From Amoebophrya sp. A120 (taxonomy: Eukaryota; Protista; Dinoflagellata), in contig CAJINV010000003.1 of the NCBI GenBank assembly GCA_905178155.1, positions 956,968 to 1,020,967 on the forward strand: a stretch of 64,000 bases of DNA, read 5' to 3'. The notes beneath the pieces are model-generated. The model saw only the letters and a list, made by a program, of their open reading frames with translations. It made no database searches and was not told where the DNA came from. Position numbers and translations under genes: made by a program. Numbering within the stretch: position 1 is the stretch's first letter; each line of letters opens with the position of its first letter. This document shows positions 1-64,000 of the stretch, piece by piece.

Positions 1-82
1 GCACCCCGAGCTGGGTCGGGGAGTCGTGGGGTTGGGTCATGCGCCGGGTTGGGTTGGGGAGGGCGACCAAATCGGCGCGAGA

Positions 83-259
83 CCGCGATCTCGGGCCTGT
101 TTGGTTTCCGTTTCGTTGTTTGGGGGCCTTAACCCGCCGACCTGAATCTGCGACTTCGCAGAAAACGCGGGCCGTGTTTTCCGCAAAATCGCAGTTTCAG
201 GGCGGCGGGTTAAGGCCCCCAAACAACGAAACGGAAACCAACCAGGCCCGAGTTCGCGG
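83..259. repeat. Long imperfect palindrome (fold-back, about 85-bp arms)
   Basis: 90 ctcgggcctgtttggtttccgtttcgttgtttgggggccttaacccgcc is the near-exact reverse complement of ggcgggttaaggcccccaaacaacgaaacggaaaccaaccaggcccgag ending at 252; centre near 171. Confidence 0.9.
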
Positions 260-348
260 CCGCGGACCGGTGGGGGCGCGGCTGAGCAAATCGGCTCGAG
301 CCCGCGTTCTCGGGCCTTTTTTTAGTGCGATATCGTTGCCCTCGTTCA

Positions 349-448
349 TTTTGAGAAATCGCCGGAAGCCACAACGAATTCGATTTTGAGAAATCGCCGG
401 AAGCCACAACGAATTCGATTTTGAGAAATCGCCGGAAGCCACAACGAA
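349..448. repeat. Tandem repeat, 35 bp x ~2.9
   Basis: ttttgagaaatcgccggaagccacaacgaattcga starts at 349, 384 and 419; no spacers. Confidence 0.95.
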
Positions 449-639
449 ATCGGTTTTGCTAACACCAAATACAAGCACCACACCAACAACTTACGCGCCC
501 AAGGAATTAACAGTTGCTCAAGCTGTAAGGTTCTGGACCCGACCCTAAGCGGGCTCGCGTAGCAAGCGGGGTAGTTGGCGAGAACAATGGCAATGCGCGG
601 ACGAGCCGAAATTCCAGCAAGCAAAACGATGTTCTTCCC

Positions 640-3600
640 ATGGGCGTTGAAAAAAATGATGATCCCTTTCTACCCCTGCGAGAACCGCGAAAAAACTCGA
701 GCAAGGTCGTTGCAGATGACCAAAAGGCTCAGGCCCAGCAGCATCGTGCCGCACTGGATCAGCATTCCGCCAAGCTCCGCAGTTCAGCGGCAGAGATGTT
801 ACAGGTCTACCAACAGGACGCGTACCTGAGACCACCGCTGGATATGTCCACGCGCTACACCGATCGCTTCCCTGCAAAGCTGTTGAAACCTGAGGCGCTC
901 GCGTTTGTGCGGAATATCCACGCGCCCCTCCACCTGCTCCACGACGGGACAACCGAGCTAACGGATCCTTGCCCGGAAAAGATCAACCTGGAGGAGTTGT
1001 GGGCGACGAGTAGTGCTGACGCAGTAGCTGCTCCGAATGATTCATCGACCACGTTGCTGCAGAAGGTCCTCGCCACGGTTTCGTCCCAGGGCATCGCGCA
1101 CCCGCCGACGCAGGCCGCACTGACGGTCACGGTCGGCGGAGGAAAGTTGCGGATCCTTGTAGACGTCGCGCACGCAAAAGTCGAGACTGTTTCGCACGAA
1201 CGGCTCCAGCAAGCCGCCTCGAGTTCTTCCTCTTCGTCCGGCGCGGGGGCGGAAGGCAGCAAAAATCTTCAAGAGCTGGTTGACATCTTTGCTAGTGGTG
1301 CTTCGCCCAACAAGGGCAAAGTCAACGACGATGCGAATCACACAACCACGCTGGACCAGGAACTCGAGGGCGATTCGTTCACTCTCCGCGACAACAAAGC
1401 CGACGCGCTGTTTTCCGCGCAGCCAAGCAGTGACTGGAATCCGAGGTTTTCGCTGTTCGATCACCAGCGCCGAGTGCTCGGCTGGATGGTGCAGCGCGAG
1501 CACCACAACGAGACTTTCTCGGTCAACATGACACGCCACCTAGCAGACGGAGGAGCCGATGCGGTGGCGAACAAGATCGAAGCAAAATTCAACTTCAAGC
1601 TACGCGGCGGCTTGCTCGCAGACAAGGTTGGCGGAGGAAAGACCTCCACCTCCTTGGCGCTGATTGCTTACGACGCCGAAAATCCGGGTGGCGTCGCAGA
1701 AAATGTTGCGGCGGCACATCAGTTCGTGTCGGCTTCCTCTTCTAGTAGCAGCAGCTCTGCTGGCGCGGCATCGAGACCACCGAGGGCAAGAAATCCAAAT
1801 TCGATTCTGGGGCCCAACGGTTCTTTACTCAATCTGCCCTTACCTGTTCCGTACAAGAACGGGTACATTCATGCCCCGAAAACGACGGTGATCTTCGTGC
1901 CGGGGCACCTGTTAAAGCAGTGGGTCGAGGAAATCCGTAAGTTTCTACCAAGTTGGGTGGAGAAAGAGAAAGACATTCCGAATGGGGTCTGGAAGACTGG
2001 TGGGCAGATTGGCAGCTACAAGGCTGGGAAGAATCCGCAAGGGAAGCGAATCACCTACCTGCCTGACGTACTTGTTATTTACCCCAGTTTGATGCAGCTT
2101 CATTGCGCGTTTATTCGCTTACCTCCCTAAAAGTAGAAGGGAACTTCAACTTCGTACACATCGCGGCTGAACAAGATCATGACATAGGCTGCTGCAGTCA
2201 CTCTCTTACTTTTATGCTTCTACTCCTCGCGTTCTTGAGTTACTTTTTTCTGACCTTGTCACTTCTACCTTAAATCAATGATGACAATGCTGGAATACTT
2301 ACAGAAACAGAAAATCAATCGGGCTTTCTTATCATGCTCAAAATCGAAAATCCCAGATTTCGTTTTGGAAAAGGATGTCCGTGCTGGACGTGGTGAGTCA
2401 GGACATAATCATCTGCAACATCCGCGTTGTGGCCAGCAAACAGTACCACCAACGAGGGATTGCCGTGGCGAAAAAGATGAATTCGTCCAAACAGATTGCG
2501 CACGGCATTCGCGAGTACACACGAGCCAACTTCATCAACGCGGCGGATGGGAGCGTGAAATTTGAGAAGCGAAACGAAGATAACCTCTTGTTCGAGCAGT
2601 TCTTCTTTCGCCGCGTGCTTATCGACGAATTTCACGAGGCGCAGGAGTTTAGCTGGCAAGAAGGTCGCGTGTTATCGGCAGTCAAGGGAGCCTGTCGCTG
2701 GGGGCTGACCGGAACGCCCCGCACCGATACCATTGACGACGTCGCCTTTCTCGCCTCGGCTTTTTGCATTGACTTGGTGCCGCAGCCAAAACATGAGCGG
2801 GAGTTTTTGAAGGAAGTGCACAACCAGCGCGCTGAGAACGACGGCCGCAACCAGTACTTTGACGATGAGCGCCGCGACGCTGCGAAATCCAACTTTCGCA
2901 GTCACGGCTCGAATTTGCTTCGGTACAAGGTGGAGCGACGACAAATCAAAAGTTCCTCCGTAGGCCAGCTGGCCGGCGCACTGCATGGTTCTATTATGGC
3001 ACAACCTGGTGCTCCTTCTTCCTCGTCGTCCTCCGCTTTGCCTCTCGACACGACCGACAGCAACGAAGCGTCAGGAGATGACAAAATGGCTGCAGAGAAA
3101 ATGACTCTCGCCGCTGTTCCCGACATCGGTGTCACCCGGGACATGGAGGACAACCGAGCGGACTACTTGGATGAGAATAACGGGATTGCTCCGTTCTTCG
3201 CTGCCGATCTCAGCATCCTCGACGATGCTGCCGACGACGAAAACTCCGCTGACCTCGATGACAAAGTGTATGGAGGTCGTGGTGGAGGATTGTGTGACGG
3301 CGCGGCCGGCGGAAATGTTAAACTACGCAAGACCTTTTCGACCTGTTGGTCCATTCCGAACCACAAGGAAACCGCGCAAGCCTATCGGGCACTTGATCGG
3401 CGACAGCAGCAGGACTTCAAAGCGCCGGAAAAATGCGCCGAGTATTTCACGCTCTTGGACAGTCGGAAGAAGTTTTGCAACTTTTGTGGCTTTGACAATT
3501 GCGATAATACGGCGTCTTCGCTGAGTTCCTTCACCCCAGCGGCCACAAACAGCTCGCCCGAGGACGTCGTTGAAGACCTCGATATCGTCGAGGACCCGGA

Positions 3601-6600
3601 CGTGGCAGCCGACCCGCCGACGAAGTACGCTTTCACCTGCGTGCGGTGTGGCGAAACGAACAACGGCCCCGAGCTGTTTGCACCGGTGCAAGTGGCAGTG
3701 AAAAAGCGAGGACAGGTTGGTGGATCATGGTCCGACGAGAAAAACTCCTCGAGTGCAGATGGAATTTTGGGTAGTTTTATCGAGCAGGTAGACAAGTACA
3801 ATGAGAATGACCAGACTGCAGCAGAACTTGCTGAAGATCTTGATGGCGAGGAAGAGGATGATCACGACCATGTTGACATGCGTCGGATGAACCAAGGTGC
3901 CAGCTCAGGTTCTCGCAAAAATGATCGCAAAAAACGCAACGTGGACGATGACTTCGAGCTCGTGACGATCTACCTGCCCGTCCCAGAGCTCTTCGAAAAA
4001 CAACGTCTCGAGGCCGTTTCGCAGACGCACGCGTGGGACCGGTCCGCGATTTTGCGGGACAACGCGCAGCGCTTCCTGGACACGTTTGTGCGGCAGAATA
4101 TCGGCGAGGCTGCAGAAAACATCACGCTCGTGAATCACGTGGTGCCGGTCCGGCACACGCGCTTGGAAAAAATGTTCTACTGGAACGAAGCGCGCGACCT
4201 GCTGACGAAGTACCAGCAGCGAGGCGGCACCGTTGGGACCAAGTTTGTCTTCGGTGCCCTACCGCTGCCCCAAACGGAGCTGTGGATGCGGGACAAGTTG
4301 CTCCATCTCTGTTCCCACTTCTCGGCGTCGCGGGACTCACGCGGGCTCAGCGCGTGCGATGAGACCAAGCGCGTGACCGAGGCGAAACGAAATGGCTGGC
4401 GCGACCACGTGCACAAGGTGAAGATGCTCCTCATCGAGCTAGAACTGCTGCGGCGGTTGCTGGGTCTTGGCGTCGGGCCCAGCGCGAAAGACAAGCACGG
4501 CCAGGTCCGTGAGGTTTTAGATTTTTACGGGCTGCAAAAAATCACGACTAGTTCATCATCTTCGCGGAACGCGGCCACCCCCACCTCCGAAATTGAAGTG
4601 CGTACCGATGTCGCGAAAGTTGGCACCCGGCTCAGCGAGCGCAGCGAAGAAGATGCAGCTCCTGCCGTCTCCGGAAAAAACAAGAAGGCCGCCAAGACTA
4701 ACAAATGCGGCCCTCTGACCACTTTCCGACTTCTCAGTGCAGAGGTGAGCAAACGCACAAACAAGCAAATCCAGCTGATATCCTCAGACACATCAAACAC
4801 GAGGACCACGGAAGCGACCTGTGCGTGCGTACACGCGAACTTTCTGACTCGGCTCGACGCATTGTCTAAAGACGGAGCGGCAGACGATTTGAAGGCGGCG
4901 AAAGCCGAAATTCTTGCGCATGCTGGTACGTTGGGGAGCGCGAGTGCCCAAAAGCTCATCGAGATCCTGTACGCGGACCGCTTGAAGCCCGTGTTCAAAG
5001 GCGTCGCCGATGTTGATACTACTGGAAAAACGAAGCCGAAGCGGAAGATCGCTTTCGAGTTTCCCCGCAGTTGGCAGGAGAAGGCGTTTGCGCGGTGCTT
5101 TAACTTCCGCATGCCCGGCGTTCCAAACCCGAAGACGGATGTCTTGGTGGGCGGCGGTCTAAAGCTGGAGGACGAGGAATTTGATTGGGACGATGACCAA
5201 GAGGACGATGAGTGGTTGCAGCCCACCAACGACCCCGATCCAAAAAAGTGCGACTGGGAGTTCGAGGTCGGGAGCACGGTGCTTGTGTCCGGGAACATCT
5301 ATTTCCCAAACACGCGCAAAACGCCTGCCAACCGCCGCATTTTGATGGGCACCTGCGGCGAGGTGAAGGAACGAACACTGCATCCGGTGGTGCGGGAAGT
5401 AGTTGACGAATCCGAAAGCGAGCGCCTGCTTGATGTCGACGAGTCGGAGTCGGCTGAATTATCGCAGCAAAGAAAGAAAAAGAAGAAGAAGAAGAAGAGC
5501 GTCAAGACGTTCTACCAGCAACAGTACAAAGTCTCCCTGACTCAAACCGACGGAAGCGCGTGCGAGATCGTGTTCAAACGGTGGGAGATCAGGAAGAAGT
5601 TCTCCTGGTCGGGTCACATTGACGTGGAAACCGTCCTGCACCCGGTCGTGCAAAAGTCCGCTGCTCAAGGTGATTTTAAAGAGGCGGATGAAAAAATTGC
5701 TCACGAAGAGTACCAACTCCCGGTACCCCCGATCCCGCAGCACCCTTTCTACGCGCGCTTCCCCAAGTACCACAGGGACTTCATTCCCGATCCGTCGAAA
5801 CGAATGCTGTCCTACGTTGGAGCCTGGTGGGCCCGTTGCCTGAAGGAGGCGGAGCAGTCGCTCACCGAGATGCCGATTGCGTACGGCCCCTTCAGGTTTT
5901 GGTGCCGCCAGGTGGAGAGTTTCTTGGGAAAAAACTGGCAGCAAAAAATCGACCGGGGTGATGATGCGGCACTGAACGAGCATGAAGGTGACCGCGGGGG
6001 AGAGGGTGGCGACGACGAGATCGCGCAGGCCCGCGCGTGCACAATTTGTCTCGAGGAGGACTTTCCGCTGAATCAGTTGGCAATTTCCAAGTGCTCGCAC
6101 ACGATGTGCGTCGACTGCATGAGCCACTTTGGGTCCGTGTTCGACTGCCCCACGTGTCGTCAGAAAACGGTGAAAAGCGAAATGTGCATATTGGCCGGGA
6201 AGCTGGAACAGGCCCAAGAGGACGCCCGAGCTGCCGCAGAAGAGCGCCGCAAAATGCAGTCGGATCTGCTGTCCTCTGCCCCGGCCGAAAAAAAGCGCAA
6301 ACTCGAGGCGGATCATGGTGGTTCATCCTCCGGTGACAACAACAAGTTTACGAGTGGCTCCAGTAAGAAAATCGCCGAAAAAATCAGACAAGAAAAGAAG
6401 GAAACTCTTCTGCCGACCCTCGAAGATGAAGAACAAGACGGCGACCACAACCTTCTGGGTACGACAGCTTCTAAAGGAGGAACGGCTGCAAATAAGCGCA
6501 AACAGCAAGAAGGCGAAATGAAGAAGCGAGGCACGTCGCGCGCGGTTCGTGTCAAATTTGACGGCGAAGAGGCCGACAATTTTTTGGCGGACGACCTCAC

Positions 6601-9159
6601 CCCCATCGACATGCGCTTAAACCAGGATCAAGACAAGGACGAGGCCAAGCGTATTGTTCCCATCAAGAAAAACACGGAGCTGCAGAAGAAAATCAAGGAC
6701 GAGGAAACGCAACAGGCGCTCTTGCGGTTCGGACTCCGCGGCGGCACTGAGCTTCCCTGGAAGGGAAAGCAATCGGGCCTCGTGATTGCGATGCAGCAGC
6801 TCGTGCACACGGATTGGATGCTAACCGCCTTTGAGCGGAAACTCGAGAAAAACGGCGGCGTCTGGAAAATAGTTCGACACTGGTACTGATGGAAAGGCGC
6901 GGCGAATCAACGGCTATTGGTTGGATCGGCAACAGCCGCAGGACCTCCAGATATATGGACGAGGTGCATTCGGTCTCGGCAGCTACTTCCACGACCAGTA
7001 CGGACAAGAAAAGTGGGTATCCTACCAGGAAAAGCAGAATTGGACAAGCGCAGAGTGCCTGGCAGGAAGAAAGAAGTTGCAGGAATGCGCAATCGAGTTT
7101 CGCGAGGACCTCCAGAAGGCCCTGTGGCTGGCAAAGAGCGATCCCAACGAAGCGGACAAGGGACTTCTTGACCGCGCGAAAGCAGTGGCCGAATTAAATC
7201 TGTCCGTAAAGCTCCCGGATTCCGGGTTTCTTGCGCTCCCTTCAACAGCCCTGGTCCGCTTTGATGCAGACACAACAGAAATAAAGTCAATCTGGGCCGC
7301 GACAGAAGGACCACACTCAACATACGCGGGCGAAAATTACTACAACGCCAAATCATTGAGAGTTGGTTCCAAAACCCACTTCAATTCGACTGGGGTGATG
7401 CGGTGGAACACCGAGCGAGCTCCTGACCTGCAGCGACAGATAAACGTGCACCACGACAAGGAACACCTAAACGCGTCTCCCAATCGGATCTGGTGGATGC
7501 TCGCCGGCGCGTCGCCGTCCGCGCTTCCGTGGTATCCGTCCGTGATATTGAAGAATCACAAAGAAAACCCGTCCTACCACCCCTCCTATCGCGCCGACCG
7601 AAAAGCAGAATGGGGCGATGTTTATGAAGAATTTGACAGATACGAGGACTCCTTGCCACTCCCGAATTCTGCTGGAAAAAACTGCGTCTACGTGGATCTG
7701 AATACAGGTACATGATCAGGAAAACATAATGCACTACTTCTCTCGTCTTTTTGTCCATAGATTCGTCAGTGTAAGTGTATTGCTGTTGTTTATATACGCC
7801 TCTTGTTTCACTATGACCTTGACCCTGAATCCGAAGGCGTGCTGCCGTGTCGTGCGCAGCGATTCCGAAAGTACATAATCGGTATCCACGCCTTCGGTGG
7901 TTATCAAAATTGTGTGACGATTCATTTATTTCACCGCTTTGTTCCGTCGCTGCACGGTTCCTCCTTGTGCTTCAGCGTTCATTTTTTAAACAAAAAAAAG
8001 GTCGCATCTACACGTCCATCAAGCAGTGTGAGGAGGTGGTCGAGGAAGCAGACATGTATGGGCATGTTCGCAAACAGTTCCCCAAGCTGTCACTCGACTG
8101 CAAGCCCTCCGCCAAAGACGAGCGGGCAATCCACCTGCAAAAGTACGGCACCTTCGGCAGCAAAATCCAGAAGATTTGCTTCCTGCTCCGACAGATCCGC
8201 ACGCAGGACAGCAATGGCAAGGTGATCGTGTTCTGCCAGAGCGAGTCGCTGCTAGAGATCGTGGCCAATGCTCTTTCGAGCTTGGGTTTCGCCTTCATAC
8301 ACTGCGAGGGGGGCCCGGCAGAGCAATCCGCGGCGTTAGAAGCCTTCCAGACCGGAAACTCGGACGTGCTGGAGGTGAATACGAGGCAGCGCACCTTTCA
8401 ATCTACCTACATCCTGCTCCTCAGCATGCAGAAAATGTCGGCTGGTATCTATTGGTCTTGTTTTGTTTTGTTTGGCCGCGGGTTCTTGGGGTTCGTTGGT
8501 TTACTCACCTTCAAATTCGATTTCTGATGCATCTACGCAACCAAAAGATCAATGACCTGCCAAAAACAGAATAAAGATCTTGCTCGTGTAGTTCGAGAAG
8601 ATCGTGGTCATCATTGTGGAAAAAACGAACAACTCCAACAGGTGCAAATTTGACTGCTGCGAACCACATCATTTTTGTGCATCCGTTTTCGTGCGCAACA
8701 TACAAGCGACTGGAGATGCAGATGTCGCAGGCGATCGGCAGGTGCCGACGGCTAGGGCAGGAACGCAAGGAGGTGCATGTTTGGCGCTTTTTCACAACGG
8801 AAACGCTCGAGGAAGACATGATGCTCGAACAAGAGCAGGCCAGAGCGGAGTACGCCAAGCGAAAACTTCTATTGTCAGCAAAACAAGAAGACGCTGCCAT
8901 GTTGTCTCCCCGCCGCGGTGAAGTAGAAGTCGCGCCCGGCGACTTCGCTGAGCAGGACACCGAAAATACCGTGGCTGTCGTCGAGGTGCAGAACAATGGT
9001 AAGCGCGACGATGCAGTAACGCTAACGGTTCGCCGTAGTTTCTTCGACGATCACATCAAACCGCACTTGCGAGACGACGCGCAATTCGACACCTTCGACG
9101 ATTTCGTCGAAGCCGCAAAAGCTCACAACTGCGAGAAGAAACAAGAGAGGAAATACTGA
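640..9159 (+). CDS. SNF2-family helicase with RING finger (Rad5/Rad16/SHPRH-like); GT-AG introns 2068-2356, 7708-8000, 8445-8641; unresolved frame change near 6870
   Basis: Motifs RGGLLADKVGGGKT, VIFVPGHLLKQWVEEI, RRVLIDEFHE, RWGLTGTP; RING CTIC..CSHTMCVDC..CPTCRQ; helicase-C GANLTAANHIIFVHP and QAIGRCRRLGQ; the three GT-AG introns join in frame. Confidence 0.85.
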
Positions 9160-10468
9160 TACTTACTTACTTAGTCAGTGAATCAGCACCAGCAGATAAC
9201 GTGACACCATCGATCACGTATGACATTGAATTCACACGAAGATAAGTAGTGACACAGAAATTGAAGTCGTTAGCTACACAAGAGAGACGAACGAAGTCTT
9301 TATCTTCTAACCGGTACAAATTTGAATTTCACCTACTCTTACTCACCTACTTGTATTTTGATTTATTCGCTGAAGTCTGAAAAAGCGCACGCGCACGCGT
9401 TGTTTTTTGTATCAATGTTGTCAGCTATCTTGCACTTGCTATCTGTCTTATCAAAAGTCTCGACAATCGGTGTTGCGAACGTCCTCGATATTCCACAATA
9501 AGGACACATTCCTCAACCATTAACATAATTTGGTAACTAAAACAAGGAAACTTCCCAGAAAAAAGTAAGAGTAAGAGTTGCAGAAAATCCAAATTAGATA
9601 TCGCGCTTCATCTGCATCTTCAAGGCCACGAGCGGCAGATCGTTTGCTCTTCTGGCTATTTCATTTTCCGTACTCCTCCGATTCCTTGGCCAGAAGATGT
9701 GACGACTCTATCCCAACGACCCGCTGGCACCGAATGTGGTCGCACAAATAAATCATTTTCCTTTGAAGCGAGATCGAGATGACCCGAAACTGACACGCAG
9801 GATTAAGGACACCAAAAAGAAGACATCGCCAAGCTGGAAGATGGAGGAACAAACGTGATGCTAACAGAGACTTAACTTTGTTTTTCTGGATCAACATCGC
9901 TCAAGCACGGAGAGAAACGTTAACGTACTTAATTCATCGTGATTGGCAAATCCGGCGTATTTCGGATCATCTCTCGTGTCGTCGGGTTTGAGATCGACGT
10001 AATGTATTGTAAATGGGATTCCATTTGAATTTGATGTCGACGCTTCAGATTCGAATCAACAGAATCGTGTCGGGATCGCCATCCTCGCGATCTTCATGTC
10101 GTCCTCAATATCGGAAGTGCATGCGCTTTATTTTGCAATTCGTATTCGTCGTCTATTCGTAAACTCTTCTTCTACCAGTCGTTGTGGTTCCTTCTTTATC
10201 GACCTCGCTCGAGCAGCGGCTTGTTCGCATGCGCATGTTCATTTCATGTTGATGCAATTACCTCCTTCGTAGTTTTAGGCAAAAATACGGATTGGCTTCT
10301 ACTGAAGTAGAAGTTTAATAAGTTTTTTGTTAAAGCAAGTAAGGACGATTCAAGATTCACATTCAAGTCGATATGCCTTTGCCAAAGCTCGGAGCTTCGT
10401 CTTCTTCTCGAAACAGGAGTGGTAAACGGAAATTGAGCCAATAGAGGACAAAAATAATCCAAAGAGAA

Positions 10469-13400
10469 ATGGTGGGCAGCTGCAAGGAAGTTGAAGATCC
10501 CATCGTCACAGATCCAGTGGATTGCTCACTGTGTTTTTGTGAGATTGTGGATGATGAGTCGCGGCTTAAGTGCGACTTCAACCATGTGTTTCATGACGAA
10601 TGTGTACTCGGTCATGTCCACAAGTGCGCTGCGCAGGGAATTTCATGCACGGGATTGATACCATGTCTTCTGCCGGGCCACAACTTTCCAGCATCCGTTG
10701 CACGAACATTCCGGAACCGTGTGTGCAAGCGAACCACTGTACCCCCGATGACTGAGGAAACGAGAGCAAATGCGATGAAGGTACTATCTTCACGCTAGCA
10801 TGGGTGCGGCTTTCAATTTCATAAACTAGAACTACACGACTTGCCAAGCCACTAATTTTTTGCTTCTATGTCGTGTTGCTGTTCTACTAGCAGTCGTATG
10901 TACTAGAATAGCAAATGACTTCGCAACTCCGAGTTTGTTTCCGCTGGGTTCGTCCTCTAACGTCTGACTTCGTGTCCTCTTTCGCTCGTTGGTTGTTCAA
11001 GAAACGACACCCAGACCCAATCGGAATCACTCACTATTTTTAGATCTTCGAAAACGTCGAAAATACAAAGGTTTTGGGGATTGTCCAGTGCGTCGGGTGT
11101 GGTAATGCCATCGAGGCCGCAGAAACCCGCAGCACCTACGGCCACACACGACGCTCCATCTTCGGAAACCCCGTTCATGATGCGTCTTGCAGGTACTGCC
11201 ATGACCACTGCCTCATCGAGGCACTCTGGCGACAGCGCGCGAAATTCCGGTCAACCCTGAACCTCGGTAGCCTGCCCTTCCCGTTCATCGAGGAGCACCG
11301 GAAGCAGGAGAACAACAACTCCGCAGGAGCAGTACAACAACAACTTCTGGAGCTCTATTACGACGCCGAGGAGCGGAACAGGCTGTCTTCCCGCATCAAC
11401 CTCGGAGAAAGTGTGCCGCGGTTGTCGAACGCACACTTCCGGCATGCGGCCGAGCTCTTTCGCTTTACCGGTTGCCGTGCCTGTAACTCCGCAATCGAGG
11501 ATGGAAGCACAGTCGTCGTCTGCGCAGACGGGTTTTTTACCTTTCATGACCACTGTGCCGTCAAGGAGCTCGCACGCGGACAAGAAGTGTCCTCCTCGTC
11601 AGCAGGAGTTCCTCCATCTGCGACGTTCACGAAATCGAGTTTAGATCTGCTCGCCAAGCGAATTCTCGCTGAGGAATGCAGGCCCAAGCTGAGCGATGCC
11701 GATTTTGCGCTCGCAGTCCGGTCGCTCGGCATCCCGGGGTGCATGTTGTGCTCCACGGGTGTTCACGAACCCGAGTCGACCTTTTGTACAGAAGACGGCT
11801 TCATTTGGCACGACTTCTGCGCCCTGACGCACAACTTGGGCGAGGTTGCTGCCGGCAAGATGCTGGGCACGCACAAAATCTCCGAGCATGAAAAGCTGGC
11901 GCTGAAGCAGCGCGTCGCCGATGGGGCCGTCTTTCCGAAGCTCGCGGCCGCGCATGAAGCGCTTGTCCGCCGTGATCTCAACATCATCGACTGCCAATTG
12001 TGCAAGCGTGTCATTCGCGATGGAGACTCGCGCGTAGCAGGCCACCTACAACTGGCGGGTAGTAAGAAGTCGGCCGTTTATTGCCACGATGCCTGCTTTC
12101 TCCGAGCGGCTCGCGACCAACCCAGCCTGCTGCAGGGGCTTTCGAGTGTGGAGCGCCATGACATCCGTCGGCGCTTAGTCGCGCACAGCTCCATTCCCGA
12201 ACTCGACGCGTATACCCTGCTTCTCGGACGCAAGCTGTACAACGTGAAGATTTGCGGCGTCTGCAAAGTTGAGGTTTCCGGGGAGCAAACTTTTCTACAG
12301 ACGGACGACGCTACCCTCGTAGTGCATGACCACTGTTACGCCGAGCTAGTGCAAGAAAACGACGACCACCGCGGCGCGTCGACGCGCGAAAGGATTTCCA
12401 ATGATGAGGTTCATCAGTTGCGCTGCCGCATTGACAATGGCTCCTGCCGCCCGCCGTTGTCGCGGGACAAGTACACAAGCTATTTGGAGCACTTCGGGCT
12501 CGCGGGGTGCATTCTGTGCCAGAAGAAGATTGCCGAATACGAAACCTATGTGACGCATGGCAACGCGGCAGCGAGCAAGTCTCACTGCCACTGCTACCTC
12601 ACGGCAATGATCGACGACGCAGAGCGACCACGCATCGCGAACGAAGCGGAACAGCACATGTTGCGCGCGAGGGTCCTCAACGACATGTGTATTCCGGCAT
12701 TGCGCCGCAGCAACATTCCCGCCCACAAACTGAAGGCAATCCGTACGGAGCTGAACATCCACGCCTGCCCCTGCTGCGGCAACAACATCCTCGACCACTT
12801 CGGTTTCATCAAGTCAGCCCCTCCCTCATCGGAGGGCGGGACAGACTACATCACGCTTAATAATTCATCGCAGGCCGAGGTGGACTCTGTCCGGGTGCAC
12901 ACGAGTTGTTTTATCGAGTGCTACGGGTGGCCCGACAGGAAGCGGCTTTTAGAACAACTTCGCGGCGGTCGAAGGGTGGTTTTGTTGAAGAACGCCGCTG
13001 AAAAACCTCTACGGTTCCTGGCCGAAGATCTGCACCTGCTCCGGAAAGGCCTCCTAGCAGGCGGCTTCACGTTTGTGAGCCCCCCGGCGCCGTCCAAAAG
13101 CGAAGTGGACGAGAAGTTTCAGCCCGACCGGGTTGGTGCGGTGTCTGGGAAGAATTTTCGCAATCTCGCAGAGTTTCAATCCATGATGGAGGAAGTCTGT
13201 TTCGCGATCGCGCCGGACGAGCCGATGGATAAAATCCCAGTGGCTAAATGCGCGGGCGCTACCCTTGTCCTTGATGCCGGGCCCAATAAATCACCGACAT
13301 CAATTTCCTTGTCATCATCTGCCGAAAACGTAAACGAAACTGGGAAAGAACCCATGGAGGAATTCCCGCCGACCACGAGCACGAGCAGCGGGCCGGAAGG

Positions 13401-13905
13401 TAACACGGAAGCGGGCGATGGGATGAGGAACGCAAGTGGATTTCCATTGGCTAACACATCAACACCCGAAGAGCGCACCGCCTCGCCTTCGACCTCGGCT
13501 GTTAGCTCACAACTAGACGTGAACGCCGTCGAGGACAAGCAGGACATTGCGATGAAAAACAACTACAAGAACGATGCAGCTTCGGGTAGCCCGGACGAAG
13601 ATACGTCTGCCGGAGAAGCAAGCACATCGTCTGCGTCCCCCACGATGTCAGTCGAAGAGGAACAAGGAGTCGTGTGCAGCTTCGATACGAAAAGCAGCTG
13701 CAGCAATACTGACGGTGACGCGTCATCAACAGCATCTTCGAGGATGCTGCAGCCTTCCACTGCTACGACCGACCAGGCCGCTTACGTTGTTGCTTCATCA
13801 TCGTTCCTTTTTTTTGAGGAGTTGGGGACTTTGTTCGGCGCGCTTGCGATCGTCTTTTTGCTAGTGGCCATGGGCATCATCTGCGTTTTGGGCTCTCCGA
13901 AGTAG
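10469..13905 (+). CDS. Tandem CxxC...HxxC zinc-finger repeat protein with C-terminal transmembrane helix (exons 10469-10780, 11071-13905; 1048 aa)
   Basis: GT-AG intron 10781-11070 joins MK|VLGIVQC; eight CxxC-x(~18-40)-HxxC modules; hydrophobic tail LGTLFGALAIVFLLVAMGIICVLG. Confidence 0.8.
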
Positions 13906-14399
13906 ATCACCAGCGCCGGTGGCATTCGCGAATTTTCTTCGCGGTGACAAGATTTCACATCAGAAACGAAAAAAGTCTTTACTTCTAGACGTCGATGTAG
14001 CTGTACAGCTTTAGAATTTATTAGATTTGACAATGCCATTAACCTTTACAATTACACTTCGCATAGCAATAGCAATATGAATATCAATTGTAAATACGAA
14101 TACCTATGGCTATGACGAAAGACACTGACACACTATTGTTTAAAAACCTCGAATTTGAATTGGTTCGCATGAACAACGCGATCAAATCCAAATCCATCCA
14201 AATTATGAAGTCGCAATTTATTATCTTAGTATCCTAAATAAAAAGAGTAAGAAATTCCAAAATTTCATCGTAAAATTAACAAAACCTTACCTAGTTGTTT
14301 ACAACTTTGTTTGCAAGTGATTTATCGGTGTTAGAAAAGATTCTGCACAAGGACTCCGCTCGTTTGATTTTCCACTTCTACTATTGATTTCTTGATGAC

Positions 14400-15830
14400 G
14401 AGTTAGCAGCCATTTGTCGACTCATTTCTGATTCTGTGATTTTCTCGTGCTAGACGATCCATCATCATGTTGCAGAGGTATTGTATTTGGATAGTTGTTT
14501 CGTTTTGGAAAATTGATATGAGGACGCTCTTGATTTATTATGAATGTTCGACTTCGTAAAGGCTTATGCTTACCTCAATGGAAAAATCGAAACGAAGAAG
14601 AAAAATAACGAGTCACTTTTTGCCTCATAATTATATCTGAAAAAGTTCATTGAAAGGTAGGATGGTATCGTCATCCATCCGTCATCCATTCTTCTTTATG
14701 GCATCCTGATAGTCCATGTTTGCATTTTTTGATTGAGATATTGATGACACACTGCAAAATTTGATCTGATTCAGATCAATTTGTTGTTTGTTTGTTTCTT
14801 GAGGATGGGCATGTGTGTGTGGAATGGTTTGGAAATTAGAAGTTGGTCTTTCCTCTCATATGATTCATGTGATTTCAAGAAAAAAGATAATTTTTTTTCG
14901 ACACAAAAATCAAATATCATCATTTCGATTGATATTCCTTCGAGAGATCGAATATTATGGAAATTCTCATATCAATAATCGATAGGATCAGATGATTCGA
15001 AATATTTTTTTTCCTGTGTTAAATCCGAATTGAATTGGAATCTTCTGATTCTGAATGATGGATGAATTAAATCGCAAATAATATGCATCGGAAGAAATTT
15101 TGGATTTCCATATCAGGTTCAGGATTGAAATCATGAGGAAAATATAACCGATTTTTTTCTTCCAAGAAATAATTTCTTCAAAAAGATTTTTTTTCAAAAA
15201 TTTTCTTTTTTTTTTTCCATATTGAGATCTTAATCTCCATCCTATAATATTTCCATGATCGAATGATCCTCAGAAATTATCTCATTCAGAAATTATCATC
15301 GATCAATCTCATGAAATCATCTAATTAGATATTCATATATAGGATGAGAATGAGAGGATTAGATTCTGAGTCAATTTCTGAGATAATTAGATTCATATAT
15401 TGTCATCCAAATGATTTTTTTTCTATGAATATGAGGTGGCAACATATACACATATCATATGATTTGATCATGAATTTTCGAATCTCAAAAATTTTGATTT
15501 TTAGGATTACACCTAACTACCGGACATACAACAAAAAAATTTTTCTATCTTCGATTGTATTACAATCATTCCGAAAAATATATCATTGAATGAGAATGAC
15601 CCAGAATCTGAATCATTTATCGATTTGCATCCAAATCAGATTTCGATTGGAAAAAAAAATCCTGAATTATCGAGATGATTTGAAAAATCCTGAATGATGA
15701 ATCTCGACAATAATTAGATTCTCATTCTGAATTATTTCTATGAAAATGAATAATAACATGAATGTTGTGCTTACCTTAGGTAATATCATGAATGATTCGC
15801 AAGAACAACAATAATCATTATCAACAAACA
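14400..15830. other. AT-rich, GA/TC-biased non-coding block at the convergent strand switch
   Basis: Visibly much lower GC than the flanks, rich in gat/atc/gaa/ttc, no credible ORF; lies between the last + gene and the first - gene. Confidence 0.7.
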
Positions 15831-15964
15831 TGGATGTTGTACACGATCATCGTACAAATAAAAACTGCAGCTCCGCTGCGATTCCTGTGAATCAGAATCG
15901 ATGTGTGCGCGTCCTCGTGACCTGCTTCTTAATTTTTAGCATTTATTTTTACGAAACAAAGCCG

Positions 15965-17530
15965 TCAGCTAACTGGGCGAACAGTACCAGCCTCGTAGGC
16001 AGCGCGATTGTCCGAGGAGCTCACATTCGCTGTGTTGCTGCGTCCGCCGTTCTGCTCGTCCACCGCGCCGCTCTGCACATACGAATCGTAAATATTACTT
16101 AAGTCGGAAGCGCTGGTCCGGGCTCGCTCGTCGTTATTTTCGTTAAGACGTAGCGCAGGCGGCGCCGCGTTCGCCGACGACGACGTGTTTGCCGGCTCAC
16201 TTCTCGCGGCAGGCTCGGTCCCTAGTACTTGGTCCGGCCAGACACCGCCGGCGTCGGGCAACGTTAAAAACTTGTTCGAGGCGGAGGACTTGACAATCCG
16301 CGAGAAGTTATCCAGGTTGATGTCCACGATCAAGCCATCTTTCGTCACCGGGTTGGTCGGGTCGTCCATCAGAAACGTCAGACAGTCCTTGTACTTGCAA
16401 TCGCAAAACATCCGGCCGAACCTTAGGCCGAAGTCGCGCTCCGTCGATTTTAACCGCTGCACCGAGGGGGCCATGATGGTGTCAAAATTCCAGCACTCCA
16501 TGTCGGAGGCGATGGGGAGGCCGCTGGCGTCTTGTCCGTTTATGGAGATCCACACGCAGATGATGTGCTGGGGATCGCCGTTGGACGGGTGGAAGGGCGA
16601 GTCGCGGTCGATGGTGTGTCGGATGTTGATCGGCGTGTAGCTGTTCCAGGCGGGATAGCTATCCTGCATGGCCGTTTGCAGGGGGACGCACCGCCCGTAG
16701 CGCAGGCAACACAACTTGAAGGAGGTGTTCATGAGGGACACCGACCCGCGGACCACCTTCGCGCGGATAACCAGCTCGTCTCCGTCCACCACACAGTCCT
16801 GCGCCCAGACCACCTGCACCTGCGGGCGCATCGCGCGCGTCACGATCACCGCCGCGGACACCGTGAGAAACACCCAGTGGATGTAGGTCTGCAGCGACAG
16901 CACACACGCCTCCACGAAGCTGAGCCGGGCGTACCGCCAGGTTTCGCCGTGAGGGTGGTGCGCGTCCGCGACCCGGGAAAACCGATCGAAATCTCGGAGG
17001 TTGTCCGTGGATATCTGGTCCAAAAACACGTTTTGCATCGACAGCAGCAGCTGCGACCGGAAGCTGGGAATTTATTTCGCTGCTGTCTTCGTCCAGGCTC
17101 TCGGCTTCATCGGCGGAGGACGAGAGGCTATCGTCGAGCGCACAGACAACAAACAGGCAAAGTGCAGTGAGGAGGAGCAGAAAGAGTTCCACGCAGAAGT
17201 GCAGCAACAGGATCCGCTTGATCGACCAGTCCACCGTTAGCAGGTGCCAAATATCGTGCGCAACGACGGGCTCATGTGCCACTCGCGGGTCCGGGACGTC
17301 GCCCGCAACTTCTGGAGGTACCGGAAAAAGCTCACACCTTGCCTCGAGCGGTCGAAAAACATCTGGGACTGCGGCAGTACGTCGTCGTCGACGTTGTTCG
17401 GGACGCCGCCAGGGGGCGGCAGGTGCTCTTCCTCAAAATTCGTTGCCTGCTGTACAACCCGGCGCGCGAAAAACCCTTTATTTCTGATGGCTGTACCGCC
17501 ACCGCCTTGTTTATTTCCCGCCGACGGCAA
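15965..17530 (-). CDS. Inward-rectifier (Kir)-like channel, interrupted by two compensating frame changes (~17257, ~17067); possible pseudogene or assembly error
   Basis: Slide helix DIWHLLTVDW, TM1 RILLLHFCVELFLLLLTALCLFVV, TM2 ending VTRAMRP, cytoplasmic IRHTIDRDSPF and VDINLDNFSRI; the true start is unclear. Confidence 0.65.
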
Positions 17531-18892
17531 CCGCCGATCACAGACCCAATCCCGGAAGACATAACGAACATGCTCCGGATTGTCACCTATCCACGCGTCC
17601 GTCTTTCCTGATATAGTTTATTCAGCTGCGATTTTTTTCTGTCCGTCCTAGGTCCAGGTCGGAAAAAAAGACTTCTGAAATTAGAATTGCTAGGCTATCA
17701 TGGTTAGATCATCAGCGTTCCCGTTCGCTGGCCTCACCATGTACAACGACACGAAAGCTGGTCCTTTTCTGAGCTGTAAACTTTAGGTTTGTGAGTGTTC
17801 TCACTTCTACGGTTTGCCTTTGCTCTTCTGCAATACTTCTACAATCCCGCAGGTCTTCCCCCCCCCCACGATTTGAATTTCCATCCCGCCAGGCTCACCC
17901 CTTCCCGGCACGTCTTCTGAACAGGTTTTGACTCTTGTTCGAGCGAAAATTCGGCGTGTGCCCGACTCAGCGTAGAATGCATAGATTTGAGTTTGAGTTT
18001 GACGACATTGTGATTGAAAAATATTTCGAAGCAGGAAAAACGAAAACGAAGTGCCTAGCAGGATCATCGCGGTGGACAACGCCATGCCCATGGGCATGCT
18101 CATAGAACAGCAGCTCGCAGTATTCTATTGAACACACAGCACAAAGTGATAGTCAATGTTGGCGGATATCAAGTGTAGGTGTACACCCTGTTTTTACAAT
18201 GGTCAGGATGGTTGTAAGCGTTGCTCCAACTCCTGTGTTAGATGGTATTCGTCTTTCATTTCTATAATTGGGGTAGACTACTTACCTAGACAGCGGTTGC
18301 AGGTGCTAATCCTTATCCACACAATGAGAGTGGGTGTCTAACGCTTTTCTCATCACTAATTTCACCATTAGTATATTGCTGTTCGTCGTGTCTCGTCAGC
18401 TTAAGCTTGCTCGTCTATCTGTATCTAATACTGCTACTCGTGACTGTTCGTTCGACGTGCCCAATAAGCTTCCACACGCAACAAGCATCGGTGAACGGGG
18501 AGATGATGACACAGGAGCCTGCCACTACTTAGTGTATTCTACTAGATCGGAGATGCAGAATAGTAATTATTGTAACTACATTTCCCCTTCCCGCACAATG
18601 CAGCACTTTTTCCACCAGTTTAGCTCCTGTTTTTGGATGACGTTCTGCTAGACACGTTCGAGTGCCCGCCCCCGCTGGGGTTCGCCAAGTGTTTTCCCTT
18701 CATTTGGTACGCATATCCCATGTAAAATCACCATGACGGCACGCTCTTAGTCTTTGTGTAATCTCGTGTCAACATGCAAATCAGTAACGCCCAGAATTTT
18801 GATTTTCAATCTCGGATGTGCATCAACTACAACATGCATCCACTCGTTCAAACTGATGTTATTATACAAAGAAACACAAACGACTCCTCGTC

Positions 18893-20302
18893 TCAGACTA
18901 ATTTTCCATGGGGTAGTGTGCTCCGCGGTTCCACAAAGGTCGTTGACGCGTAGATGGGGGCCGTGGTGAACGAGGGGAAGGCTTCCGTCCGCGGCGTCAA
19001 CCGGGGCGTCAGGAGTTTGTCGCTCTGCGCGATGATGTCGGAGATGCGGGGCGCGGGACCGGCGGCGATCGACGGGGCGTAGCTTTGCACGGATTCCTTC
19101 GACGCCACACGACTCCCCGGGGGCGTCCTGCCTTTCTTGCTGGTCGAGGCCTCAACGCCGAACTCTTCGTCCGTCGTCTGGCCCTCGTAGCGCTGTTCCT
19201 GCATGTTGTTCCGGCCAAGTATATTCACCTGCCGCGAAGATCGGGTGTTGGTAGCCGCGGCCCCGCCGCCGCGCGGTGAAGCTCGTGGTCCTCTCGGGGA
19301 GCGGTTTATTGTGGGCCCGCCCGGTGGTCCCGCTGGAGGTGGAGGACCTCCTGGTCCGTGGACCACAGTGGTTTTTTTCATGTTGCCTCGTCGCGGGTTA
19401 TTACCTTTTTTGCCTACCTCCGCGACGCGTGGCGATGGCCCCTGTCCCTCCTCATTGTAAACGGGGCTTTCCTCAGTGTAGTAGAATTCCGCGTCGTGCG
19501 GCGCAACTTGCTGCTTGTTGTTCTTCCCACAACAGCAAGACAACATCGACGTACAGTTGGCGCAGCAAAAGAAGGTGCCCACACGCCCGCCGAACGTCGT
19601 GTCTTGGCGCACGACAGAGCCGTCCTTTCCGCGCGTCGTCATCATGGCACTCGCTTCTCGCGTCATGAAATAAATGCGGCAGCAAAAGAGGCAGACCCCC
19701 GCGGGGACAAACAATATCAGATAGAAGGCCAACGATCCGCTGCTCAGCCCGCTTCGGGCCTTCAAAAAGCGCTGGACGCTGAACAGTTTGAGTTTCATTT
19801 CATCTTCTTCTTCGCCTGATTCCTGCTGCGCCATCTCGTCGTCGAAATCAAATTCGGTGGTTGTACCCGCTACTTCCGCAGAGGCAGACGGTTGGCGTTG
19901 GTCTTCATCTAGTACTTCGGGGGCTTTCATTGTCAACACCACTGCTGACCTTTCCTGGGCTGATAGGTTCGACGAGTGTGTGGCCTGCTCTGGGAGGAGC
20001 GCTGCTTCGCTGGTCCATCGCAGGTCTTGTAACTTTTCCAACTTGTCTCCTCGTGGCAGAAGTGCCGGCGTCACCCCAGCTGCCTCCACAGCTGCCGCCT
20101 TGAATAGCACGGAGGTAGACAAAGCTGCACCAAATATCGTGAAAAAAAACACCACACACATGACAGTGGCAAAACCTTCCAAAAACAGATGCGTAAAACA
20201 CGAATTGTTGTGATGAAGCCAACCCCTGCCCCTTTTCGCCCTTGCTGGAGGACTCAAGTTTGTGATTGTGAAGGGGCTGCAAGACGAGGTTAGCAGCTTC
20301 AT
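18893..20302 (-). CDS. Hypothetical single-pass membrane protein with signal peptide and Pro/Gly/Arg-rich tail
   Basis: 469-aa ORF; hydrophobic N-region MCVVFFFTIFGAAL, TM LAFYLILFVPAGVCLFCC, Cys clusters; a GT donor (gtaagt) at 20308 suggests the real start is downstream. Confidence 0.6.
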   Translation of the reverse strand: MKLLTSSCSPFTITNLSPPARAKRGRGWLHHNNSCFTHLFLEGFATVMCVVFFFTIFGAALSTSVLFKAAAVEAAGVTPALLPRGDKLEKLQDLRWTSEAALLPEQATHSSNLSAQERSAVVLTMKAPEVLDEDQRQPSASAEVAGTTTEFDFDDEMAQQESGEEEDEMKLKLFSVQRFLKARSGLSSGSLAFYLILFVPAGVCLFCCRIYFMTREASAMMTTRGKDGSVVRQDTTFGGRVGTFFCCANCTSMLSCCCGKNNKQQVAPHDAEFYYTEESPVYNEEGQGPSPRVAEVGKKGNNPRRGNMKKTTVVHGPGGPPPPAGPPGGPTINRSPRGPRASPRGGGAAATNTRSSRQVNILGRNNMQEQRYEGQTTDEEFGVEASTSKKGRTPPGSRVASKESVQSYAPSIAAGPAPRISDIIAQSDKLLTPRLTPRTEAFPSFTTAPIYASTTFVEPRSTLPHGKLV

Positions 20303-21239
20303 ACTTACTTGGGGAAATTCTTTATCGATCCGTTTCCGTTATTGTACACTCAAAAACTTTAAAATCAGAAGGGGGCGCGCATACCACGCCGTGGAAGAGT
20401 TATACTCATGAATTCTTTTTTTTTTCATGTTCATGTCACAGAAATATTGCTGTGCATTTCTATGCATTCTTGTTGGTTTTTATTTGACAATTCACTTAGA
20501 AATCCTCAAAAACGACCGGGAGATGGTGACATGATGACAAGGAAACAGCTACCAGCCCTCCATCTTGCTCTTGCTAGTCTTACTGTACAAAACAGAAAAG
20601 TTCGCACGGAGTGCCTTCGAAGAGATAACGAATCAGAATTGCAATGGGGAAATCAAAATGGGAGGCACACGCATAACATAAGCTCGGCTCAGCAGAGATA
20701 ATGTACAGGAGAGATGAAAGTAATTTACTGCCTCTATGACACAAGCACTCGGAAAAACGATGGAGCTATTTTACAACACCCAAATTTCTATTTCGTTACG
20801 GGTACGGGGACGGGCCTGGTCTAAAACCATAATATACGTCCAAAAGGTCAAAAGGAAAAACTGAATGTCGAGGGACAATGTCTGTTCTGGAAATCATGAA
20901 GTTGAAGGACCTGATCGGATGAAACATGACGTCCAAATCTTCATTGTGTTCTTCAATCAGTATCAGAGTGAAGCTCTTTGTGACACCTAGCTGGAAGCTA
21001 TTCCACTTCGCCCATGAAAAGCACAAATGTGAACCGACCTCTACTCTGCAGCTCATCAGAATGTAGAAGTGTCAGTGTGATGGCCTTTGCAGATGAACAT
21101 GAGACGTCGTTCCATATATACCGACCACAAGAAGTGAACCGATGGCATCAAGGACATTTTTGTATTGGCCTCGCACTCGACCGCTTGAGTGCGGTTAATT
21201 TGTTCCGATGACGATTGCACCAGAGTAGAACACCGTTCT

Positions 21240-22736
21240 CTAGTACCGAGTAAATGGAGCCAACTCGCAGAAAGAAGAGCCTATTTCTGACAATATTTTC
21301 CGATGCTCACCGTCTGGATCGCGCCGCTCTTGAGTTCTCTGTGAAATAAATGCGCTATGTTCCTTTGTATAATTGTTGTTATCTTGTTTTTGGAAATAGA
21401 TCCGCAGCGCGTTTTTGTAGAAGACCTTGTCCCGCGCCTCAGGATCCGCTTCCAATCGGGCTAAGCTAAGACTCACGTGGTCGAAGCAAAACGCGTAGTT
21501 GGTTTCGATTTTGATGTTGTTCGAGCGCGTGGTGGGTCGCGGATGCTGGAGGTTGAACAAGTTTTCTGGTACTAGATCGCACAAGAAAAAGTTGCTGCCC
21601 ACCATGACGCGATCGTATCCGAACAAACGAATGATTGCGTCGATCCACTGCAGATGCGGGCTCTCTTCCGGCGTCCGCCACTCTTCCAGCCCGGAAATTT
21701 TCACTGCAACAAGATTCGCACAACGCTGCAGCGGACGCCAAACGGAACGAAACTCATCTGCGTCTTCTTTCTCATCTGGGTTTGACGCGTCGACTGCATG
21801 ATCTTGATCTTGTTTGTTCTTGTTGCCGCTTCCTACTGGTGTTCCTTCCATGTGACGATTTTCAAAGTACGTTCTTTCTTCCCTCTGATGCGTGTCGATG
21901 TCCGATGCGGACGAACAAGAAGAGGACGAAATCGCGTAGGAGTCCCCGATGTAGGCACAGTGTTGCAGCACAAACTTCGTGTCGGGCACCAGCCGACACA
22001 CCTCGACGGCTTTTCGCACGCCGGCCGCTCCGTAAACGCAAAATTCCCAAAGGACCCCGCGGCTCCCCAGTTCCCGCAGCCCGTGGAGAAAATCCGGCGA
22101 CAGCAGGTGCGGCGCACCGGGCACATGCAGTGGCAACCGGGCGGAGACGACGATGTTAGTATTTTTCGTAGTATTTAGCCTTTCAGTTTCCACCAATAGA
22201 TCTTTGAAAAACCTCTGCACCGCATGCGCCCCGCAATGACACGGAATGCTGGCACACACTCCAAGCAAACGCGGTGGCAAGAACGCGGGATTACTACTTG
22301 TAGGGCTCGTCGTCCTGTGCGCATCGAGAAGTTCTGCGAGCAGTTCCTCGCGCGGGTTGCTCGTTTCCGCTAAGGCACAAGCGGCTTCCCGCACCCCCTG
22401 GTCTGCATCGACCCCCGTTTCGATAAACAATCCGCCGAAAACCCGGTATATTAATTTGCTGCCAGGTGCTGAAGATGAAGATGTCGTGGTTGATAGTGCG
22501 GCCGCCTGCCATTCCGCGAGATCACGGCTGCCGCCTGTTCTTGCGCCTTTCGTGCCCTCTGTGGCCGCTGCTCGTGACGGCGGCATCCGCATCGGCATCG
22601 CTCCCTTCGGCGGATTCTTGTGCTGGTCAGGATGTTGAAAATGACGCATCCAGGAGTACGAAAGTCCATCCCAACGCAGGTGGACATGCGAGTCGAAGAC
22701 AAGCTGAGAGCGAGAGGAAGATGCCGTAGTTGCCAT
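21240..22736 (-). CDS. Amidohydrolase_2 family metal-dependent hydrolase (lactonase-like)
   Basis: DSHVHL (HxH), VLQHC, NLVAVKISGL, FGYDRVMVGSNF and DKVFYKNALRIY motifs; single exon. Confidence 0.85.
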   Translation of the reverse strand: MATTASSSRSQLVFDSHVHLRWDGLSYSWMRHFQHPDQHKNPPKGAMPMRMPPSRAAATEGTKGARTGGSRDLAEWQAAALSTTTSSSSAPGSKLIYRVFGGLFIETGVDADQGVREAACALAETSNPREELLAELLDAHRTTSPTSSNPAFLPPRLLGVCASIPCHCGAHAVQRFFKDLLVETERLNTTKNTNIVVSARLPLHVPGAPHLLSPDFLHGLRELGSRGVLWEFCVYGAAGVRKAVEVCRLVPDTKFVLQHCAYIGDSYAISSSSCSSASDIDTHQREERTYFENRHMEGTPVGSGNKNKQDQDHAVDASNPDEKEDADEFRSVWRPLQRCANLVAVKISGLEEWRTPEESPHLQWIDAIIRLFGYDRVMVGSNFFLCDLVPENLFNLQHPRPTTRSNNIKIETNYAFCFDHVSLSLARLEADPEARDKVFYKNALRIYFQKQDNNNYTKEHSAFISQRTQERRDPDGEHRKILSEIGSSFCELAPFTRY

Positions 22737-23380
22737 GATTGTCGTGAAGGTCCAATCAGTACTAGAGCTAGTGGTCGTGGTCCCTCATGATCATGTTGGA
22801 CGTTGATGTTGAGCTCACATGCGTCCTTCTGTGGGAAATCCGTTGAAAGGTTCCGCTCGACAGTTCGTGAGTCTCTCTTCTGACTCTCGACTTCTGGAGC
22901 ATTAGCTTTATCAGTTTCGTTCGAGTCACTTCGTATTCTCATTCAGCCGTTCGTTGCCGTTCTTGTAACAGGTGCAAGAAGCGCAATATCGTCCCGGTAG
23001 TGGTATCGACAAACGACGACTGGTACCATTATCTGCAGTGCCAGAAACCAAGGAGATGATGCTGAATACGGAGCTGCCTTTACAAGAATTTCCATTTCAT
23101 TTTTTATGCGTGAAGAAGGTTAACGTACGTCATTGAATCAGACAGAGCTTGACTTTGACTTTGTTCATCTTGCACTACTTTTTTACACAACAACTATGTT
23201 AGCAGTGGCGAAACCTGCACAGAAAAATGACTGTGCGCGACAGGGGCGGAAGCTGCGCACAGGCGGTTGCAGTTGCTGACTCTCGATTTGTTTCCATAAT
23301 TAACATCGCCCGACGAGGATGCTGCACCTCCACCTCCATCCGGGAGCTGCAGCCGCGAGAGTACGAGTAGAAAAAGCCGC

Positions 23381-26300
23381 TCATATTGCATGGTACGCAG
23401 TTCCTCCAACTTCAACCCGAGGTGCCCGCACACTCACAAACACGAGAGTGCATATGGCGCCAAACGCGGCGCCCAGAAAGGCCGGGAAAAAAACGCCGTG
23501 CTGGTCGACAAAGGTGGTCCTCGTACTAGTGTGCTCCGCCGAAGCCGCCAAATTGCTGACAGCAGCGGAGGTAATGTGCGTGGTCTCTTTACTATTTTCA
23601 GCTAAGGCATGCTCATGCAGAGGATCTGCACCGGGACCGGCACTAGCTCTCGCAGCTGCTCCACCGGGAGAAAATGATGATCTTCGTGCAGCGACATCCG
23701 ACCGAGATGAGTCTTTCTCTTCCCACATCTTCACAAACTCCTCGTAGGTCGCCGGGTTGAAGGCCGCGGGCAGGACGTACTTGGGATTTGGCACGTCGTT
23801 CGCCCCCGTCATTTCCAAGTAGGCGCTTGGGTAGCCGAGGAAGCTGCCGAGCCCCGTTGCCTCGGTGTTGATGAATCCGCATCCTGTGGAAAAACGTCCA
23901 GCCCAGCACCCACCCAGAGTTGCCATGCACAATCAATGCAGCGAAAAACCTGTCATGCTTGATTCCCACAACCTCTGGATTTGTCTTGCAAAGTTCCCAT
24001 CTTGTTGACAGACTATGTGGTCATGGTGCGGACATTTTTACTCAGGATAACCCGTCGTTGTACTTTACCATCAGCTCGTCCGCAAGGTTATGCATTGCAA
24101 AACCATTGCGCAACAACTAGTAGTCATTGCATTACATGACTACTTACTACTCTACAAATTTGATCGCTTAGCATTACAAATGAAATTTGTTATGCTGCTG
24201 TATTACCTTAGCCAGGAGATTTGTCGTGCATAGATGCAATCACCACGAGTGCGATTCTTTTGCGCAGAGCATAGAGGTCCCACCAGTCCGCTACGACCTT
24301 GTCGTGCAGCTCAGCCTGCGCCGCATCGATCGTGAGCGCTTCGTTCTTGCTGACTTGTGGATGCGTGCGTATAAACGTGTCGATCTTCTGTTCCCAAGAC
24401 CGCACGCGAGGCATAACCTCAAAGTTCATTCACATTCATTTTGCTTTGTAAACATTAAGTATGCCTCTGCTGGTGCGGCGCCAGAGGAGTACAGGTAAGA
24501 GATATTAATGCCTGATGAAATCAATGCTCAGTAGCCTCATCTATGCAAGAAGCCAGCATCGGCTCCTCGTCATTGTACTTCATTTCAATTCAAAAGGAAC
24601 GCACTAAACTATGCGCACAAATTTTCTTCTTTATACATCTTCGTTCTCCATGTGCTCGTAGTTCCATTCCATTAGATTCGCAACGAGATTGAAGGCCCAC
24701 CACGCACTCTTGCGGTCCACCTTCCACCTCGTCCCCCGTTGGAGTGAGGCACCGAGCGCCGCGGAAACCTTCACAGAAGTCGACGTGGGTGCTTGTTTTT
24801 CGTCCTCGTCGTTCAATGTTTTAATTTTCATCTCCGTTGTTCGGCGCAGGTCTTTCTCTTCCGGGACGAACAGGGGCAGGTACACACTGGAGGCGGGGGT
24901 ATCCGGCGCGAACCACCCGCGAGTGGTTTTTGTCAAATCATGTTTGATGTTCTTGCCGGCCTCCTTAAGTTCTGGCTCGGCTGCTGCAAACGAAGACCCA
25001 ATCCACGCGTAGGTGGTCCTGGGTATGGAGATCGCGCGCGCGAATTGCACGTGCATCGCGACCGCGGCGTGCCCCCGCTCCAACCGGTTCGGGCTCTGGA
25101 AGGGCCCCGCGACAACGCCCTTGCGCAGGTCCAGTGGCGTGCCTTCGTAGTGGTCGCGGTGGAGATCCTTCACGGCCTGCTCTGTCAGCTATGAGGGTGC
25201 ACAACGCCCTTTCCCCCTCATTTGTATGGCATGAACAGCAATACAGACACCAGCACACGTGGAGTGTATGCATGACAAATTTATGTACCTAATGAATGTA
25301 GTAGTGTTTGGGCTTCCGTAATTTGTCATGCAAAGCATGCCACAAGGCACCTACACTAGACTACTGGATTTTGGGTTTTGCATGACAAGTGAGGGAGAGG
25401 GAGAGTTGTGTACTCTCATATCAGCTTTCTCGACACCGGGACCGAGAACGGCAGGCGGGTGTTGTCGGTGGGGGGCAGGTTATCAAATGCAAATATGGCT
25501 GGGTCTGGAAGATTTGGGTGTTTGTCATGCAAATTGTACATGACCCACGATGCTTGTGATGCATTCTCTAGCATCACAGCCCTCGCGAAGGCTTTCTCAT
25601 GCCTATCCTGCATGAGAAATGCCCGATCCGGGTGGCACAAATCTGAGCACCTTTTGCTGGTCATGCAATAGAGTTTTTTGTATGATCGAGAGTTAGCATC
25701 ACAAATCCTATTCTTCCAGACCCAGACATACTTGCACTTGATACAGGTCGTGCAGCTGCAGCTCGCGCATCAACCCCGGGTTTACCAGGTTGTACAGCCG
25801 CCAGATGCGCCCGGTGATGTACAAAGGGATGGGCGGGAGTTCCGGAATGTAGTGGAACGACCGCACGTCCTCGCCGAACGTGCTGGTAAAGTCGAAGGGC
25901 GCCGGGGCGTTTTCGTCCTCCTGCAGCGGCGTCCACAGCCTGTTCTCCATCGCCACCTGTTTGATGTTCGCGCTGCACAAAATGTTGTCCTGCTTGGAGG
26001 AGCTGGTCTGTGCAGAACCCGAGGACGACGGGAAAACACACGTCTGGATGTCGCGGATGATGAAATTGTTCGCCACGGTAGCACATCAAAAAAAAAAACA
26101 TTTTTGTGTCTCGGAGGAGAACTCGGTCTGGAAGCAAGAACCGCCATCATGCAGCACGACATGAGTCCTATAGGAACCAGATCATTCAACATCATCAAAA
26201 CACTTTCTGGTCGTGTACTACTACTACTCAGCCGAAGATTACGTTCACGACGTCGACACTAAGTCTAACGCCGCAGACCAAGAATTTCGATTGTTCTTTG

Positions 26301-27803
26301 CGAATCCATTGAATACAGATAGCAGGTGGACGCCATAGAATCCAAATGCATCTTCATGTTCATGCGCACATGCAGAAGTAGGCTCACTAGAAATGAGATG
26401 ATGTTGCAGATGAACAACTCGCGGTCCTACTGCGAGCCGAGCTCCCGGAAAAATGGGGCACGATTCCACCAGAGAATGTCGAGTATGGCGTTCTCAAATG
26501 TTCGTTACATTCTCAGCTGTTACATGATTTGCAATGCAAAAGCACAATCAAAATCGACACGATCAAGCTGCTTCGCATGACAAATTCTCGAAGGGCCCAA
26601 CAGGCTGAGAATCTGTGCCAGATCTGTCATGCAAGACGCGCAAGGTCACCCCTTTCACTTTTGCCATTCTTGCAGCACAAATTCATGTAACAGTTGAGAA
26701 TGTAACAGTTGAGAGCGCCATATCGAGACACACAGATTTGTAATGGACATACGGCGAAGTGGTCGTCTGGCACCCTCTGCGCCGCCCAGACAGCCGATTT
26801 TTTTCCGTTCGACAGGACGTGGAAGATCCACGCTTCTTTGCCGTCAGCGATCTGCAAGGATTCGCCTGCGCCTGGTGGTCCCGGGTCTTCGCCATAAAAA
26901 CCGTGCTTCACCTGACGGTGGGAGAGGGAATTCATGTAGAAGTTCTGACTCGTCTAGTTGTAGACTAACAAGAAAGTGCTTGTTGCTCTTCGTTCCACAT
27001 CCTCATTTTGATTTTTCTCCCGAGGCCGAGCTTTCATCATGACCTAGTATTTATTGCAAATGCAATGCGTTTATGCATATAGTACGAGCGCGAATAGGTT
27101 GGGTTGACACAACTCAAACAACACAACCAGATTGATAAGTACACAAGTGTACTATAAATTGCATCTCTGCTGACTTTCTCCTTCTACTTCTAGTACTTAC
27201 CGCCAAGTCCCCCATGGTGTGGATTGCACACCGTGCTGTCGCACATCGCTCCATTGCGATTTGGGTGAGAATCTTGAGCCCGAACAGGGCCCCGCTCTCG
27301 TAATCCGTAAAGAGTTTCGCGCCGCAGGTGCTTTCGCCGAAGGCGAGCCCCTTTTCGTTCAGCAATCCGTACGCTCCATCGTAGTACCCAAACGTGGTCG
27401 CTTCTGGGTCGGCCTCGATGTACCCAAGGATTTTCGTGACCTTCGTGCTGTCCGCCCGGAGATCCGCCTGGTTGGGAAAGTACATCGGCGCGTCCGCGGG
27501 ATCGGACGTGACCATGCGCGGATAACTCATCAACTGTAGCGGCACAGGACGTTTTCCATCCTTGTACCGGCGGGGCGGCACCCACGTCACCCGCGTGTCA
27601 CAGGTGCTGCAATCCACCGTGTGTGACACCATCGTGTTTCCAAGTTCCGTCGCGTCTCTCCCGATCGCAACGGAGGTGCAGGCCTGGGTGAAAAGCGGAC
27701 CATTCTCACCCCGCAAGAACGCGAGGAAGAATGTGAGCAAGGCAGAAGCAGAACCAGAACGACCCCGTTTGTGGCTCTTGGTTGTACAACGACTGAGCGT
27801 CAT
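23381..27803 (-). CDS. Peptidase C69 (dipeptidase A/secernin-like Ntn hydrolase) with C-terminal TM; exons 27803-27201, 26911-26752, 26075-25744, 25475-25421, 25184-24637, 24417-24274, 24083-24050, 23874-23381 (789 aa)
   Basis: A|CTSVAIGRDAT..MVSHTVD, NEKGLAFGESTC, IAMERCATARCAI, WAAQRVPDDH, RDHYEGT, RAISIPRT, SAWWAFNLVAN; exon sum 2370 nt is divisible by 3; two GT-AG introns plus five TIR/TSD introns. Confidence 0.9.
23880..24049. mobile_element. Introner family D (170 bp) in the C69 gene
   Basis: TIR catcctgtggaaaaacgtcc / tatcctgagtaaaaatgtcc; TSD atccg/acccg; removal gives KYNDG|FINT. Confidence 0.8.
24089..24273. mobile_element. Introner family C, diverged (185 bp), in the C69 gene
   Basis: TAT...ATA ends; TSD aaggt/gaggt; removal gives WWDL|ADELMVKY. 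Confidence 0.8.
25190..25420. mobile_element. Introner family E (231 bp) in the C69 gene
   Basis: TIR tatgagggtgcacaacgccctttccccctca / tatgagagtacacaactctccctctccctca; TSD tcagc; removal gives SRKL|TEQAVKDLHRDHY. Confidence 0.9.
25481..25743. mobile_element. Introner family B (263 bp) in the C69 gene
   Basis: TIR tatcaa(a/g)tgcaa..tg.ctgggtctggaaga; TSD caggt; removal gives HDL|PPTDNTRLPFSV. Confidence 0.9.
26079..26751. mobile_element. Older degenerate introner containing a nested element (C69 gene)
   Basis: TA ends, weak TIR sharing tgtgtctcg, residual duplication cgg; removing 26076-26751 gives DDHFA|VANNFIIR. Confidence 0.6.
26484..26722. mobile_element. Introner family A (239 bp), nested inside another intron
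   Basis: TIR tatggcg(t/c)tctcaa..gttacattctca.ctgttacatg; perfect TSD tcgag (26479-83, 26723-27). Confidence 0.9.
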
Positions 27804-28404
27804 GATGTTAGTTTTAGTTCGTGGCTCAAATATTAAGTAAAAGTTCCGAATAAAAGTTTCGCGACATAATTTCTTCGTGGGAGCAAGCACCCCCGGCGCC
27901 TCGGTGGACGATTGATGACGATGAAAACAGAGATACGACCCTTTGCTTTTGGTCTACTCTATTTGTAGTCTAGTTGTATTAAGCCCGTACGAATAAATGC
28001 GGGCGTGTTGTGAAGTTCAGTAGAAACAAAGGACATTCTGCTCGTTGTTTCAGACATCGACATCGTTTGGGATGAAGATCCTCTGCTACTTTTGTTTTGC
28101 ACCATCATGTGACCGAGTAGTTGTAGCGCCTGTCTTCAGGAGCAGGCTTTGGAAAGAGATCAGTCTGGCGAGGCACGCACGAGGAAGGGCAACACATCTA
28201 AACTTTAACTTTTAAACACAAAAAAGAACGAAAGACTGGACTCCGTGGGATTTTGGAGAAATTTGAATATCAAGTGGCGACATTTCTTCACGAGGGGCGG
28301 GAGTCGTATATATCCTAGTACATGAATGACGGTCATGCTCGAGGACCAACGGGATACATCGATTACTGTCTAGAATTGCGAGTATCTGAACCTCGTCACA
28401 TGGG

Positions 28405-31400
28405 TTACTGTTCAATAAACAGTCGTATCCGACTGAGCACGTTCTTGTTCACCGAGCGTGGCTTCTTGGCCGGGTCAAATTTCCCTTTTGTCCGCTGTTT
28501 TTCCAACATTTTTTCTTTCAAAACTTTGATCCATTCTGCGTCGGTTTTGTGCGGGAAGCGCCTTATCAGGTCGCGCCACGAGCGGAATTCTAGTACCAGC
28601 TGCTCCACCGCCTCCTCCCCGCACTGGTCGATGTGGCGCAACATTCGCCCAAAAATCTGCCGCGTCTGCAGGTCCGCGGTCTTCTTCGCAGTTCGCGCGA
28701 ACTCTTCGTAGGTGTAGTACCCGCCGCCCTCGGTGCCGGTTATTTTATGATGATCTTTTTCTTTGTTCGGAGACGAACTAGGTACCGCAGTACCAACTAC
28801 GTGGCGAGCCTCGACGGGATTAATTGCTACGGCAGATGAAGATCCTGTTTGCTGCTCACGGGGGTCCTGGAGTTTTTGTACGCTTGTCGTCAGGCTCTCA
28901 AGTAGGGCGTGGGTGTGCTCCGGATTTTGCGTCCGACAAACCCGGATTCCGGAAATAAACTGCGTGTGCACCAGGGCCGCGCAGATGGTCGAATGCGGCA
29001 AGCCACGGTCGAAACCGAACTTTTTCGCGCCGCCGGCCTTCATCTCCCAAAAGCACCTTTTGCTGCATTCGACGAGGTAAAAGAGGCGAACGAGGTCCTG
29101 CGGCATTTTCAGAAACCGCCGCTTCTGTTCGTTGTACCGCCCGTCGCGGATACTGGAATCCAAATCCGGAACGGACTTGCGCTCCAGCAGAAAGCCCGCG
29201 AGCAACTCGTTGCTTTCGCTCGCGCCGCCGCCGCGGGGGCTTCCCGTCGCTTTATTGCTCATCTCGTCGTCTCGCCAGATCCAGCACATGTCTCCCAGCG
29301 GCAAAGCGCGCATCTCCGACGTGTCGCTCAGAGATGTGCTCTTGAAAGCGCGCTGCTCGCGGGTGTCCGAAAGCAGCACTAGAGTCTGGTGCGAGTTCGC
29401 TGGCTTCCGGCACCCGCGAAAGTAGAAGCGCGTTGTCCCCTATCGCAACAAAAAAGTGTTACAGTTACACATTGTGTTGCAGGCCAAGCAAGACAGACAA
29501 GCTCTGTCATGCCGGATATGCATAGGAGCCTCGTTTCAGAGGTGTTTTGCCGTAGGATTTCTGCATTACAAGTTTTCTCTCTCATGCAGAGAAATTTGTG
29601 TTGTTGAACTCACTACAAATGTGTAAACTGTATACACTTTTTTCGTGGGATATCCCAGCGGCAGCGGCTCCTGCTGAGGCGATGGACTCCTGCAACGATA
29701 GATGTGCTGGGGAAAAATTGCGGCTAGTTGTAGTTCCCGAGGGAGGTGGTGGAGCCGAGATGTAGCTCTTGTCGACCTTGGCACCAAAAGCAAATCCGCT
29801 GCTGCCCGCAAACTGCGACGTGGTAGTAGAGCTAGAGGCAGCTGCTGTTCTTGCAACTCCAAGAACTCCTGTGGTCACACTCGTCTCCGATGCTATAATA
29901 AGATTTTTGCCTCCAAAGGTAGAACCGGAGGCCGTCGCGGAGGAAAAGAAGGCCGATGAAAAAGTCGCGGAAAACCCTATGACGCGCTCAGGTGTTACAA
30001 TCTCAAGCGCTTCAATAGAAGAGTCTGGATGTTGTATTGCATGACCACGAGCATGACAGACTCGCACAGCACGCGTCATCCACCTTCTGCAATACAAATA
30101 TCGCCAGATTCTAGTAGGGTTTTGGATTCCAGCACAACTTGTCATGCGCAATCCTGTGGGAGTACGTAGGATAGATCATGCATTTCGTTCTTGAATCACA
30201 GAAGATTGCCAGTATTCTCTTGTAACGTTTGAGATTGTAACCGTTTGAGCAGGTCGTAAACCCAGCCTGCTTCGCGGTAGGTGCCGCTGGTGCGGTGGCG
30301 GCGGTCGTACTCGAAAAGCCGGAAATCTGCATCTTCGAACCGGCTGCAACAGCTACTGCGCCAGTTGTGTCATTCATAGGTTGCAACGTCAGCGCGTTCT
30401 GATTGGAAGATGCGGATGCGGTACCTGGTGGTGGTGGTCGCGAGGCCCGTAGACGGGCAATCAATTCCGTCGTGGACGTGGACTATGCATTGCAAATATG
30501 TGTTCTGGGTCTGGAAACTTGTGATGCAAGGAAGGGAATGGTGAGCACACTGTAATGCTACTCCCGCGCTGCCAAGCATGACAAGTTTTTCCGTGGTGGT
30601 GGTTCTGAGTTGCGTATCCCACATGGGAAACTAATTTCATTTTTGCATGACACCAGGCGAGAGGAGCTCATTCCGGCCTCGCAATACAGAGCTCACAGTT
30701 AACATCACATGCCAGACAAGCAGAAGCATGACAGACCTTGTACATCTACCTCCAGACCCAGACATATTTGTAGTTGATATGGACGTTAGAGGAAGCTGAG
30801 CAGCGGGTGATTGAAGCATGGGCGTACCATCAGGGCTCGTGGTCACGTGTGCTCCTGCTGCTTTATCACGATCGGCGGACTGAAAACTAGAAAATGACGC
30901 AGGGTCAGCTGCGTGGTCCTCTGTGTACATACGCCGCTCCAACTGTTGTGCCACCTGTGGCTTTGGAACGAACAGTTCCGCTCCTGGGAGTTGTGGATGA
31001 GAGGTCGGATTCGTAGTTTGATATCCTCCTATTAATGTTCCACTTCCGTGCTGCCGATGCTGTTGTTGCTGAACTGCACTGGAAGTTGTTGGCGCCCCAC
31101 TGGTACTAGGTATCGCTCGCTGGTGCCCAAAACTTGATGTCTGGGGCGGAAAGCCGTGTGGTGCAAAGTTGTAGCTCGTCTGCGGAAAGCCCTGTGGTCC
31201 GCGGTCATTCGACTGGTGCTGTCCGAAGCCCGGCCCAAAGTTGTTCCCACTATGCATCTGCCCGTTGTTCATGAACCCGTTGTTGAGTGCCGGCGACGCG
31301 TTAATATTGTGTTGCTGTTGCTGTTCATCTTGATGCACGAAGCCGAATACAGCACGACCGGTGTTCTTTGGGCCACCAGGCTCGTCTAGTTGCACCTGTG

Positions 31401-33700
31401 GTCCAGACGACGACGTCGGAGGTTGTGGCTGGTGCTGCTCCAGAACGGGGGAAGTGAGAATCATCTGCTCGTCTCCGCTTGCTCCGGGCGCGGCTGGAGA
31501 GAAGTTGTGAAAGTTGTTATTTACCTGCCCGAATGAAGATCCCGCCGCTGCGGAGAAAGCACCACCAGTGCTGCCCACTGGCTGCACGGCCGGAGAGAAT
31601 TGCGACTTTTGTCCAAATGCAGGACCACCACCAAAAAACGCGGGAATGCCACTTCTAGAGGCTGCTGGTCCTGCGAAACCTCCGGTGAAAGACGACGCGA
31701 AGCCAGATGAGGAGGAACTACTAGATGCTACAGTATTCTTGAATCCAATTGCAAACTGCGAGTTCGATGTACTATTTCTTGCAGTCGTGTCGAACGACTG
31801 AACATTGCCCGTTGTGTTGTAGTTGAACTGCGAGAACTGTGAGGACGCAGAACGCTGCGGCTGCAAATCGGTATGATCAACGACATGGTTGGCATTATTC
31901 GCATGATTCGCACTTTTGAATTTGCTCACGCTCGTTCCTGTTCCTGACGCGGCCGCAGAGTTCGTCAGACCCGCACCAGAAGGCTCGAACGAGGTCCCCG
32001 AAGGGGCCGCTCCCCCGCGTAAAGGGCCTTTTACTACGACCGGAGCCAGAAGCCGTTCGACCAAGCTAGCAGTGCTTCCAGAAGCAGGTGCGGCTGGTGG
32101 GGCTCCTGCGGTCGGTCCATCATTTCCGTTTCTTTCAACTCGCATTCGCTTCAACGGCGGTGGTTCCGCCGCATAAAACTGCGAGGAGGATGACGGGGCA
32201 GCAAGAGCTACACTCGACGTTGAGCTCCCGGATGTTGAACGGAAATTATAGTGCGGGTCAGTTTGTTGTACCAGTTGGGATGAAATGCCAATGCGCCGCT
32301 CCTCTTCTTCCGCGAGTGATAGCTTGATGGCCCTTTGAAGGTCCTCTTCCTCACGTGCGGCAGCTGCAGCAAGGCCCACCACGTAGTTCTGATTTCTGTC
32401 ATCGAGTTGAGGTGGAACAAGTGGAACTACACCGACACCGTCTTCTTGCTGGACCACATTTTTAAGGCCGTCGTCGTGGTCTACTGCTTTATCAACAAAT
32501 AACTATCAAATGCAAAAGTGTCTGGGTCTGGAAGAATGGATGTTTGATGTCATGCTTGTCTGGCGTGACTCTTGAATCTGTCATGCACGTTACCCAAGCG
32601 CTCCACTTTTCTGTCATGCAGGAACGCAGTTTGTCATGCAGAATAGGCAACACCTAGAAGCGCAGAAACTTGTCATGCTGGGCCAGCACTTGCGGCCTCA
32701 TCATGGTACGCCACCCAGCATCACAAGTTTTCAGACCCAGACATTTTTGCATTTGATAATAACGGCGGTGCGACGAGGAAACCTCCACCATCGTCGGAAG
32801 ACGAGGAGGTATCTCCGGCCTCATCCTCTTCCGAGTTAAAGTCTTCTATCAAATGTAAAAGTGTCTGGGTCTGCTGGAAACTTGTGATGCTGTGTGGCGT
32901 ATCATGAGGAGGCCACAATTGCTGGCTCAGCATGACAAGTTTCTGAGCTTCTAGGTGTTGCCTATTCTGCATGACAAACTACGTTTCTGCATGACAGAAA
33001 AGTGGGGCTCTTTGGTAATGTGCATGACAGATTTAAGAGTCATGCCAGACAAGCATGACAAACTAGCATTCTTCCAGACCCAGACATTTTTACATTTGAT
33101 ATCTTCGTCCTCCGTACCATTATCCTCCTCATTCTCCGAGGGCACGACCCCGGACACCTGACTGTCGGGACCAGGACGAAGAACCGCAGTAGATTTAATA
33201 TTTCGCTTCTTAGAAGAGCCCCCTGCTCCGGTCGTGTTCGGCTGAATTTCCCCGGATTCCACGCGTCGCTGGAGGTCCTGAACGTTCGCGCGACCCAGCA
33301 GCAGCTCGGGGTCGTTCTTGAGCGCCTTTGTGAGCCGCGCCTTCACTTTAGTTCGCCACTTTCGCAGCTGCTTGACGCTCTCCGCAGCACCATCGGAGGA
33401 AGTAGAAGTTGCGGCGGCACCATTGTTCATCTTGGCGGACGAGGCCGTCGCTTTATTTTTATCGTGCAGAACCCGCTCGAAGTCCGCAGAAAAGGTCTTG
33501 CCCACACCCGTCAGCCACTGGGCTTGCACGCTGGTATCCAAGGCGAGAGGGTAGGCTTTCAAGCTCTTCACCACACCCCGGACGTTTCTCTTGGCGTCGT
33601 AACTGACGGCCCCCTTTTCCTCAAAGTGCGCGAGGAAAGCCGCATTTGCGGGGTGCGTGCGAACATTCATCTGAGCGGCGTTTTTCTTTTTCGAGGACAT
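28405..33700 (-). CDS. MUS81: Structure-specific endonuclease MUS81; exons 33700-33102, 32841-32759, 32498-30780, 30478-30259, 29972-29653, 29435-28405 (1323 aa)
   Basis: N-terminal HhH (PANAAFL..KSLKAYPLAL..WLTGVG); ERCC4 domain VLLSDTRE, LPLGDMCW, LLERKSVPDLDSSIRDGRYNEQKRR, FYLVE; C-terminal QIFGRMLRHIDQCG; exon sum 3972 nt is divisible by 3 after removing five introners. Confidence 0.9.
29441..29652. mobile_element. Introner family F (212 bp) in MUS81
   Basis: TIR tatc..a..aaaaaagtgt..aca; TSD tcccc/tccca; homologous throughout to 56436-56656; removal joins into VLLSDTRE. Confidence 0.9.
29978..30258. mobile_element. Introner family A, diverged (281 bp), in MUS81
   Basis: TIR ta(t/c)gac..gctca...gttacaatctcaa; TSD aaccc; in-frame join AGF|SATF. 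Confidence 0.8.
30484..30779. mobile_element. Introner family B, diverged (296 bp), in MUS81
   Basis: TIR containing caaatatgt..ctgggtctgga; TSD tggac; in-frame join. Confidence 0.85.
32504..32758. mobile_element. Introner family B (255 bp) in MUS81
   Basis: TIR tatcaaatgcaaaa.tgtctgggtctg; TSD ataac; in-frame join PPL|FVDKAV. Confidence 0.92.
32847..33101. mobile_element. Introner family B (255 bp) in MUS81, opposite orientation to 32504-32758
   Basis: TIR tatcaaatgtaaaa.tgtctgggtctg; TSD tcttc; join EDED|FNSEED. Confidence 0.92.
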
Positions 33701-34360
33701 CGTGGTGCCAATAAAGTTCTTCGGCGTACTGTGCTGGACGAAATTCTACATTTTCTGAAATATTCTGTTCATCATCTCAGTCGGAACATACTTGTGAGGA
33801 CGCAAAATAATGGAAATAGGAATACTTACTTTGCGAAAAGGGGTTTGCGATTGAATTGTTCTTTTTGTCCCATCAAATATTACTTGAGCGTTGAGGTTTT
33901 GAAAAGCGATATATCTGCACGCACTTCTTCCTAACGTTGATCGTGGTGTCTGCCTGTGTCAGATACGTTAACGACCTTGCTTTCAATCACGACGACAAGC
34001 GTGAGGATCTTCGCGTCCGCTTTGCGGCCTTTTTGCGGAGACATGACGGATCAAGGGAAGAATTCCATGTCGCACTTTATTTTCAACACAAAGAGAGAAG
34101 CGAACAAAATTCTCATCGTCAACTACGCTCAAATAAGCCAGCACACGATACCCATTAGCCTTCAGGGTGCGCTTGCCCCTGCGTGCCGCGGCTTGCACGC
34201 TTTACTAGTATGTAGATTTTTATCATCAGTTGGGAGGTAGAGGCTCTGGTTCTTTACCTCCAGATAAAAAGCGGTTGTTTAAAACGGCAGTGCTTCGAAA
34301 GATCCTTGCTCGTCAACAAGCACAAGCTATCGACCTTTTGCTTGCGTTCTTTCGAACTAT

Positions 34361-35032
34361 TGATTCACATTTCGTTTCCGGTCGTTCCAATCATACACAC
34401 AGAATAATGGTCTGCGATTTCAGTAGCGTTTTCAAAATCGGCCTTGTGCAGTTGGAACGGAAGATCACGACAATCATGATTCTCCGGTTCACAAACTTTC
34501 ATGAGCGGCCTCAAAGTATTAGAAACACCAGTGATTTTCTCATTTTCTCGGAGCTGCCCTCGAAAGAGTAAACAATAAAGATAAACTTGCTTCAAGTGCT
34601 TGTGCACGTAGACGTAATTAAAGATATTAAATGCGCCGGGATTATCTTCTGTGTTTTTTACGTCTACCTCTACTGGTACTGTTGTGTTTGCATGATTCGC
34701 ATTTCGTTTCCGGTCGTTCCAATCATACACACAAAATAATGGTCTGCGACGAGTTCAGTAGCATTTTCAAAATCGGCCTCGTGCAGTTGGAACGGAAGAT
34801 CACGACAATCATGATTCTCCGGTTCACAAACTTTCATAAGCGGCCTCAAAGTGTTAGAAACACCAGTGATGTTCTCATTTTCTCGGAGCTGCCCTTGAAA
34901 GAGTCAACAATAAAGATAAACTTGCTTCAAGTGCTTGTGCACGTAAAAATTATTTACTTAAAGATAAATGCGTCGGGATCATTAACTTCTGTGTTTTTCA
35001 CGTCTACCTCTACTGGTACTGTTGCGTTTGCA
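34361..35032. repeat. Diverged tandem duplication (~332 and ~340 bp units)
   Basis: tgattc(a/g)catttcgtttccggtcgttccaatcatacac... starts at 34361 and 34693; both units end gttg(t/c)gtttgca. Confidence 0.9.
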
Positions 35033-38000
35033 AAAGTGGTCCCGGCTGATCGTGCCGCCGCGGCCGCGCGTCCGTGCCACTTTGCGGCCGCGTATCATGA
35101 GAGTGCACAACTCCCCCTCCCCCTCATTTGTGATGCAAAATGTCTAATTTACACCTTGCCTCTGGGCACTGTTAGCATGACAAGTTCTCGCAGCCCAAAT
35201 AGCACTACACTCCTGTCCAACTTTGTCATGCAAAACCTGTATTCTTGCTGACGCTTGTATTGCCGTTCATGCAACACAAATGAGGGGGAGGGGGAGTTGT
35301 GCACTCTGATACCGCGCTCGATCAGACGCGAACCGTTTGGCTCGATCAGACGCGAAGCGTTTCTCTCTGCTCCCTGCTCTTCGTGTCCTCTCAGTGGACT
35401 GGGTGTTGATGGTCTCCTGCTCCTCTCCGGCTCCTCCAGCAACTAGTACATCAGTACCCACCAGCACATCTGGATCCAGACCACCCTCCACCTCCTCACC
35501 AGCTTCATCTGCGTGTATTTTTGGCGCGGCTGGCCGTTCTGTCTCCTGCAAATAATATCCTTCCCTCCTCAGCTCTGGGACCGCATGCTCGTAGAAAAAA
35601 GCTCCCCAGGATCGCACGCCTGTGGACTGTTGGAAGTTCGTTCTCCACCCAATCCTCCTCGATGGTCGTGTTTGCCTTTGCTCAAGTACTCCTCCAGTTT
35701 GCGTCTCCAAGGCTCTGCCAGCGGTACTCCTCCGGTTTGCGTCTCCAGTCCAAGCAGCACTTACCACCGGCCCCAACGCGAGATGGACGCTATAGGCCCT
35801 CCGCAGCTTAGCGGCGACCTCAGGCGCATGATTTTTATGTGCTTCCTTTATTACTTCCAGGTACTTTTTCGCCTGTTCGACGACGAAGCTGAGTAGCTTT
35901 ATGTAATTCGGCTTGCCTTTCTGCCGTGTCACGGTTGAGAGCAAAACTCTTGAGGCGCGAAAAGTGCCAACGTCTTCATCAGGGTTTAGGCCCAGCCAAG
36001 CATCGTAACGCAGCAACGTCATGTCTTGGCTTCGCTCTCTGCCCTCTCTTCTTGGCTCAGCGAGCCCCGGACTCGGATGCGATAGCTGCCTCCTCGACGA
36101 CGACGCTCCAGGAGCACCAGCAGCCGGCGCAGCATCTTCAGGCCCTGGATCATCGCGCACTACCACTAACTCGAGTTCTCTATGTGTTGCTCTACTAGGT
36201 GCATCTTCCCTGTCTTTGTCTTCCTCCACATGATTCGCGGCAGGCCGCTCTTTGTAGTACGTGGTGTTGATGGTCTCCTGTCCGGTTGCGCCGTGCTCCT
36301 CCTGATCATCTCTTTCTCTGTGTCCGTTCGCAGCGTTCTTCTCAGTCGTCGATCTGGCTTCCTGCTCTCCAGCCGCGCCACCAGCCGACAGCACACGACC
36401 ACCGCCCTCAGTCTGCGCTGAGTCGCCAGTCGTTCTTGATGGGGGAGATCCCCATCGCCATCCCGACGTCGTTGAGAGGGTCGGCGTTTCGCTTCTTGAT
36501 GTCGCGCAGCTGGTAGCGACCAGCATCTTCTGATGATCTTGATCATGACATGCATCATCATCGACTCCCCCGCGCGCTCCTCGTCTTCTAGCTCTACGTG
36601 CACGACGACCCTCCTCCTCTTCCTCAACATGACTCTCAGCGGCCGACGCGTGCTCCTCACAGCTTGTAGAAGCTGCTTATCGTGCTTCTCCAACTAGTGC
36701 ATCAGCATCCACATCACCTGGATCCGGAGTGCCCTCCACCTCCTCATCTTCTGCGTGTTGCAAATCATATCCCTCTGCCGTCAGCCTTGGGAGTACATGG
36801 CCGTAGAAAAACTCTCCCCAGGATTGCACGCTTGGTATCGCCTGTCGGAAGGTCCGACTCCCGATCGACTTCGTGTTCGTCACTATTCCTTCTTGCTTTA
36901 CTGCCTTTTGCGATGCCATGGCGTTTCCCCAAGCTTTCCTTACCAGCGGTTTCATCGCGAAGTAGACGCTACGGGGCCTCCGCAGCTTAGCGGCCACCTC
37001 TGGCGCATGATTTTTATGTGCTTCCATTACCACTTCCAGGTACTTTTTCGCCTGTTCGACGACGAAGCTGAGTAGCTTTATGTAATTCGGCTTGCCTTTC
37101 TGCCGTGTCACGGTTGAGAGCAAAACTCTTGAGGCGCGAAAAGTGCCAACGTCTTCATCAGGGTTTAGGCCCAGCTCCGAGGCATCGTAACTTTTCAATT
37201 TTTTGTCTTGGTATTGCTCTCTGCCCGTTCTTCTTATTGGCTCAGCGAGCCCCGGACTCGGATGCGATAGCTGCCTCCTCGACGACGACGCTGCAGGAAC
37301 ACCAGCAGCCGGCGCAGCATCTTCATTTTTCCGCAGAGGAAAATATCCTTCCGCCGTCAGCGTTGGGACCACATGGTCGTAGAAAAATTCTGCCAAGAAT
37401 TGCACGCGTATCGACTGCTGGCAGTTCATTCTGGCAGCTCTAGTACAACGCCTCCTCGCGAAATGCGGGCCCCAAGCCTTGTTCACGAGACGTTTCACCA
37501 CGATGTAGACGACCAGGGGGCTCCGCAGCCCGACGGCGCCCTCGGCCGCAGGGTTTCTATGTGCTTTCATTCTCCACCAGTATTCTTTCGCATATTCGAC
37601 GGCGAAGCTGAGCAGCTCTTCGTAATTCGGGTAGATATAATTATCGGGCTGTTCTTCCCAGTCGGGCCGTGTCACGCTCATATCAAATGCAAAAGTGTCT
37701 GGGTCTGGAAACTTGTGATGCTGGGTGGCGTATCATGAGGAGGCCACAAGTGCTGGCTCAGCATGACAAGTTTNATGTAATTCGGCTTGCCTTTCTGCCG
37801 TGTCACGGTTGAGAGCAAAACTCTTGAGGCGCGAAAAGTGCCAACGTCTTCATCAGGGTTTAGGCCCAGCTCCGAGGCATCGTAACTTTTCAATTTTTTG
37901 TCTTGGTATTGCTCTCTGCCCGTTCTTCTTATTGGCTCAGCGAGCCCCGGACTCGGATGCGATAGCTGCCTCCTCGACGACGACGCTGCAGGAACACCAG

Positions 38001-40009
38001 CAGCCGGCGCAGCATCTTCATTTTTCCGCAGAGGAAAATATCCTTCCGCCGTCAGCGTTGGGACCACATGGTCGTAGAAAAATTCTGCCAAGAATTGCAC
38101 GCGTATCGACTGCTGGCAGTTCATTCTGGCAGCTCTAGTACAACGCCTCCTCGCGAAATGCGGGCCCCAAGCCTTGTTCACGAGACGTTTCACCACGATG
38201 TAGACGACCAGGGGGCTCCGCAGCCCGACGGCGCCCTCGGCCGCAGGGTTTCTATGTGCTTTCATTCTCCACCAGTATTCTTTCGCATATTCGACGGCGA
38301 AGCTGAGCAGCTCTTCGTAATTCGGGTAGATATAATTATCGGGCTGTTCTTCCCAGTCGGGCCGTGTCACGCTCATATCAAATGCAAAAGTGTCTGGGTC
38401 TGGAAACTTGTGATGCTGGGTGGCGTATCATGAGGAGGCCACAAGTGCTGGCTCGTCAGCATGAGAAGTTTCTGAGCTTCTAGGTGTTGCCTATGCTGCA
38501 TGACAAACTGCGTTTCATTCTGCATGACAGAAAAGTGGCGTTCTTGGGTAACGTGCATGACAGATTTGAGAGTCATGCCAGACACGCATGACAAACATGG
38601 ACTCTTCCAGACCCAGACATTTTTACATTTGATAGCTCACGGTTGAGAGCAAGTCTCTGGTCACTTGAGACGCGCCGACGTCAGGATTTACCCCGTGCTC
38701 GATATCGAGTCTCTCCTATCAAACAAAAAAAGTTTGTCACGATCACTCATGCGCATTTTTGCAATCCAAAATAGTGTGTCAGTGTCATGGGTAAAAATGC
38801 ATCACAGCCAAACTTCATAAGGGATTTCCCTAGTGTTTCTGCAATACAAGGAAAAGCTGTGATGCTAAAAAAATTTGCAATGCAAAACCTGCAAGTTAGT
38901 GACTGTGACAGACTTTTTTCTTTCCTTATCTCCAGCCGCTTGTCTAGTGATTGGTCGGTCTTGCAAGAACTTGCTGCAGCGGACATCGCGAGACTTCTCG
39001 GATGATCTTGATCATGTGATAGCTGTGAACTTGGACTTGCTGCAGCGGACATCGCGAGACTTCTCGGATGATCATGATGTGATACCTGCTGCCTCGAGGA
39101 AGACGCTCCAGCTGCACCAGCAGCCGCCACAACAACGTCAGGCCGTGGCTGGCGCAAGAAGAGCGGCCTGCTAGCTCGAGCTGCTGAGCAGTCTTCTACG
39201 GCACTAGAAGTTTTATCCCGCTGTTTTTGTTTTAGAAGAACGCAAGTTCCAGCACCATCTCCTCCAGCCGCGGGCACGACTGCGTCGAGTCGTGTCCCAC
39301 CAGAGACCTCAGCCGCTGTCGCCGCTCCTGGCCCCCGCACACGACAAGCCGTTGACTCGTCGTCGAGCAGCATTTGATGATCATCATTTGGTTGTTTCGG
39401 GTCGTCCACGTCGGCAAGAACTTCCTCAACAACATCAACACCACCAGACAGCCACGACTCGCTGCACTCATCATCTTCACGGCTGCTTGCAGCCACGTCC
39501 CCAAGCTCTTCTAGATCAGCCGCATCTACTGCCTTTGGAAGATCTTCGCGATCATCCTTTACCTGCTCATCATCTTCACTGTGATCTATTGATGTTGTCG
39601 CAAACAGAAACAGCTCTTGCTCTTGTTTCTGCAAGTACCCCTGCGCCACCAGCTTTGGCACTGCGTGCCCCCAGAAGAATTCGCGCCAGCTCGAATTCCT
39701 CAGCTTGTTCACCGTACTATGCGTGCGCAAAGCGGCCCGCACCAACCTGGTCATCACAAAGTAGACGCAACTGGAGCTCTGCAGGCGAGAGGCGAGCTCA
39801 GTCGGGTGATCATGTGCTTCAATTATTTCCAGGTACTTGCTCGCATATTCGACGACAAAGCTGAGTAGCGATTCGTAGGTGGTCAGGTCGTACCTAGGCC
39901 GTCTGCTCTCCATGGTCCAGAGCAGCACTCTGGTCGCTTGCGACGCGCCGACGTCGGGGTTTACCTCCATCACATTGGTATCGAGCCAGTTCATCCACCT
40001 GATCAACAT
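35010..40009 (-). CDS. Hypothetical protein with four copies of an unrecognised ~120-150-aa helical domain; three introners, one in-frame TAA (36677-79), assembly duplication 37080-37774
   Basis: Repeats NP(DE)DVG...R.LL.T...Y..LLSF(V/A)VE.A..Y...AH ... FF..H..P.L...GY; introner removal restores frame. Confidence 0.65.
35093..35311. mobile_element. Introner family E (219 bp)
   Basis: TIR tatca(tga)gagtgcacaactccccctccccctcatttgt; TSD ccgcg. Confidence 0.9.
38376..38634. mobile_element. Introner family B (259 bp)
   Basis: TIR tatcaaatg(c/t)aaaa.tgtctgggtctggaa; TSD gctca; join STVS|VTRPDW. Confidence 0.92.
38717..38928. mobile_element. Introner, F-like, diverged (212 bp)
   Basis: TIR ta...aaa.aaaaaagt.tgtcac..tcact; TSD tctcc; join LE|RLDIEHGVNPDVG. 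Confidence 0.8.
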
Positions 40010-40251
40010 GCTTTCGTGTTGTGAGAACTAGCTTTGCAATCCTACTCACAGACGTCTTAGAAAAATTCTAAGAAACACAGATCAGAAATTCTAACTCATA
40101 GACAATCACAGCTTCATAATCATAGAAAAGCAGAGCAATCGCATCTAATCAAAGTCATAAAATAAAAAAAGTCGCGCGCTCACACTCATGGAAAGGCAAA
40201 GAAAATGGATTTTATCAATGCGCGTCACAAGATGTGGGGCGGGGGGGGGGG

Positions 40252-41131
40252 NNNNNNNNNNNNNNNNNNNNNNNNNNNNNNNNNNNNNNNNNNNNNNNNN
40301 NNNNNNNNNNNNNNNNNNNNNNNNNNNNNNNNNNNNNNNNNNNNNNNNNNNNNNNNNNNNNNNNNNNNNNNNNNNNNNNNNNNNNNNNNNNNNNNNNNNN
40401 NNNNNNNNNNNNNNNNNNNNNNNNNNNNNNNNNNNNNNNNNNNNNNNNNNNNNNNNNNNNNNNNNNNNNNNNNNNNNNNNNNNNNNNNNNNNNNNNNNNN
40501 NNNNNNNNNNNNNNNNNNNNNNNNNNNNNNNNNNNNNNNNNNNNNNNNNNNNNNNNNNNNNNNNNNNNNNNNNNNNNNNNNNNNNNNNNNNNNNNNNNNN
40601 NNNNNNNNNNNNNNNNNNNNNNNNNNNNNNNNNNNNNNNNNNNNNNNNNNNNNNNNNNNNNNNNNNNNNNNNNNNNNNNNNNNNNNNNNNNNNNNNNNNN
40701 NNNNNNNNNNNNNNNNNNNNNNNNNNNNNNNNNNNNNNNNNNNNNNNNNNNNNNNNNNNNNNNNNNNNNNNNNNNNNNNNNNNNNNNNNNNNNNNNNNNN
40801 NNNNNNNNNNNNNNNNNNNNNNNNNNNNNNNNNNNNNNNNNNNNNNNNNNNNNNNNNNNNNNNNNNNNNNNNNNNNNNNNNNNNNNNNNNNNNNNNNNNN
40901 NNNNNNNNNNNNNNNNNNNNNNNNNNNNNNNNNNNNNNNNNNNNNNNNNNNNNNNNNNNNNNNNNNNNNNNNNNNNNNNNNNNNNNNNNNNNNNNNNNNN
41001 NNNNNNNNNNNNNNNNNNNNNNNNNNNNNNNNNNNNNNNNNNNNNNNNNNNNNNNNNNNNNNNNNNNNNNNNNNNNNNNNNNNNNNNNNNNNNNNNNNNN
41101 NNNNNNNNNNNNNNNNNNNNNNNNNNNNNNN
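40252..41131. other. Assembly gap (880 N) flanked by poly-G runs
   Basis: N run with G homopolymers on both sides. Confidence 0.99.
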
Positions 41132-41877
41132 GGGGGGGGGGCGAGGGCCCCCCGCACTTCATCAACATCATAATCGCCATCGTGTACGTGGAGCGGAGAT
41201 ACTAATCATCACCATCGTCATCATTCATGAGACTGTGGCGACTCTTCCATCATCATCATCATCATCATCGCCATCATTGATTCACATCCGAGAAGATGGC
41301 GGCGAAGACCAACCTGCGCGCGCCATTTTCTCAAAAGTGGGGCGGGGGCCGTGCTTCATTTTTGTTTTTCAGATTTGCAAACGCGGCCCGCATGGTTTTT
41401 TTCGCACAGACGACGATCGAGGGACCGACAGGCGGCGCGTGCCAACGCCCTAACGCAAAGAAAAAGCCGAGTGGAAGACGAAAGTAGACCGATCGGGGCG
41501 CCACGTTTCAACCCATCCAGAAGCAGCCTCCTACATAGGAGTCAACATTGGCTACAGACGCCAACGCGTCCACTTCGTTCTATCTAATAGCACCACAGCC
41601 ACAACAGTAGCGCAACACACGCTCGAGCTCCAGCAACAGGGGACAACATTCACTCTCTCGATGCGCGCGGCGTTCCCTCAACGTGCGCAAGAGGCAGGGC
41701 CACGCGCACCTAGCTGCTAGCGTGCCGCTTGCAAAATGTACTGCGATCGAGAATCAGCGTTGGGGTTCGTTTGGGTCTTGGACAATATTTACAACACCGA
41801 GCGACCACGCTGCCGCGGCGACTTCCCAAGAGCTCGCTCTCATCTACAGCCTCTAGCTCAGCGCCAAGTCCTGTCAT

Positions 41878-42393
41878 CTAAATATTCATATTTCTGAAAT
41901 AGTTCGGGCGCAGAGTCACGTCAGGGCGCAACTCGCGGAGAGCGCGATCCGCCACGTCTATAAAGTTCTCCGATGCTCGGTAGTCCAAGTCCAGGATGTA
42001 CTTCCCCGGGCGCCATGAAATCAGCCACCAATCTTCGCCCGCAAGCATAGCGCTGGCGGTCTCCTTTTGTCCCTTTGGTTTCTGCGACGTGAAGAACCAG
42101 CAAACGACGTGGCCGCTGGCGGCCTTCGAGTCCCCGACCCAGATGTATTCCGCACGGTTTGCGCCGTCGGCGCGTCCCTCTCTCTCCGAACCCGTGCGCC
42201 GGTGGTACATGGCGCCCCGAATTAAATCCACCTTTCGCCCCTTTTCATCCGGATGATTGGGGAAATCCGGCTTCGACATTGGTTGCAGAGTGGAGAGTGT
42301 CTCACAAGCTTCTACTACTAGCTGCGAAGCTGCACTTGCAGTGGGAGATGGAACAACAATGATAGAGAGGAAAAAGATCGACGGCGCCAACAC
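41878..42393 (-). CDS. Hypothetical small protein, possibly secreted
   Basis: 171-aa ORF with a hydrophobic N-terminus and coding-like composition; no recognised domain; start is a non-ATG codon. Confidence 0.4.
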   Translation of the reverse strand: MLAPSIFFLSIIVVPSPTASAASQLVVEACETLSTLQPMSKPDFPNHPDEKGRKVDLIRGAMYHRRTGSEREGRADGANRAEYIWVGDSKAASGHVVCWFFTSQKPKGQKETASAMLAGEDWWLISWRPGKYILDLDYRASENFIDVADRALRELRPDVTLRPNYFRNMNI

Positions 42394-45300
42394 AACGATG
42401 GAGCTTAATACTTATAGCAATGGGTAAAAGCTAGGCGCTCTCTAAATGTAAACGATTGCAGTGGAAAAAAGAAAAGCAAAAACTAGGCGCGTCGCTGTTC
42501 GGAGGTGGAATGTGGATGGGAGAGGGTGGGGCGATTGTATGACCCAAAGCCAAGCCTATACGGATTCACGAGCGCAAGGACGCAGGAACCTGCCCGCGCC
42601 CCCGCCTGTGGCATACGTGCCCGGCGTGGCTTTTTGCTTATCGTTTCATGATCCTGGGCCTTGCCTGCTCTTGGCTGAGTGTCTTCTTTTCTGATCGATC
42701 GTTTGTTTTTTTATCATCGTCTTATCATCATAATCATCATCATCACCACCATCGTCTATCCTGCGCGAGGTATTGCGCAATAGAGGGCTAACAGGTTTCT
42801 TCATGGCAGCAGGAGACAGCGCTTTTAGTTTCTTAATTGCTGAAGAAGCGCCTTCTTCTGTCTGGGTACTTCTGACGTGTGCGCGGGGAAAATAAGTCGG
42901 ATCCTCAATACGTACGCAGGGAGAGAAGCGCGCAAACCCGGAAGGGGCTTGCGGCAATCTTCCCCGCGAGCGGGACACTGCGGCGCCATACCCTTACGAA
43001 GGCTTCGCGTGTGCTCCCTACTGAGTCCACTGCGCCTCTGCGACAAAAGTTCGCGCGAGCGGCTGCGTGTCCCTGCAGGACGGGTTCCGGGCGGTCTGCC
43101 CCCCACAAGGGACTTCCCGCCTTCCTTGCTTACTCACGCACCTCCTCCCCTACGCCTACTACCCATTCTAGCGCAAGTTTGCGTTGTCACGCCGAGCGGG
43201 CGAAGCTTTTCGAGTCTCGTATGACACTACGGCCCAAGAACAACGCGGGGTGTGAGAGATGCGGTCTCACCTACAGCTAGTGGCAGATGCACGGCTTTCG
43301 CGAAGATGCGGTTCGCTACCGGCCGAGGATACAAAGGAAATACAAAGTTGAAACATGTCCGCTGAAGATGCGGTTCAGCGGGCTGCATACTAAACGGCGA
43401 GAACATCTGCATAAGGCAGGAGCCTTTACTCATACTGATGTGAATATCGAGAATAGTCGTGATCTGAGTCGACCTCAATCGTCAAATCATCGCGCACTCG
43501 GAGAACGTCGACAGTCGGATCCGGTGGGGGCGAAAAGCCGCGTTTGTGATGCATTTCCATTTACATACAGATCACGCAGAAATAAGAATATCAATATAGA
43601 TTAATACGCGAAATGCGTAAAAGACGATCAGCGATAGGCGCTGGTCCGAGAAAACAACATAGGGCAGATAAGCCGCTAGCCAGCCGACAAAGTCGACTAT
43701 GGCAGCGTTTGTACAGGTCTCACGGTCAGTCGTTCTCTGCGGGAAGAAATTACGGTCAGTCAACAAGGTCCCTACGGTCAGTCAACAAGAAGAAATTATT
43801 TGAAGAAACTGCTCTATCGATATCAATTATCTCGCCATCTGCTCTTCTCGACCAACACGGCAGAACACCAACAACAAGCGAAAAAAGATGAATAAAAGCT
43901 CGAACATAATAATTCGATTTCACCAGCACGGCGCCTTGTGCGCTGTTTTTTGCGAAGATCAATTGTTATCGGTGACGAGTCTTATTTCAACAAGGATCTG
44001 GGCCTGGGGGTAATCATTCGTGGTGCTTCATCCTTGGACAAGCTCGAAGATGAGCCATCTATGGAGTAATAGGAGAAATGGACACGATTCATCCTGACCT
44101 CTTGTTCATCAATATCGAAACCAACTGAGTGCTGCTGGGAAGCAGGTGGTCAGCGGCAACTTTAAGGTTCAGGCAGTTTCGGCACCACAGGTGTTCTTGA
44201 GTGCTGCGGCCCATAAGCTCGCTCCTCTTTCTCCACAACTACTGATCGTGCTTCAGCTCGCTGTCGCTCGTCCTCTTGGTGATCTATAAGTGTACGTACA
44301 GCAGGCAACCTTCGTACCTGCCACGATCGATGCCTACGAATGTTAAAAGGTAATATTGAAGGGTATTGTTGTACTGTAAGGAGGTGGGAAATCAGAGAAA
44401 TAAATTTACGTCATTCGATTGCCGTGATGCTCTCGTCGAGCAGCAGGGCAGACAAAAGTCGTAGTCGCAGCACCACGCCGTGGTTCTGTGACATCAACAG
44501 GAAGAATCAGAATCTTTATCTTTATCGGGTAGGTTCGTATAACAATATTCTTATTTTCGTGGTCCGGGGGACGACTCCTTTTGCGCTATATTACTTAGAG
44601 CTATTTCTATGTTTTCGCGCGTGGACGACGACGATTCTTCGGTGTCGCTTCTGACAACTGTTATAATATCGAGGATCTTGGTTGATCTGTCTGAGCCGAA
44701 TGCTCTCTGCAGGGGTAGGGTACCTTCTTCAAACGCCTTCTCGTTGGGGTACTGTGAGCTGATTTGAAAGGGTACTAACTTATTCACAACAGAGACATTT
44801 TCCAAGCAAAATATCGTATAGAAGAATCGTTTGTACATTGGCGATTTTCTGGCTTTTCAGCTAGAGGGGGATTGAACCTTAGATGAAGTTGGGTAGAAAA
44901 TACTTATCAGCTTGGAATCAAATTTTTTCGAAACAAAGTCAAGGGTGTCAATCTAAATGAGTTTTGAATAAATTTTTTGTTTTCTCTGCTCGACTTTGCG
45001 ATCATACTAGCAAAATAGAAAGCCAAGAAGGTTGTAGAGCTTTTCTACTTCTAGCCACCGCATTTGTCACTGTCTGAGCGTGAGTATTAAACTGTATCTA
45101 CAACAAGCCAAGATGAAACAATGAAGGAAACGCTGTGAGGCTGTATCACTGGGCCACAACGACCCTAGGCCTAGAATGCATCTCAAGTTGTAAACTACTC
45201 CGGTGATGCTGGACAATCTGCAACTTCTGCATTACGGCATTGTTTCTCTGGTGGAAGATGATGAGAGCAGCTGGTACTTGTTCGGGATTTACTCTTGAAG

Positions 45301-45649
45301 TCGAAAATTCAGCTTTTTGTTTTTTACTTGTCGATGTCGATAGGGCCTTATTTTTTTTTTGAATCAAAATGGATGAAGAAAGTTGAAGGTGAAGTTGTAA
45401 CTGCTGCTCCAGGGATTTGTGTTTCTGCTCTTTTTATCTCCTTCTAGCTCGGTCGTCTACATAATTGTGGGTAACACATTTTTAGCACAATTAGCCCTGG
45501 TGCGTATAATTGATTCGTCTTGAAGTTTTTTCTCAAGGTAAGACTGCTCTCTTGTATAATGGTAGTTGTAAGCAAGAAACGAGGCAACTTTTGCTCCTGT
45601 GCCTGATAATTTGTTGAATAAACTAACCCTCCATTTTTCCGCAGACTTG

Positions 45650-48474
45650 TTACTGCACCGTAACAACTTCTTCCACCACTTCCCCCTCCTTCTCGACCTT
45701 CTCGATGAATGCCTCCAGTGTGGGGGTTTTTGCCTTTTCCGCAGACGAGGTCGCTTGTTCCGCACAACTGGCTTCTTCCTCCACCTTGCTCGCTTCAACA
45801 TCTTCATGCCCGGCCGCGGCGACGCCCGCCTCGGCCGCTTCGCCTTCGGGTCCTTCGCCCGCATCTTCGACTTGTTCCTTCTTCTCCTCTTCCTCTGCAG
45901 AAACGCTCGACGTGGTGGCAGGCACGGCACCCGCGGCGACCTCGGCCGCCCGCGCGGGCGGACTGAGGATGTCCGCCGCGGTTTCCTCCGGAATGACGGA
46001 TTGCTTGGAAGACATGACCGACCCGCCGAACAGGCTGGAGAACTTCTTGTAGGCGGCCACGTCCTTCAACGGCTTGCGCACGAAGGACGCCATCCGCTTA
46101 TGAATTACAAAAGTACTAACGTACTAGGATAAATTGCAATACAAGTTGGCTCAGCATTTTTTCAAATTTAATTTGTAATGCGGAGTTGCCTTAGGAGCTA
46201 GTATTTGTAATTATACAAGAGGTGAACACGCTCCACACGTAAAAGGTTAAGCTTGTCGCTTTTCGCTTCTTTGTCTTTCTATTCGCGCTGTAACGTTACA
46301 CTTGGGGCCTTAACGTTACACTTGGGGCCTAATGCATAAATGCAATTAGTACGAGTACGATACTTTTGCGCAGGATACCGCTTCGCCCGACGCGATTTCG
46401 GCGACAGCACCGGGGCCGCGTCCTCGTCCTCCTCGGCCGTGGTGGTCGCGGCCTCCAGAAACGCGGTGGACGCCGGCTTCGTCTTGTTCGAGGGCGGTCC
46501 CTCGCCCGAAGACGCTTCCTCCGCACTTGCCGACGCCGGCTTCTTATCCTGTGCAAAAGTATCGCACTCGTATTGCAATCATGCATATACAAATCTTTTT
46601 GTTTTTGTTAAGTCAAATACGCAGTACAAATTTTATTTCTCATGCTGAGGAAATTTGTAGTGCATTTATACGAGTACGAGACTGTTGCACAGGATACTTC
46701 TCGCTCGCCGCTTCGTCCGCACTGGAGCTGCTCGGTTGGCTTTCCACCGAACTCTTGGATCCCTTGTTGTTGGTGCCAGTCTCTTGCAGCTCCTTCGAAT
46801 CCTTGCTGGCCCGTTTCGAACCCTGGTATGGAATGGATTGCGGATTTTTGGTATAATTGGGAGTTCTTGATGAGGTTGAGGGAAACTAGCAGAGATAACA
46901 TCAAGTTTAGCTGTTTTTATGCTGCAGTAGAGCCGGAGATCGCTCACGCGCGACGCTGCTCCACGTTTTGAGCAAACGCGAACAGCAGCAGCGTTCACAC
47001 TCTATTGTTCTTTTGAAAAAGATATTGGAATACATCCAACCAGTTTGGACGTAAAAAAAAACAGAATCTTGATCTTCAACTTCACCTTGTTTGGATTTAG
47101 AAGCAACAGATATAAAAGAAATTCTTTTTGTACCGGCTTGGAGCCGTTCCCCGGCTGCGCGGTTTTGTTTTGCGCGGCGACAGCACCCTGGTTCGGGCGG
47201 GTCTGCTTCATCTGGCGGCGGGTCTGCTTCTGCTGGCTGTTCGCGTACTGCTGCAACTTTTGGTCCTCGGAGGATTTGGAGGAAGACGCAGCTGCCACGC
47301 CGGCCGCTGGAGTTGCTGCCCCCGGACCAGCGGTCGTGGCGTCCCGGCTCTCGCGGGTACCGCGGTACTTGAACCGCCAGGTGTTCCGCACCACTGGGCG
47401 CACGCCATTTCCATTGTTGGTGGTGGCCTTGGACAGGTCGTGGTGGCTGGAAGCCGCTGCAGGAGCTCCGGACTGGTCATAGAACGAACCGTGCTTCATC
47501 ATGCCGCGGTAGTGGTCGGACTTTTCTTTGCTGCCGTTACGCGAGGTTGACCCCGGCGGCCCATGATAGGAACTACTACCGTACCCGCCGTAACTGTAGC
47601 CGTAGTACGAGTCGTAGCCGCCCGCCGGCGCGCCGCCCCAGGCATGATGCGGTGGTCCCGCCGCGGGGGCTTTGCTCCCGGGGGGCGTGTATCCAGTGCT
47701 CGCGGTACCGCGCTGCGTCCACTGCTCACCGTGATACCAACTGGCCATCGGATCCATCCACGGGCCGTGGTTCGGATCCACGATCACCACCGGAGAGGTC
47801 GTCGGCTGCGGATGCACCATCACGGGCGCCGGGGGCGGAACGGGGACGCGGGACGAGTGTTTATGGCGTTCTCAGACGTTACATTCTCAACTATTACATG
47901 GATTTGTCATGCAAATTAGCCATGAATATCGACACGACCAAGCTGCTTCGCATGACAAGTTCGCGACTTGCTAGATAGCATGAGAATCTACGCCAATAAA
48001 CCTGTAATGCAAAAGGCGCAATCTTTTTTTTTTTTTTTCAATTTTGCCACTCTTGCATTGCAAATTCATGTAACAGTTGAGAATGTAACATTTGAGAATT
48101 CCATAGTTTTCCGCGGTTCCTTTGGAGCTGTGCGACGTGGTCGTGCCCGAGAAGGGGTGCGCCGGTTGGTGCACAGCCGCTCCTGCCTGCGGGTGCGGCG
48201 GCATCGGCGCGACAGCCAGGTACTGCGGACCACCCGCCGCGCCGGCGAAGAGGTGGTGCGCGGAGGTCCCGAACAGATTCGGGTCCAAGGCCAGATACTG
48301 ACTCTCATGGTACAACGGTTGATGGTGCGTCGCGGCAGCAGTCGTGTACACCAGCTGCGGGTGGTGCATCAGTACCTGGTGATGGTGGCTCGTCGGGCCC
48401 GCAACGCCCGGGGGCGGCATCAACACCTGCGGAGCCGCTGGTACCATCTGGTGCACCGCCGGCGGTGGCGGCAC
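45650..48474 (-). CDS. Hypothetical low-complexity (Pro/His/Gln-rich then acidic) protein, 5' end incomplete; exons ..48106, 47856-47134, 46885-46697, 46539-46378, 46093-45650
   Basis: In-frame joins after removing three introners and one GT-AG intron (46886-47133). Confidence 0.65.
46099..46377. mobile_element. Introner family C (279 bp, with an internal 20-bp tandem duplication at 46291-46330)
   Basis: Ends tatgaattacaaaagtac / tatcctgcgcaaaagtatcg; TSD ccgct; join AKR|MASFVRK. Confidence 0.88.
46545..46696. mobile_element. Introner family C (152 bp)
   Basis: TIR tatcctgtgcaa.agt.tcg.actcgtat; TSD cttct; closely similar to 56231-56387. Confidence 0.92.
47862..48105. mobile_element. Introner family A (244 bp)
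   Basis: TIR tatgg..ttctca.a.gttacattctcaact.ttacatg; TSD gtgtt/gtttt; join AEN|SSRVPVPP. Confidence 0.9.
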
Positions 48475-49459
48475 TTGGTGCTGTTTTGGAAGTTCCAGTT
48501 CCTTATTTGTTGATAAACAGAAAAAAACAAGAACAAAACTGCTTGATATTTTTTCACTACGCTTAGCAGCCTCAGGAGCTCCTCATAAGTCATAACTACA
48601 GAAGGAAAAGACCATGAAATTGAAAGGGAGAACCCGGACAAGAACTTCAGCTACAACAAGACAAACCATGGCGAATCATGTTAATACCGCTTCCGCACCG
48701 TTCTCCGCCCAGATGACCTCTCTGTGACTGTTCGACATTTTTCAAATCTGGATAAGTATCGGTATTCACGCTTTTGTCTTCAATAATTTGCGCGATTTAG
48801 CACACACAACATGTGCCTCAGTTTTTCTTTTTTTTCTCCCCAAAAAAAGCCAAACGACTTCTTTTTGACATAGGTGTTTGGAATATTGAACATCGATGCG
48901 ATAGTGAGAACAAGTTGTAGTTTTATTTTACTTTGAAACAAGAAATTTAAACGCGATTTATAATACCATGGGAGATGACGCCTAGGACGATGCGTGGTCT
49001 ATCACGAACTACTAACACGTAGCTGTACGTATCTCTTGCGTTGCCCTTCTGGTGCTTTTCGACGAAGTTCAAACTGCAATGCATTGCTTCGAGATTATGA
49101 CAATTGGAAAAGATACTTTAATTCACTCACGAGCAGCGAGACAAAAACGAACATCAATTGCTCCGTCCTCTTGTTGAGGTCACTCTTCTATTATTTCGAC
49201 ACAACTACATGTCGGAGGTCCAGATCAGTATCCAAGATCCACCTCTCCTGACGCATTGAGGAAAACAGCAGAGGTACTATGAATACCTCATGTTGTCAGG
49301 TGTACTTTTTTACCATGTGGTTGTCGCCACACAATCAAATCTGCCGTCAAGATTGCCGACAACAAGTTGCAGCGCCAGGGGCATCAAGGCTTCATCTTCA
49401 TGTCAAGAATATAAATATATATTGTTTTGAACAGGAACAGCTACAACTGTTTGTTGGCA

Positions 49460-49618
49460 CTGCCGCAGGTCCGACAAAATGTATCGGAATTGACGGTGCT
49501 ACTCCGACAAAATCTGTCGGAAGCCAAGGGAGCTTGATCATTCTAGCGCGAGGCGATGAAAATCACTTGGTCCGACTAGCGCTAGTACATCGAGTTGTAT
49601 TTCAGTTTGTCCGGTTGG
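49460..49618 (-). repeat. Duplicated fragment of the MRM2 3' end and 3' UTR (copy of 55146-55304)
   Basis: 41-nt identical core agcgctagtacatcgagttgtatttcagtttgtccggttgg plus shared hairpin tccgacaaaatctgtcgga. Confidence 0.85.
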
Positions 49619-52498
49619 CTTCTTCTAGTATCTTGATTCCAATTATATCCAGCCTCGCTACGAGGAACAAGTCGCACACTCCTACAGCTTCAGGTAGCCA
49701 GCACTAGCCGAATGCGAAACGAAGCCACGGGATTTGTCTGCGTGTTCTCGTGCTGGTCGTACTTGTACTACATCGAATTCTACTGTTTCAGCTTGGTCAG
49801 GTGGTCTCCGGCGGAAAGAGACGCAGGCTCACTGTCCATCGATGAAGCAGCCAGGTCCAGGTTCTTTTCCTCGCCCGTCACGGATAGCAAAGCCAAAGAG
49901 ATACTGGTAGACTGAAGAAAGTAGCTTTGGCTTTCCTCCTCGACTCTCTCGACCTCAAGAAGAAAACTCAAACTGTGACGAGCGAAAAGTAGATGAAGAA
50001 TAGTTATAATTTCGCTAGCAAAAGCGCCAGCGCTTTCTCTCGTCCCTTGCAACGATTTGCTGGTGCTCCTTGTCCTTACCGTAGCTGCTGGTGAACAATG
50101 AAAACTAGTACAATCATCGTCCGTGGATTTTTACCTTCAAAGAAAGACCGGCCCTGCAAAACCTTCTCCGACTCGAAACCCAGAGCTGAACACGACGTTT
50201 TTCGAGTCATACAAGTAGTACAGAAGAGATACACAGCGCGCCCTTTTTTCGGCGCCTGTCCGGCCAACCTACTTGAAGAAATGTGCCGGGTACTTGAAGA
50301 AATGTAGGCTATACTTTTTTTTCATTTGACGTTGTTCGGGTAGCTTAATGCAGTTTGGCGAAGATTCATTCATCCGATGCTGTTGCGTAGATGCCATCTA
50401 CATGGGGAGAAGATAAGAAAGGATAGTACGAGCTGCTAAGCAAAAAAAATGCTCCGTCCGTGGCAGCTTAGCCGTTTTTATCAAGTGAGGTGCTGGACCC
50501 CTCGCCAACATAGGAGGTGTGGTGCTGTTTACTACAGTTTTTTTTCTCCTCCGCCCCGTGGCTTGCAGTGGCAGTCAAATCGCTTATGTATGTGTCTTCT
50601 GTAAAATCGAAAGCCCCGTCGAGAGGAGTAGAAAGAAGTTGAAGTTGTTGAGCAAACTTCACAGGTTGTAGTACTAGTATCCGCTTCATCTCGATGACTA
50701 CTAAAAAATAATGCACGAAATACGAAGCAGGTGCCAGCTCTATCCTGTGGGAAAAACGGAAGAAGTATCTTCGCAGTTCTCCTGCACCGGACAAGCTCCT
50801 CTGTGTGTGTGCCCGCGTCTCGGTACAGCTACTACCTTCTACTGGCGAAGTGTTTAGGTGCGCCAGCAGCTCGTAGTAAGTTAATAGCACTAGCGGTCCT
50901 TGGACTTAGAGTTTGACAACAAGAATGAGACGCAATACATAAGCTTTGTACAACTTCTGAAACTCAGAGCACTAACTGGTGGTGCTGTGCCAACTCTTAG
51001 TACTGCAGCTCGTCTACAGTTGTTATCTCCGCCGGAGCAAAAGAATCACCTGGGTTACGGATAAAAGCGTTCGTATGTGTTGACCATCTCGTCGGGTAGT
51101 GACTTCTCCACAGAACCACATAGTGGAGTGTGGAACTGTGAAAATATCGCAAATAGGCACGCAATTTGTTTAGTGCATGGCTGGAAGTTGGCTGCTGCAA
51201 TTGGTGTTTCTCCAGTGCGTTTGTGTAGTGCGTTTTTTTTGCGCTTTTGTAACATGTATTTTTTTGCGTTTTTGTAATATGTATTTATTTCTTATAGTTT
51301 TTCTAGCTAGTGTGCATTTTTTTTGTGTACTTGTTCTTGTTATATGCTATTTGAATGGATACTGAAACAGATGAGAGGTAGCGAATGCTCAAAAAGCTCA
51401 GAGGTGGTGCACGGGGGGCGTTGTACCAAGAAAGGCGCAACCGGTGAGGCGGCTGGCTCTTCCCATCTTCAGTGGCTGTCGTGCCTTATAGTGCGCACCG
51501 CTAAAATAGTGGCTATCAAAGTCATGGACTTGTTTGATAACTTGTTCAACACGCGGCAGTTTCTGGAAACCGCCACGACCTCGCGTTCATGCGTAGCTTG
51601 AGCTTGGCTTCCTCAGCCTTTTTCTAAATTACAGCTGCTCGAAGAGAGTTTTCTCCGTGTACTTGCGGTGAGCGAGGATGAAAGCGCGTAGAAAAAAAAG
51701 CCGAGATGTGAATTCTGCGGGCTCTTGTGACACAGCTTACTTTCCAATCGAGAGGTAGGCAATGTTCTAAAGGAAGAACATGACCCACTCTACAACGAAC
51801 TGCTAAGCTCGACCGTGTCACTGCTACTGTAGACGCAAAAATTGGGGACGCTTCTATGTCTTTTGTGGAGATTGGAAATTGGGACTATCAAGCATGTTGT
51901 AAGCGGTAGTGAGATGATACGGGACGTGCGTAAGTTTAAGTAGTGGCGTATCTATATGTAATGAGATCGCAGGCCTTGGCGTTATGATGATATTACTTAC
52001 CTTGGTAGAACAAGCTGGCTGTCGCAGTAGAACGCGCGGAACTTGAAAGGAAGAAAGAGAAACTGAAATTACGAACATGCACGCAATTAAACAACAACGA
52101 GAAACGATAAAAGTGCGCTTATGCTTTTGACTGTTATGCTAAGTAGGCGAAACGAGAAAAACCCTTGCGGGAAAAAAGTTAATCGACTATTTTTTTCAAG
52201 TTGTGGCATTTTGTTAAATCGAGCGTGGAACATTTTGTGTATGAAAACGGATTTAGCTTTTGATGAACATGAACAAGGAACAGGCAGCAAAAAAGTTGTA
52301 AAAATAAAATGTAAGGCACACACGTTGCAAGTCGAGATCAACAAAATTTCAAAGCGTGGCGTGCGGTTGTGACAGTAATATACTTCTCAGAAAAAGCGTA
52401 AAAATTGTAACTCCTAGTCCTTAAGCACCTCCGACGAAGCACGAGGCAACCCCTTCTCCTCCGGTGGTCCTCGCCACGTCGTGTTGGTGCGAAGTGGA

Positions 52499-54209
52499 TC
52501 ACGCCGGCACGACTGGCTCGAACGCCGGGACAGGGAATTCCACCTCGGACCAGGGCAAACGCAAACTGGGGGCCGCGTTCAGGTCGGCCGCTTCTTCCTC
52601 GACCGTTTGCTCCTCGAGGTCACGGTCCGTCGATACGTCCGATCCGTCCCCCTGCCCCGGGTCCTGAGCGGGGCTTCTGGAAAGGATGTGCAACAAGGCC
52701 TTGATTTCGCCCGCCGCGACCGTCGCCATGGGGGCGAACATGGCAAGCACCTCCCAAGGTGGTCCACGGTCATGTTTTTTGTCTACTTGTTGGTCTTGCG
52801 CGCCCTTTCCCGGGGTAGTTAATGTGGTAACAATGAAATCCTCATCCGCCGCCCCGGTGGATAAGCCGCGACAGGCGGGCGCGGGGGCGGGGAGAAATAA
52901 CCTCCATGAACTGGCTCGGAACCCGCATCGGCATCGTCTGGGTGAGCCCGATCGACCCCGGGTAGACACACAACGAACAGCAACACGCCAACGCCATTGG
53001 TGTTTGCGATTTTGTAAAAATAATACGCAGGACATTGCAAAGCGCACTATCGTCGGACTTGGTCGAGAGTAGAGGTACACGGAGATAAATGATAGCTAGT
53101 TTTTGCAGTTGCAGCATAGCAAATTCTGAGTGTCTGCGGATACCGTCTGTTTTCAGCATGAGAAAAATGTTTTCCGCGTTTCTTTGTGTTTACAAATACA
53201 AACCCCGCGAGGCTTTTGCGTACTATGCTCTGCAAGTCGTTAGGTTCGTTTTCAGATTTTTCGCCGTGCATGACAAACACCATTCGGGCAATTTTGTTTA
53301 GCTTTCCGAGCGATTGTTCGATCCGAGTGCATGGCATTTCCAAATGTCCAACATATCACTTCAAAAGAACCACAAATCCAGCTGGCACGGCGTGTGTCCG
53401 TACCGAGTCAATCCGAGCCATCCAGACGAGGGTGGTGCTGAGCGGCAAGCTCATAGATGCTACTTCATCGGTCGCGGTAGTACGGCCTGCCAGGGGATAG
53501 TCCTCCGGGGGGGTACTTCCTTAGTTATCCAACGGGGGAGCGGACAAGGATTTCGTTTTCATATCTTGACCCGGGTCTTCTTTTTGTGTGAAGTTTCCTG
53601 TGATAGTCGTGAGCAACAATTTTGGAAACTTTCAAGAGGTTACGATCCTCAAACGTAGCGGGGTGTTACCAATTGAAAATTCCAGCACTGCGCGTATATT
53701 GGGTTAATCTGTCATCGTGCAAACGAAAATCCATCAGGAATGCAGCATCGGTCTTCTTCTTTCCTTCATCGTGTTTGCGTTCTCATCATGTAGTTGCTTG
53801 CTTCTAGGTTTTGTGCGTACGATGCTATTGCGCTACAACGAGATGCGTACTACGATGGTCCGAGTAAAGTTGTTCTGTACGAATACTTTTACTCTTGCAT
53901 TCAAACAGAAATCAGATGAACGTCAATACCGGTGCTCATCTGGTCCACCTGCGTCTGCGTCTTCCGGATCTTCTTGTTCTTGTCCACCTGCATCAGCGAC
54001 GTTGATTTCGCCACCTTCTGCGCAGGAGTGCCCGCCTTCGCGCGAGCCCGCGACCACTTGTTCGCCTCCTGCGTGGCCTTGCCAGTGACTTCATTCCCTT
54101 CCCACACGTGCGTGCCGGTGGGCTTCTTCTGCAGCGCCACAACACGCCCCCCCCCCCCCCCGAGGAGGCAGGTCGTGGCGGCGATGGCCAGCAACTTACT
54201 TTTCGGCAT
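52499..54209 (-). CDS. Hypothetical multi-exon protein(s); exon structure unresolved
   Basis: Signal-peptide-like start MPKSKLLAIAATTCLL, GT donor near 53928, GC3-rich terminal exon 52499-~52765. Confidence 0.4.
53048..53355. mobile_element. Degenerate introner-like element
   Basis: Ends tatcgtcggacttgg / tatgttggacatttgg, partial duplication cac(t), internal gcatgacaaa and gcatgagaaa motifs. Confidence 0.5.
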
Positions 54210-55267
54210 GATTTGACGTGTACTTGCGCGACAGTTTGAAGCTGTCTAGCGGACTACTCGCGAGGAGAAAGCAAGTTTTTATGTCCGAAGCGACAGCGAA
54301 GTAGTGTTCAAAAAACGGGGAAGAACTGTTCTAGTCAGTTAAAGATTACACGGAAATTCCAGATGGTGCCACAAGCCAACGAAGTGAATTTTACCAGGAG
54401 CAAGGAGGAAGCTTACATCCGCTTGCAACGCAGTCTACCAGTTGCAGTTCCGCCTCGTTCGACGAAATGCACGATAATCAAATATCGAGGCGGGACGAAG
54501 TGGCACGATGAAGATCCCTAGGCTTTTTGAGTCCAACTCCAACCCAAGAACGTGCTTCATCATAGTATTTGTCAGGGACAAAACTCACTTACCAGCCGGA
54601 TGCTGACGATTACGAATTGCTCTACGTGCGTGGAGATTTTCTTCCAGAGCAGACAGATCCATACGATTGCGATTAATACGAGGAAGACGGGAATTTCTAA
54701 ACGAGCAGTACGAGAGGGAGAGTCGGAGTCCTCATACGGTATAATAATTTTCGTTTCCACCAATGAACGAAGTTCACAAAGTCACGAGTGAAGGTCAGAG
54801 GGTTCTCAGCTGCCGGTCAGTTGTACGACTACATTTAACATTTGCAGTGCCTCGGACGAAGGGTAAGGATGCTGACGAACGAAATGACATCTACCGCAAA
54901 GGCCATTTTATTTGCAGGCTGTAATCGATAGAATGCAGGGGGGTCTGTTTCACGACAAACCCAATCAGGTTAGCGTTGGAGCGCTTCTATAATGTTTTAT
55001 TTCATGTTGAAAAACGCGCTATGGGCTTTAGATAGAAATGGCCGGCTGTTTCTGCCGGATAACGGCAAGATGAAAGGAGCTGCCACGTTTAGAGCCGTAG
55101 CCGTTTGGTCTTGGTGACCTCATTACATACAACTGATCGTTAGATCTGCCGCAGGTGGTTCGACAAAGTTTGTCGGAACTGACGGCGCTACTCCGACAAA
55201 ATCTGTCGGAAATCGAGGGAGCTTGATCCTAGCGCGAGGCGACAATCTTCAGTACCTGGACGCAGCG

Positions 55268-58031
55268 CTAGTACATCGAGTTGTATTTCAGTTTGTCCGG
55301 TTGGTATCCCGGCAGCGTCTGCACCGCCGCGGCAATGCTTTCCCGGCCGACAAATTTGCTGCAGACGAAGAACATCTCCCGCGACTCGTCGCGGCTCGCG
55401 GGCGGTTTGAAGGAGTGCACCGTTTTGAAGCGCGAGCGCAGGTACATTTTGAAGTTGGTGGTTTCCGGGCCGTACATCATTTTCACCACGAAGCTGCCGT
55501 CCAGCCGCTATCCTATGTAAAAACGTCCTCGCCCCATAGTCAAGATGGGGAATCGGCTAGACAAATCCACAAGTTTTGGCTGTCTTGCATGACAAATTGC
55601 GATTCGTAGTGTAGTGCTGTTTGAGCTAGCTCAGCAGCATCACAGATCTAGCGCCTCATGCGGATTGGAGCATGACAAATTGCAAAACACGAATAGCAAA
55701 CGCTTCTCATGGGGCTCCGCATGAGAAACATTTTCAGCATGCAGATTTGCATTGCAACTATGGGGTGGGGACGTTTTCAAATACGATAGCCGCAGCACGC
55801 GCTCCATCATTTCGCCCGCCGCGAGGCAGAGCTCCGCGGATATCCTAAGTAAAAACGTCCCCACCCCAGAGTTGTAATGCAAATGCGCAATGACAGGAAC
55901 ATTTGTAATGCGCATCCCCATGAGAGGCATTTCCAATCGTGATTTGGCATTTGTAATGCTGTAAACAGGATGAGAAACTGGCTTTCTTATGCGGCTCTCC
56001 TTGCTAAGCACCACTATACTACAGACGGAAACTTATCATGCACAACTCCCAAAGCTTGGCGATTTGTGTTGCAGATTTACCAACTTGACTATGGGGTGGG
56101 GACGTTTTTGCTCAGGATAGCGGAATCCAGGTGGTCGTCCTGCTTCACGCCGGTGAGGCTGGGACACATGTCGGACAGCACCACGTCCACCTTCTCGCCG
56201 TTGGTGGCCCGCAGGATCTTCTCCAGCGTGTATCCTGTGCAAAAGTATCGTACTCGTTTTGCAATCATGAATCACAAATCTTTTTCTGAGCCTGAAGGTA
56301 AATCAGCATCACAGATCTTCATCTTATTTCTCATGCTGAGGAAATTTGTAATGCATTTATACGAGTACGATACTTTTGCAATTCATAGCGTGTCCGCTTT
56401 CGTGACGTCGCCCTGGATAAAGACGTGCCCCTGGTTATGCACAGAAAAAAGTGTCACAGTTACACATTGCGTTGCAAGACCAGCAAGACAGACGACTTCT
56501 GTCATGCGCAAAATGTTTGCGAGTGTCGTTTCGTGTGTGTTTTGCTTTATGATCTCTCCATCACAAGTTTTCTCCGTCATGCGAGGCAAATTGAAATTTG
56601 TGATGCTGAATTCGCTACAAATGTGTAAAAATTGTATACACTTTTTTCCTTGGATACTGGTCGTCCAAGGGATCGATGTGCAGCAAGTCCTATCGTAAGG
56701 AAAAATCCCCCCTCCCCATATCGAAACGGAATGTTTCCGAAAATTTGTGTTGCTGATTTGAGCCTTAATTCCACCTGATATCCGTAGGCCTCGTTGGGGG
56801 TCCCTCACCCCCAACACGCCGAACTTCCTCCTTCCACACGCAGCGTCGGAGGGGTCGCACGTAGCCCTGGAGGTGATAACGAGGGTGTTGCTGATTTGAG
56901 GCCACAAATCGCATTTGTCTTGCAATAAGACAAGGGTAGAAGCTTCCGCCCCATTAGGGAGGCGATTTGTCATGCTGTTGGCCCTAAAAGTGGCCCGCTT
57001 GCCATGCTGAAGAACTAGACCCATACGCCCCTGCCTAGCCTGGGGATCTGGCCGCAGTGCCTCTCTGCAATACAAACCTGATTTGTGTACACACATCCAG
57101 CATCAGAAATTCCGTTTTGATATGGGGAGGGGGGATTTTTCCTTTCGATAAGTCCACGCCAATCACCTGGGCGTGCCTCCGCGCCTCTTCGTCGGCGTCG
57201 TCCGCCAGCACCGTGCGCTCCAGCGCCACCTGCGACCAGCCCCCCGCGTAGCAGCCCAGGTCCAGGATCTTCTGGCCCTTCCGGAAGATGCCAAACCGCG
57301 AGTCGATCTGCTTCAGCTTGTAGGCCGCGCGCGTGAGGTATGGGGTTCTCAAACGTTACACTCTCAACTGTTACATGATGAATTTGTCAAGCAAAAGCAC
57401 CATCATCATTCACGCGATCAGGCTGCTTCGCATGACAAATTTGCCTAGGGCTAAATAGCACCTAAATGTGTGCAGAATTTGTAATGCTACAGGCGCAATC
57501 TCCCCCCTTTCACTTTTCCCATTCTTGCATCACAAATCCATGTAAGAGTTGAGAATGTAACAGTTGAGAACGCCATATCCGGTAGCTCTCGTTTTGGGCA
57601 CGCTTCACGTACCGGTCCGCCATCTGTCGCTGGACCCACTGGTGCACGTTGGAGGAAATGGACGAATTCTTTGACCTTCCGCTCAATTTCCCAAACCCGC
57701 GGTGACTCTGGGCGACGTGGGGCGGAGGTCGTTCTTGTGGTTGCCGCGAGTGATCGACGATGAAGAGTGGCTGAAAACAGATCCGTCGTGGTGTAGTAGT
57801 CGGGCGGCAATTTGGTGACGTTGACAAGTGCCTGGGTGTTCTTGTAGATGTAGTGGTCGTGTGTCTCATCATGATGTTGTGGCGGGCACCGGAACATAAG
57901 GTGGCAACAGCTGGAGCCACGCCATTCGTGCATGGTAACGGTGTCGTCCCGAATGGGGTCGCTGTGCAGTAGAGCTGGGAAACACAGCTCGTGGCCGCCC
58001 TACTCGTCGATGTTCCTGCAGCATGTGTCAT
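55268..58031 (-). CDS. MRM2: rRNA large-subunit 2'-O-methyltransferase, RlmE/FtsJ family, MRM2-like; exons 58031-57578, 57333-57151, 56685-56657, 56430-56388, 56225-56120, 55835-55789, 55503-55268 (365 aa)
   Basis: Reconstructed QWVQRQMADRYVKRAQNESYRTRAAYKLKQID, ILDLGCYAGGWSQVA, IGVDLLHIDPL, FIQGDVT, VDVVLSDMCP, GSFVVKMMYG, KPPASRDESREMFFVC (K-D-K-E tetrad); exon sum 1098 nt; start codon tentative. Confidence 0.9.
55509..55788. mobile_element. Introner family D (280 bp) in MRM2
   Basis: TIR tatc.tat...aaaacgtcc.c.ccccatagt; TSD gccgc. Confidence 0.92.
55841..56119. mobile_element. Introner family D (279 bp) in MRM2
   Basis: TIR tatcct.ag.aaaaacgtccccacccca; TSD gcgga. Confidence 0.93.
56231..56387. 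mobile_element. Introner family C (157 bp) in MRM2
   Basis: TIR tat....tgcaaaagtatcgtactcgt; TSD gcgtg. Confidence 0.93.
56436..56656. mobile_element. Introner family F (221 bp) in MRM2
   Basis: TIR tat.ca..gaaaaaagtgt..aca..ttacacatt; TSD ctggt. Confidence 0.92.
56691..57150. mobile_element. Introner family G (460 bp) in MRM2
   Basis: ~41-bp TIR tatcg(t/a)aaggaaaaatcccccctccccatatc(g/a)aaacggaa; TSD agtcc. Confidence 0.93.
57339..57577. mobile_element. Introner family A (239 bp) in MRM2
   Basis: ~55-bp TIR tatgg(g/c)gttctcaa..gttaca.tctcaact.ttacatg; degenerate TSD tgagg/tccgg. Confidence 0.9.
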
Positions 58032-59933
58032 TTCTCCGTCCACGAAGGCTACGGCAAGCACTGGATAAAGAAGAATCCGCAGCTACACTGGAAAGACGTT
58101 TTGCGAACTTCGATTTCGGTGTATGCTCGAAAAGGTGGAAAATTTACATTTGCATTCTGTTTCACTTTTACACACACAGTTGGAACGTAAAAATAATCTC
58201 AGAAAAGCAGCGGATCTCCTTGGATACTGGGTACTTCTTCAAGATACAATGTGGAGCAAGCTTCTTCGGCACTACAAAGATACTGAGACTGCACCTCCGA
58301 CGACGATGAAATACGATAAAATGTACACAACGACAACAGGCACGATAACTACTAGTTCTAGTAGGAGCTAGGAGACTTGTAGAACCATACCAGTTACTTA
58401 TACTTACATAGCAGGAGCATTTTGTTGCGCGGCGTACGGGCTCCGCTTTCGGCGTGCATCTTGCGAATGCGCAGACGATCGGTCGCGCCTAAAATGTGTA
58501 GAGCATGCACCACAATGCATCGAACATCCCAGCAATATGGAAGCTTTCAGGCTCCGCAGCGCCGAACAAAGATTTATGTTGGAATCATTTTCATTCAAGT
58601 AGAAAATTGCTCGGAATTGTTTCGCCATTTTTCCGTGTGGGTGTGTTTAGACAAAAGACAGGCGTACTATTTCGTAAAAGAGTTTCGGTTTCCTTGTTCT
58701 TCATCTGACCGCTGATCTCGATGGAGCCTCGTGTGCTCTAGAAGCACTCCCCGTCGATCACTTGTTGGAGTCAGTCCCCGGAGTACTGCTCCCCGCGCGG
58801 CGACCCAGGAGTACTGCTATCCGCGTAGAAGCAGGCCCCACTCGTAGCCGTGGTTGCTGTGGAGTCGTACAGTGGTCCGCCCAACGACACGGTTAAAAAA
58901 ATTGGAGAACGGTCGAGATCAGTATCAACCCCAAACACGTTGGTGTCATATTAGAACCAAAGGAATATATAAGTACAGTACGCACCGTTTTTAGTCAACA
59001 TGTCTGAGTCTGTGGTACGATGGTCTACAACTTGTCCGAAGGCTCAACCGGCAGTCTCTGTCTCTACTTCACAAATTATAAAAGAGCCCGTGTGTAGTAT
59101 TTGCCTTTGTCCAAATATGACCCAGCGCTTTTGCTCTTCTTCGGTAATCGAGCGGGATTGGTAATGTTAACGGAGTCTCGATTTCCAGTGTGTCGGCGGG
59201 TAGGGGTAGCGGAAGAAACAGCTTCTCCTCCTTCATGTTGGGAACCGGTGCCGGTTGTTCGTAGTGCTGCTCCTGTATGAATGTGTATGATTTGTCTCTG
59301 TCTCTCTCTCCCTCTTCTCAACGAGGGCAGGGCACAGCGCCCGGGCGCTGAATTACAGCAAGCATCAAGCTCAAGAACTGTGACTGCCAGCGATGGAAGT
59401 TAGCCGCAAACGCAATAAAGATAAAAGATAAAAAAAAAAATAAAAAGTGGAAGACGACAATAAACCGCCTGTACAGTCGTAGAATTTTTCTCCTCGTGCG
59501 CACAACGCGACACTACGTGGACCGCAGCTCGTTGCGAGATTCTGCAATTTTGTGATATGCGCAACCACGTGTCTGGTCCTGGGCTGCCCCGACGCGGCCT
59601 TCTCTTGCCTGGCATTCTTGTTTCTGGTCTCGACGTCGACGGCGGGGAAAGTGGGGCGAAATGGATACAACCAGCGCCGCGAGGTTCTGGTTGAGTCCGT
59701 GTCCGACGAACAAAAAAAAATTTAGTTGGAACGCGCGACAAGACGGAAGGAGCGAGAGGAACAACAACTTGTTCAACTCGTCCTGCAAGAGTGCTGTCCC
59801 AACACGACGGCGCGAGTGAAATATACAAATACAGTACAACCTTTGGCGACCAAACAGAAAAAGAAAAACCAGAAAGATTTAGCCAAAAACAACAGAAGAA
59901 CGCGACAAACGAACCCGGAACGCTTAGTAGACT

Positions 59934-59995
59934 TCTTGGAAGACCTACACCTAAATGGGAGTACTCTTGGAAGACCTACACCTAAATGGGAGTAC
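59934..59995. repeat. Tandem duplication 31 bp x2
   Basis: tcttggaagacctacacctaaatgggagtac twice. Confidence 0.9.
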
Positions 59996-61167
59996 CAGTA
60001 GGTACGGTAGGATATTCACCTCGCTCCAGCTATGATTTTTTTGAATAAAATACTGGTTTGACGAGCACGATGCACGAGTAACTGGAAAAAATCAACAGAA
60101 TGATAAAACAGACGATGCAGTTGGATCTTCACGGATAGTCACACAAGACAAGAAATCAGGACGGATACATCACGACAACGACGACGGGTAAAGGCTCTCT
60201 TCTTGTTATCAGAAAGGAAACAACAGTGAAAAAGGATCGCAATACAACCGCCTTGGTGAAGATACGCGTATGGCGGAACAAACGTAGTTGTAGAAAAGAA
60301 ACAGACAAAGAGGACGAAAAGCAAGAACAACTCTTGGCTGGATCAATTACGACAACCATCGCGTTTTTGGCCCGCGAACTGCTAAACGAGGCCTTTCCTT
60401 TGCATCGCTCATTCGTCACTCGGAAAACACGCAAATGCAATACAACCAATACCAAGAAAACTAGACATCATTCAGAACACATCTAAAAGACTCAACCATG
60501 ACTCATGGTCGATGAAAAGTGCCTGCGGATCATCCAGGAGTAATAGTGAGGTGGCTATCGAAGATGAAACCGTTGAATTGCACATGATTCCTCTGTCCTC
60601 CTCGGGCAAGCTTTCATCCCCATACTCACATCTTCAATCTTTGCATGAATTATGCGAAGCCATCCTATATTTTATGAATCAAAAATTTTTACACATTGGA
60701 GTCGCCTCACAACTGAAGAAAATCATACTGATAATGATATTTTCCAGAAGAGTAGGACGAATCTCATGAATGTCAAAGTCAATGCTTGCATTGTCATTTC
60801 CAATAAATTTTACAACGTGGTTGTTTCACACGATTTCTTTACATATCTATGCAACAGGTGGTCTTCTCGTAATTTGTAAAAAAACTCAGGATGCGTTTGT
60901 ACCAAGACCAAACGCAAACCTGCTACAAAAGGTATGCAACATTTCAGTTTCACGTGCACGTGATTTGTGCTAAGCGGTATTGGCTGCTAATAATGTGATC
61001 TTCTCGAGCTGTTCACCGATTTTATATGTTGTCCTTCTTGCATTATACACGTTTATCATGATTCCGTCACGAAAACCAGTACCACCGATGTCAGAATTCT
61101 CAATTTTCAAAGATGTTGACGCCCAGAAGCAGATGAAAAAGAGCACCCTCATCTCGACGTCCTCGCT

Positions 61168-62871
61168 TCAGTCCCCACGCGCGGACTCCACCTGCTCCAG
61201 AAAGATGCCGACGTGGCGCGCAAGCATTTTGGCGGCCCGCACTTCCGCGTCTGCAAAGCCGGATTTTCGTTCGGAGTTCACCAACTGCACAACCGCCACG
61301 ACATTTTCCGACGGGTCCGACAAAGCAACAGCTGGCTTCTTTCCCGTGGTCGCAGAAGAAGTACTAGAGCTGCTTGTCGTGGTGCCCTCAGAAGAAGTTT
61401 CTACCGCGCTACAGGACGACGTTGACGGCGAGTGTTGGAACACGGGGACGCAGAGGATGTTGCGCGTGCGGAACCCCGTCTTGTCGTCGTGATCGCGGTT
61501 GAATTTCGAGTGGCGATACACATCGGGAACGTTGACCACGTCGGCCTCGAGCACGGCCGTGCCGACCAGCGACTTGTCCACTGGAACCTTGATGATCTCC
61601 TTGACCCCGGTTGCCGCGCGGGTCCACAGCTCCTGCTTCTCGTGGTCCACCACAAACAGGCTGCACCTGTGGAGGTGGAGTATTAGTTTTCATTTTTTCA
61701 GCATCAAGACGAAGACCAATTCAACAAAAATTTCAACATAACAAGAACAAATCCTCGATCACCCTTCTTCTACACTCGCATCAGAAGCAGAACGACCAGC
61801 AGAGATAATCTCAGATAAAATTAAAATTTCAGAAGCCTCAATATACCGCTCCGCCCCCAGCGTTTCCGATCCCTCGACAATGACGGTGCGGAAAATGGTG
61901 TCGAGCTCTTGCTGCTTTTTTGCGCGGTCCGCGGCGTCCAGGTCCATGAACAGCAGGCTGGTCATGCCCAGACAGCACCCCACAATGACGCCGCACACGC
62001 TGCCAAAGGTCACGCACCGTTTCGCGTCGGGCAGCTGGCGTTGCTCGGTCGTGAGGTCCGCGACGGGCAGCCCGAGCTTGGCGCACAGATTGTCCACGAC
62101 GCCCCCAAAGCACACCCCACTGACGTCACTGAATACCTGCCCGCAGGCCGCCGCCGTGAGGGTGGCGAGCCCGAGGTGGACGCCAATCGTGTTGTCGATC
62201 AGGTCGCCGGCCTGGATCATGACCATGTTGTCCATGAACCCGAAACCGATCATGGGAACCGCACTGGACACGAACAACTTCCGCTTGTCGGCCGAGGTGA
62301 CGTTTACTACTTTTGGTGCAGCCGGCCTAGTATCGCTGTGATGACCATCTTCGCCATTGTTGTTCCCCGGAAGCTTTTTTGGATCTTGCGACGACAGGAC
62401 CACGTCCGACTCCGAGTTGCTTCCAACACCGTCGGAGGACAGCGCGTTCGCGTTAGTACTGACGGTTACACTAACGGTCTGGTTCTGTGCGGTGGGGTCG
62501 GGTGAACAAGTACTAGGTCGCGCCGACGCTGCAGCGCTGCCCGCAGCTGCTGCGGCAAGATCCTTCAACTTCGTGCGCTGTTGCTCGGCGTTGCCTGCAG
62601 TGGTGTTGCCATTGTGGACAATCGTAGGCGTCGACGCGAAGGGTCTTCGGTGGAATGTTCTTGTGTAAGTGACATTTGAAAGGGTTCTTTCAAATGAGAT
62701 TCTTGTGCGATGCGGCGGCAGGAATGCAGTGGTTGCAAAAGTCAACGGTCGCGGGTTTTTCGTCGCCGCACCGGAAAGAGCCCCGAATGCCGCTCTCGTC
62801 CCAAAGTTGTAGACCGCTGCCGAAGGAGTTCTAGAGGATGTGGTCCTGCGAATTGCCGATGACGTGAGCAT
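61168..62871 (-). CDS. TMEM65-like mitochondrial membrane protein fused to a C-terminal GAF domain (exons 62871-61847, 61666-61168; 507 aa)
   Basis: VPMIGFGFMDNMVMIQAGDLID..TAAACGQVFSDVSG..GVIVGCCLGM (TMEM65); GT-AG intron joins AER|CSLFVVD..NVPDVYRHSKFN..DDKTGFRTRNILCVPV..VVQLVN (GAF); R/S/T-rich N-terminus. Confidence 0.85.
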
Positions 62872-63563
62872 TTTGATTCGAGGTATAATAATTGAGATGC
62901 AAAAATGTCCTGCACCTAGTTTTGAAAATGGTTTGTTTCCTTGGTGAAAGTGTCTGTGAGACTGAGATGACCCCTCGTCCCAAGAGTAACCTGCCCTTTT
63001 CAGGCCTGAAAATCCGTCTTTGTTTGCGGTGACGAAAAGAAAGAAGCAGACACAAGTACCTTGTCTTCCTGTGAGCATTGCGGTTGTGGATTTAGTTTTG
63101 TCGATTTGCATTTCTTCCAGTTTTGGCATTCTCATAGTTCTTTCGAGTATATGTCTTTTTTATCAGCAGCCTGCGTAAAAGAACAGGAAAAAACGTGAGA
63201 TTTTCCGCTCTTCTCTCCTCGTTGTCATGCAGCAGCAAAAAAGCGGCACAAAAAAACCACAGACATGAGACACAAACGGTTCTTTGTCTTTCTCCGAGAT
63301 AACCCAAATAGAAAGTAAAAAAACTAAATCTAAAAGCGCACCAGACACAAGCAAGTCAAAAAAAGCGGTTGTAATTCATAGGAGCACGCGATCGCGGTAT
63401 CTTCTGCGGCGCCCGAGCATCTTTACAAGCCTTGGCCTGAAGATTGTGATTCTTGTTCTTTCGATATCGATTCTTTATTTACTGTACTGAAAGGGATGCA
63501 CCAGCAACACAGATGTGCACATACCACGTTGAGTTTGTTCTTGCGTCACTGCAGGAGTTTTCA

Positions 63564-64000
63564 TCAATTGTTTTCCACGAGGTGGTATATTTTTCGTTGG
63601 TCATCCCACCGAAGCGACTCACTGAATGAGCACTCCTCGACGTTAGTACCTCCACCGCGCTGGCGGTTTTGCGCTGTCGGCGTGGCGGCGTGCGAAACGG
63701 GTCGGTTGGAAAAGGACACCGGGCCGTGGAGCGACGCGGTGGAGTTTGACCGAGCGAGCACGCGGCTCTTCGCTCTCTCCGCCATCGACACAGCAGGTCC
63801 TCGAGCACTGCCACTGCTCATGTTGTTTTCCTCCTTCTTTTCGACATGAGGCGGCTGGTCCCTAATTTCTATCCCGTTAGTCGTGTTTGCCTGTGGTTTA
63901 ACCGGCTGCGACGCTGGGGAGGAGAACCGTGAAGGTCGCTGCACGGGCGTGCTCCTTCTGCTCGTCCCAGCACTTGTTACAACCTCTTTCCCGACGAGCG
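63564..64000 (-). CDS. Partial hypothetical protein (3' part; runs off the window)
   Basis: Low-complexity ORF 63564-63944 in the dominant orientation; no recognised domain. Confidence 0.35.
   Translation of the reverse strand, partial: LVGKEVVTSAGTSRRSTPVQRPSRFSSPASQPVKPQANTTNGIEIRDQPPHVEKKEENNMSSGSARGPAVSMAERAKSRVLARSNSTASLHGPVSFSNRPVSHAATPTAQNRQRGGGTNVEECSFSESLRWDDQRKIYHLVENN

Follow-up and report, generated by a model that had tools for sequence, protein, structure and literature searches.

Introners of Amoebophrya sp. A120 are skipped in transcripts as non-GT-AG introns, probably with cuts at one fixed spacing

In a 64,000-nucleotide stretch of contig CAJINV010000003.1 from Amoebophrya sp. 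A120 (the window), conserved genes are interrupted by short elements with terminal inverted repeats (TIRs) and 5-bp target site duplications (TSDs). Amoebophrya is a parasite of algae. How are these insertions removed, and at exactly which bonds? The cut register matters because the authors who discovered such elements did not define the intron borders, and a signal for removal is unreadable until these are known.

Elements and host genes in the window

We found 23 distinct elements of 152–668 bp between positions 23880 and 57577, which together with a truncated copy at 37681 make 24, in agreement with the estimate of about 24 introner transposons in the first-pass annotation of the sequence. 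The limits of two decayed elements were set with RNA joints. TAT...ATA ends, previously ascribed to nearly all elements, are present in 19 of the 23; the other four elements each have a single altered end base (CAT at 23880, CAT at 26084, GTA at 30258 and TTA at 38928). The TSD is an exact 5-bp repeat in 17 elements, matches at 4 of 5 positions in four and at 3 of 5 in one, and has decayed in one. All nine TSDs quoted in the annotation were found at the kind of site given for them. Ungapped TIRs of 13–73 bp (70% complementary) were present in 19 of the 22 elements that were folded, and in the other three they were gapped or decayed.

TAT...ATA ends with an exact 5-bp repeat are weak evidence on their own, since 31 were seen in the window and 7–16 in 10 shuffles. 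When a TIR of at least 14/20 was added there were 17 matches, 14 of them with a TAT start, compared with 0–3 of any start in the shuffles. The same TIR scan gave 0–1 matches when the repeat length was 6–9 bp instead of 5. Pairwise BLAST sorted the elements into six related groups plus singletons, in keeping with the earlier count of at least seven families. A motif consisting of TAT, 7 variable nucleotides and at least three A residues is present in most window families and absent from the 25190/35093 family. Like MITEs, the elements have TIRs, a constant TSD length and no coding capacity. No Rfam match was found within the window, and a search of viral contigs for the TIR pattern gave none.

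For comparison we used 146 loci of a related genome, all from one WGS project and comprising 622 kb of overlapping loci. There 313 of 464 TSDs are exact 5-bp repeats, with 4 bp in two cases and 6 bp in one, indicating a constant TSD length. Among 248 5′ arms, a sample enriched for the family used in the search, A was found at positions 11, 12 and 13 in 215, 222 and 237 arms respectively. In the DNA-like run X1, summed depth reached 18,000–110,000 on bins containing elements and 22–69 elsewhere, values that do not represent copy number. Metagenome run X11 yielded element fragments only, which are not evidence of habitat, and raw RNA run X13, carrying the same species label, contained one read that matched the window.

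The features that follow are on the minus strand unless they are described as unstranded. A C69-peptidase-like gene with a transcript span of 23076..28039 contains introners at 23880..24049, 24089..24273, 25190..25420 (TSD TCAGC; kin of the 35093 element) and 25481..25743 (TSD CAGGT; with a false GT-AG on the antisense strand). It also contains a decayed 668-bp introner at 26084..26751, whose TSD is lost and in which a 239-bp introner is nested (26484..26722, unstranded; TSD TCGAG). Two canonical GT-AG introns of the same gene, at 24418..24636 and 26912..27200, served as internal controls. After removal of the seven introns the longest open reading frame is 790 aa from Met, compared with 279 aa unspliced. 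The Pfam match to Peptidase_C69 (24634–25188) scored 21.9 bits, just below the cut-off of 23.

Matches to ERCC4 (28408–29439) and FtsJ (57038–57355) were above the Pfam cut-off. The first lies in a MUS81-like gene (approximately 28408..33745) that is interrupted at 29441..29652 (TSD 4/5), 29978..30258 (sense 5′ end TAC; TSD AACCC), 30484..30779 (TSD TGGAC), 32504..32758 (TSD ATAAC) and, in the opposite orientation to the last, 32847..33101 (TSD TCTTC). Its longest frame is 1323 aa from Met after removal of the five introners and 621 aa unspliced. The second lies in an MRM2/RlmE-like methyltransferase gene (approximately 55191..57620), which holds introners at 55509..55788 (TSD GCCGC), 55841..56119 (TSD GCGGA; orientation opposite to 55509), 56231..56387 (TSD GCGTG), 56436..56656 (TSD CTGGT), 56691..57150 (460 bp, TSD AGTCC, crossed by ORFs with no Pfam match) and 57339..57577. 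The TSD of the last matches at 3 of 5 positions, and mRNA retains its upstream copy (X3 contig).

Without its six elements the MRM2 gene encodes a protein of 229 aa from Met that is 100% identical along these 229 aa to one annotated in Amoebophrya sp. A120, and the host is therefore of the A120 type. An offset of 637/638 in the X3 contig agrees with the summed MRM2 exons. The link to Amoebophrya introners drawn in the annotation can be put more strongly: the window elements are the introner elements described by Farhat et al. (2021; PMC7789003), not look-alikes, and are thus already known. In the public annotation they are already spliced out. In the related loci, the reading frame was kept in 84 of 88 cases after deletion of the element plus 5 bp. 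Protein P0003 was considered as an MRM2 orthologue and rejected, having no BLAST match to the spliced protein, and no orthologues of the window genes were found in the 146 related loci.

The remaining introners include two in one hypothetical gene, at 46099..46377 (TSD CCGCT) and 46545..46696 (TSD CTTCT), neither of which had an RNA joint among those listed, and one in a hypothetical gene at 47862..48105 (TSD 4/5; joint 47855>48105 in an X3 contig). The introner at 35093..35311 has three extra bases at one end. Unstranded introners at 38376..38634 (TSD GCTCA) and 38718..38928 (one TTA end; TSD TCTCC) had no RNA joint among those listed. The truncated copy (37681..37773, unstranded) duplicates part of the 38376 element; it is located at a single-N gap in a 701-bp duplication of 99.3% identity, and is likely to be an assembly artefact.

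Skipping in transcripts and the position of the cuts

Thirteen of the 23 elements are skipped in transcript contigs through 12 non-GT-AG junctions, in keeping with their proposed nature as precisely removable introns. RNA-like contigs from four runs of one sample skipped 11 non-canonical and two canonical introns, and the 12th non-canonical junction was observed in an X3 contig. In each of the four runs a single error-free contig of 2.8–3.0 kb spans all seven C69 introns. The MUS81-like gene has spliced members of one family in both orientations (32504 and 32847). The skipped length is exactly the element plus 5 bp at 11 of the 12 junctions, so the rule that deletion of an element and one TSD copy restores the gene stands for these. 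It does not hold at 35093, where transcripts skip the element plus 2 and gain one extra codon (joint 35090>35312, in 2/4 runs at low depth).

On the sense strand, none of the 21 elements tested gives GT..AG in any TSD register, exactly as had been claimed, and two have GT..AG on the antisense strand only. GT..AG ends were found in 6 of 245 introns from the related loci, and the elements lack the GT...AG ends of canonical U2 introns, of which only the +2 U is kept. The annotation had asked for transcripts to be mapped across the junctions; in the contigs 13 of the elements are skipped, and the host genes are expressed.

The sole register allowed by all 12 junctions is (1,4), with one cut a single base before the inverted repeat and the other four bases after it, giving introns of the form N-TAT...AT[A/G]-NNNN. 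The element at 23880 (sense 3′ end ATG; TSD 4/5; joint 23873>24049 in 4/4 runs) permits at most one base before the repeat, and that at 24089 (TSD 4/5; arms out of register; joint 24084>24275) needs at least one. For the 668-bp element, joint 26079>26753 has no shared bases and unambiguously defines an intron at 26080–26752 (GT..CT). Measured from the uninterrupted helix, the cut at 35093 is likewise at (1,4). Two junctions (23880 and 24089) are thus independent of analyst choice, one is unambiguous and three are simply consistent with the register, the stem ends for 26084 and 35096 having been set after the junction was known. These data come from contigs of one RNA sample and from minus-strand genes, with one rule assumed for all elements.

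A (1,4) register places a U at intron position +2. The first T is constant in all 256 sense 5′ ends of related elements, compared with six changes at the mirror 3′ position; the asymmetry amounts to 0 versus 6 events, with the strand called by a codon model. The same comparison within the window gave 0 versus 3 changes. The asymmetry tracks the coding strand whichever contig strand that is (123 and 122). Neither the +1 base nor the 3′ dinucleotide is constrained. At +1 the related introns (n = 245) have G in 73, A in 71, C in 57 and T in 44, and base counts in this sample reject selection for G at +1 or for AG at the 3′ end.

The informative junctions might, however, agree by chance, if splicing occurs as we propose below but the register varies within the direct repeat. 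According to the Fig. 3 legend of Farhat et al. (PMC7789003) splice sites are variable and the border is unknown, and their Fig. S23 places repeats 1–5 nt from splice sites. Moreover, seven of the 12 junctions permit five to seven registers, and a fixed register was not supported when mismatched TSDs were tested for codon fit (11/20 at positions 1–4); at TSD position 5 this test favoured the upstream copy in 10 of 13 cases (p 0.09), the direction against (1,4). On the other hand, the published spread would be explained as the outcome of aligners working inside a perfect direct repeat. In addition, five junctions that allow at most five registers, with a TSD mismatch or offset at informative positions, all permit (1,4), and this is the only register shared by three of them. 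We consider a variable register quite improbable, and it is likely that the cuts keep a constant distance from the insert, lying one base before it and four bases after it.

We found no paper fixing the Amoebophrya splice register in the openly accessible literature, figures S19–S25 of Farhat et al. being represented by their legends. The probable fixed spacing of the cuts is the only addition of this work, the elements themselves being already published and nothing new. With a fixed (1,4) register, "no clear splicing signature" gives way to a short code that can be tested, and scarless repair of the 5-bp duplication in either orientation is accounted for. Such a register predicts where lariats or circles should be sought, and would correct annotations with an aligner-chosen false GT-AG in the duplicated bases, as in the two antisense cases here.

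Possible routes of removal and spread

We propose that the elements spread by means of an integrase-type transposase encoded elsewhere, and that a relaxed, position-measuring spliceosome removes them from pre-mRNA, cutting at a fixed register. Taken as a whole, we regard this explanation as moderately probable. The register would split the duplicated 5 bp, retaining four from the upstream copy and one from the downstream copy, and this 4 + 1 split would restore the exon exactly. TAT would supply intron U+2, A+3 and U+4, which could be read by U6 without U1, and the 3′ cut would be placed by constant spacing from a landmark in the 3′ arm (UUU-N7-AUA-N4) rather than by AG. The hairpin probably helps to bring the ends together, and would not be strictly required. 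The two bases at the splice ends whose pairing is normal in the second step of splicing are missing from these introns, which is a point against the proposal.

The involvement of the spliceosome is our inference from sequence. In A120, U1 snRNA and snRNP27 were reported as undetected, and U2, U4, U5 and U6 as present (PMC7789003); loss of SNRNP27K is reported to accompany +4U (PMC10581693). Fixed branch-to-AG distances described in other protists (PMC2483917) offer an analogy only. The related elements gave no support to a branch A at −7, with three changes compared with five at the mirror site. As a branch point, the internal motif could not be separated from a transposase site, because it is symmetric. 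Tentatively, a U1-less, AG-blind spliceosome may read the code N|U-A-U...UUU-N7-AUA-N4 in tens of thousands of A120 introns, with only the +2 U needed and the 3′ cut placed by a ruler.

Removal at the RNA level could also proceed without the spliceosome and be directed by the terminal hairpin, a route proposed for the nonconventional introns of euglenids. An enzyme reading a stem with overhangs of 1 nt at the 5′ end and 4 nt at the 3′ end would cut and ligate, possibly releasing a circle. Neither G+1 nor AG would be required and either orientation would work. Predicted folds are stable: the 20 elements (of 22) that were tested with shuffles had z values of −2.2 to −14.4, compared with −2.0 and +0.8 for the canonical introns. 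There are precedents in Euglena for a fixed-spacer code (5′-N3CDG...CH′G N5-6|R; PMC12501133) and for circular excised introns (PMC11282704). The (1,4) cut at 35093 relative to the uninterrupted helix also suits such an enzyme, but in the minimum-energy fold of this element the terminal UAU and AUA are paired beyond a 3-nt bulge, and the cut lies 3 nt inside the position predicted from that helix base. Furthermore, predicted in-register end pairing is approximately zero in two RNA-verified introns (24089 and 26084), and the TIRs have no sense-strand excess of G.U over A.C (186 versus 180, a comparison whose power is limited by young copies). The invariant U sits exactly at the position required by the spliceosome. 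A strict form of the structure-guided route suggested in the annotation is not supported by these results, and we regard removal by a stem-reading enzyme as doubtful.

The annotation also allowed for removal at the DNA level. In a process like that of ciliate IESs, a domesticated transposase would excise the elements in the transcribing stage, and the mRNA would never hold them. TA-type ends, TIRs and a TSD suit a transposase substrate, and sample S1, the source of the DNA-like run, differs from sample S2, the source of the RNA-like runs, so that the two may represent different life stages. However, error-free contigs of X1, an even-depth run, pass from unique flanks into elements, and a clean single-element skip was found in none of the 15 X1 joints listed (of 477). 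Element sequence attached to other flanks also occurs in the RNA-like runs. The sequence that is kept combines parts of both TSD copies according to the direction of the transcript, and the U asymmetry goes with the coding strand, whichever contig strand that is. We therefore consider DNA excision highly improbable.

To return to spread by a transposase acting in trans, the elements are non-coding and are likely to be mobilised by an integrase-type enzyme encoded elsewhere. The candidate is a DDE enzyme of the IS3/integrase clan (Ginger- or IS3EU-like), which would bind TAT-N7-AAA and subterminal TGTNWTGC repeats and, using a 5-bp stagger, insert the element in one orientation or the other. 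Pfam searches detected no transposase or integrase in the 57 ORFs of the window, as the annotation had noted, or in the related loci among the 144 longest of 209 codon-filtered ORFs (drawn from 239 ORFs of at least 190 aa). No cognate autonomous element with the same ends was found in the window or in the 622 kb of related loci. Nine candidates for long TA[TC]...[AG]TA elements with an exact 5-bp repeat were obtained from the latter; those over 1 kb were rejected as single long elements, each being a span of several short ones. The longest single element (L051:5997–6968, 972 bp) has no internal ORF of more than 86 aa.

If the tentative code given above is correct, each new insertion with a 5-bp stagger would be a perfect intron at birth, whatever its orientation or target sequence, and the DNA-binding motif of the transposase would double as a splice signal. 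A spliceosome that works without G+1 and a 3′ AG would bear on the recognition of intron ends generally, and on the way in which the gain of introns in large numbers is made harmless.

Comparison with published introners and other systems

A120 introners have been described as having TAT + 7 nt + AAA inverted repeats and 3–5 nt direct repeats (5 bp in the Fig. S19 legend), with a length of approximately 240 nt and many families (PMC7789003). The window elements share with them RNA-supported non-GT-AG ends, inverted repeats at the ends, short direct repeats and repeated families, and show no difference in kind from the published description. The (1,4) border, the constant 5-bp TSD, the invariant +2 U and the common internal motif go beyond the text of that report, in which no transposase was found in A120 and general mobilisation by a transposase was argued against. 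Gozashti et al. (2025; PMC12130899) assigned A120 family fam38 (808 bp, 5-bp TSD, TA/TA termini) to Ginger, with ORFs resembling Copia/Gypsy integrase, and their automated calls give the other A120 families a TSD of 2–6 bp or no TSD. The window elements have the organism and the TIR DNA element type in common with these TIR families. Unlike fam38 as described, they have no integrase-like ORF.

Ginger2 elements end in TGT...ACA, where the window elements have TAT...ATA. The 4–5-bp TSDs of Ginger2/TDD are matched here, as are the TA...TA termini of IS3EU/GingerRoot elements, but the usual 6-bp TSD of the latter is not (5 bp here); both IS3EU/GingerRoot and Ginger2 are reported to use integrase-like DDE enzymes (PMC10045372). 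The nonconventional introns of euglenids resemble the window elements in having non-GT-AG ends, terminal inverted repeats, TSD-like repeats, fixed spacers from the paired motif to each splice site and a probable MITE origin (PMC12501133, PMC11282704). Their code, N3-CDG...CH′G-N5-6|R (PMC12501133), differs from the N-TAT...AT[A/G]-N4 found here, and as described they leave as circles, have no +2 U rule and belong to an unrelated lineage. The introns of Fritillaria borealis are likewise MITE-derived and non-canonical, with TIRs and TSDs, and are reported to be removed by a modified U2 spliceosome (PMC11282704, PMC13326754). According to these accounts F. borealis keeps preferred ends (AG-AC and AG-AT) and U1 snRNA, whereas U1 snRNA is undetected in A120 and only the +2 U is fixed in the introns described here.

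Elements in the window and their host genes

The window was scanned for terminal inverted repeats (TIRs) in which 14 or more of 20 bases are complementary and which are flanked by an exact direct repeat (TSD). With a 5-bp repeat, 17 elements were found, 14 of them beginning TAT; ten shuffled sequences gave 0–3 matches with any start, and repeat lengths of 6–9 bp gave 0–1. Without the TIR condition, TAT...ATA with a 5-bp repeat was not distinctive (31 seen versus 7–16 in shuffles). When gaps and imperfect repeats were permitted, 23 distinct elements of 152–668 bp were obtained, two of them decayed and delimited by RNA joints. They form six related groups plus singletons; 19 have both TAT ends and 17 an exact TSD. 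Degenerate ends number five: 3′ ATG three times (including the shifted stem end at 35096 of element 35093), 5′ TAC once and 5′ TAA once. On the sense strand, none of 21 elements tested gives GT..AG in any register inside the TSD, as the first-pass annotation had stated for those it checked, and its description of the elements was accurate, with one truncated copy besides the 23. That copy lies in a 701-bp, 99.3% identical tandem duplication (37077–38471) around a single N at 37774, a likely assembly artefact.

The host genes include C69-peptidase-like (Pfam, just under cut-off), ERCC4/MUS81-like and FtsJ/MRM2-like genes (both Pfam), all on the minus strand. Other Pfam genes (529–8527, 21243–22784 and 61171–63159) comprise SNF2/RING/helicase on the plus strand, amidohydrolase, GAF domain and TMEM65. 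The intervals 34361–35032 and 35270–40027 hold a tandem duplication of 343 bp (91%) and long ORFs on the minus strand with internal repeats of 90% and without a Pfam match. The first 23 kb, in which the scans detected no TAT...ATA element, holds a long, GC-rich inverted repeat lacking TAT ends (80–310) and a 2-kb island of low GC (14001–16000; GC 0.32 versus about 0.52) for which no long ORF is listed. A lone TIR half at 50741 and a possible decayed element at 53047–53355 were seen by eye and stand outside the count.

The feature is real and already known: the elements belong to the Amoebophrya introners of Farhat et al. 2021 (PMC7789003), a link made in the first-pass annotation, and the public annotation already removes these introns. 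That paper reports more than 60% non-canonical introns and, for A120, 1,954 families comprising 29,850 repeated introns, whose inverted repeats start TAT, then seven positions and at least three A, with direct repeats of 3–5 nt (5 bp in the Fig. S19 legend). It compares them with MITEs and reports that a transposase was not found in A120; two reviews repeat the description (PMC11282704, PMC11453091). Gozashti et al. 2025 (PMC12130899) place most A120 families among TIR DNA elements whose superfamily is unknown and list mixed splice-site calls for them.

Removal of the elements from transcripts

Fifteen sequencing runs were listed. In the DNA-like run X1, unique DNA had an even depth of 22–69 and element bins a summed depth of 18,000–110,000, and error-free contigs passed from flank into element. 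The elements are therefore present, highly repeated, in DNA, which makes excision at the DNA level, allowed for in the first-pass annotation, very improbable.

Runs X3, X5, X6 and X7 come from one sample and are presumed to be RNA; their contigs omit two canonical GT-AG introns and so behave as spliced transcripts. Between 21000 and 39500 they contain 11 non-canonical joints; of the other four among 15 joint rows, two are the canonical introns and two are cross-copy artefacts. A twelfth non-canonical joint lies at 47855>48105. All seven C69-gene introns are crossed by one contig per run with zero mismatches. In MRM2, with its six elements, the summed exon length matches the offset in the X3 contig (637/638), and the protein read from the spliced gene shows 100% identity across 229 aa with the annotated protein P0001 (source name Amoebophrya sp. 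A120). After in-silico intron removal, two ORFs starting at Met measure 790 and 1323 aa, versus 279 and 621 in unspliced DNA. The elements are thus removed, in outcome, at the RNA level: the RNA mapping proposed earlier finds 13 of the 23 omitted through the 12 non-GT-AG junctions. Elements 38376, 38718, 46099 and 46545 have no RNA joint among those listed. The earlier rule that element plus one TSD copy is removed held for 11 of the 12 junctions, where element plus 5 bp is lost; at element 35093 the joint omits element plus 2. TSDs containing AGGT (24089, 25481) create a false antisense GT..AG intron, a trap for unstranded annotation.

One metagenome scan gave 146 overlapping loci (622 kb) of a related genome from a single WGS project, whose copies reach 97% identity with elements of the window. 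Among 464 TAT...ATA TIR elements chosen without a TSD requirement, 313 had an exact 5-bp repeat (2-bp, 41; 3-bp, 8; 4-bp, 2; 6-bp, 1). Removing element plus 5 kept the frame in 84 of 88 cases, both flanks being framed independently.

Position of the cut and route of removal

A perfect direct repeat conceals the true cut and an imperfect one exposes it, and all cuts fitting each joint were listed. Joint 23880 permits at most one base before the repeat, 24089 at least one, 47862 −1 to 2, and 35093 0 or 1; joint 26080–26752 shares zero bases, starting one before TAT and ending four after ATG. The sole solution common to these joints is N-TAT...AT[A/G]-NNNN, and both the P0001 sequence and an X3 contig with a clean start at 57578 are consistent with it. 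This register is based on one RNA sample, on contigs instead of reads and on minus-strand genes only, and the stem ends of 26084 and 35096 were fixed after the junction was seen. A register varying between elements would fit a codon-fit test on mismatched TSDs in the related loci, which was flat at positions 1–4 (11/20) and leaned the wrong way for a fixed register at position 5 (10/13, p 0.09); given the single common solution, we consider it improbable. At 26084–26751 an old, decayed introner contains a younger one; the outer intron now begins with GTATGT, a 5′ site of yeast type, and its last two bases are CT.

The fixed register sets U-A-U at intron +2 to +4. A codon model assigned transcript strand to 245 of 366 related elements. 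Their +1 base is G in 73, A in 71, C in 57 and T in 44, and all 16 3′ dinucleotides occur, with GT..AG in six. When the end requirement was relaxed, 256 of 420 elements could be oriented; in all 256 the sense 5′ end kept its first T, and the mirror 3′ position had changed in six; position 3 changed in 5 versus 3. A branch A at −7 was not supported.

Element 35093 offers a natural ruler experiment. A 3-base insertion near its sense 3′ end moves the cut by 3 and gives the mRNA one extra codon; the joint (35090–35312) was seen in two of four runs at low depth, with transcript strand inferred from the minus-strand ORF. In the minimum-energy fold the terminal UAU/AUA stays paired across a bulge, so the reference point for the cut would lie deeper in the arm, neither at the TSD nor at the predicted helix base. 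This argues against hairpin-guided, non-spliceosomal removal as in euglenids, akin to the structure-guided route suggested earlier. Predicted folds do favour such a route (z −2.2 to −14.4 against shuffles in 20 of 22 elements), but sense-strand G.U pairs show no excess over A.C in the related loci (186 versus 180), and near-zero in-register end pairing is predicted in two RNA-verified introns; we regard it as unlikely.

A relaxed spliceosome that would recognise the U and place the 3′ cut by measurement is somewhat favoured by U-A-U at +2 to +4 together with the U1/snRNP27 pattern. U2, U4, U5 and U6 are reported in A120, with U1 snRNA and snRNP27 not detected (PMC7789003), and SNRNP27K loss accompanies a +4 U preference in yeasts (PMC10581693). 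A U1-70K homologue is noted in A25 (PMC12787238), so U1 may be undetected instead of lost. That the transposon end carries a U1-less, AG-blind ruler code is a tentative reading, a little short of an even chance. With the fixed register and the invariant +2 U the analysis adds a modest, testable step that rests on few junctions. The Fig. 3 legend of Farhat et al. gives the border position of the same elements as unknown, whereas a fixed one is likely here; our literature search of open-access text found no paper fixing the Amoebophrya register, and one may be in print.

Spread of the elements and related transposons

Several features suggest non-autonomous DNA transposons: TIRs, a constant 5-bp TSD, occurrence in both orientations, nesting, a subterminal motif and no coding capacity. 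The motif, TGTNWTGC/GCAWNACA, occurs in both orientations in every family; the elements contain 84 sites in 5.9 kb, and the 57 kb outside them 21. In related loci it reaches 14.5 versus 1.5 per kb, mostly 35–50 nt from each end, so that enrichment inside elements is about tenfold or more. It is probably a subterminal repeat bound by a transposase. It is also similar to a branch site, and no mention of it was found in PMC7789003. A 972-bp member of the commonest family (L051:5997–6968) interrupts an RPB1-like gene (Pfam) in the related genome; its flanks rejoin in frame, it contains no ORF over 86 aa, and it is possibly an internal-deletion relic of a longer element. The related genome also has a C-5 cytosine DNA methylase ORF (L014:587–2086).

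The TA ends and the 5-bp stagger make an integrase-clan DDE enzyme the probable mobiliser. No integrase-type enzyme was found among 57 ORFs of the window, where the first-pass annotation had likewise seen no transposase, or among 144 of 239 long ORFs of the related loci. IS3EU/GingerRoot elements share the TA ends but have 6-bp TSDs instead of 5, and the 4–5 bp TSDs of Ginger2 cover the length seen here (PMC10045372). Fam38, an 808-bp TIR element family of A120 (PMC12130899), has both the 5-bp TSD and the TA ends of the window elements; it contains integrase-like ORFs, whereas the window elements are non-coding.

Follow-up and report, generated by a model that had tools for sequence, protein, structure and literature searches.

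The introners of Amoebophrya sp. A120 were found to carry an internal array of a short motif, GCATNACA, the copies of which obey common rules of spacing to one another and of phasing to the element ends in families most of which cannot be aligned with one another. On balance we favour the reading that the motif is a double-stranded DNA site of a shared mobilising protein, with the termini being what is read on RNA for splicing. The DNA analysed is a stretch of 64,000 nt (the window; contig CAJINV010000003.1, positions 956,968 to 1,020,967), supplemented with loci from a second assembly. The introners themselves were already known, and it is the internal motif grammar, i.e. the spacing together with the end phasing, that is novel here.

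Identity and anatomy of the elements

Twenty-one elements, totalling 5,176 nt, were delimited in the window without reference to the motif, either by terminal inverted repeats (TIRs) and target site duplications (TSDs), as for the element with f0-type ends at 46099-46377, or by joints in RNA contigs. They are 150-460 nt long, start with TAY, end with RTA and are flanked by a 5-bp duplication. A sequence-only reading of the same DNA had described families with unrelated TIRs. Most families indeed fail to align, but TAY…RTA and the 5-bp TSD are common to all element ends, most have an A-tract at positions 11-14, and three pairs of family consensuses can be aligned over 74-158 nt at 68-73% identity. 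The same reading had the feature begin at 25190, and although the range that it cited does hold the feature, elements are already present at 23880 and 24089.

The elements with TAT…ATA ends and a 5-bp target duplication are introners of the A120 type, 29,850 of which were detected in A120, amounting to 17% of the assembly (Farhat et al. 2021; PMC7789003). Section 11 of that paper gives the signature as TAT, seven variable bases and an A-tract; published and window elements are alike in these features and also in having a short direct repeat, non-canonical borders, a length of about 240 nt and many families. The signature, as an inverted repeat, was recovered at the window ends and in the terminal profile of 504 elements, where TAT was built into the search and the A-tract was not (0.79-0.92 A at positions 11-14). 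With regard to the direct repeat of 3-5 nt that borders A120-type introners, 230 of 318 calls made from TIRs only have a perfect 5-bp repeat, three have a 4-bp repeat and none has a 6-bp repeat; the TSD is without GT or AG bias. Removal from mRNA at non-canonical sites, also characteristic of the type, is evident from 11 joints and from the open frames that are restored. Being short, non-coding, of high copy and bounded by TIRs and a TSD, the elements additionally conform to MITEs. Run X6, which behaves as DNA in that depth is flat over unique sequence, has a very high summed depth in element bins (6,000-145,000 against about 22-72 elsewhere), although this is not a copy number. Rfam returned no match at the gathering score within 23400-58000.

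Enrichment of the motif in introners

The window contains 69 matches to GCATNACA, 34 on the forward and 35 on the reverse strand. Sixty of these lie within the 21 elements (11.6 per kb) as opposed to nine in the other 57,943 nt (0.16 per kb), whereas 500 dinucleotide shuffles of the elements gave a mean of 1.8 and a maximum of 7. An 8-mer count conducted blind to the motif placed GCATNACA top by number of elements (16 of 21, with three copies outside). The contrast in motif rate between introners and the rest of the window or canonical introns is therefore as the sequence-only reading had predicted, and all 11 positions at which it had located the motif do hold it, each lying either inside a reverse match or no more than 1 nt from where a forward match starts. 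Its remark that the motif is missing from GT-AG introns is also accurate, with no match in six canonical introns (1,573 nt; the three that it had named and three more), albeit that zero represents background, about 0.25 matches being expected. A single weak match to the fitted matrix was observed in the canonical intron near 8526, the 5' boundary of which is only rough. The further claim that all families carry several copies holds for the fitted matrix, which has at least two matches in each of the 21 elements, but not for the strict motif, which is present at least once in 20 of 21, exactly once in three, and absent from the f0 introner at 46545-46696 (three matrix matches).

Four of the nine matches outside elements belong to two further copies, namely a truncated f1 copy at 37681-37774, which ends at an assembly N, and a decayed f9 copy at 38717-38930 (89% to consensus, right end degraded). 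A near-exact tandem duplication of 37076-37774 and about 37775-38450, joined at the single N, truncates the f1 element and is possibly an assembly artefact. Three matrix matches at about 53090-53330, where ends are unclear, possibly mark a decayed element.

One pattern scan of a second assembly, in which the same families occur, yielded 140 loci (731 kb, partly overlapping), comprising 485 non-overlapping elements in 38 clusters. Since these extra loci, all from the one assembly, were picked with the pattern of cluster f0, counts are family-weighted or consensus-based. As a control, the element detector made three calls in 370 kb of locally shuffled sequence. The motif was present in 469 of the 485 elements, in 32 of the 38 clusters and in all 13 clusters with at least three members, with a fitted consensus of tGCATNACAAATT and about 4.5 copies per element, compared with 0.09 in shuffles. 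Judged by sequence comparison the families are not fully independent, some alignable stretches being held in common. The same termini, 5-bp TSD, motif and spacing rules nevertheless recur across mostly non-aligning families, in keeping with the earlier suggestion that they constitute one system.

Spacing and phasing of motif copies

Among same-direction pairs of motif copies up to 110 nt apart in the family consensuses, 21 of 67 are spaced by 31-33 nt, and such pairs occur in 13 of the 14 consensuses; random placement (5,000 rounds) gave a mean of 2.5 and a maximum of 9. Three turns of the DNA helix correspond to 31.5 bp. The spacers between these copies differ in sequence and have little in common. 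A set of 24 singletons, several of which are chimeras of known families, showed the same spacing in 10 of 41 pairs (null 1.9). When all pair distances are pooled a lattice of about 16 nt is apparent. Copies that face outward are found at 36-38, 45-48, 56-59, 64-67 and 76-79 nt from the terminus in the consensuses (Rayleigh 11.4 at period 10, a value reached in none of 5,000 nulls), so that the periodicity from element ends proposed for scrutiny by the sequence-only reading is indeed present, with a period near 10 nt. Phasing in the singletons is weak (p=0.018) and peaks at period 11, and helical periods of 10 and 11 cannot be cleanly told apart.

Elements in the window obey the same rules. Pairs 32 nt apart are centred at 25242/25274 in the f4 introner at 25190-25420, which has a 5-bp TSD and an outward copy 37 nt from the end, at 25526/25558 in the f1 introner at 25481-25743 (outward copies 46 and 44 nt from the ends) and at 29476/29508 in the f2 introner at 29441-29652. 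The f1 introner at 32504-32758 has a pair 33 nt apart (32582/32615), while those at 32847-33101 and 38376-38634, also f1, each have pairs of 33 and 31 nt. Three copies 30 and 31 nt apart are present in the f3-like introner at 23880-24049, two pairs of 31 nt in the f3 introner at 55841-56119, and pairs of 32 and 33 nt in the f5 introner at 56691-57150; in the f6 introner at 47862-48105, outward copies are located 47 nt from both ends. A motif repeated near both ends with constrained spacing, as observed here, is the pattern of a subterminal array, and transposase-binding arrays of this sort are found in the hAT element Ac, CACTA elements and Sleeping Beauty.

Selection on the motif core

Selection was estimated with a leave-one-family-out matrix and one ancestral rule for all sites, from 277 copies of clusters f0-f7 that each have two close neighbours. 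Private substitutions were observed at 218 of 8,151 core sites (0.027), 621 of 10,586 interior sites (0.059) and 72 of 1,057 sites at the N position (0.068), and at a rate of 0.017 in the terminal three bases. The motif core is under purifying selection. The TSDs of the same copies mismatch at 62 of 1,385 positions, counted over two copies, and since core decay is close to TSD decay per copy, the data are compatible with selection in the donor followed by neutral decay. Selection in jumping copies and neutrality after insertion is accordingly a compatible, as opposed to a proven, account. By one estimate, in which site choice is biased, core decay is no higher in older copies, i.e. those with a TSD mismatch (0.017 versus 0.022), whereas a second estimate by copy age has it rising from 0.094 through 0.113 to 0.140. 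A search for insertions with shared flanks, orthologous or paralogous, that might serve as a post-insertion clock returned only one near-identical pair.

Splicing and the cut register

Contigs X1-X4, which derive from one sample and are RNA by guess, and in which two GT-AG introns are skipped too, join across ten element-type introns in 23400-37700; the X1 contig also skips the f6 introner at 47862-48105, giving 11 joints from this one sample. Among the elements concerned are those at 23880-24049, 25190-25420, 25481-25743, 29441-29652 and 32504-32758, together with an f10 introner at 29978-30258, one end of which is TAC, and an introner with f1-type ends at 30484-30779. Splicing restores frames of 834, 1,338 and 289 codons, the first in a host gene stretch at 23400-28039 (minus strand) with five introner-type and two GT-AG introns. 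The introner at 32847-33101, opposite in orientation to that at 32504-32758, is without a listed RNA joint, and the 1,338-codon frame stays open on its removal. Similarly, removal of six introners opens the frame of an FtsJ-like methyltransferase gene at 55290-57700 (minus strand), which has Pfam PF01728 in two exons. This gene contains two f3 introners in opposite orientations at 55509-55788 and 55841-56119, the f5 introner, and three called from TIR and TSD at 56231-56387 (f0), 56436-56656 (f2) and 57339-57577 (f6). The strict motifs of 55509-55788 are antisense to the mRNA, and the loose end of X5 at this element matches the downstream exon.

Since the 5-bp duplication allows most joints to slide, their position is restricted by mismatched or decayed TSDs, such as the mismatched TSD of the introner at 24089-24273. 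For ten of the 11 joints, the only common register places the cuts, read along the transcript, 1 nt upstream of TAT and 4 nt downstream of ATA. This -1/+4 register is the sole one possible, there being no repeat, at the joint of 26080-26752 (minus strand), an old, decayed introner-type intron with no TSD left. A younger f6 introner (26484-26722) is nested in it and the two are removed as one 673-nt intron, indicating that nesting is tolerated. At 35093-35311, an f4 introner, the 3' TIR has a 3-nt insertion and the cut falls 3 nt short, adding one codon in frame; this cut is at +4 from the ungapped helix register, and the one case is suggestive of a ruler that counts from the TIR helix. Reverse-transcriptase template switching is an unlikely source of the joints: a repeat is lacking altogether at one of them, those with mismatched TSDs agree on a single register, and reading frames are recovered.

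With the cut 1 nt before TAY, the intron starts N-U-A-Y; the four canonical intron starts compared are GTAY in three cases and GTAA in one. A nearly invariant A is located 7 nt before the 3' cut and might, at a guess, be the branch point. In group II introns the branch is 7-8 nt from the 3' end.

Orientation of motif and termini with respect to transcription

A codon model assigned a confident transcript strand to 287 of 470 elements, and in 130 of 133 instances neighbouring elements agreed. Element orientation relative to the transcript was random in every cluster large enough for testing, including cluster f3, the strict motifs of which are nearly all one-directional (10 of 19 copies with the transcript). 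The 287 oriented elements contain 626 sense and 677 antisense motif matches, and core decay is equivalent in the two (86/2,809 or 0.031 sense; 77/2,880 or 0.027 antisense; p=0.38); for copies in non-coding context the figure is 28/1,117. Transcription does polarise the termini, in contrast to the motif. Of 321 oriented copies, none has a changed first T at the 5' end and eight have one at the 3' end, while a change at position 3 was seen in 13 copies at the 5' end, nine of them to C, versus two at the 3' end (binomial p about 0.008 and 0.007, respectively, computed by hand). Since terminal polarity was detected by the same test, the test has power, and it places RNA-level constraint at the ends as opposed to the motif; the absence of sense or antisense bias in the core argues against a strand-specific splicing signal. 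Transition spectra were strand-symmetric. An excess of G·U over A·C in TIR pairs (329 versus 272, p=0.02) is weak and from non-independent copies, and is not counted as support.

A candidate mobilisation site and its alternatives

It seems likely that the motif is a protein-binding site, as the sequence-only reading proposed. Of the transposase, splicing and chromatin roles that it entertained, a subterminal site of the transposase type fits best, the binding being putative, whereas a strand-specific splicing mark is at odds with the even split between sense and antisense copies. The array would then act, in double-stranded DNA, as an auxiliary binding site of one mobilising protein, either a transposase or its cofactor, which would bind sites on one face of the helix and help to pair the two element ends. 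Staggered insertion would leave the 5-bp duplication. The host then removes the element plus 5 nt from pre-mRNA with the -1/+4 cut seen in the RNA contigs, and appears to do so by reading the termini rather than the motif. TIR positions 4-10 and 15-30 could be free to diverge, as it would be TAT, the A-tract and the array that are recognised. TIR positions 4-13 are closer to the motif than shuffles are; however, of the 28 consensus ends only one reaches the score of a real motif, which counts against a mobilising protein.

A more specific version, which we hold tentatively, is a two-layer system in which a TA..TA transposase with a 5-bp TSD would read the phased GCATNACAAA array, and the host would splice by a ruler held by the TIR helix, with N-UAY at the start and the 3' cut set 7 nt downstream of an obligatory adenosine that may be the branch point. 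If true, N-UAY would amount to a GUAY site whose first base is free, every insertion would be spliced in either orientation, and the element, having a universal splice code of its own, would not depend on the target for GT or AG.

Neither a coding element, such as one with an IS3- or integrase-like DDE transposase, nor an autonomous partner with matching ends was found in the 731 kb of the second assembly or in the window. Long TIR-bounded candidates (19 rows) likewise revealed no binding protein or autonomous element, and 11 ORFs from L008 and L029 were without a significant Pfam match. Four candidates (L008:505-1608, L029:6184-6998, L040:820-1791 and L050:8358-9505) were rejected, having the appearance of ordinary introners with inserted cargo. 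L008:505-1608 and L050:8358-9505, and also L017 near 2490-2760, combine two TIR families with the same cargo (87% over 543 nt), which is probably a further mobile insert targeting introners; the L008 cargo ORF has no Pfam match. L029:6184-6998 is an 815-nt f6 element, close in size to the published A120 families fam38 and fam196 (about 810 nt). A portion of its insert is also present in L013 (98% over 190 nt), and Pfam gave no integrase match for the element. A scan of viral contigs for spaced pairs gave three AT-rich matches with no element-like context by eye, taken as chance.

An unlikely alternative is that the motif acts in RNA as a strand-neutral scaffold, in which inverted copies fold the interior and bring the ends together for non-canonical splicing. 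Inverted copies do pair with each other in the predicted folds of 13 of 14 consensuses, so a symmetric role in RNA structure is conceivable; predicted interiors are more stable than shuffles in all 14, and a symmetric signal would be required by an element that has to be spliced in both orientations. Yet consensus f13 has same-direction copies only and no motif-motif pairing, pairing leaves the 31-33 nt spacing of direct copies unexplained, and core decay is not raised in non-coding context. Moreover, the 400-nt 3' part of 26080-26752 has no matrix match and the intron is nevertheless spliced exactly, although the nested element does keep its motifs. It is also improbable that the motif is bound by a host DNA-binding or chromatin protein, with a role in nucleosome positioning, co-transcriptional marking of introns or silencing. 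Strand neutrality and helical phasing would suit any binder of double-stranded DNA; however, with the motif at background outside elements there are almost no native host sites in the window, and the phasing is counted from the element's own ends, as a cleavage complex would need.

A functionless ancestral repeat, spread by internal duplications and end swaps, would account for the alignable stretches in some families and for the termini common to all, but is already largely refuted and very improbable: the core accumulates substitutions at less than half of the rate of the interior, which is not so of the N position, and the spacing has persisted through turnover of the spacers. A strand-specific RNA signal, either branch point or splicing enhancer, can scarcely be credited, for although the elements are spliced without GT-AG and the TNAC core resembles (in sequence only) the branch-point consensus yUnAy, neither motif number nor decay has a sense bias, outward copies number 157 at the 5' end versus 145 at the 3' end with no 3' bias, and introners of cluster f3 undergo splicing in either orientation (23880 and 55509).

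Comparison with known systems

The available portions of the text, supplement text and legends of PMC7789003 describe no internal motif, spacing rule or fixed register, although its figures S19-S25 may bear on the point; the legend to its Fig. 3 has splice sites variable relative to the hairpin, whereas the register here is fixed at -1/+4. Motif, spacing and fixed register were likewise not found in the available portions of PMC12130899, PMC11282704, PMC12005148, PMC10045372 and PMC11707139, nor motif strings in 13 of the 14 supplements of PMC12130899. No entry listed by literature searches describes the motif, and the 15 of 75 matches listed by one of them are unrelated by title.

In PMC12130899 (Gozashti et al. 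2025) the A120 families are mostly 'TIR DNA, unknown', with fam38 given as 'Ginger, 5-bp TSD, TA/TA termini' among 41 of the 58 A120 rows. Families there are of diverse origin with TSDs of 2-6 bp, whereas one TSD length and one motif unite those sampled here. TA..TA termini and short TIRs are shared with IS3EU/GingerRoot, and the TNT..AYA signature and short TIRs of IS481EU also resemble the present elements; TSDs are usually 6 bp in the former and about 4, 15 or 25 bp in the latter, as against 5 bp here (PMC10045372). Membership of IS3EU/GingerRoot is therefore not claimed, the termini agreeing and the TSD length not. Subterminal arrays of transposase sites have precedents in other transposons, with piggyBac and piggyBat having repeated short motifs in both orientations near their ends at defined spacing, as here (PMC11707139). 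Binding in those arrays is proven and family-specific, whereas here one motif accompanies divergent TIRs and binding is putative; the present elements, unlike transposons with subterminal arrays, are also perfectly spliced introns. The nonconventional introns of euglenids are alike in being MITE-like, with a TIR hairpin, TSD-like repeats and non GT-AG borders, but have a CAG/CTG terminal signature, and no such internal array is described in the portions available (PMC11282704).

Section 16 of PMC7789003 reports no transposase in A120 and argues against general mobilisation by a transposase, and the paper poses the questions of how introners are mobilised with no known transposase and how splicing proceeds in the absence of GT-AG and U1. 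A conserved, spaced motif offers a defined bait for the mobilising protein and a signature for autonomous elements, while the -1/+4 register and polarised termini lead to exact predictions on splicing chemistry. The results for motif and termini together separate jumping signals from splicing signals in an element whose insertion into exons does no damage.

Other features of the window

A long gene on the plus strand at about 590-9160, by eye similar to a SNF2/RAD5-type helicase with a RING finger, has GT-AG introns only and no introners. Upstream of the first gene are a 108-nt inverted repeat with 1 nt between its arms and, following it, three copies of a ~38-nt unit (63-279 and 334-448). Positions 14000-15900 form an AT-rich island (GC 0.31-0.34) unlike the remaining window. 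Two pairs of direct repeats noted by eye, 34360-34660/34690-35030 and 49450-49620/55160-55305, are unrelated to introners.

Follow-up and report, generated by a model that had tools for sequence, protein, structure and literature searches.

Introner elements of both orientations removed from one MUS81-like transcript of Amoebophrya sp. A120, with a candidate polar rule for their cutting

The stretch of DNA analyzed here (the window; 64,000 nucleotides of contig CAJINV010000003.1 of the dinoflagellate Amoebophrya sp. A120) contains a minus-strand gene that is interrupted by five short elements with terminal inverted repeats (TIRs), two of which, elements A and B, are the principal subject of this work (Table 1). 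Excising all five, each together with one copy of its target site duplication (TSD), yields a single uninterrupted minus-strand ORF; with A or B left in place, the ORF is truncated at 239 or 249 aa. Because an ERCC4 domain (E = 2.8e-16) was identified in the encoded protein, along with an N-terminal HhH match below threshold (E = 0.029), the gene is termed MUS81-like. The host strand around A and B is given by the reading frame itself, as, on the plus strand, two frames contain stops across the junction region, and stops flank it in the third.

Table 1. Genes, elements, and introns of the window discussed in the text
Feature	Position	Strand	Description
MUS81-like host gene	28405..33702	-	1323 aa once elements 29441, 29978, 30484, 32504, and 32847 are removed
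Element A	32504-32758		255 bp; TAT...ATA, TIR about 27-30 nt; polarity opposite to B
TSD of A, ATAAC	32499-32503 and 32759-32763		transcript-downstream copy and second copy, respectively
Putative intron A	32500..32759	-	U-UAUC...GAUA-GUUA; 1+4 register taken from other copies
Middle exon between A and B	32759..32841	-	83 nt, one TSD copy counted per junction
Element B	32847-33101		255 bp; TAT...ATA; reverse complement of A (89%)
TSD of B, TCTTC	32842-32846 and 33102-33106		transcript-downstream copy and second copy, respectively
Putative intron B	32843..33102	-	A-UAUC...GAUA-GAAG; 1+4 register taken from other copies
Element 23880	23880..24049		mismatched TSD, 3' end ATG; RNA keeps upstream TSD copy through base 4
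Element 29441	29441..29652		TSD mismatch at base 1; RNA retains first base of upstream copy
Element 57339	57339..57577		two TSD mismatches; conserved SYR only if upstream copy kept through base 3
RNA-inferred intron	26080..26752	-	G-UAUG...U11-GAUG-UGCU, no AG; nested element 26484-26722 inside
Family E copy	25190..25420		skipped in RNA; opposite to 35093-35311
Family C pair	46099-46377 and 46545-46696		opposite polarity in one minus-strand reading frame; from sequence only
FtsJ/MRM2-like gene	55250..57990	-	six TAT elements, including opposite pair 55509-55788 and 55841-56119

A preliminary description of this DNA had presented A and B as reverse complements of each other, and the alignments agree: with B reverse-complemented, 229 of 258 columns are identical to A (score 371), with B in the forward direction the score is 0, and a separate repeat comparison found the same inverted match as 187 nt at 91%. 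The peptide MQNRQHLEAQKLVML, which had been noted on the plus strand at 32636 and on the minus strand at 32972, is present at both places. We reject it as a real product, as it lies inside the removed segment and arises from the same non-coding sequence translated from either strand. A perfect 5-bp TSD flanks both elements, and the length removed is 260 nt, not 255.

A and B are A120 introner elements of the published type. In the text of Farhat et al. (2021; PMC7789003), these are RNA-supported elements of about 240 nt, with a TAT start, an A-stretch, direct repeats of 3 to 5 nt, and a proposed hairpin; 29,850 were counted in A120, and the intron border and the machinery were left unknown. 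The organism and the anatomy are the same in our case: a TIR with TAT, some seven variable bases, and three or more As, a direct repeat at the boundary, a repeated sequence, and removal from RNA without GT-AG. The elements equally display the traits of MITE-like TIR transposons, namely, a TIR, a constant TSD, short length, lack of coding sequence, and many copies. The GT-AG termini of U2-type introns are absent from them, and from the sequence, GT-AG is not obtainable in any register of A or B.

Removal was followed in four contig runs, which come from two samples of one study, are labeled RNA by automatic guess, and consist of contigs that carry neither strand nor efficiency. At A, a joint from 32497 to 32758 skips 260 nt in three of the four runs; at B, a joint from 32841 to 33102 likewise skips 260 nt in all four, the short side being just 26 letters in run X6. 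Single contigs at a depth of 2.8 to 4.6 bridge both joints in X3, X4, and X5, which bears out the earlier claim that one transcript loses both polarities. At each of the two copies, 260 nt are lost, and the frame is restored. No retained form was seen at the unique end of B in the four runs or at the 5' end of A in X3 and X5, in contigs of a kind that lose rare forms. The raw-read run X12 contributed 89 reads, every one a partial TIR match, and these gave no coverage of the exons. Further, the piece lengths of record 17 of X4 require the loss of GT-AG introns together with TAT elements, and another run, X1, behaves as DNA with the elements present (its record 1 spans 23000-25240, and its record 8 spans 33078-34397). 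Since GT-AG introns are dropped in the same contig and the elements are held in the DNA run, we place the removal at the RNA level.

Opposite orientations recur elsewhere in the window. The FtsJ/MRM2-like gene offers a case that was not part of the preliminary description and is cleaner than the families C and E cited there: its elements at 55509 and 55841, of opposite polarity and 73% identical, are both missing from the public A120 protein P0001. An exon of this gene is 100% identical to P0001, and taking out its six elements gives 351 consecutive residues identical to that protein; as the P0001 gene model was probably built from the same RNA data, this agreement lends no independent support. 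Public gene models, as seen for this gene, already excise the elements. The occurrence of families C and E in both polarities also held up, weakly for C: copies 46099 and 56231 are opposite at z = 6.6 in reverse versus 1.7 forward, 46099 and 46545 at 12.0 versus 2.3, and, in family E, 25190 and 35093 at 27.2 versus 4.5 (70% over 233 nt), where the minus host strand of 35093 and 46099 comes from a codon model, not from RNA.

Orientation was then tallied in a sample of 147 loci from a near-identical strain (595,642 bases, overlapping), obtained by a TIR pattern scan of 16 of 64 parts. These loci were chosen by the TIR of the wider family to which A and B belong, and their putative introns were recognized by frame restoration. 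One sampled exon is 99% identical to an A120 protein; for a second (L034:6619), meant to test base 5 of the TSD, no match to an A120 ortholog was found. Viral contigs gave 0 matches. A TIR-plus-TSD finder returned 369 unique elements, and its control gave 0 in 352,677 shuffled bases versus 202 in the same real sequence. The 5-bp TSD, a length that the finder demanded, is perfect in 305 of the 369, with one mismatch in 55 and two in 9; the target sites have no consensus. The wider family makes up 175 of 371 unique elements, and the subfamily of A makes up 20. A self-trained codon model supplied the host strand for 223 of the 371, the 148 uncalled elements being dropped. In the window, two genes of which had seeded the model, all 17 elements with a codon score of at least 8 were called minus; mixed strand calls occur in 2 of the 38 loci with more than one call.

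Relative to the host strand so predicted, the wider family divides 46:54 (100 of 175 copies strand-called), in line with the roughly equal ratio that had been expected. Pairs within families are in the same orientation 2904 times and in opposite orientation 2907 times, A's own subfamily stands at 8:7 (15 of 20 copies strand-called), and 19 of 21 subfamilies contain both orientations. A mild orientation bias is still compatible with these data, as one subfamily stands at 20:8, one family stands at 16:6, and minority-orientation copies number 54 of 165 versus 60.9 expected at 1:1 (P = 0.06).

The perfect TSD makes the cut position of intron A itself ambiguous, and the register was read from copies with diverged TSDs, as the number of bases of the upstream TSD copy left in the exon. 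Of five such cases, three come from the boundaries or lengths of contig pieces. At 29441, at least one upstream base is kept (RNA pieces end at 29435 and begin at 29653) and, at 23880, at least four (an RNA piece ends at 23873), both as judged against simulation. At 57339, at least three are kept, given the SYR present in P0001, P0002, and human MRM2. At L024:882, where a locus of another assembly is compared with an A120 protein, at most four are kept, as protein P0004 matches registers 0 to 4 and not 5. Finally, the intron 26080-26752, which was dropped as a canonical intron for want of an AG, has its first base directly ahead of TATG and its last base four positions past U11-GATG. We read it as a probable decayed TAT element, cut at exactly 1+4, in which an inverted match of 9 nt survives (equaled by 11 of 20,000 shuffles in a post hoc comparison); if it is such an element, exactly four bases are kept here. 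From these cases, we infer N-UAU...AUA-NNNN, with the intron beginning 1 nt before the 5' TIR and ending 4 nt past the 3' TIR, as the sole register that fits all five.

Several properties follow from such a register. Its spacers, 1 and 4, sum to the TSD, allowing scarless removal at any site; indeed, the loss of one 5-nt TSD by itself entails unequal cuts, as 5 has no even split. The first T of the TIR would fall at intron position +2, as in GU, so that a U at donor +2 holds to the extent that the five cases hold. A codon usage test for the ancestral TSD copy was null, the upstream copy being better at 21 of 44 mismatched positions. Hisat2 scores donor-likeness. As junctions called with it may for that reason not be independent of aligner preference, this caution applies to Table S4 of Farhat et al. 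(PMC7789003), in which the nine predominant non-canonical motifs of A120, taken from Hisat2 junctions, are all NT-NN and include those of 37 of 184 copies studied here at register 4, versus 0 to 18 at other registers.

The two ends also differ in how strongly they are constrained, as examined in post hoc tests on 204 strand-called elements of 329, collected by a finder that makes no distinction between the ends. Among 204 5' ends, 0 deviate at TIR base 1, 1 at base 2, and 4 at base 3; among 204 3' ends, the counts are 8, 5, and 3, respectively (p = 0.008 for base 1). Measured against subfamily majorities in 165 copies, deviations in the first 15 nt are more numerous by 36 at 3' ends than at 5' ends (family-stratified permutation, p = 0.011), with base 1 alone giving p = 0.05 in this subset. 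Non-coding copies were not informative as a control for polarity (25 of 59 oriented, no deviations). The base that is invariant at the 5' end is the one that would become the U at donor +2 under the 1+4 register. The cut itself thus appears to be polar, 1 nt before the 5' TIR and 4 nt past the 3' TIR.

As for canonical splice signals, 13 of the 184 coding copies with perfect TSDs could be read as GT/GC-AG introns. The canonical donors of the window are GTAAGT and GTATAA, with which N-TAT agrees at +2 and +3. An A/U tract is present in about 90% of coding copies (TIR positions 11-13, 194 to 206 of 223 at the 3' end). A 3'-specific conservation of a branch point or U-tract did not emerge, positions 11-15 deviating in 40 of 797 instances at 5' ends versus 51 of 789 at 3' ends, and at positions 16-60 the difference between 5' and 3' constraint is not significant; nor was a purine preference seen after the acceptor in the A120 elements. 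A shared internal motif was considered as a strand-specific splice signal and rejected, as it occurs 540 times forward versus 504 times in reverse in 244 coding copies.

These observations bear on the earlier suggestion that the recognized feature is symmetric and consists of the TIR stem, the TAT/ATA ends, and the TSD. What stands is that the ends are shared both ways: through the TIR, A and B have nearly the same ~27 nt at their ends in the transcript, and either orientation presents the same N-UAU start and a U-tract at the 3' end by TIR symmetry. On the other side, the cut is apparently polar, the 5' end is the more constrained one, and strand-specific signals may still be at work. Identity of the two TSD copies is dispensable for removal, as the copies with mismatched TSDs at 23880, 24089, and 29441 are spliced. 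Of the TAT/ATA ends, base 1 of the 5' end is invariant, and the exact 3' ATA is dispensable, as 23880 ends in ATG and is spliced. The preliminary description had set against symmetry the case that each orientation carries its own splice signals, and this is partly so, both carrying the N-UAU start and the U-tract. As any machine that reads nothing but the ends, whether linear or paired, works both ways, orientation-independence is compatible with strand-specific recognition.

On balance, we lean toward a relaxed U2-type spliceosome that reads an N-UA(U) donor from either TIR and has its acceptor placed by distance. The elements are copies of a non-autonomous TIR transposon, lie in exons in both orientations, and are removed from the RNA along with exactly one 5-nt TSD. 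Whichever TIR comes first could supply the N-UA(U) donor, and a sequence-free acceptor would be placed 4 nt past the other TIR. The distance to the TIR end may determine this 3' site, by way of the paired stem and/or a U-tract, the latter arising from the A-tract of the TIR and lying 15-18 nt before the cut. Orientation-independence would then result from the TIR, with no need for symmetric chemistry. In A120, nearly all spliceosomal proteins and the U2, U4, U5, and U6 RNAs were found, and no U1, according to the text of PMC7789003. The same source gives TTA plus two purines as the start of the TIRs of A25, which might be likened to GTRAG.

It is also conceivable, though we consider it doubtful, that a dedicated non-spliceosomal nuclease-ligase, euglenid-like or tRNA-splicing-like, acts on the TIR stem at its UA:UA base, cutting with a stagger, 1 nt ahead of it and 4 nt beyond it, and freeing a circle or hairpin. 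This is the idea of the preliminary description with a polar cut. Such an enzyme would accord with the long terminal stem that both polarities fold (z = -7.2 and -6.7), with the absence of both an acceptor consensus and a branch signal, and with the lack of a detected U1 in A120. Further, a parallel is offered by the non-conventional introns of Euglena, with an inverted motif, fixed spacers of 3 and 5 nt, and circular products, for which the authors, in the text available to us, favor non-spliceosomal factors. However, the terminal stem follows from the TIR, the complementarity of which is expected anyway from transposition, and no sign of selection on pairing emerged: no bias by strand favors changes that preserve pairing (G-U 133 versus A-C 156), private changes that make wobbles versus mismatches number 77 versus 97 in the TIRs and 518 versus 520 inside, and the sense duplex is stronger in 97 and weaker in 111 of 223. 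These three tests have limited power, and the RNA stem may or may not play a role. Pairing alone does not predict that the 5' arm should be more constrained than its partner, and the weakly paired element 24089 (a duplex of -13.7 kcal/mol, with unpaired ends in the MFE structure) and the intron 26080-26752 are nonetheless spliced.

Those same null tests would suit a spliceosome guided by linear signals alone at both TIR ends, namely, the N-UAU donor and a U-tract whose distance to the acceptor is fixed, with the stem being a mere by-product of the TIR; we regard this as improbable. The A/U tract of most coding copies speaks for it, as does the retention of the U11 run in the decayed intron 26080-26752, which is spliced without an AG. 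Against it, conservation of the U-tract at 3' ends does not significantly exceed that of the A-tract at 5' ends, and a tract of 4 to 5 Us would by itself seem insufficient to fix an acceptor to the single base. Least credible by far is DNA-level excision in a transcribing stage, in the manner of the internal eliminated sequences of ciliates, or an origin of the contigs from element-free alleles: DNA excision would give the exact loss of an element plus one TSD, and the runs are RNA by automatic guess alone, but GT-AG introns and TAT elements are both absent from one X4 contig, the elements are present at single-copy depth in the DNA run X1 (with 15 of 234 joints listed, so that rare DNA joints may escape), the RNA runs contain plenty of element sequence, and the polar 5' constraint follows the transcript.

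The A120 elements have parallels among known introners. Those of Polarella glacialis occur in either orientation (10.1101/2020.10.14.339549), as do those of Aureococcus and Micromonas (Huff et al. 2016, via the review PMC10228655). As far as these texts describe them, the Polarella and Aureococcus elements resemble ours in being TIR/TSD elements that serve as introns either way and are removed with one TSD. They differ in their G-type donors, in AG acceptors that come from the element or the TSD, in needing a TSD consensus, and in favoring one orientation, whereas the A120 elements have no TSD consensus, rarely permit GT/GC-AG, and show a ratio near 1:1. In Fritillaria borealis, splice sites lie at the TIRs of non-autonomous DNA transposons, and a modified U2 spliceosome is credited in the accounts at hand (10.1101/2025.08.15.670264, PMC11282704); the ends there are mostly AG-AY with an exonic TAC, in contrast to the A120 acceptor, which has no consensus. 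The non-conventional introns of euglenids share an inverted terminal motif and unequal fixed spacers, 3 and 5-6 nt there versus a predicted 1 and 4 here, and the texts of PMC12501133 and PMC11282704 propose a MITE origin, report circles, and leave the mechanism unknown. By the same texts, they differ in their CAG/CTG motif, in preferring a purine past the acceptor, and in belonging to an unrelated lineage; indeed, the A120 elements end in TAT/ATA and do not show the euglenid N3-CDG ... CH'G-N5-6 signature followed by R. A120 TIR elements with integrase-like ORFs, described in the text of Gozashti et al. (2025; PMC12130899), are a possible source of the mobilizing enzyme for the TIR introners, a matter that bears on transposition and not on removal.

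The element class and the genome were already known; what is added here is a candidate polar cutting rule. In the text of Farhat et al., "orientation" is used of genes alone, and to their account we add the roughly 50:50 polarity, the candidate 1+4 register, and the 5'-polar constraint. Full-text searches of the Amoebophrya literature, together with PMC7789003 and its text supplement, PMC12130899, PMC9860276, PMC11282704, and PMC11453091 (the last for other terms), turned up nothing about the orientation of the elements or about a fixed register, with figures, preprint supplements, and most subscription papers lying outside this scope.

If true, the single polar rule N-UAU...AUA-NNNN would explain how these elements spread freely at any target and in either orientation. 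It would collapse the many reported splice motifs to one, fix gene annotation, and tell where lariats or circles should be sought. If the spliceosome acts, it would have dropped both G+1 and AG and kept U+2; if it is not involved, an alveolate would possess a second splicing machine. Though we think it unlikely, a second, non-spliceosomal system might read the UA base of the transposon terminal stem and cut 1 nt ahead of it and 4 nt past it. In that event, every insertion, in any sequence and either direction, would be a perfect intron from birth, and the host would encode an RNA-level machine for erasing transposons, convergent with that of Euglena.

Elements of unrelated families, both in the window and at the 147 loci fetched from a near-identical strain by TIR pattern scan, carry within them a common motif, T(G/C)TN(A/T)TGC (context AAWTTGTSATGC), which matches 91 times in 5,176 bp within elements versus 38 times in 57,943 bp outside. 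Its first occurrence lies about 30 to 49 nt inward from either element end, copies are most commonly 31 to 33 or 39 nt apart, and a search for strand bias of the motif in the elements found none. We infer that these copies are likely to be subterminal transposase-binding sites.

The finder, which searches for TIRs plus TSDs, recovered 22 TAT elements between 23.8 and 57.6 kb versus none in the first 21 kb, a stretch with long plus-strand ORFs. The minus-strand FtsJ/MRM2-like gene alone holds six elements of five families in about 700 coding bases, separated by exons of as little as 29 nt. One intron, inferred from RNA piece lengths, starts with GTATGT and lacks AG; it appears to be an old TAT element whose 5' arm hosts a younger, nested element. 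The 695-bp duplication surrounding a single N, which includes a truncated copy of family B (the 255-bp elements of the MUS81-like gene), has the appearance of an assembly artefact. In the raw-read RNA run X12, 85 reads place a family-B end within one transcript, with no exon cover at that site; they indicate a family-B element retained in RNA, possibly in another strain.

Features and their window positions
Feature	Position
108-bp inverted repeat and 35-bp tandem copies, at window start	63-279, 348-458
Stretch without TAT elements found	1-21000
Intron starting GTATGT	26080-26752
Nested younger element	26484-26722
Family-B end in X12 reads	33070-33103
Paralogous repeats lacking the 38376 element (its near-empty sites)	35930, 37109
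695-bp duplication	37069-38634
Truncated family-B copy	37681-37773
Single N	37774
FtsJ gene	55250-57630

Among 39 coding copies with mismatched TSDs, those at TSD bases 1 and 5 fall mostly at third codon positions (9 of 11 and 5 of 7, respectively), a share which, though the cases are few, exceeds that predicted for a freely drifting intronic copy. Insertion phase is uneven, at 51:70:102 in 223 strand-called elements; in the commonest phase, TSD bases 2-4 make up one complete codon. Combined with the inferred 1+4 register, in which the cut falls 1 nt before the 5' TIR and 4 nt after the 3' TIR, this unevenness would give an excess of phase-0 introns.
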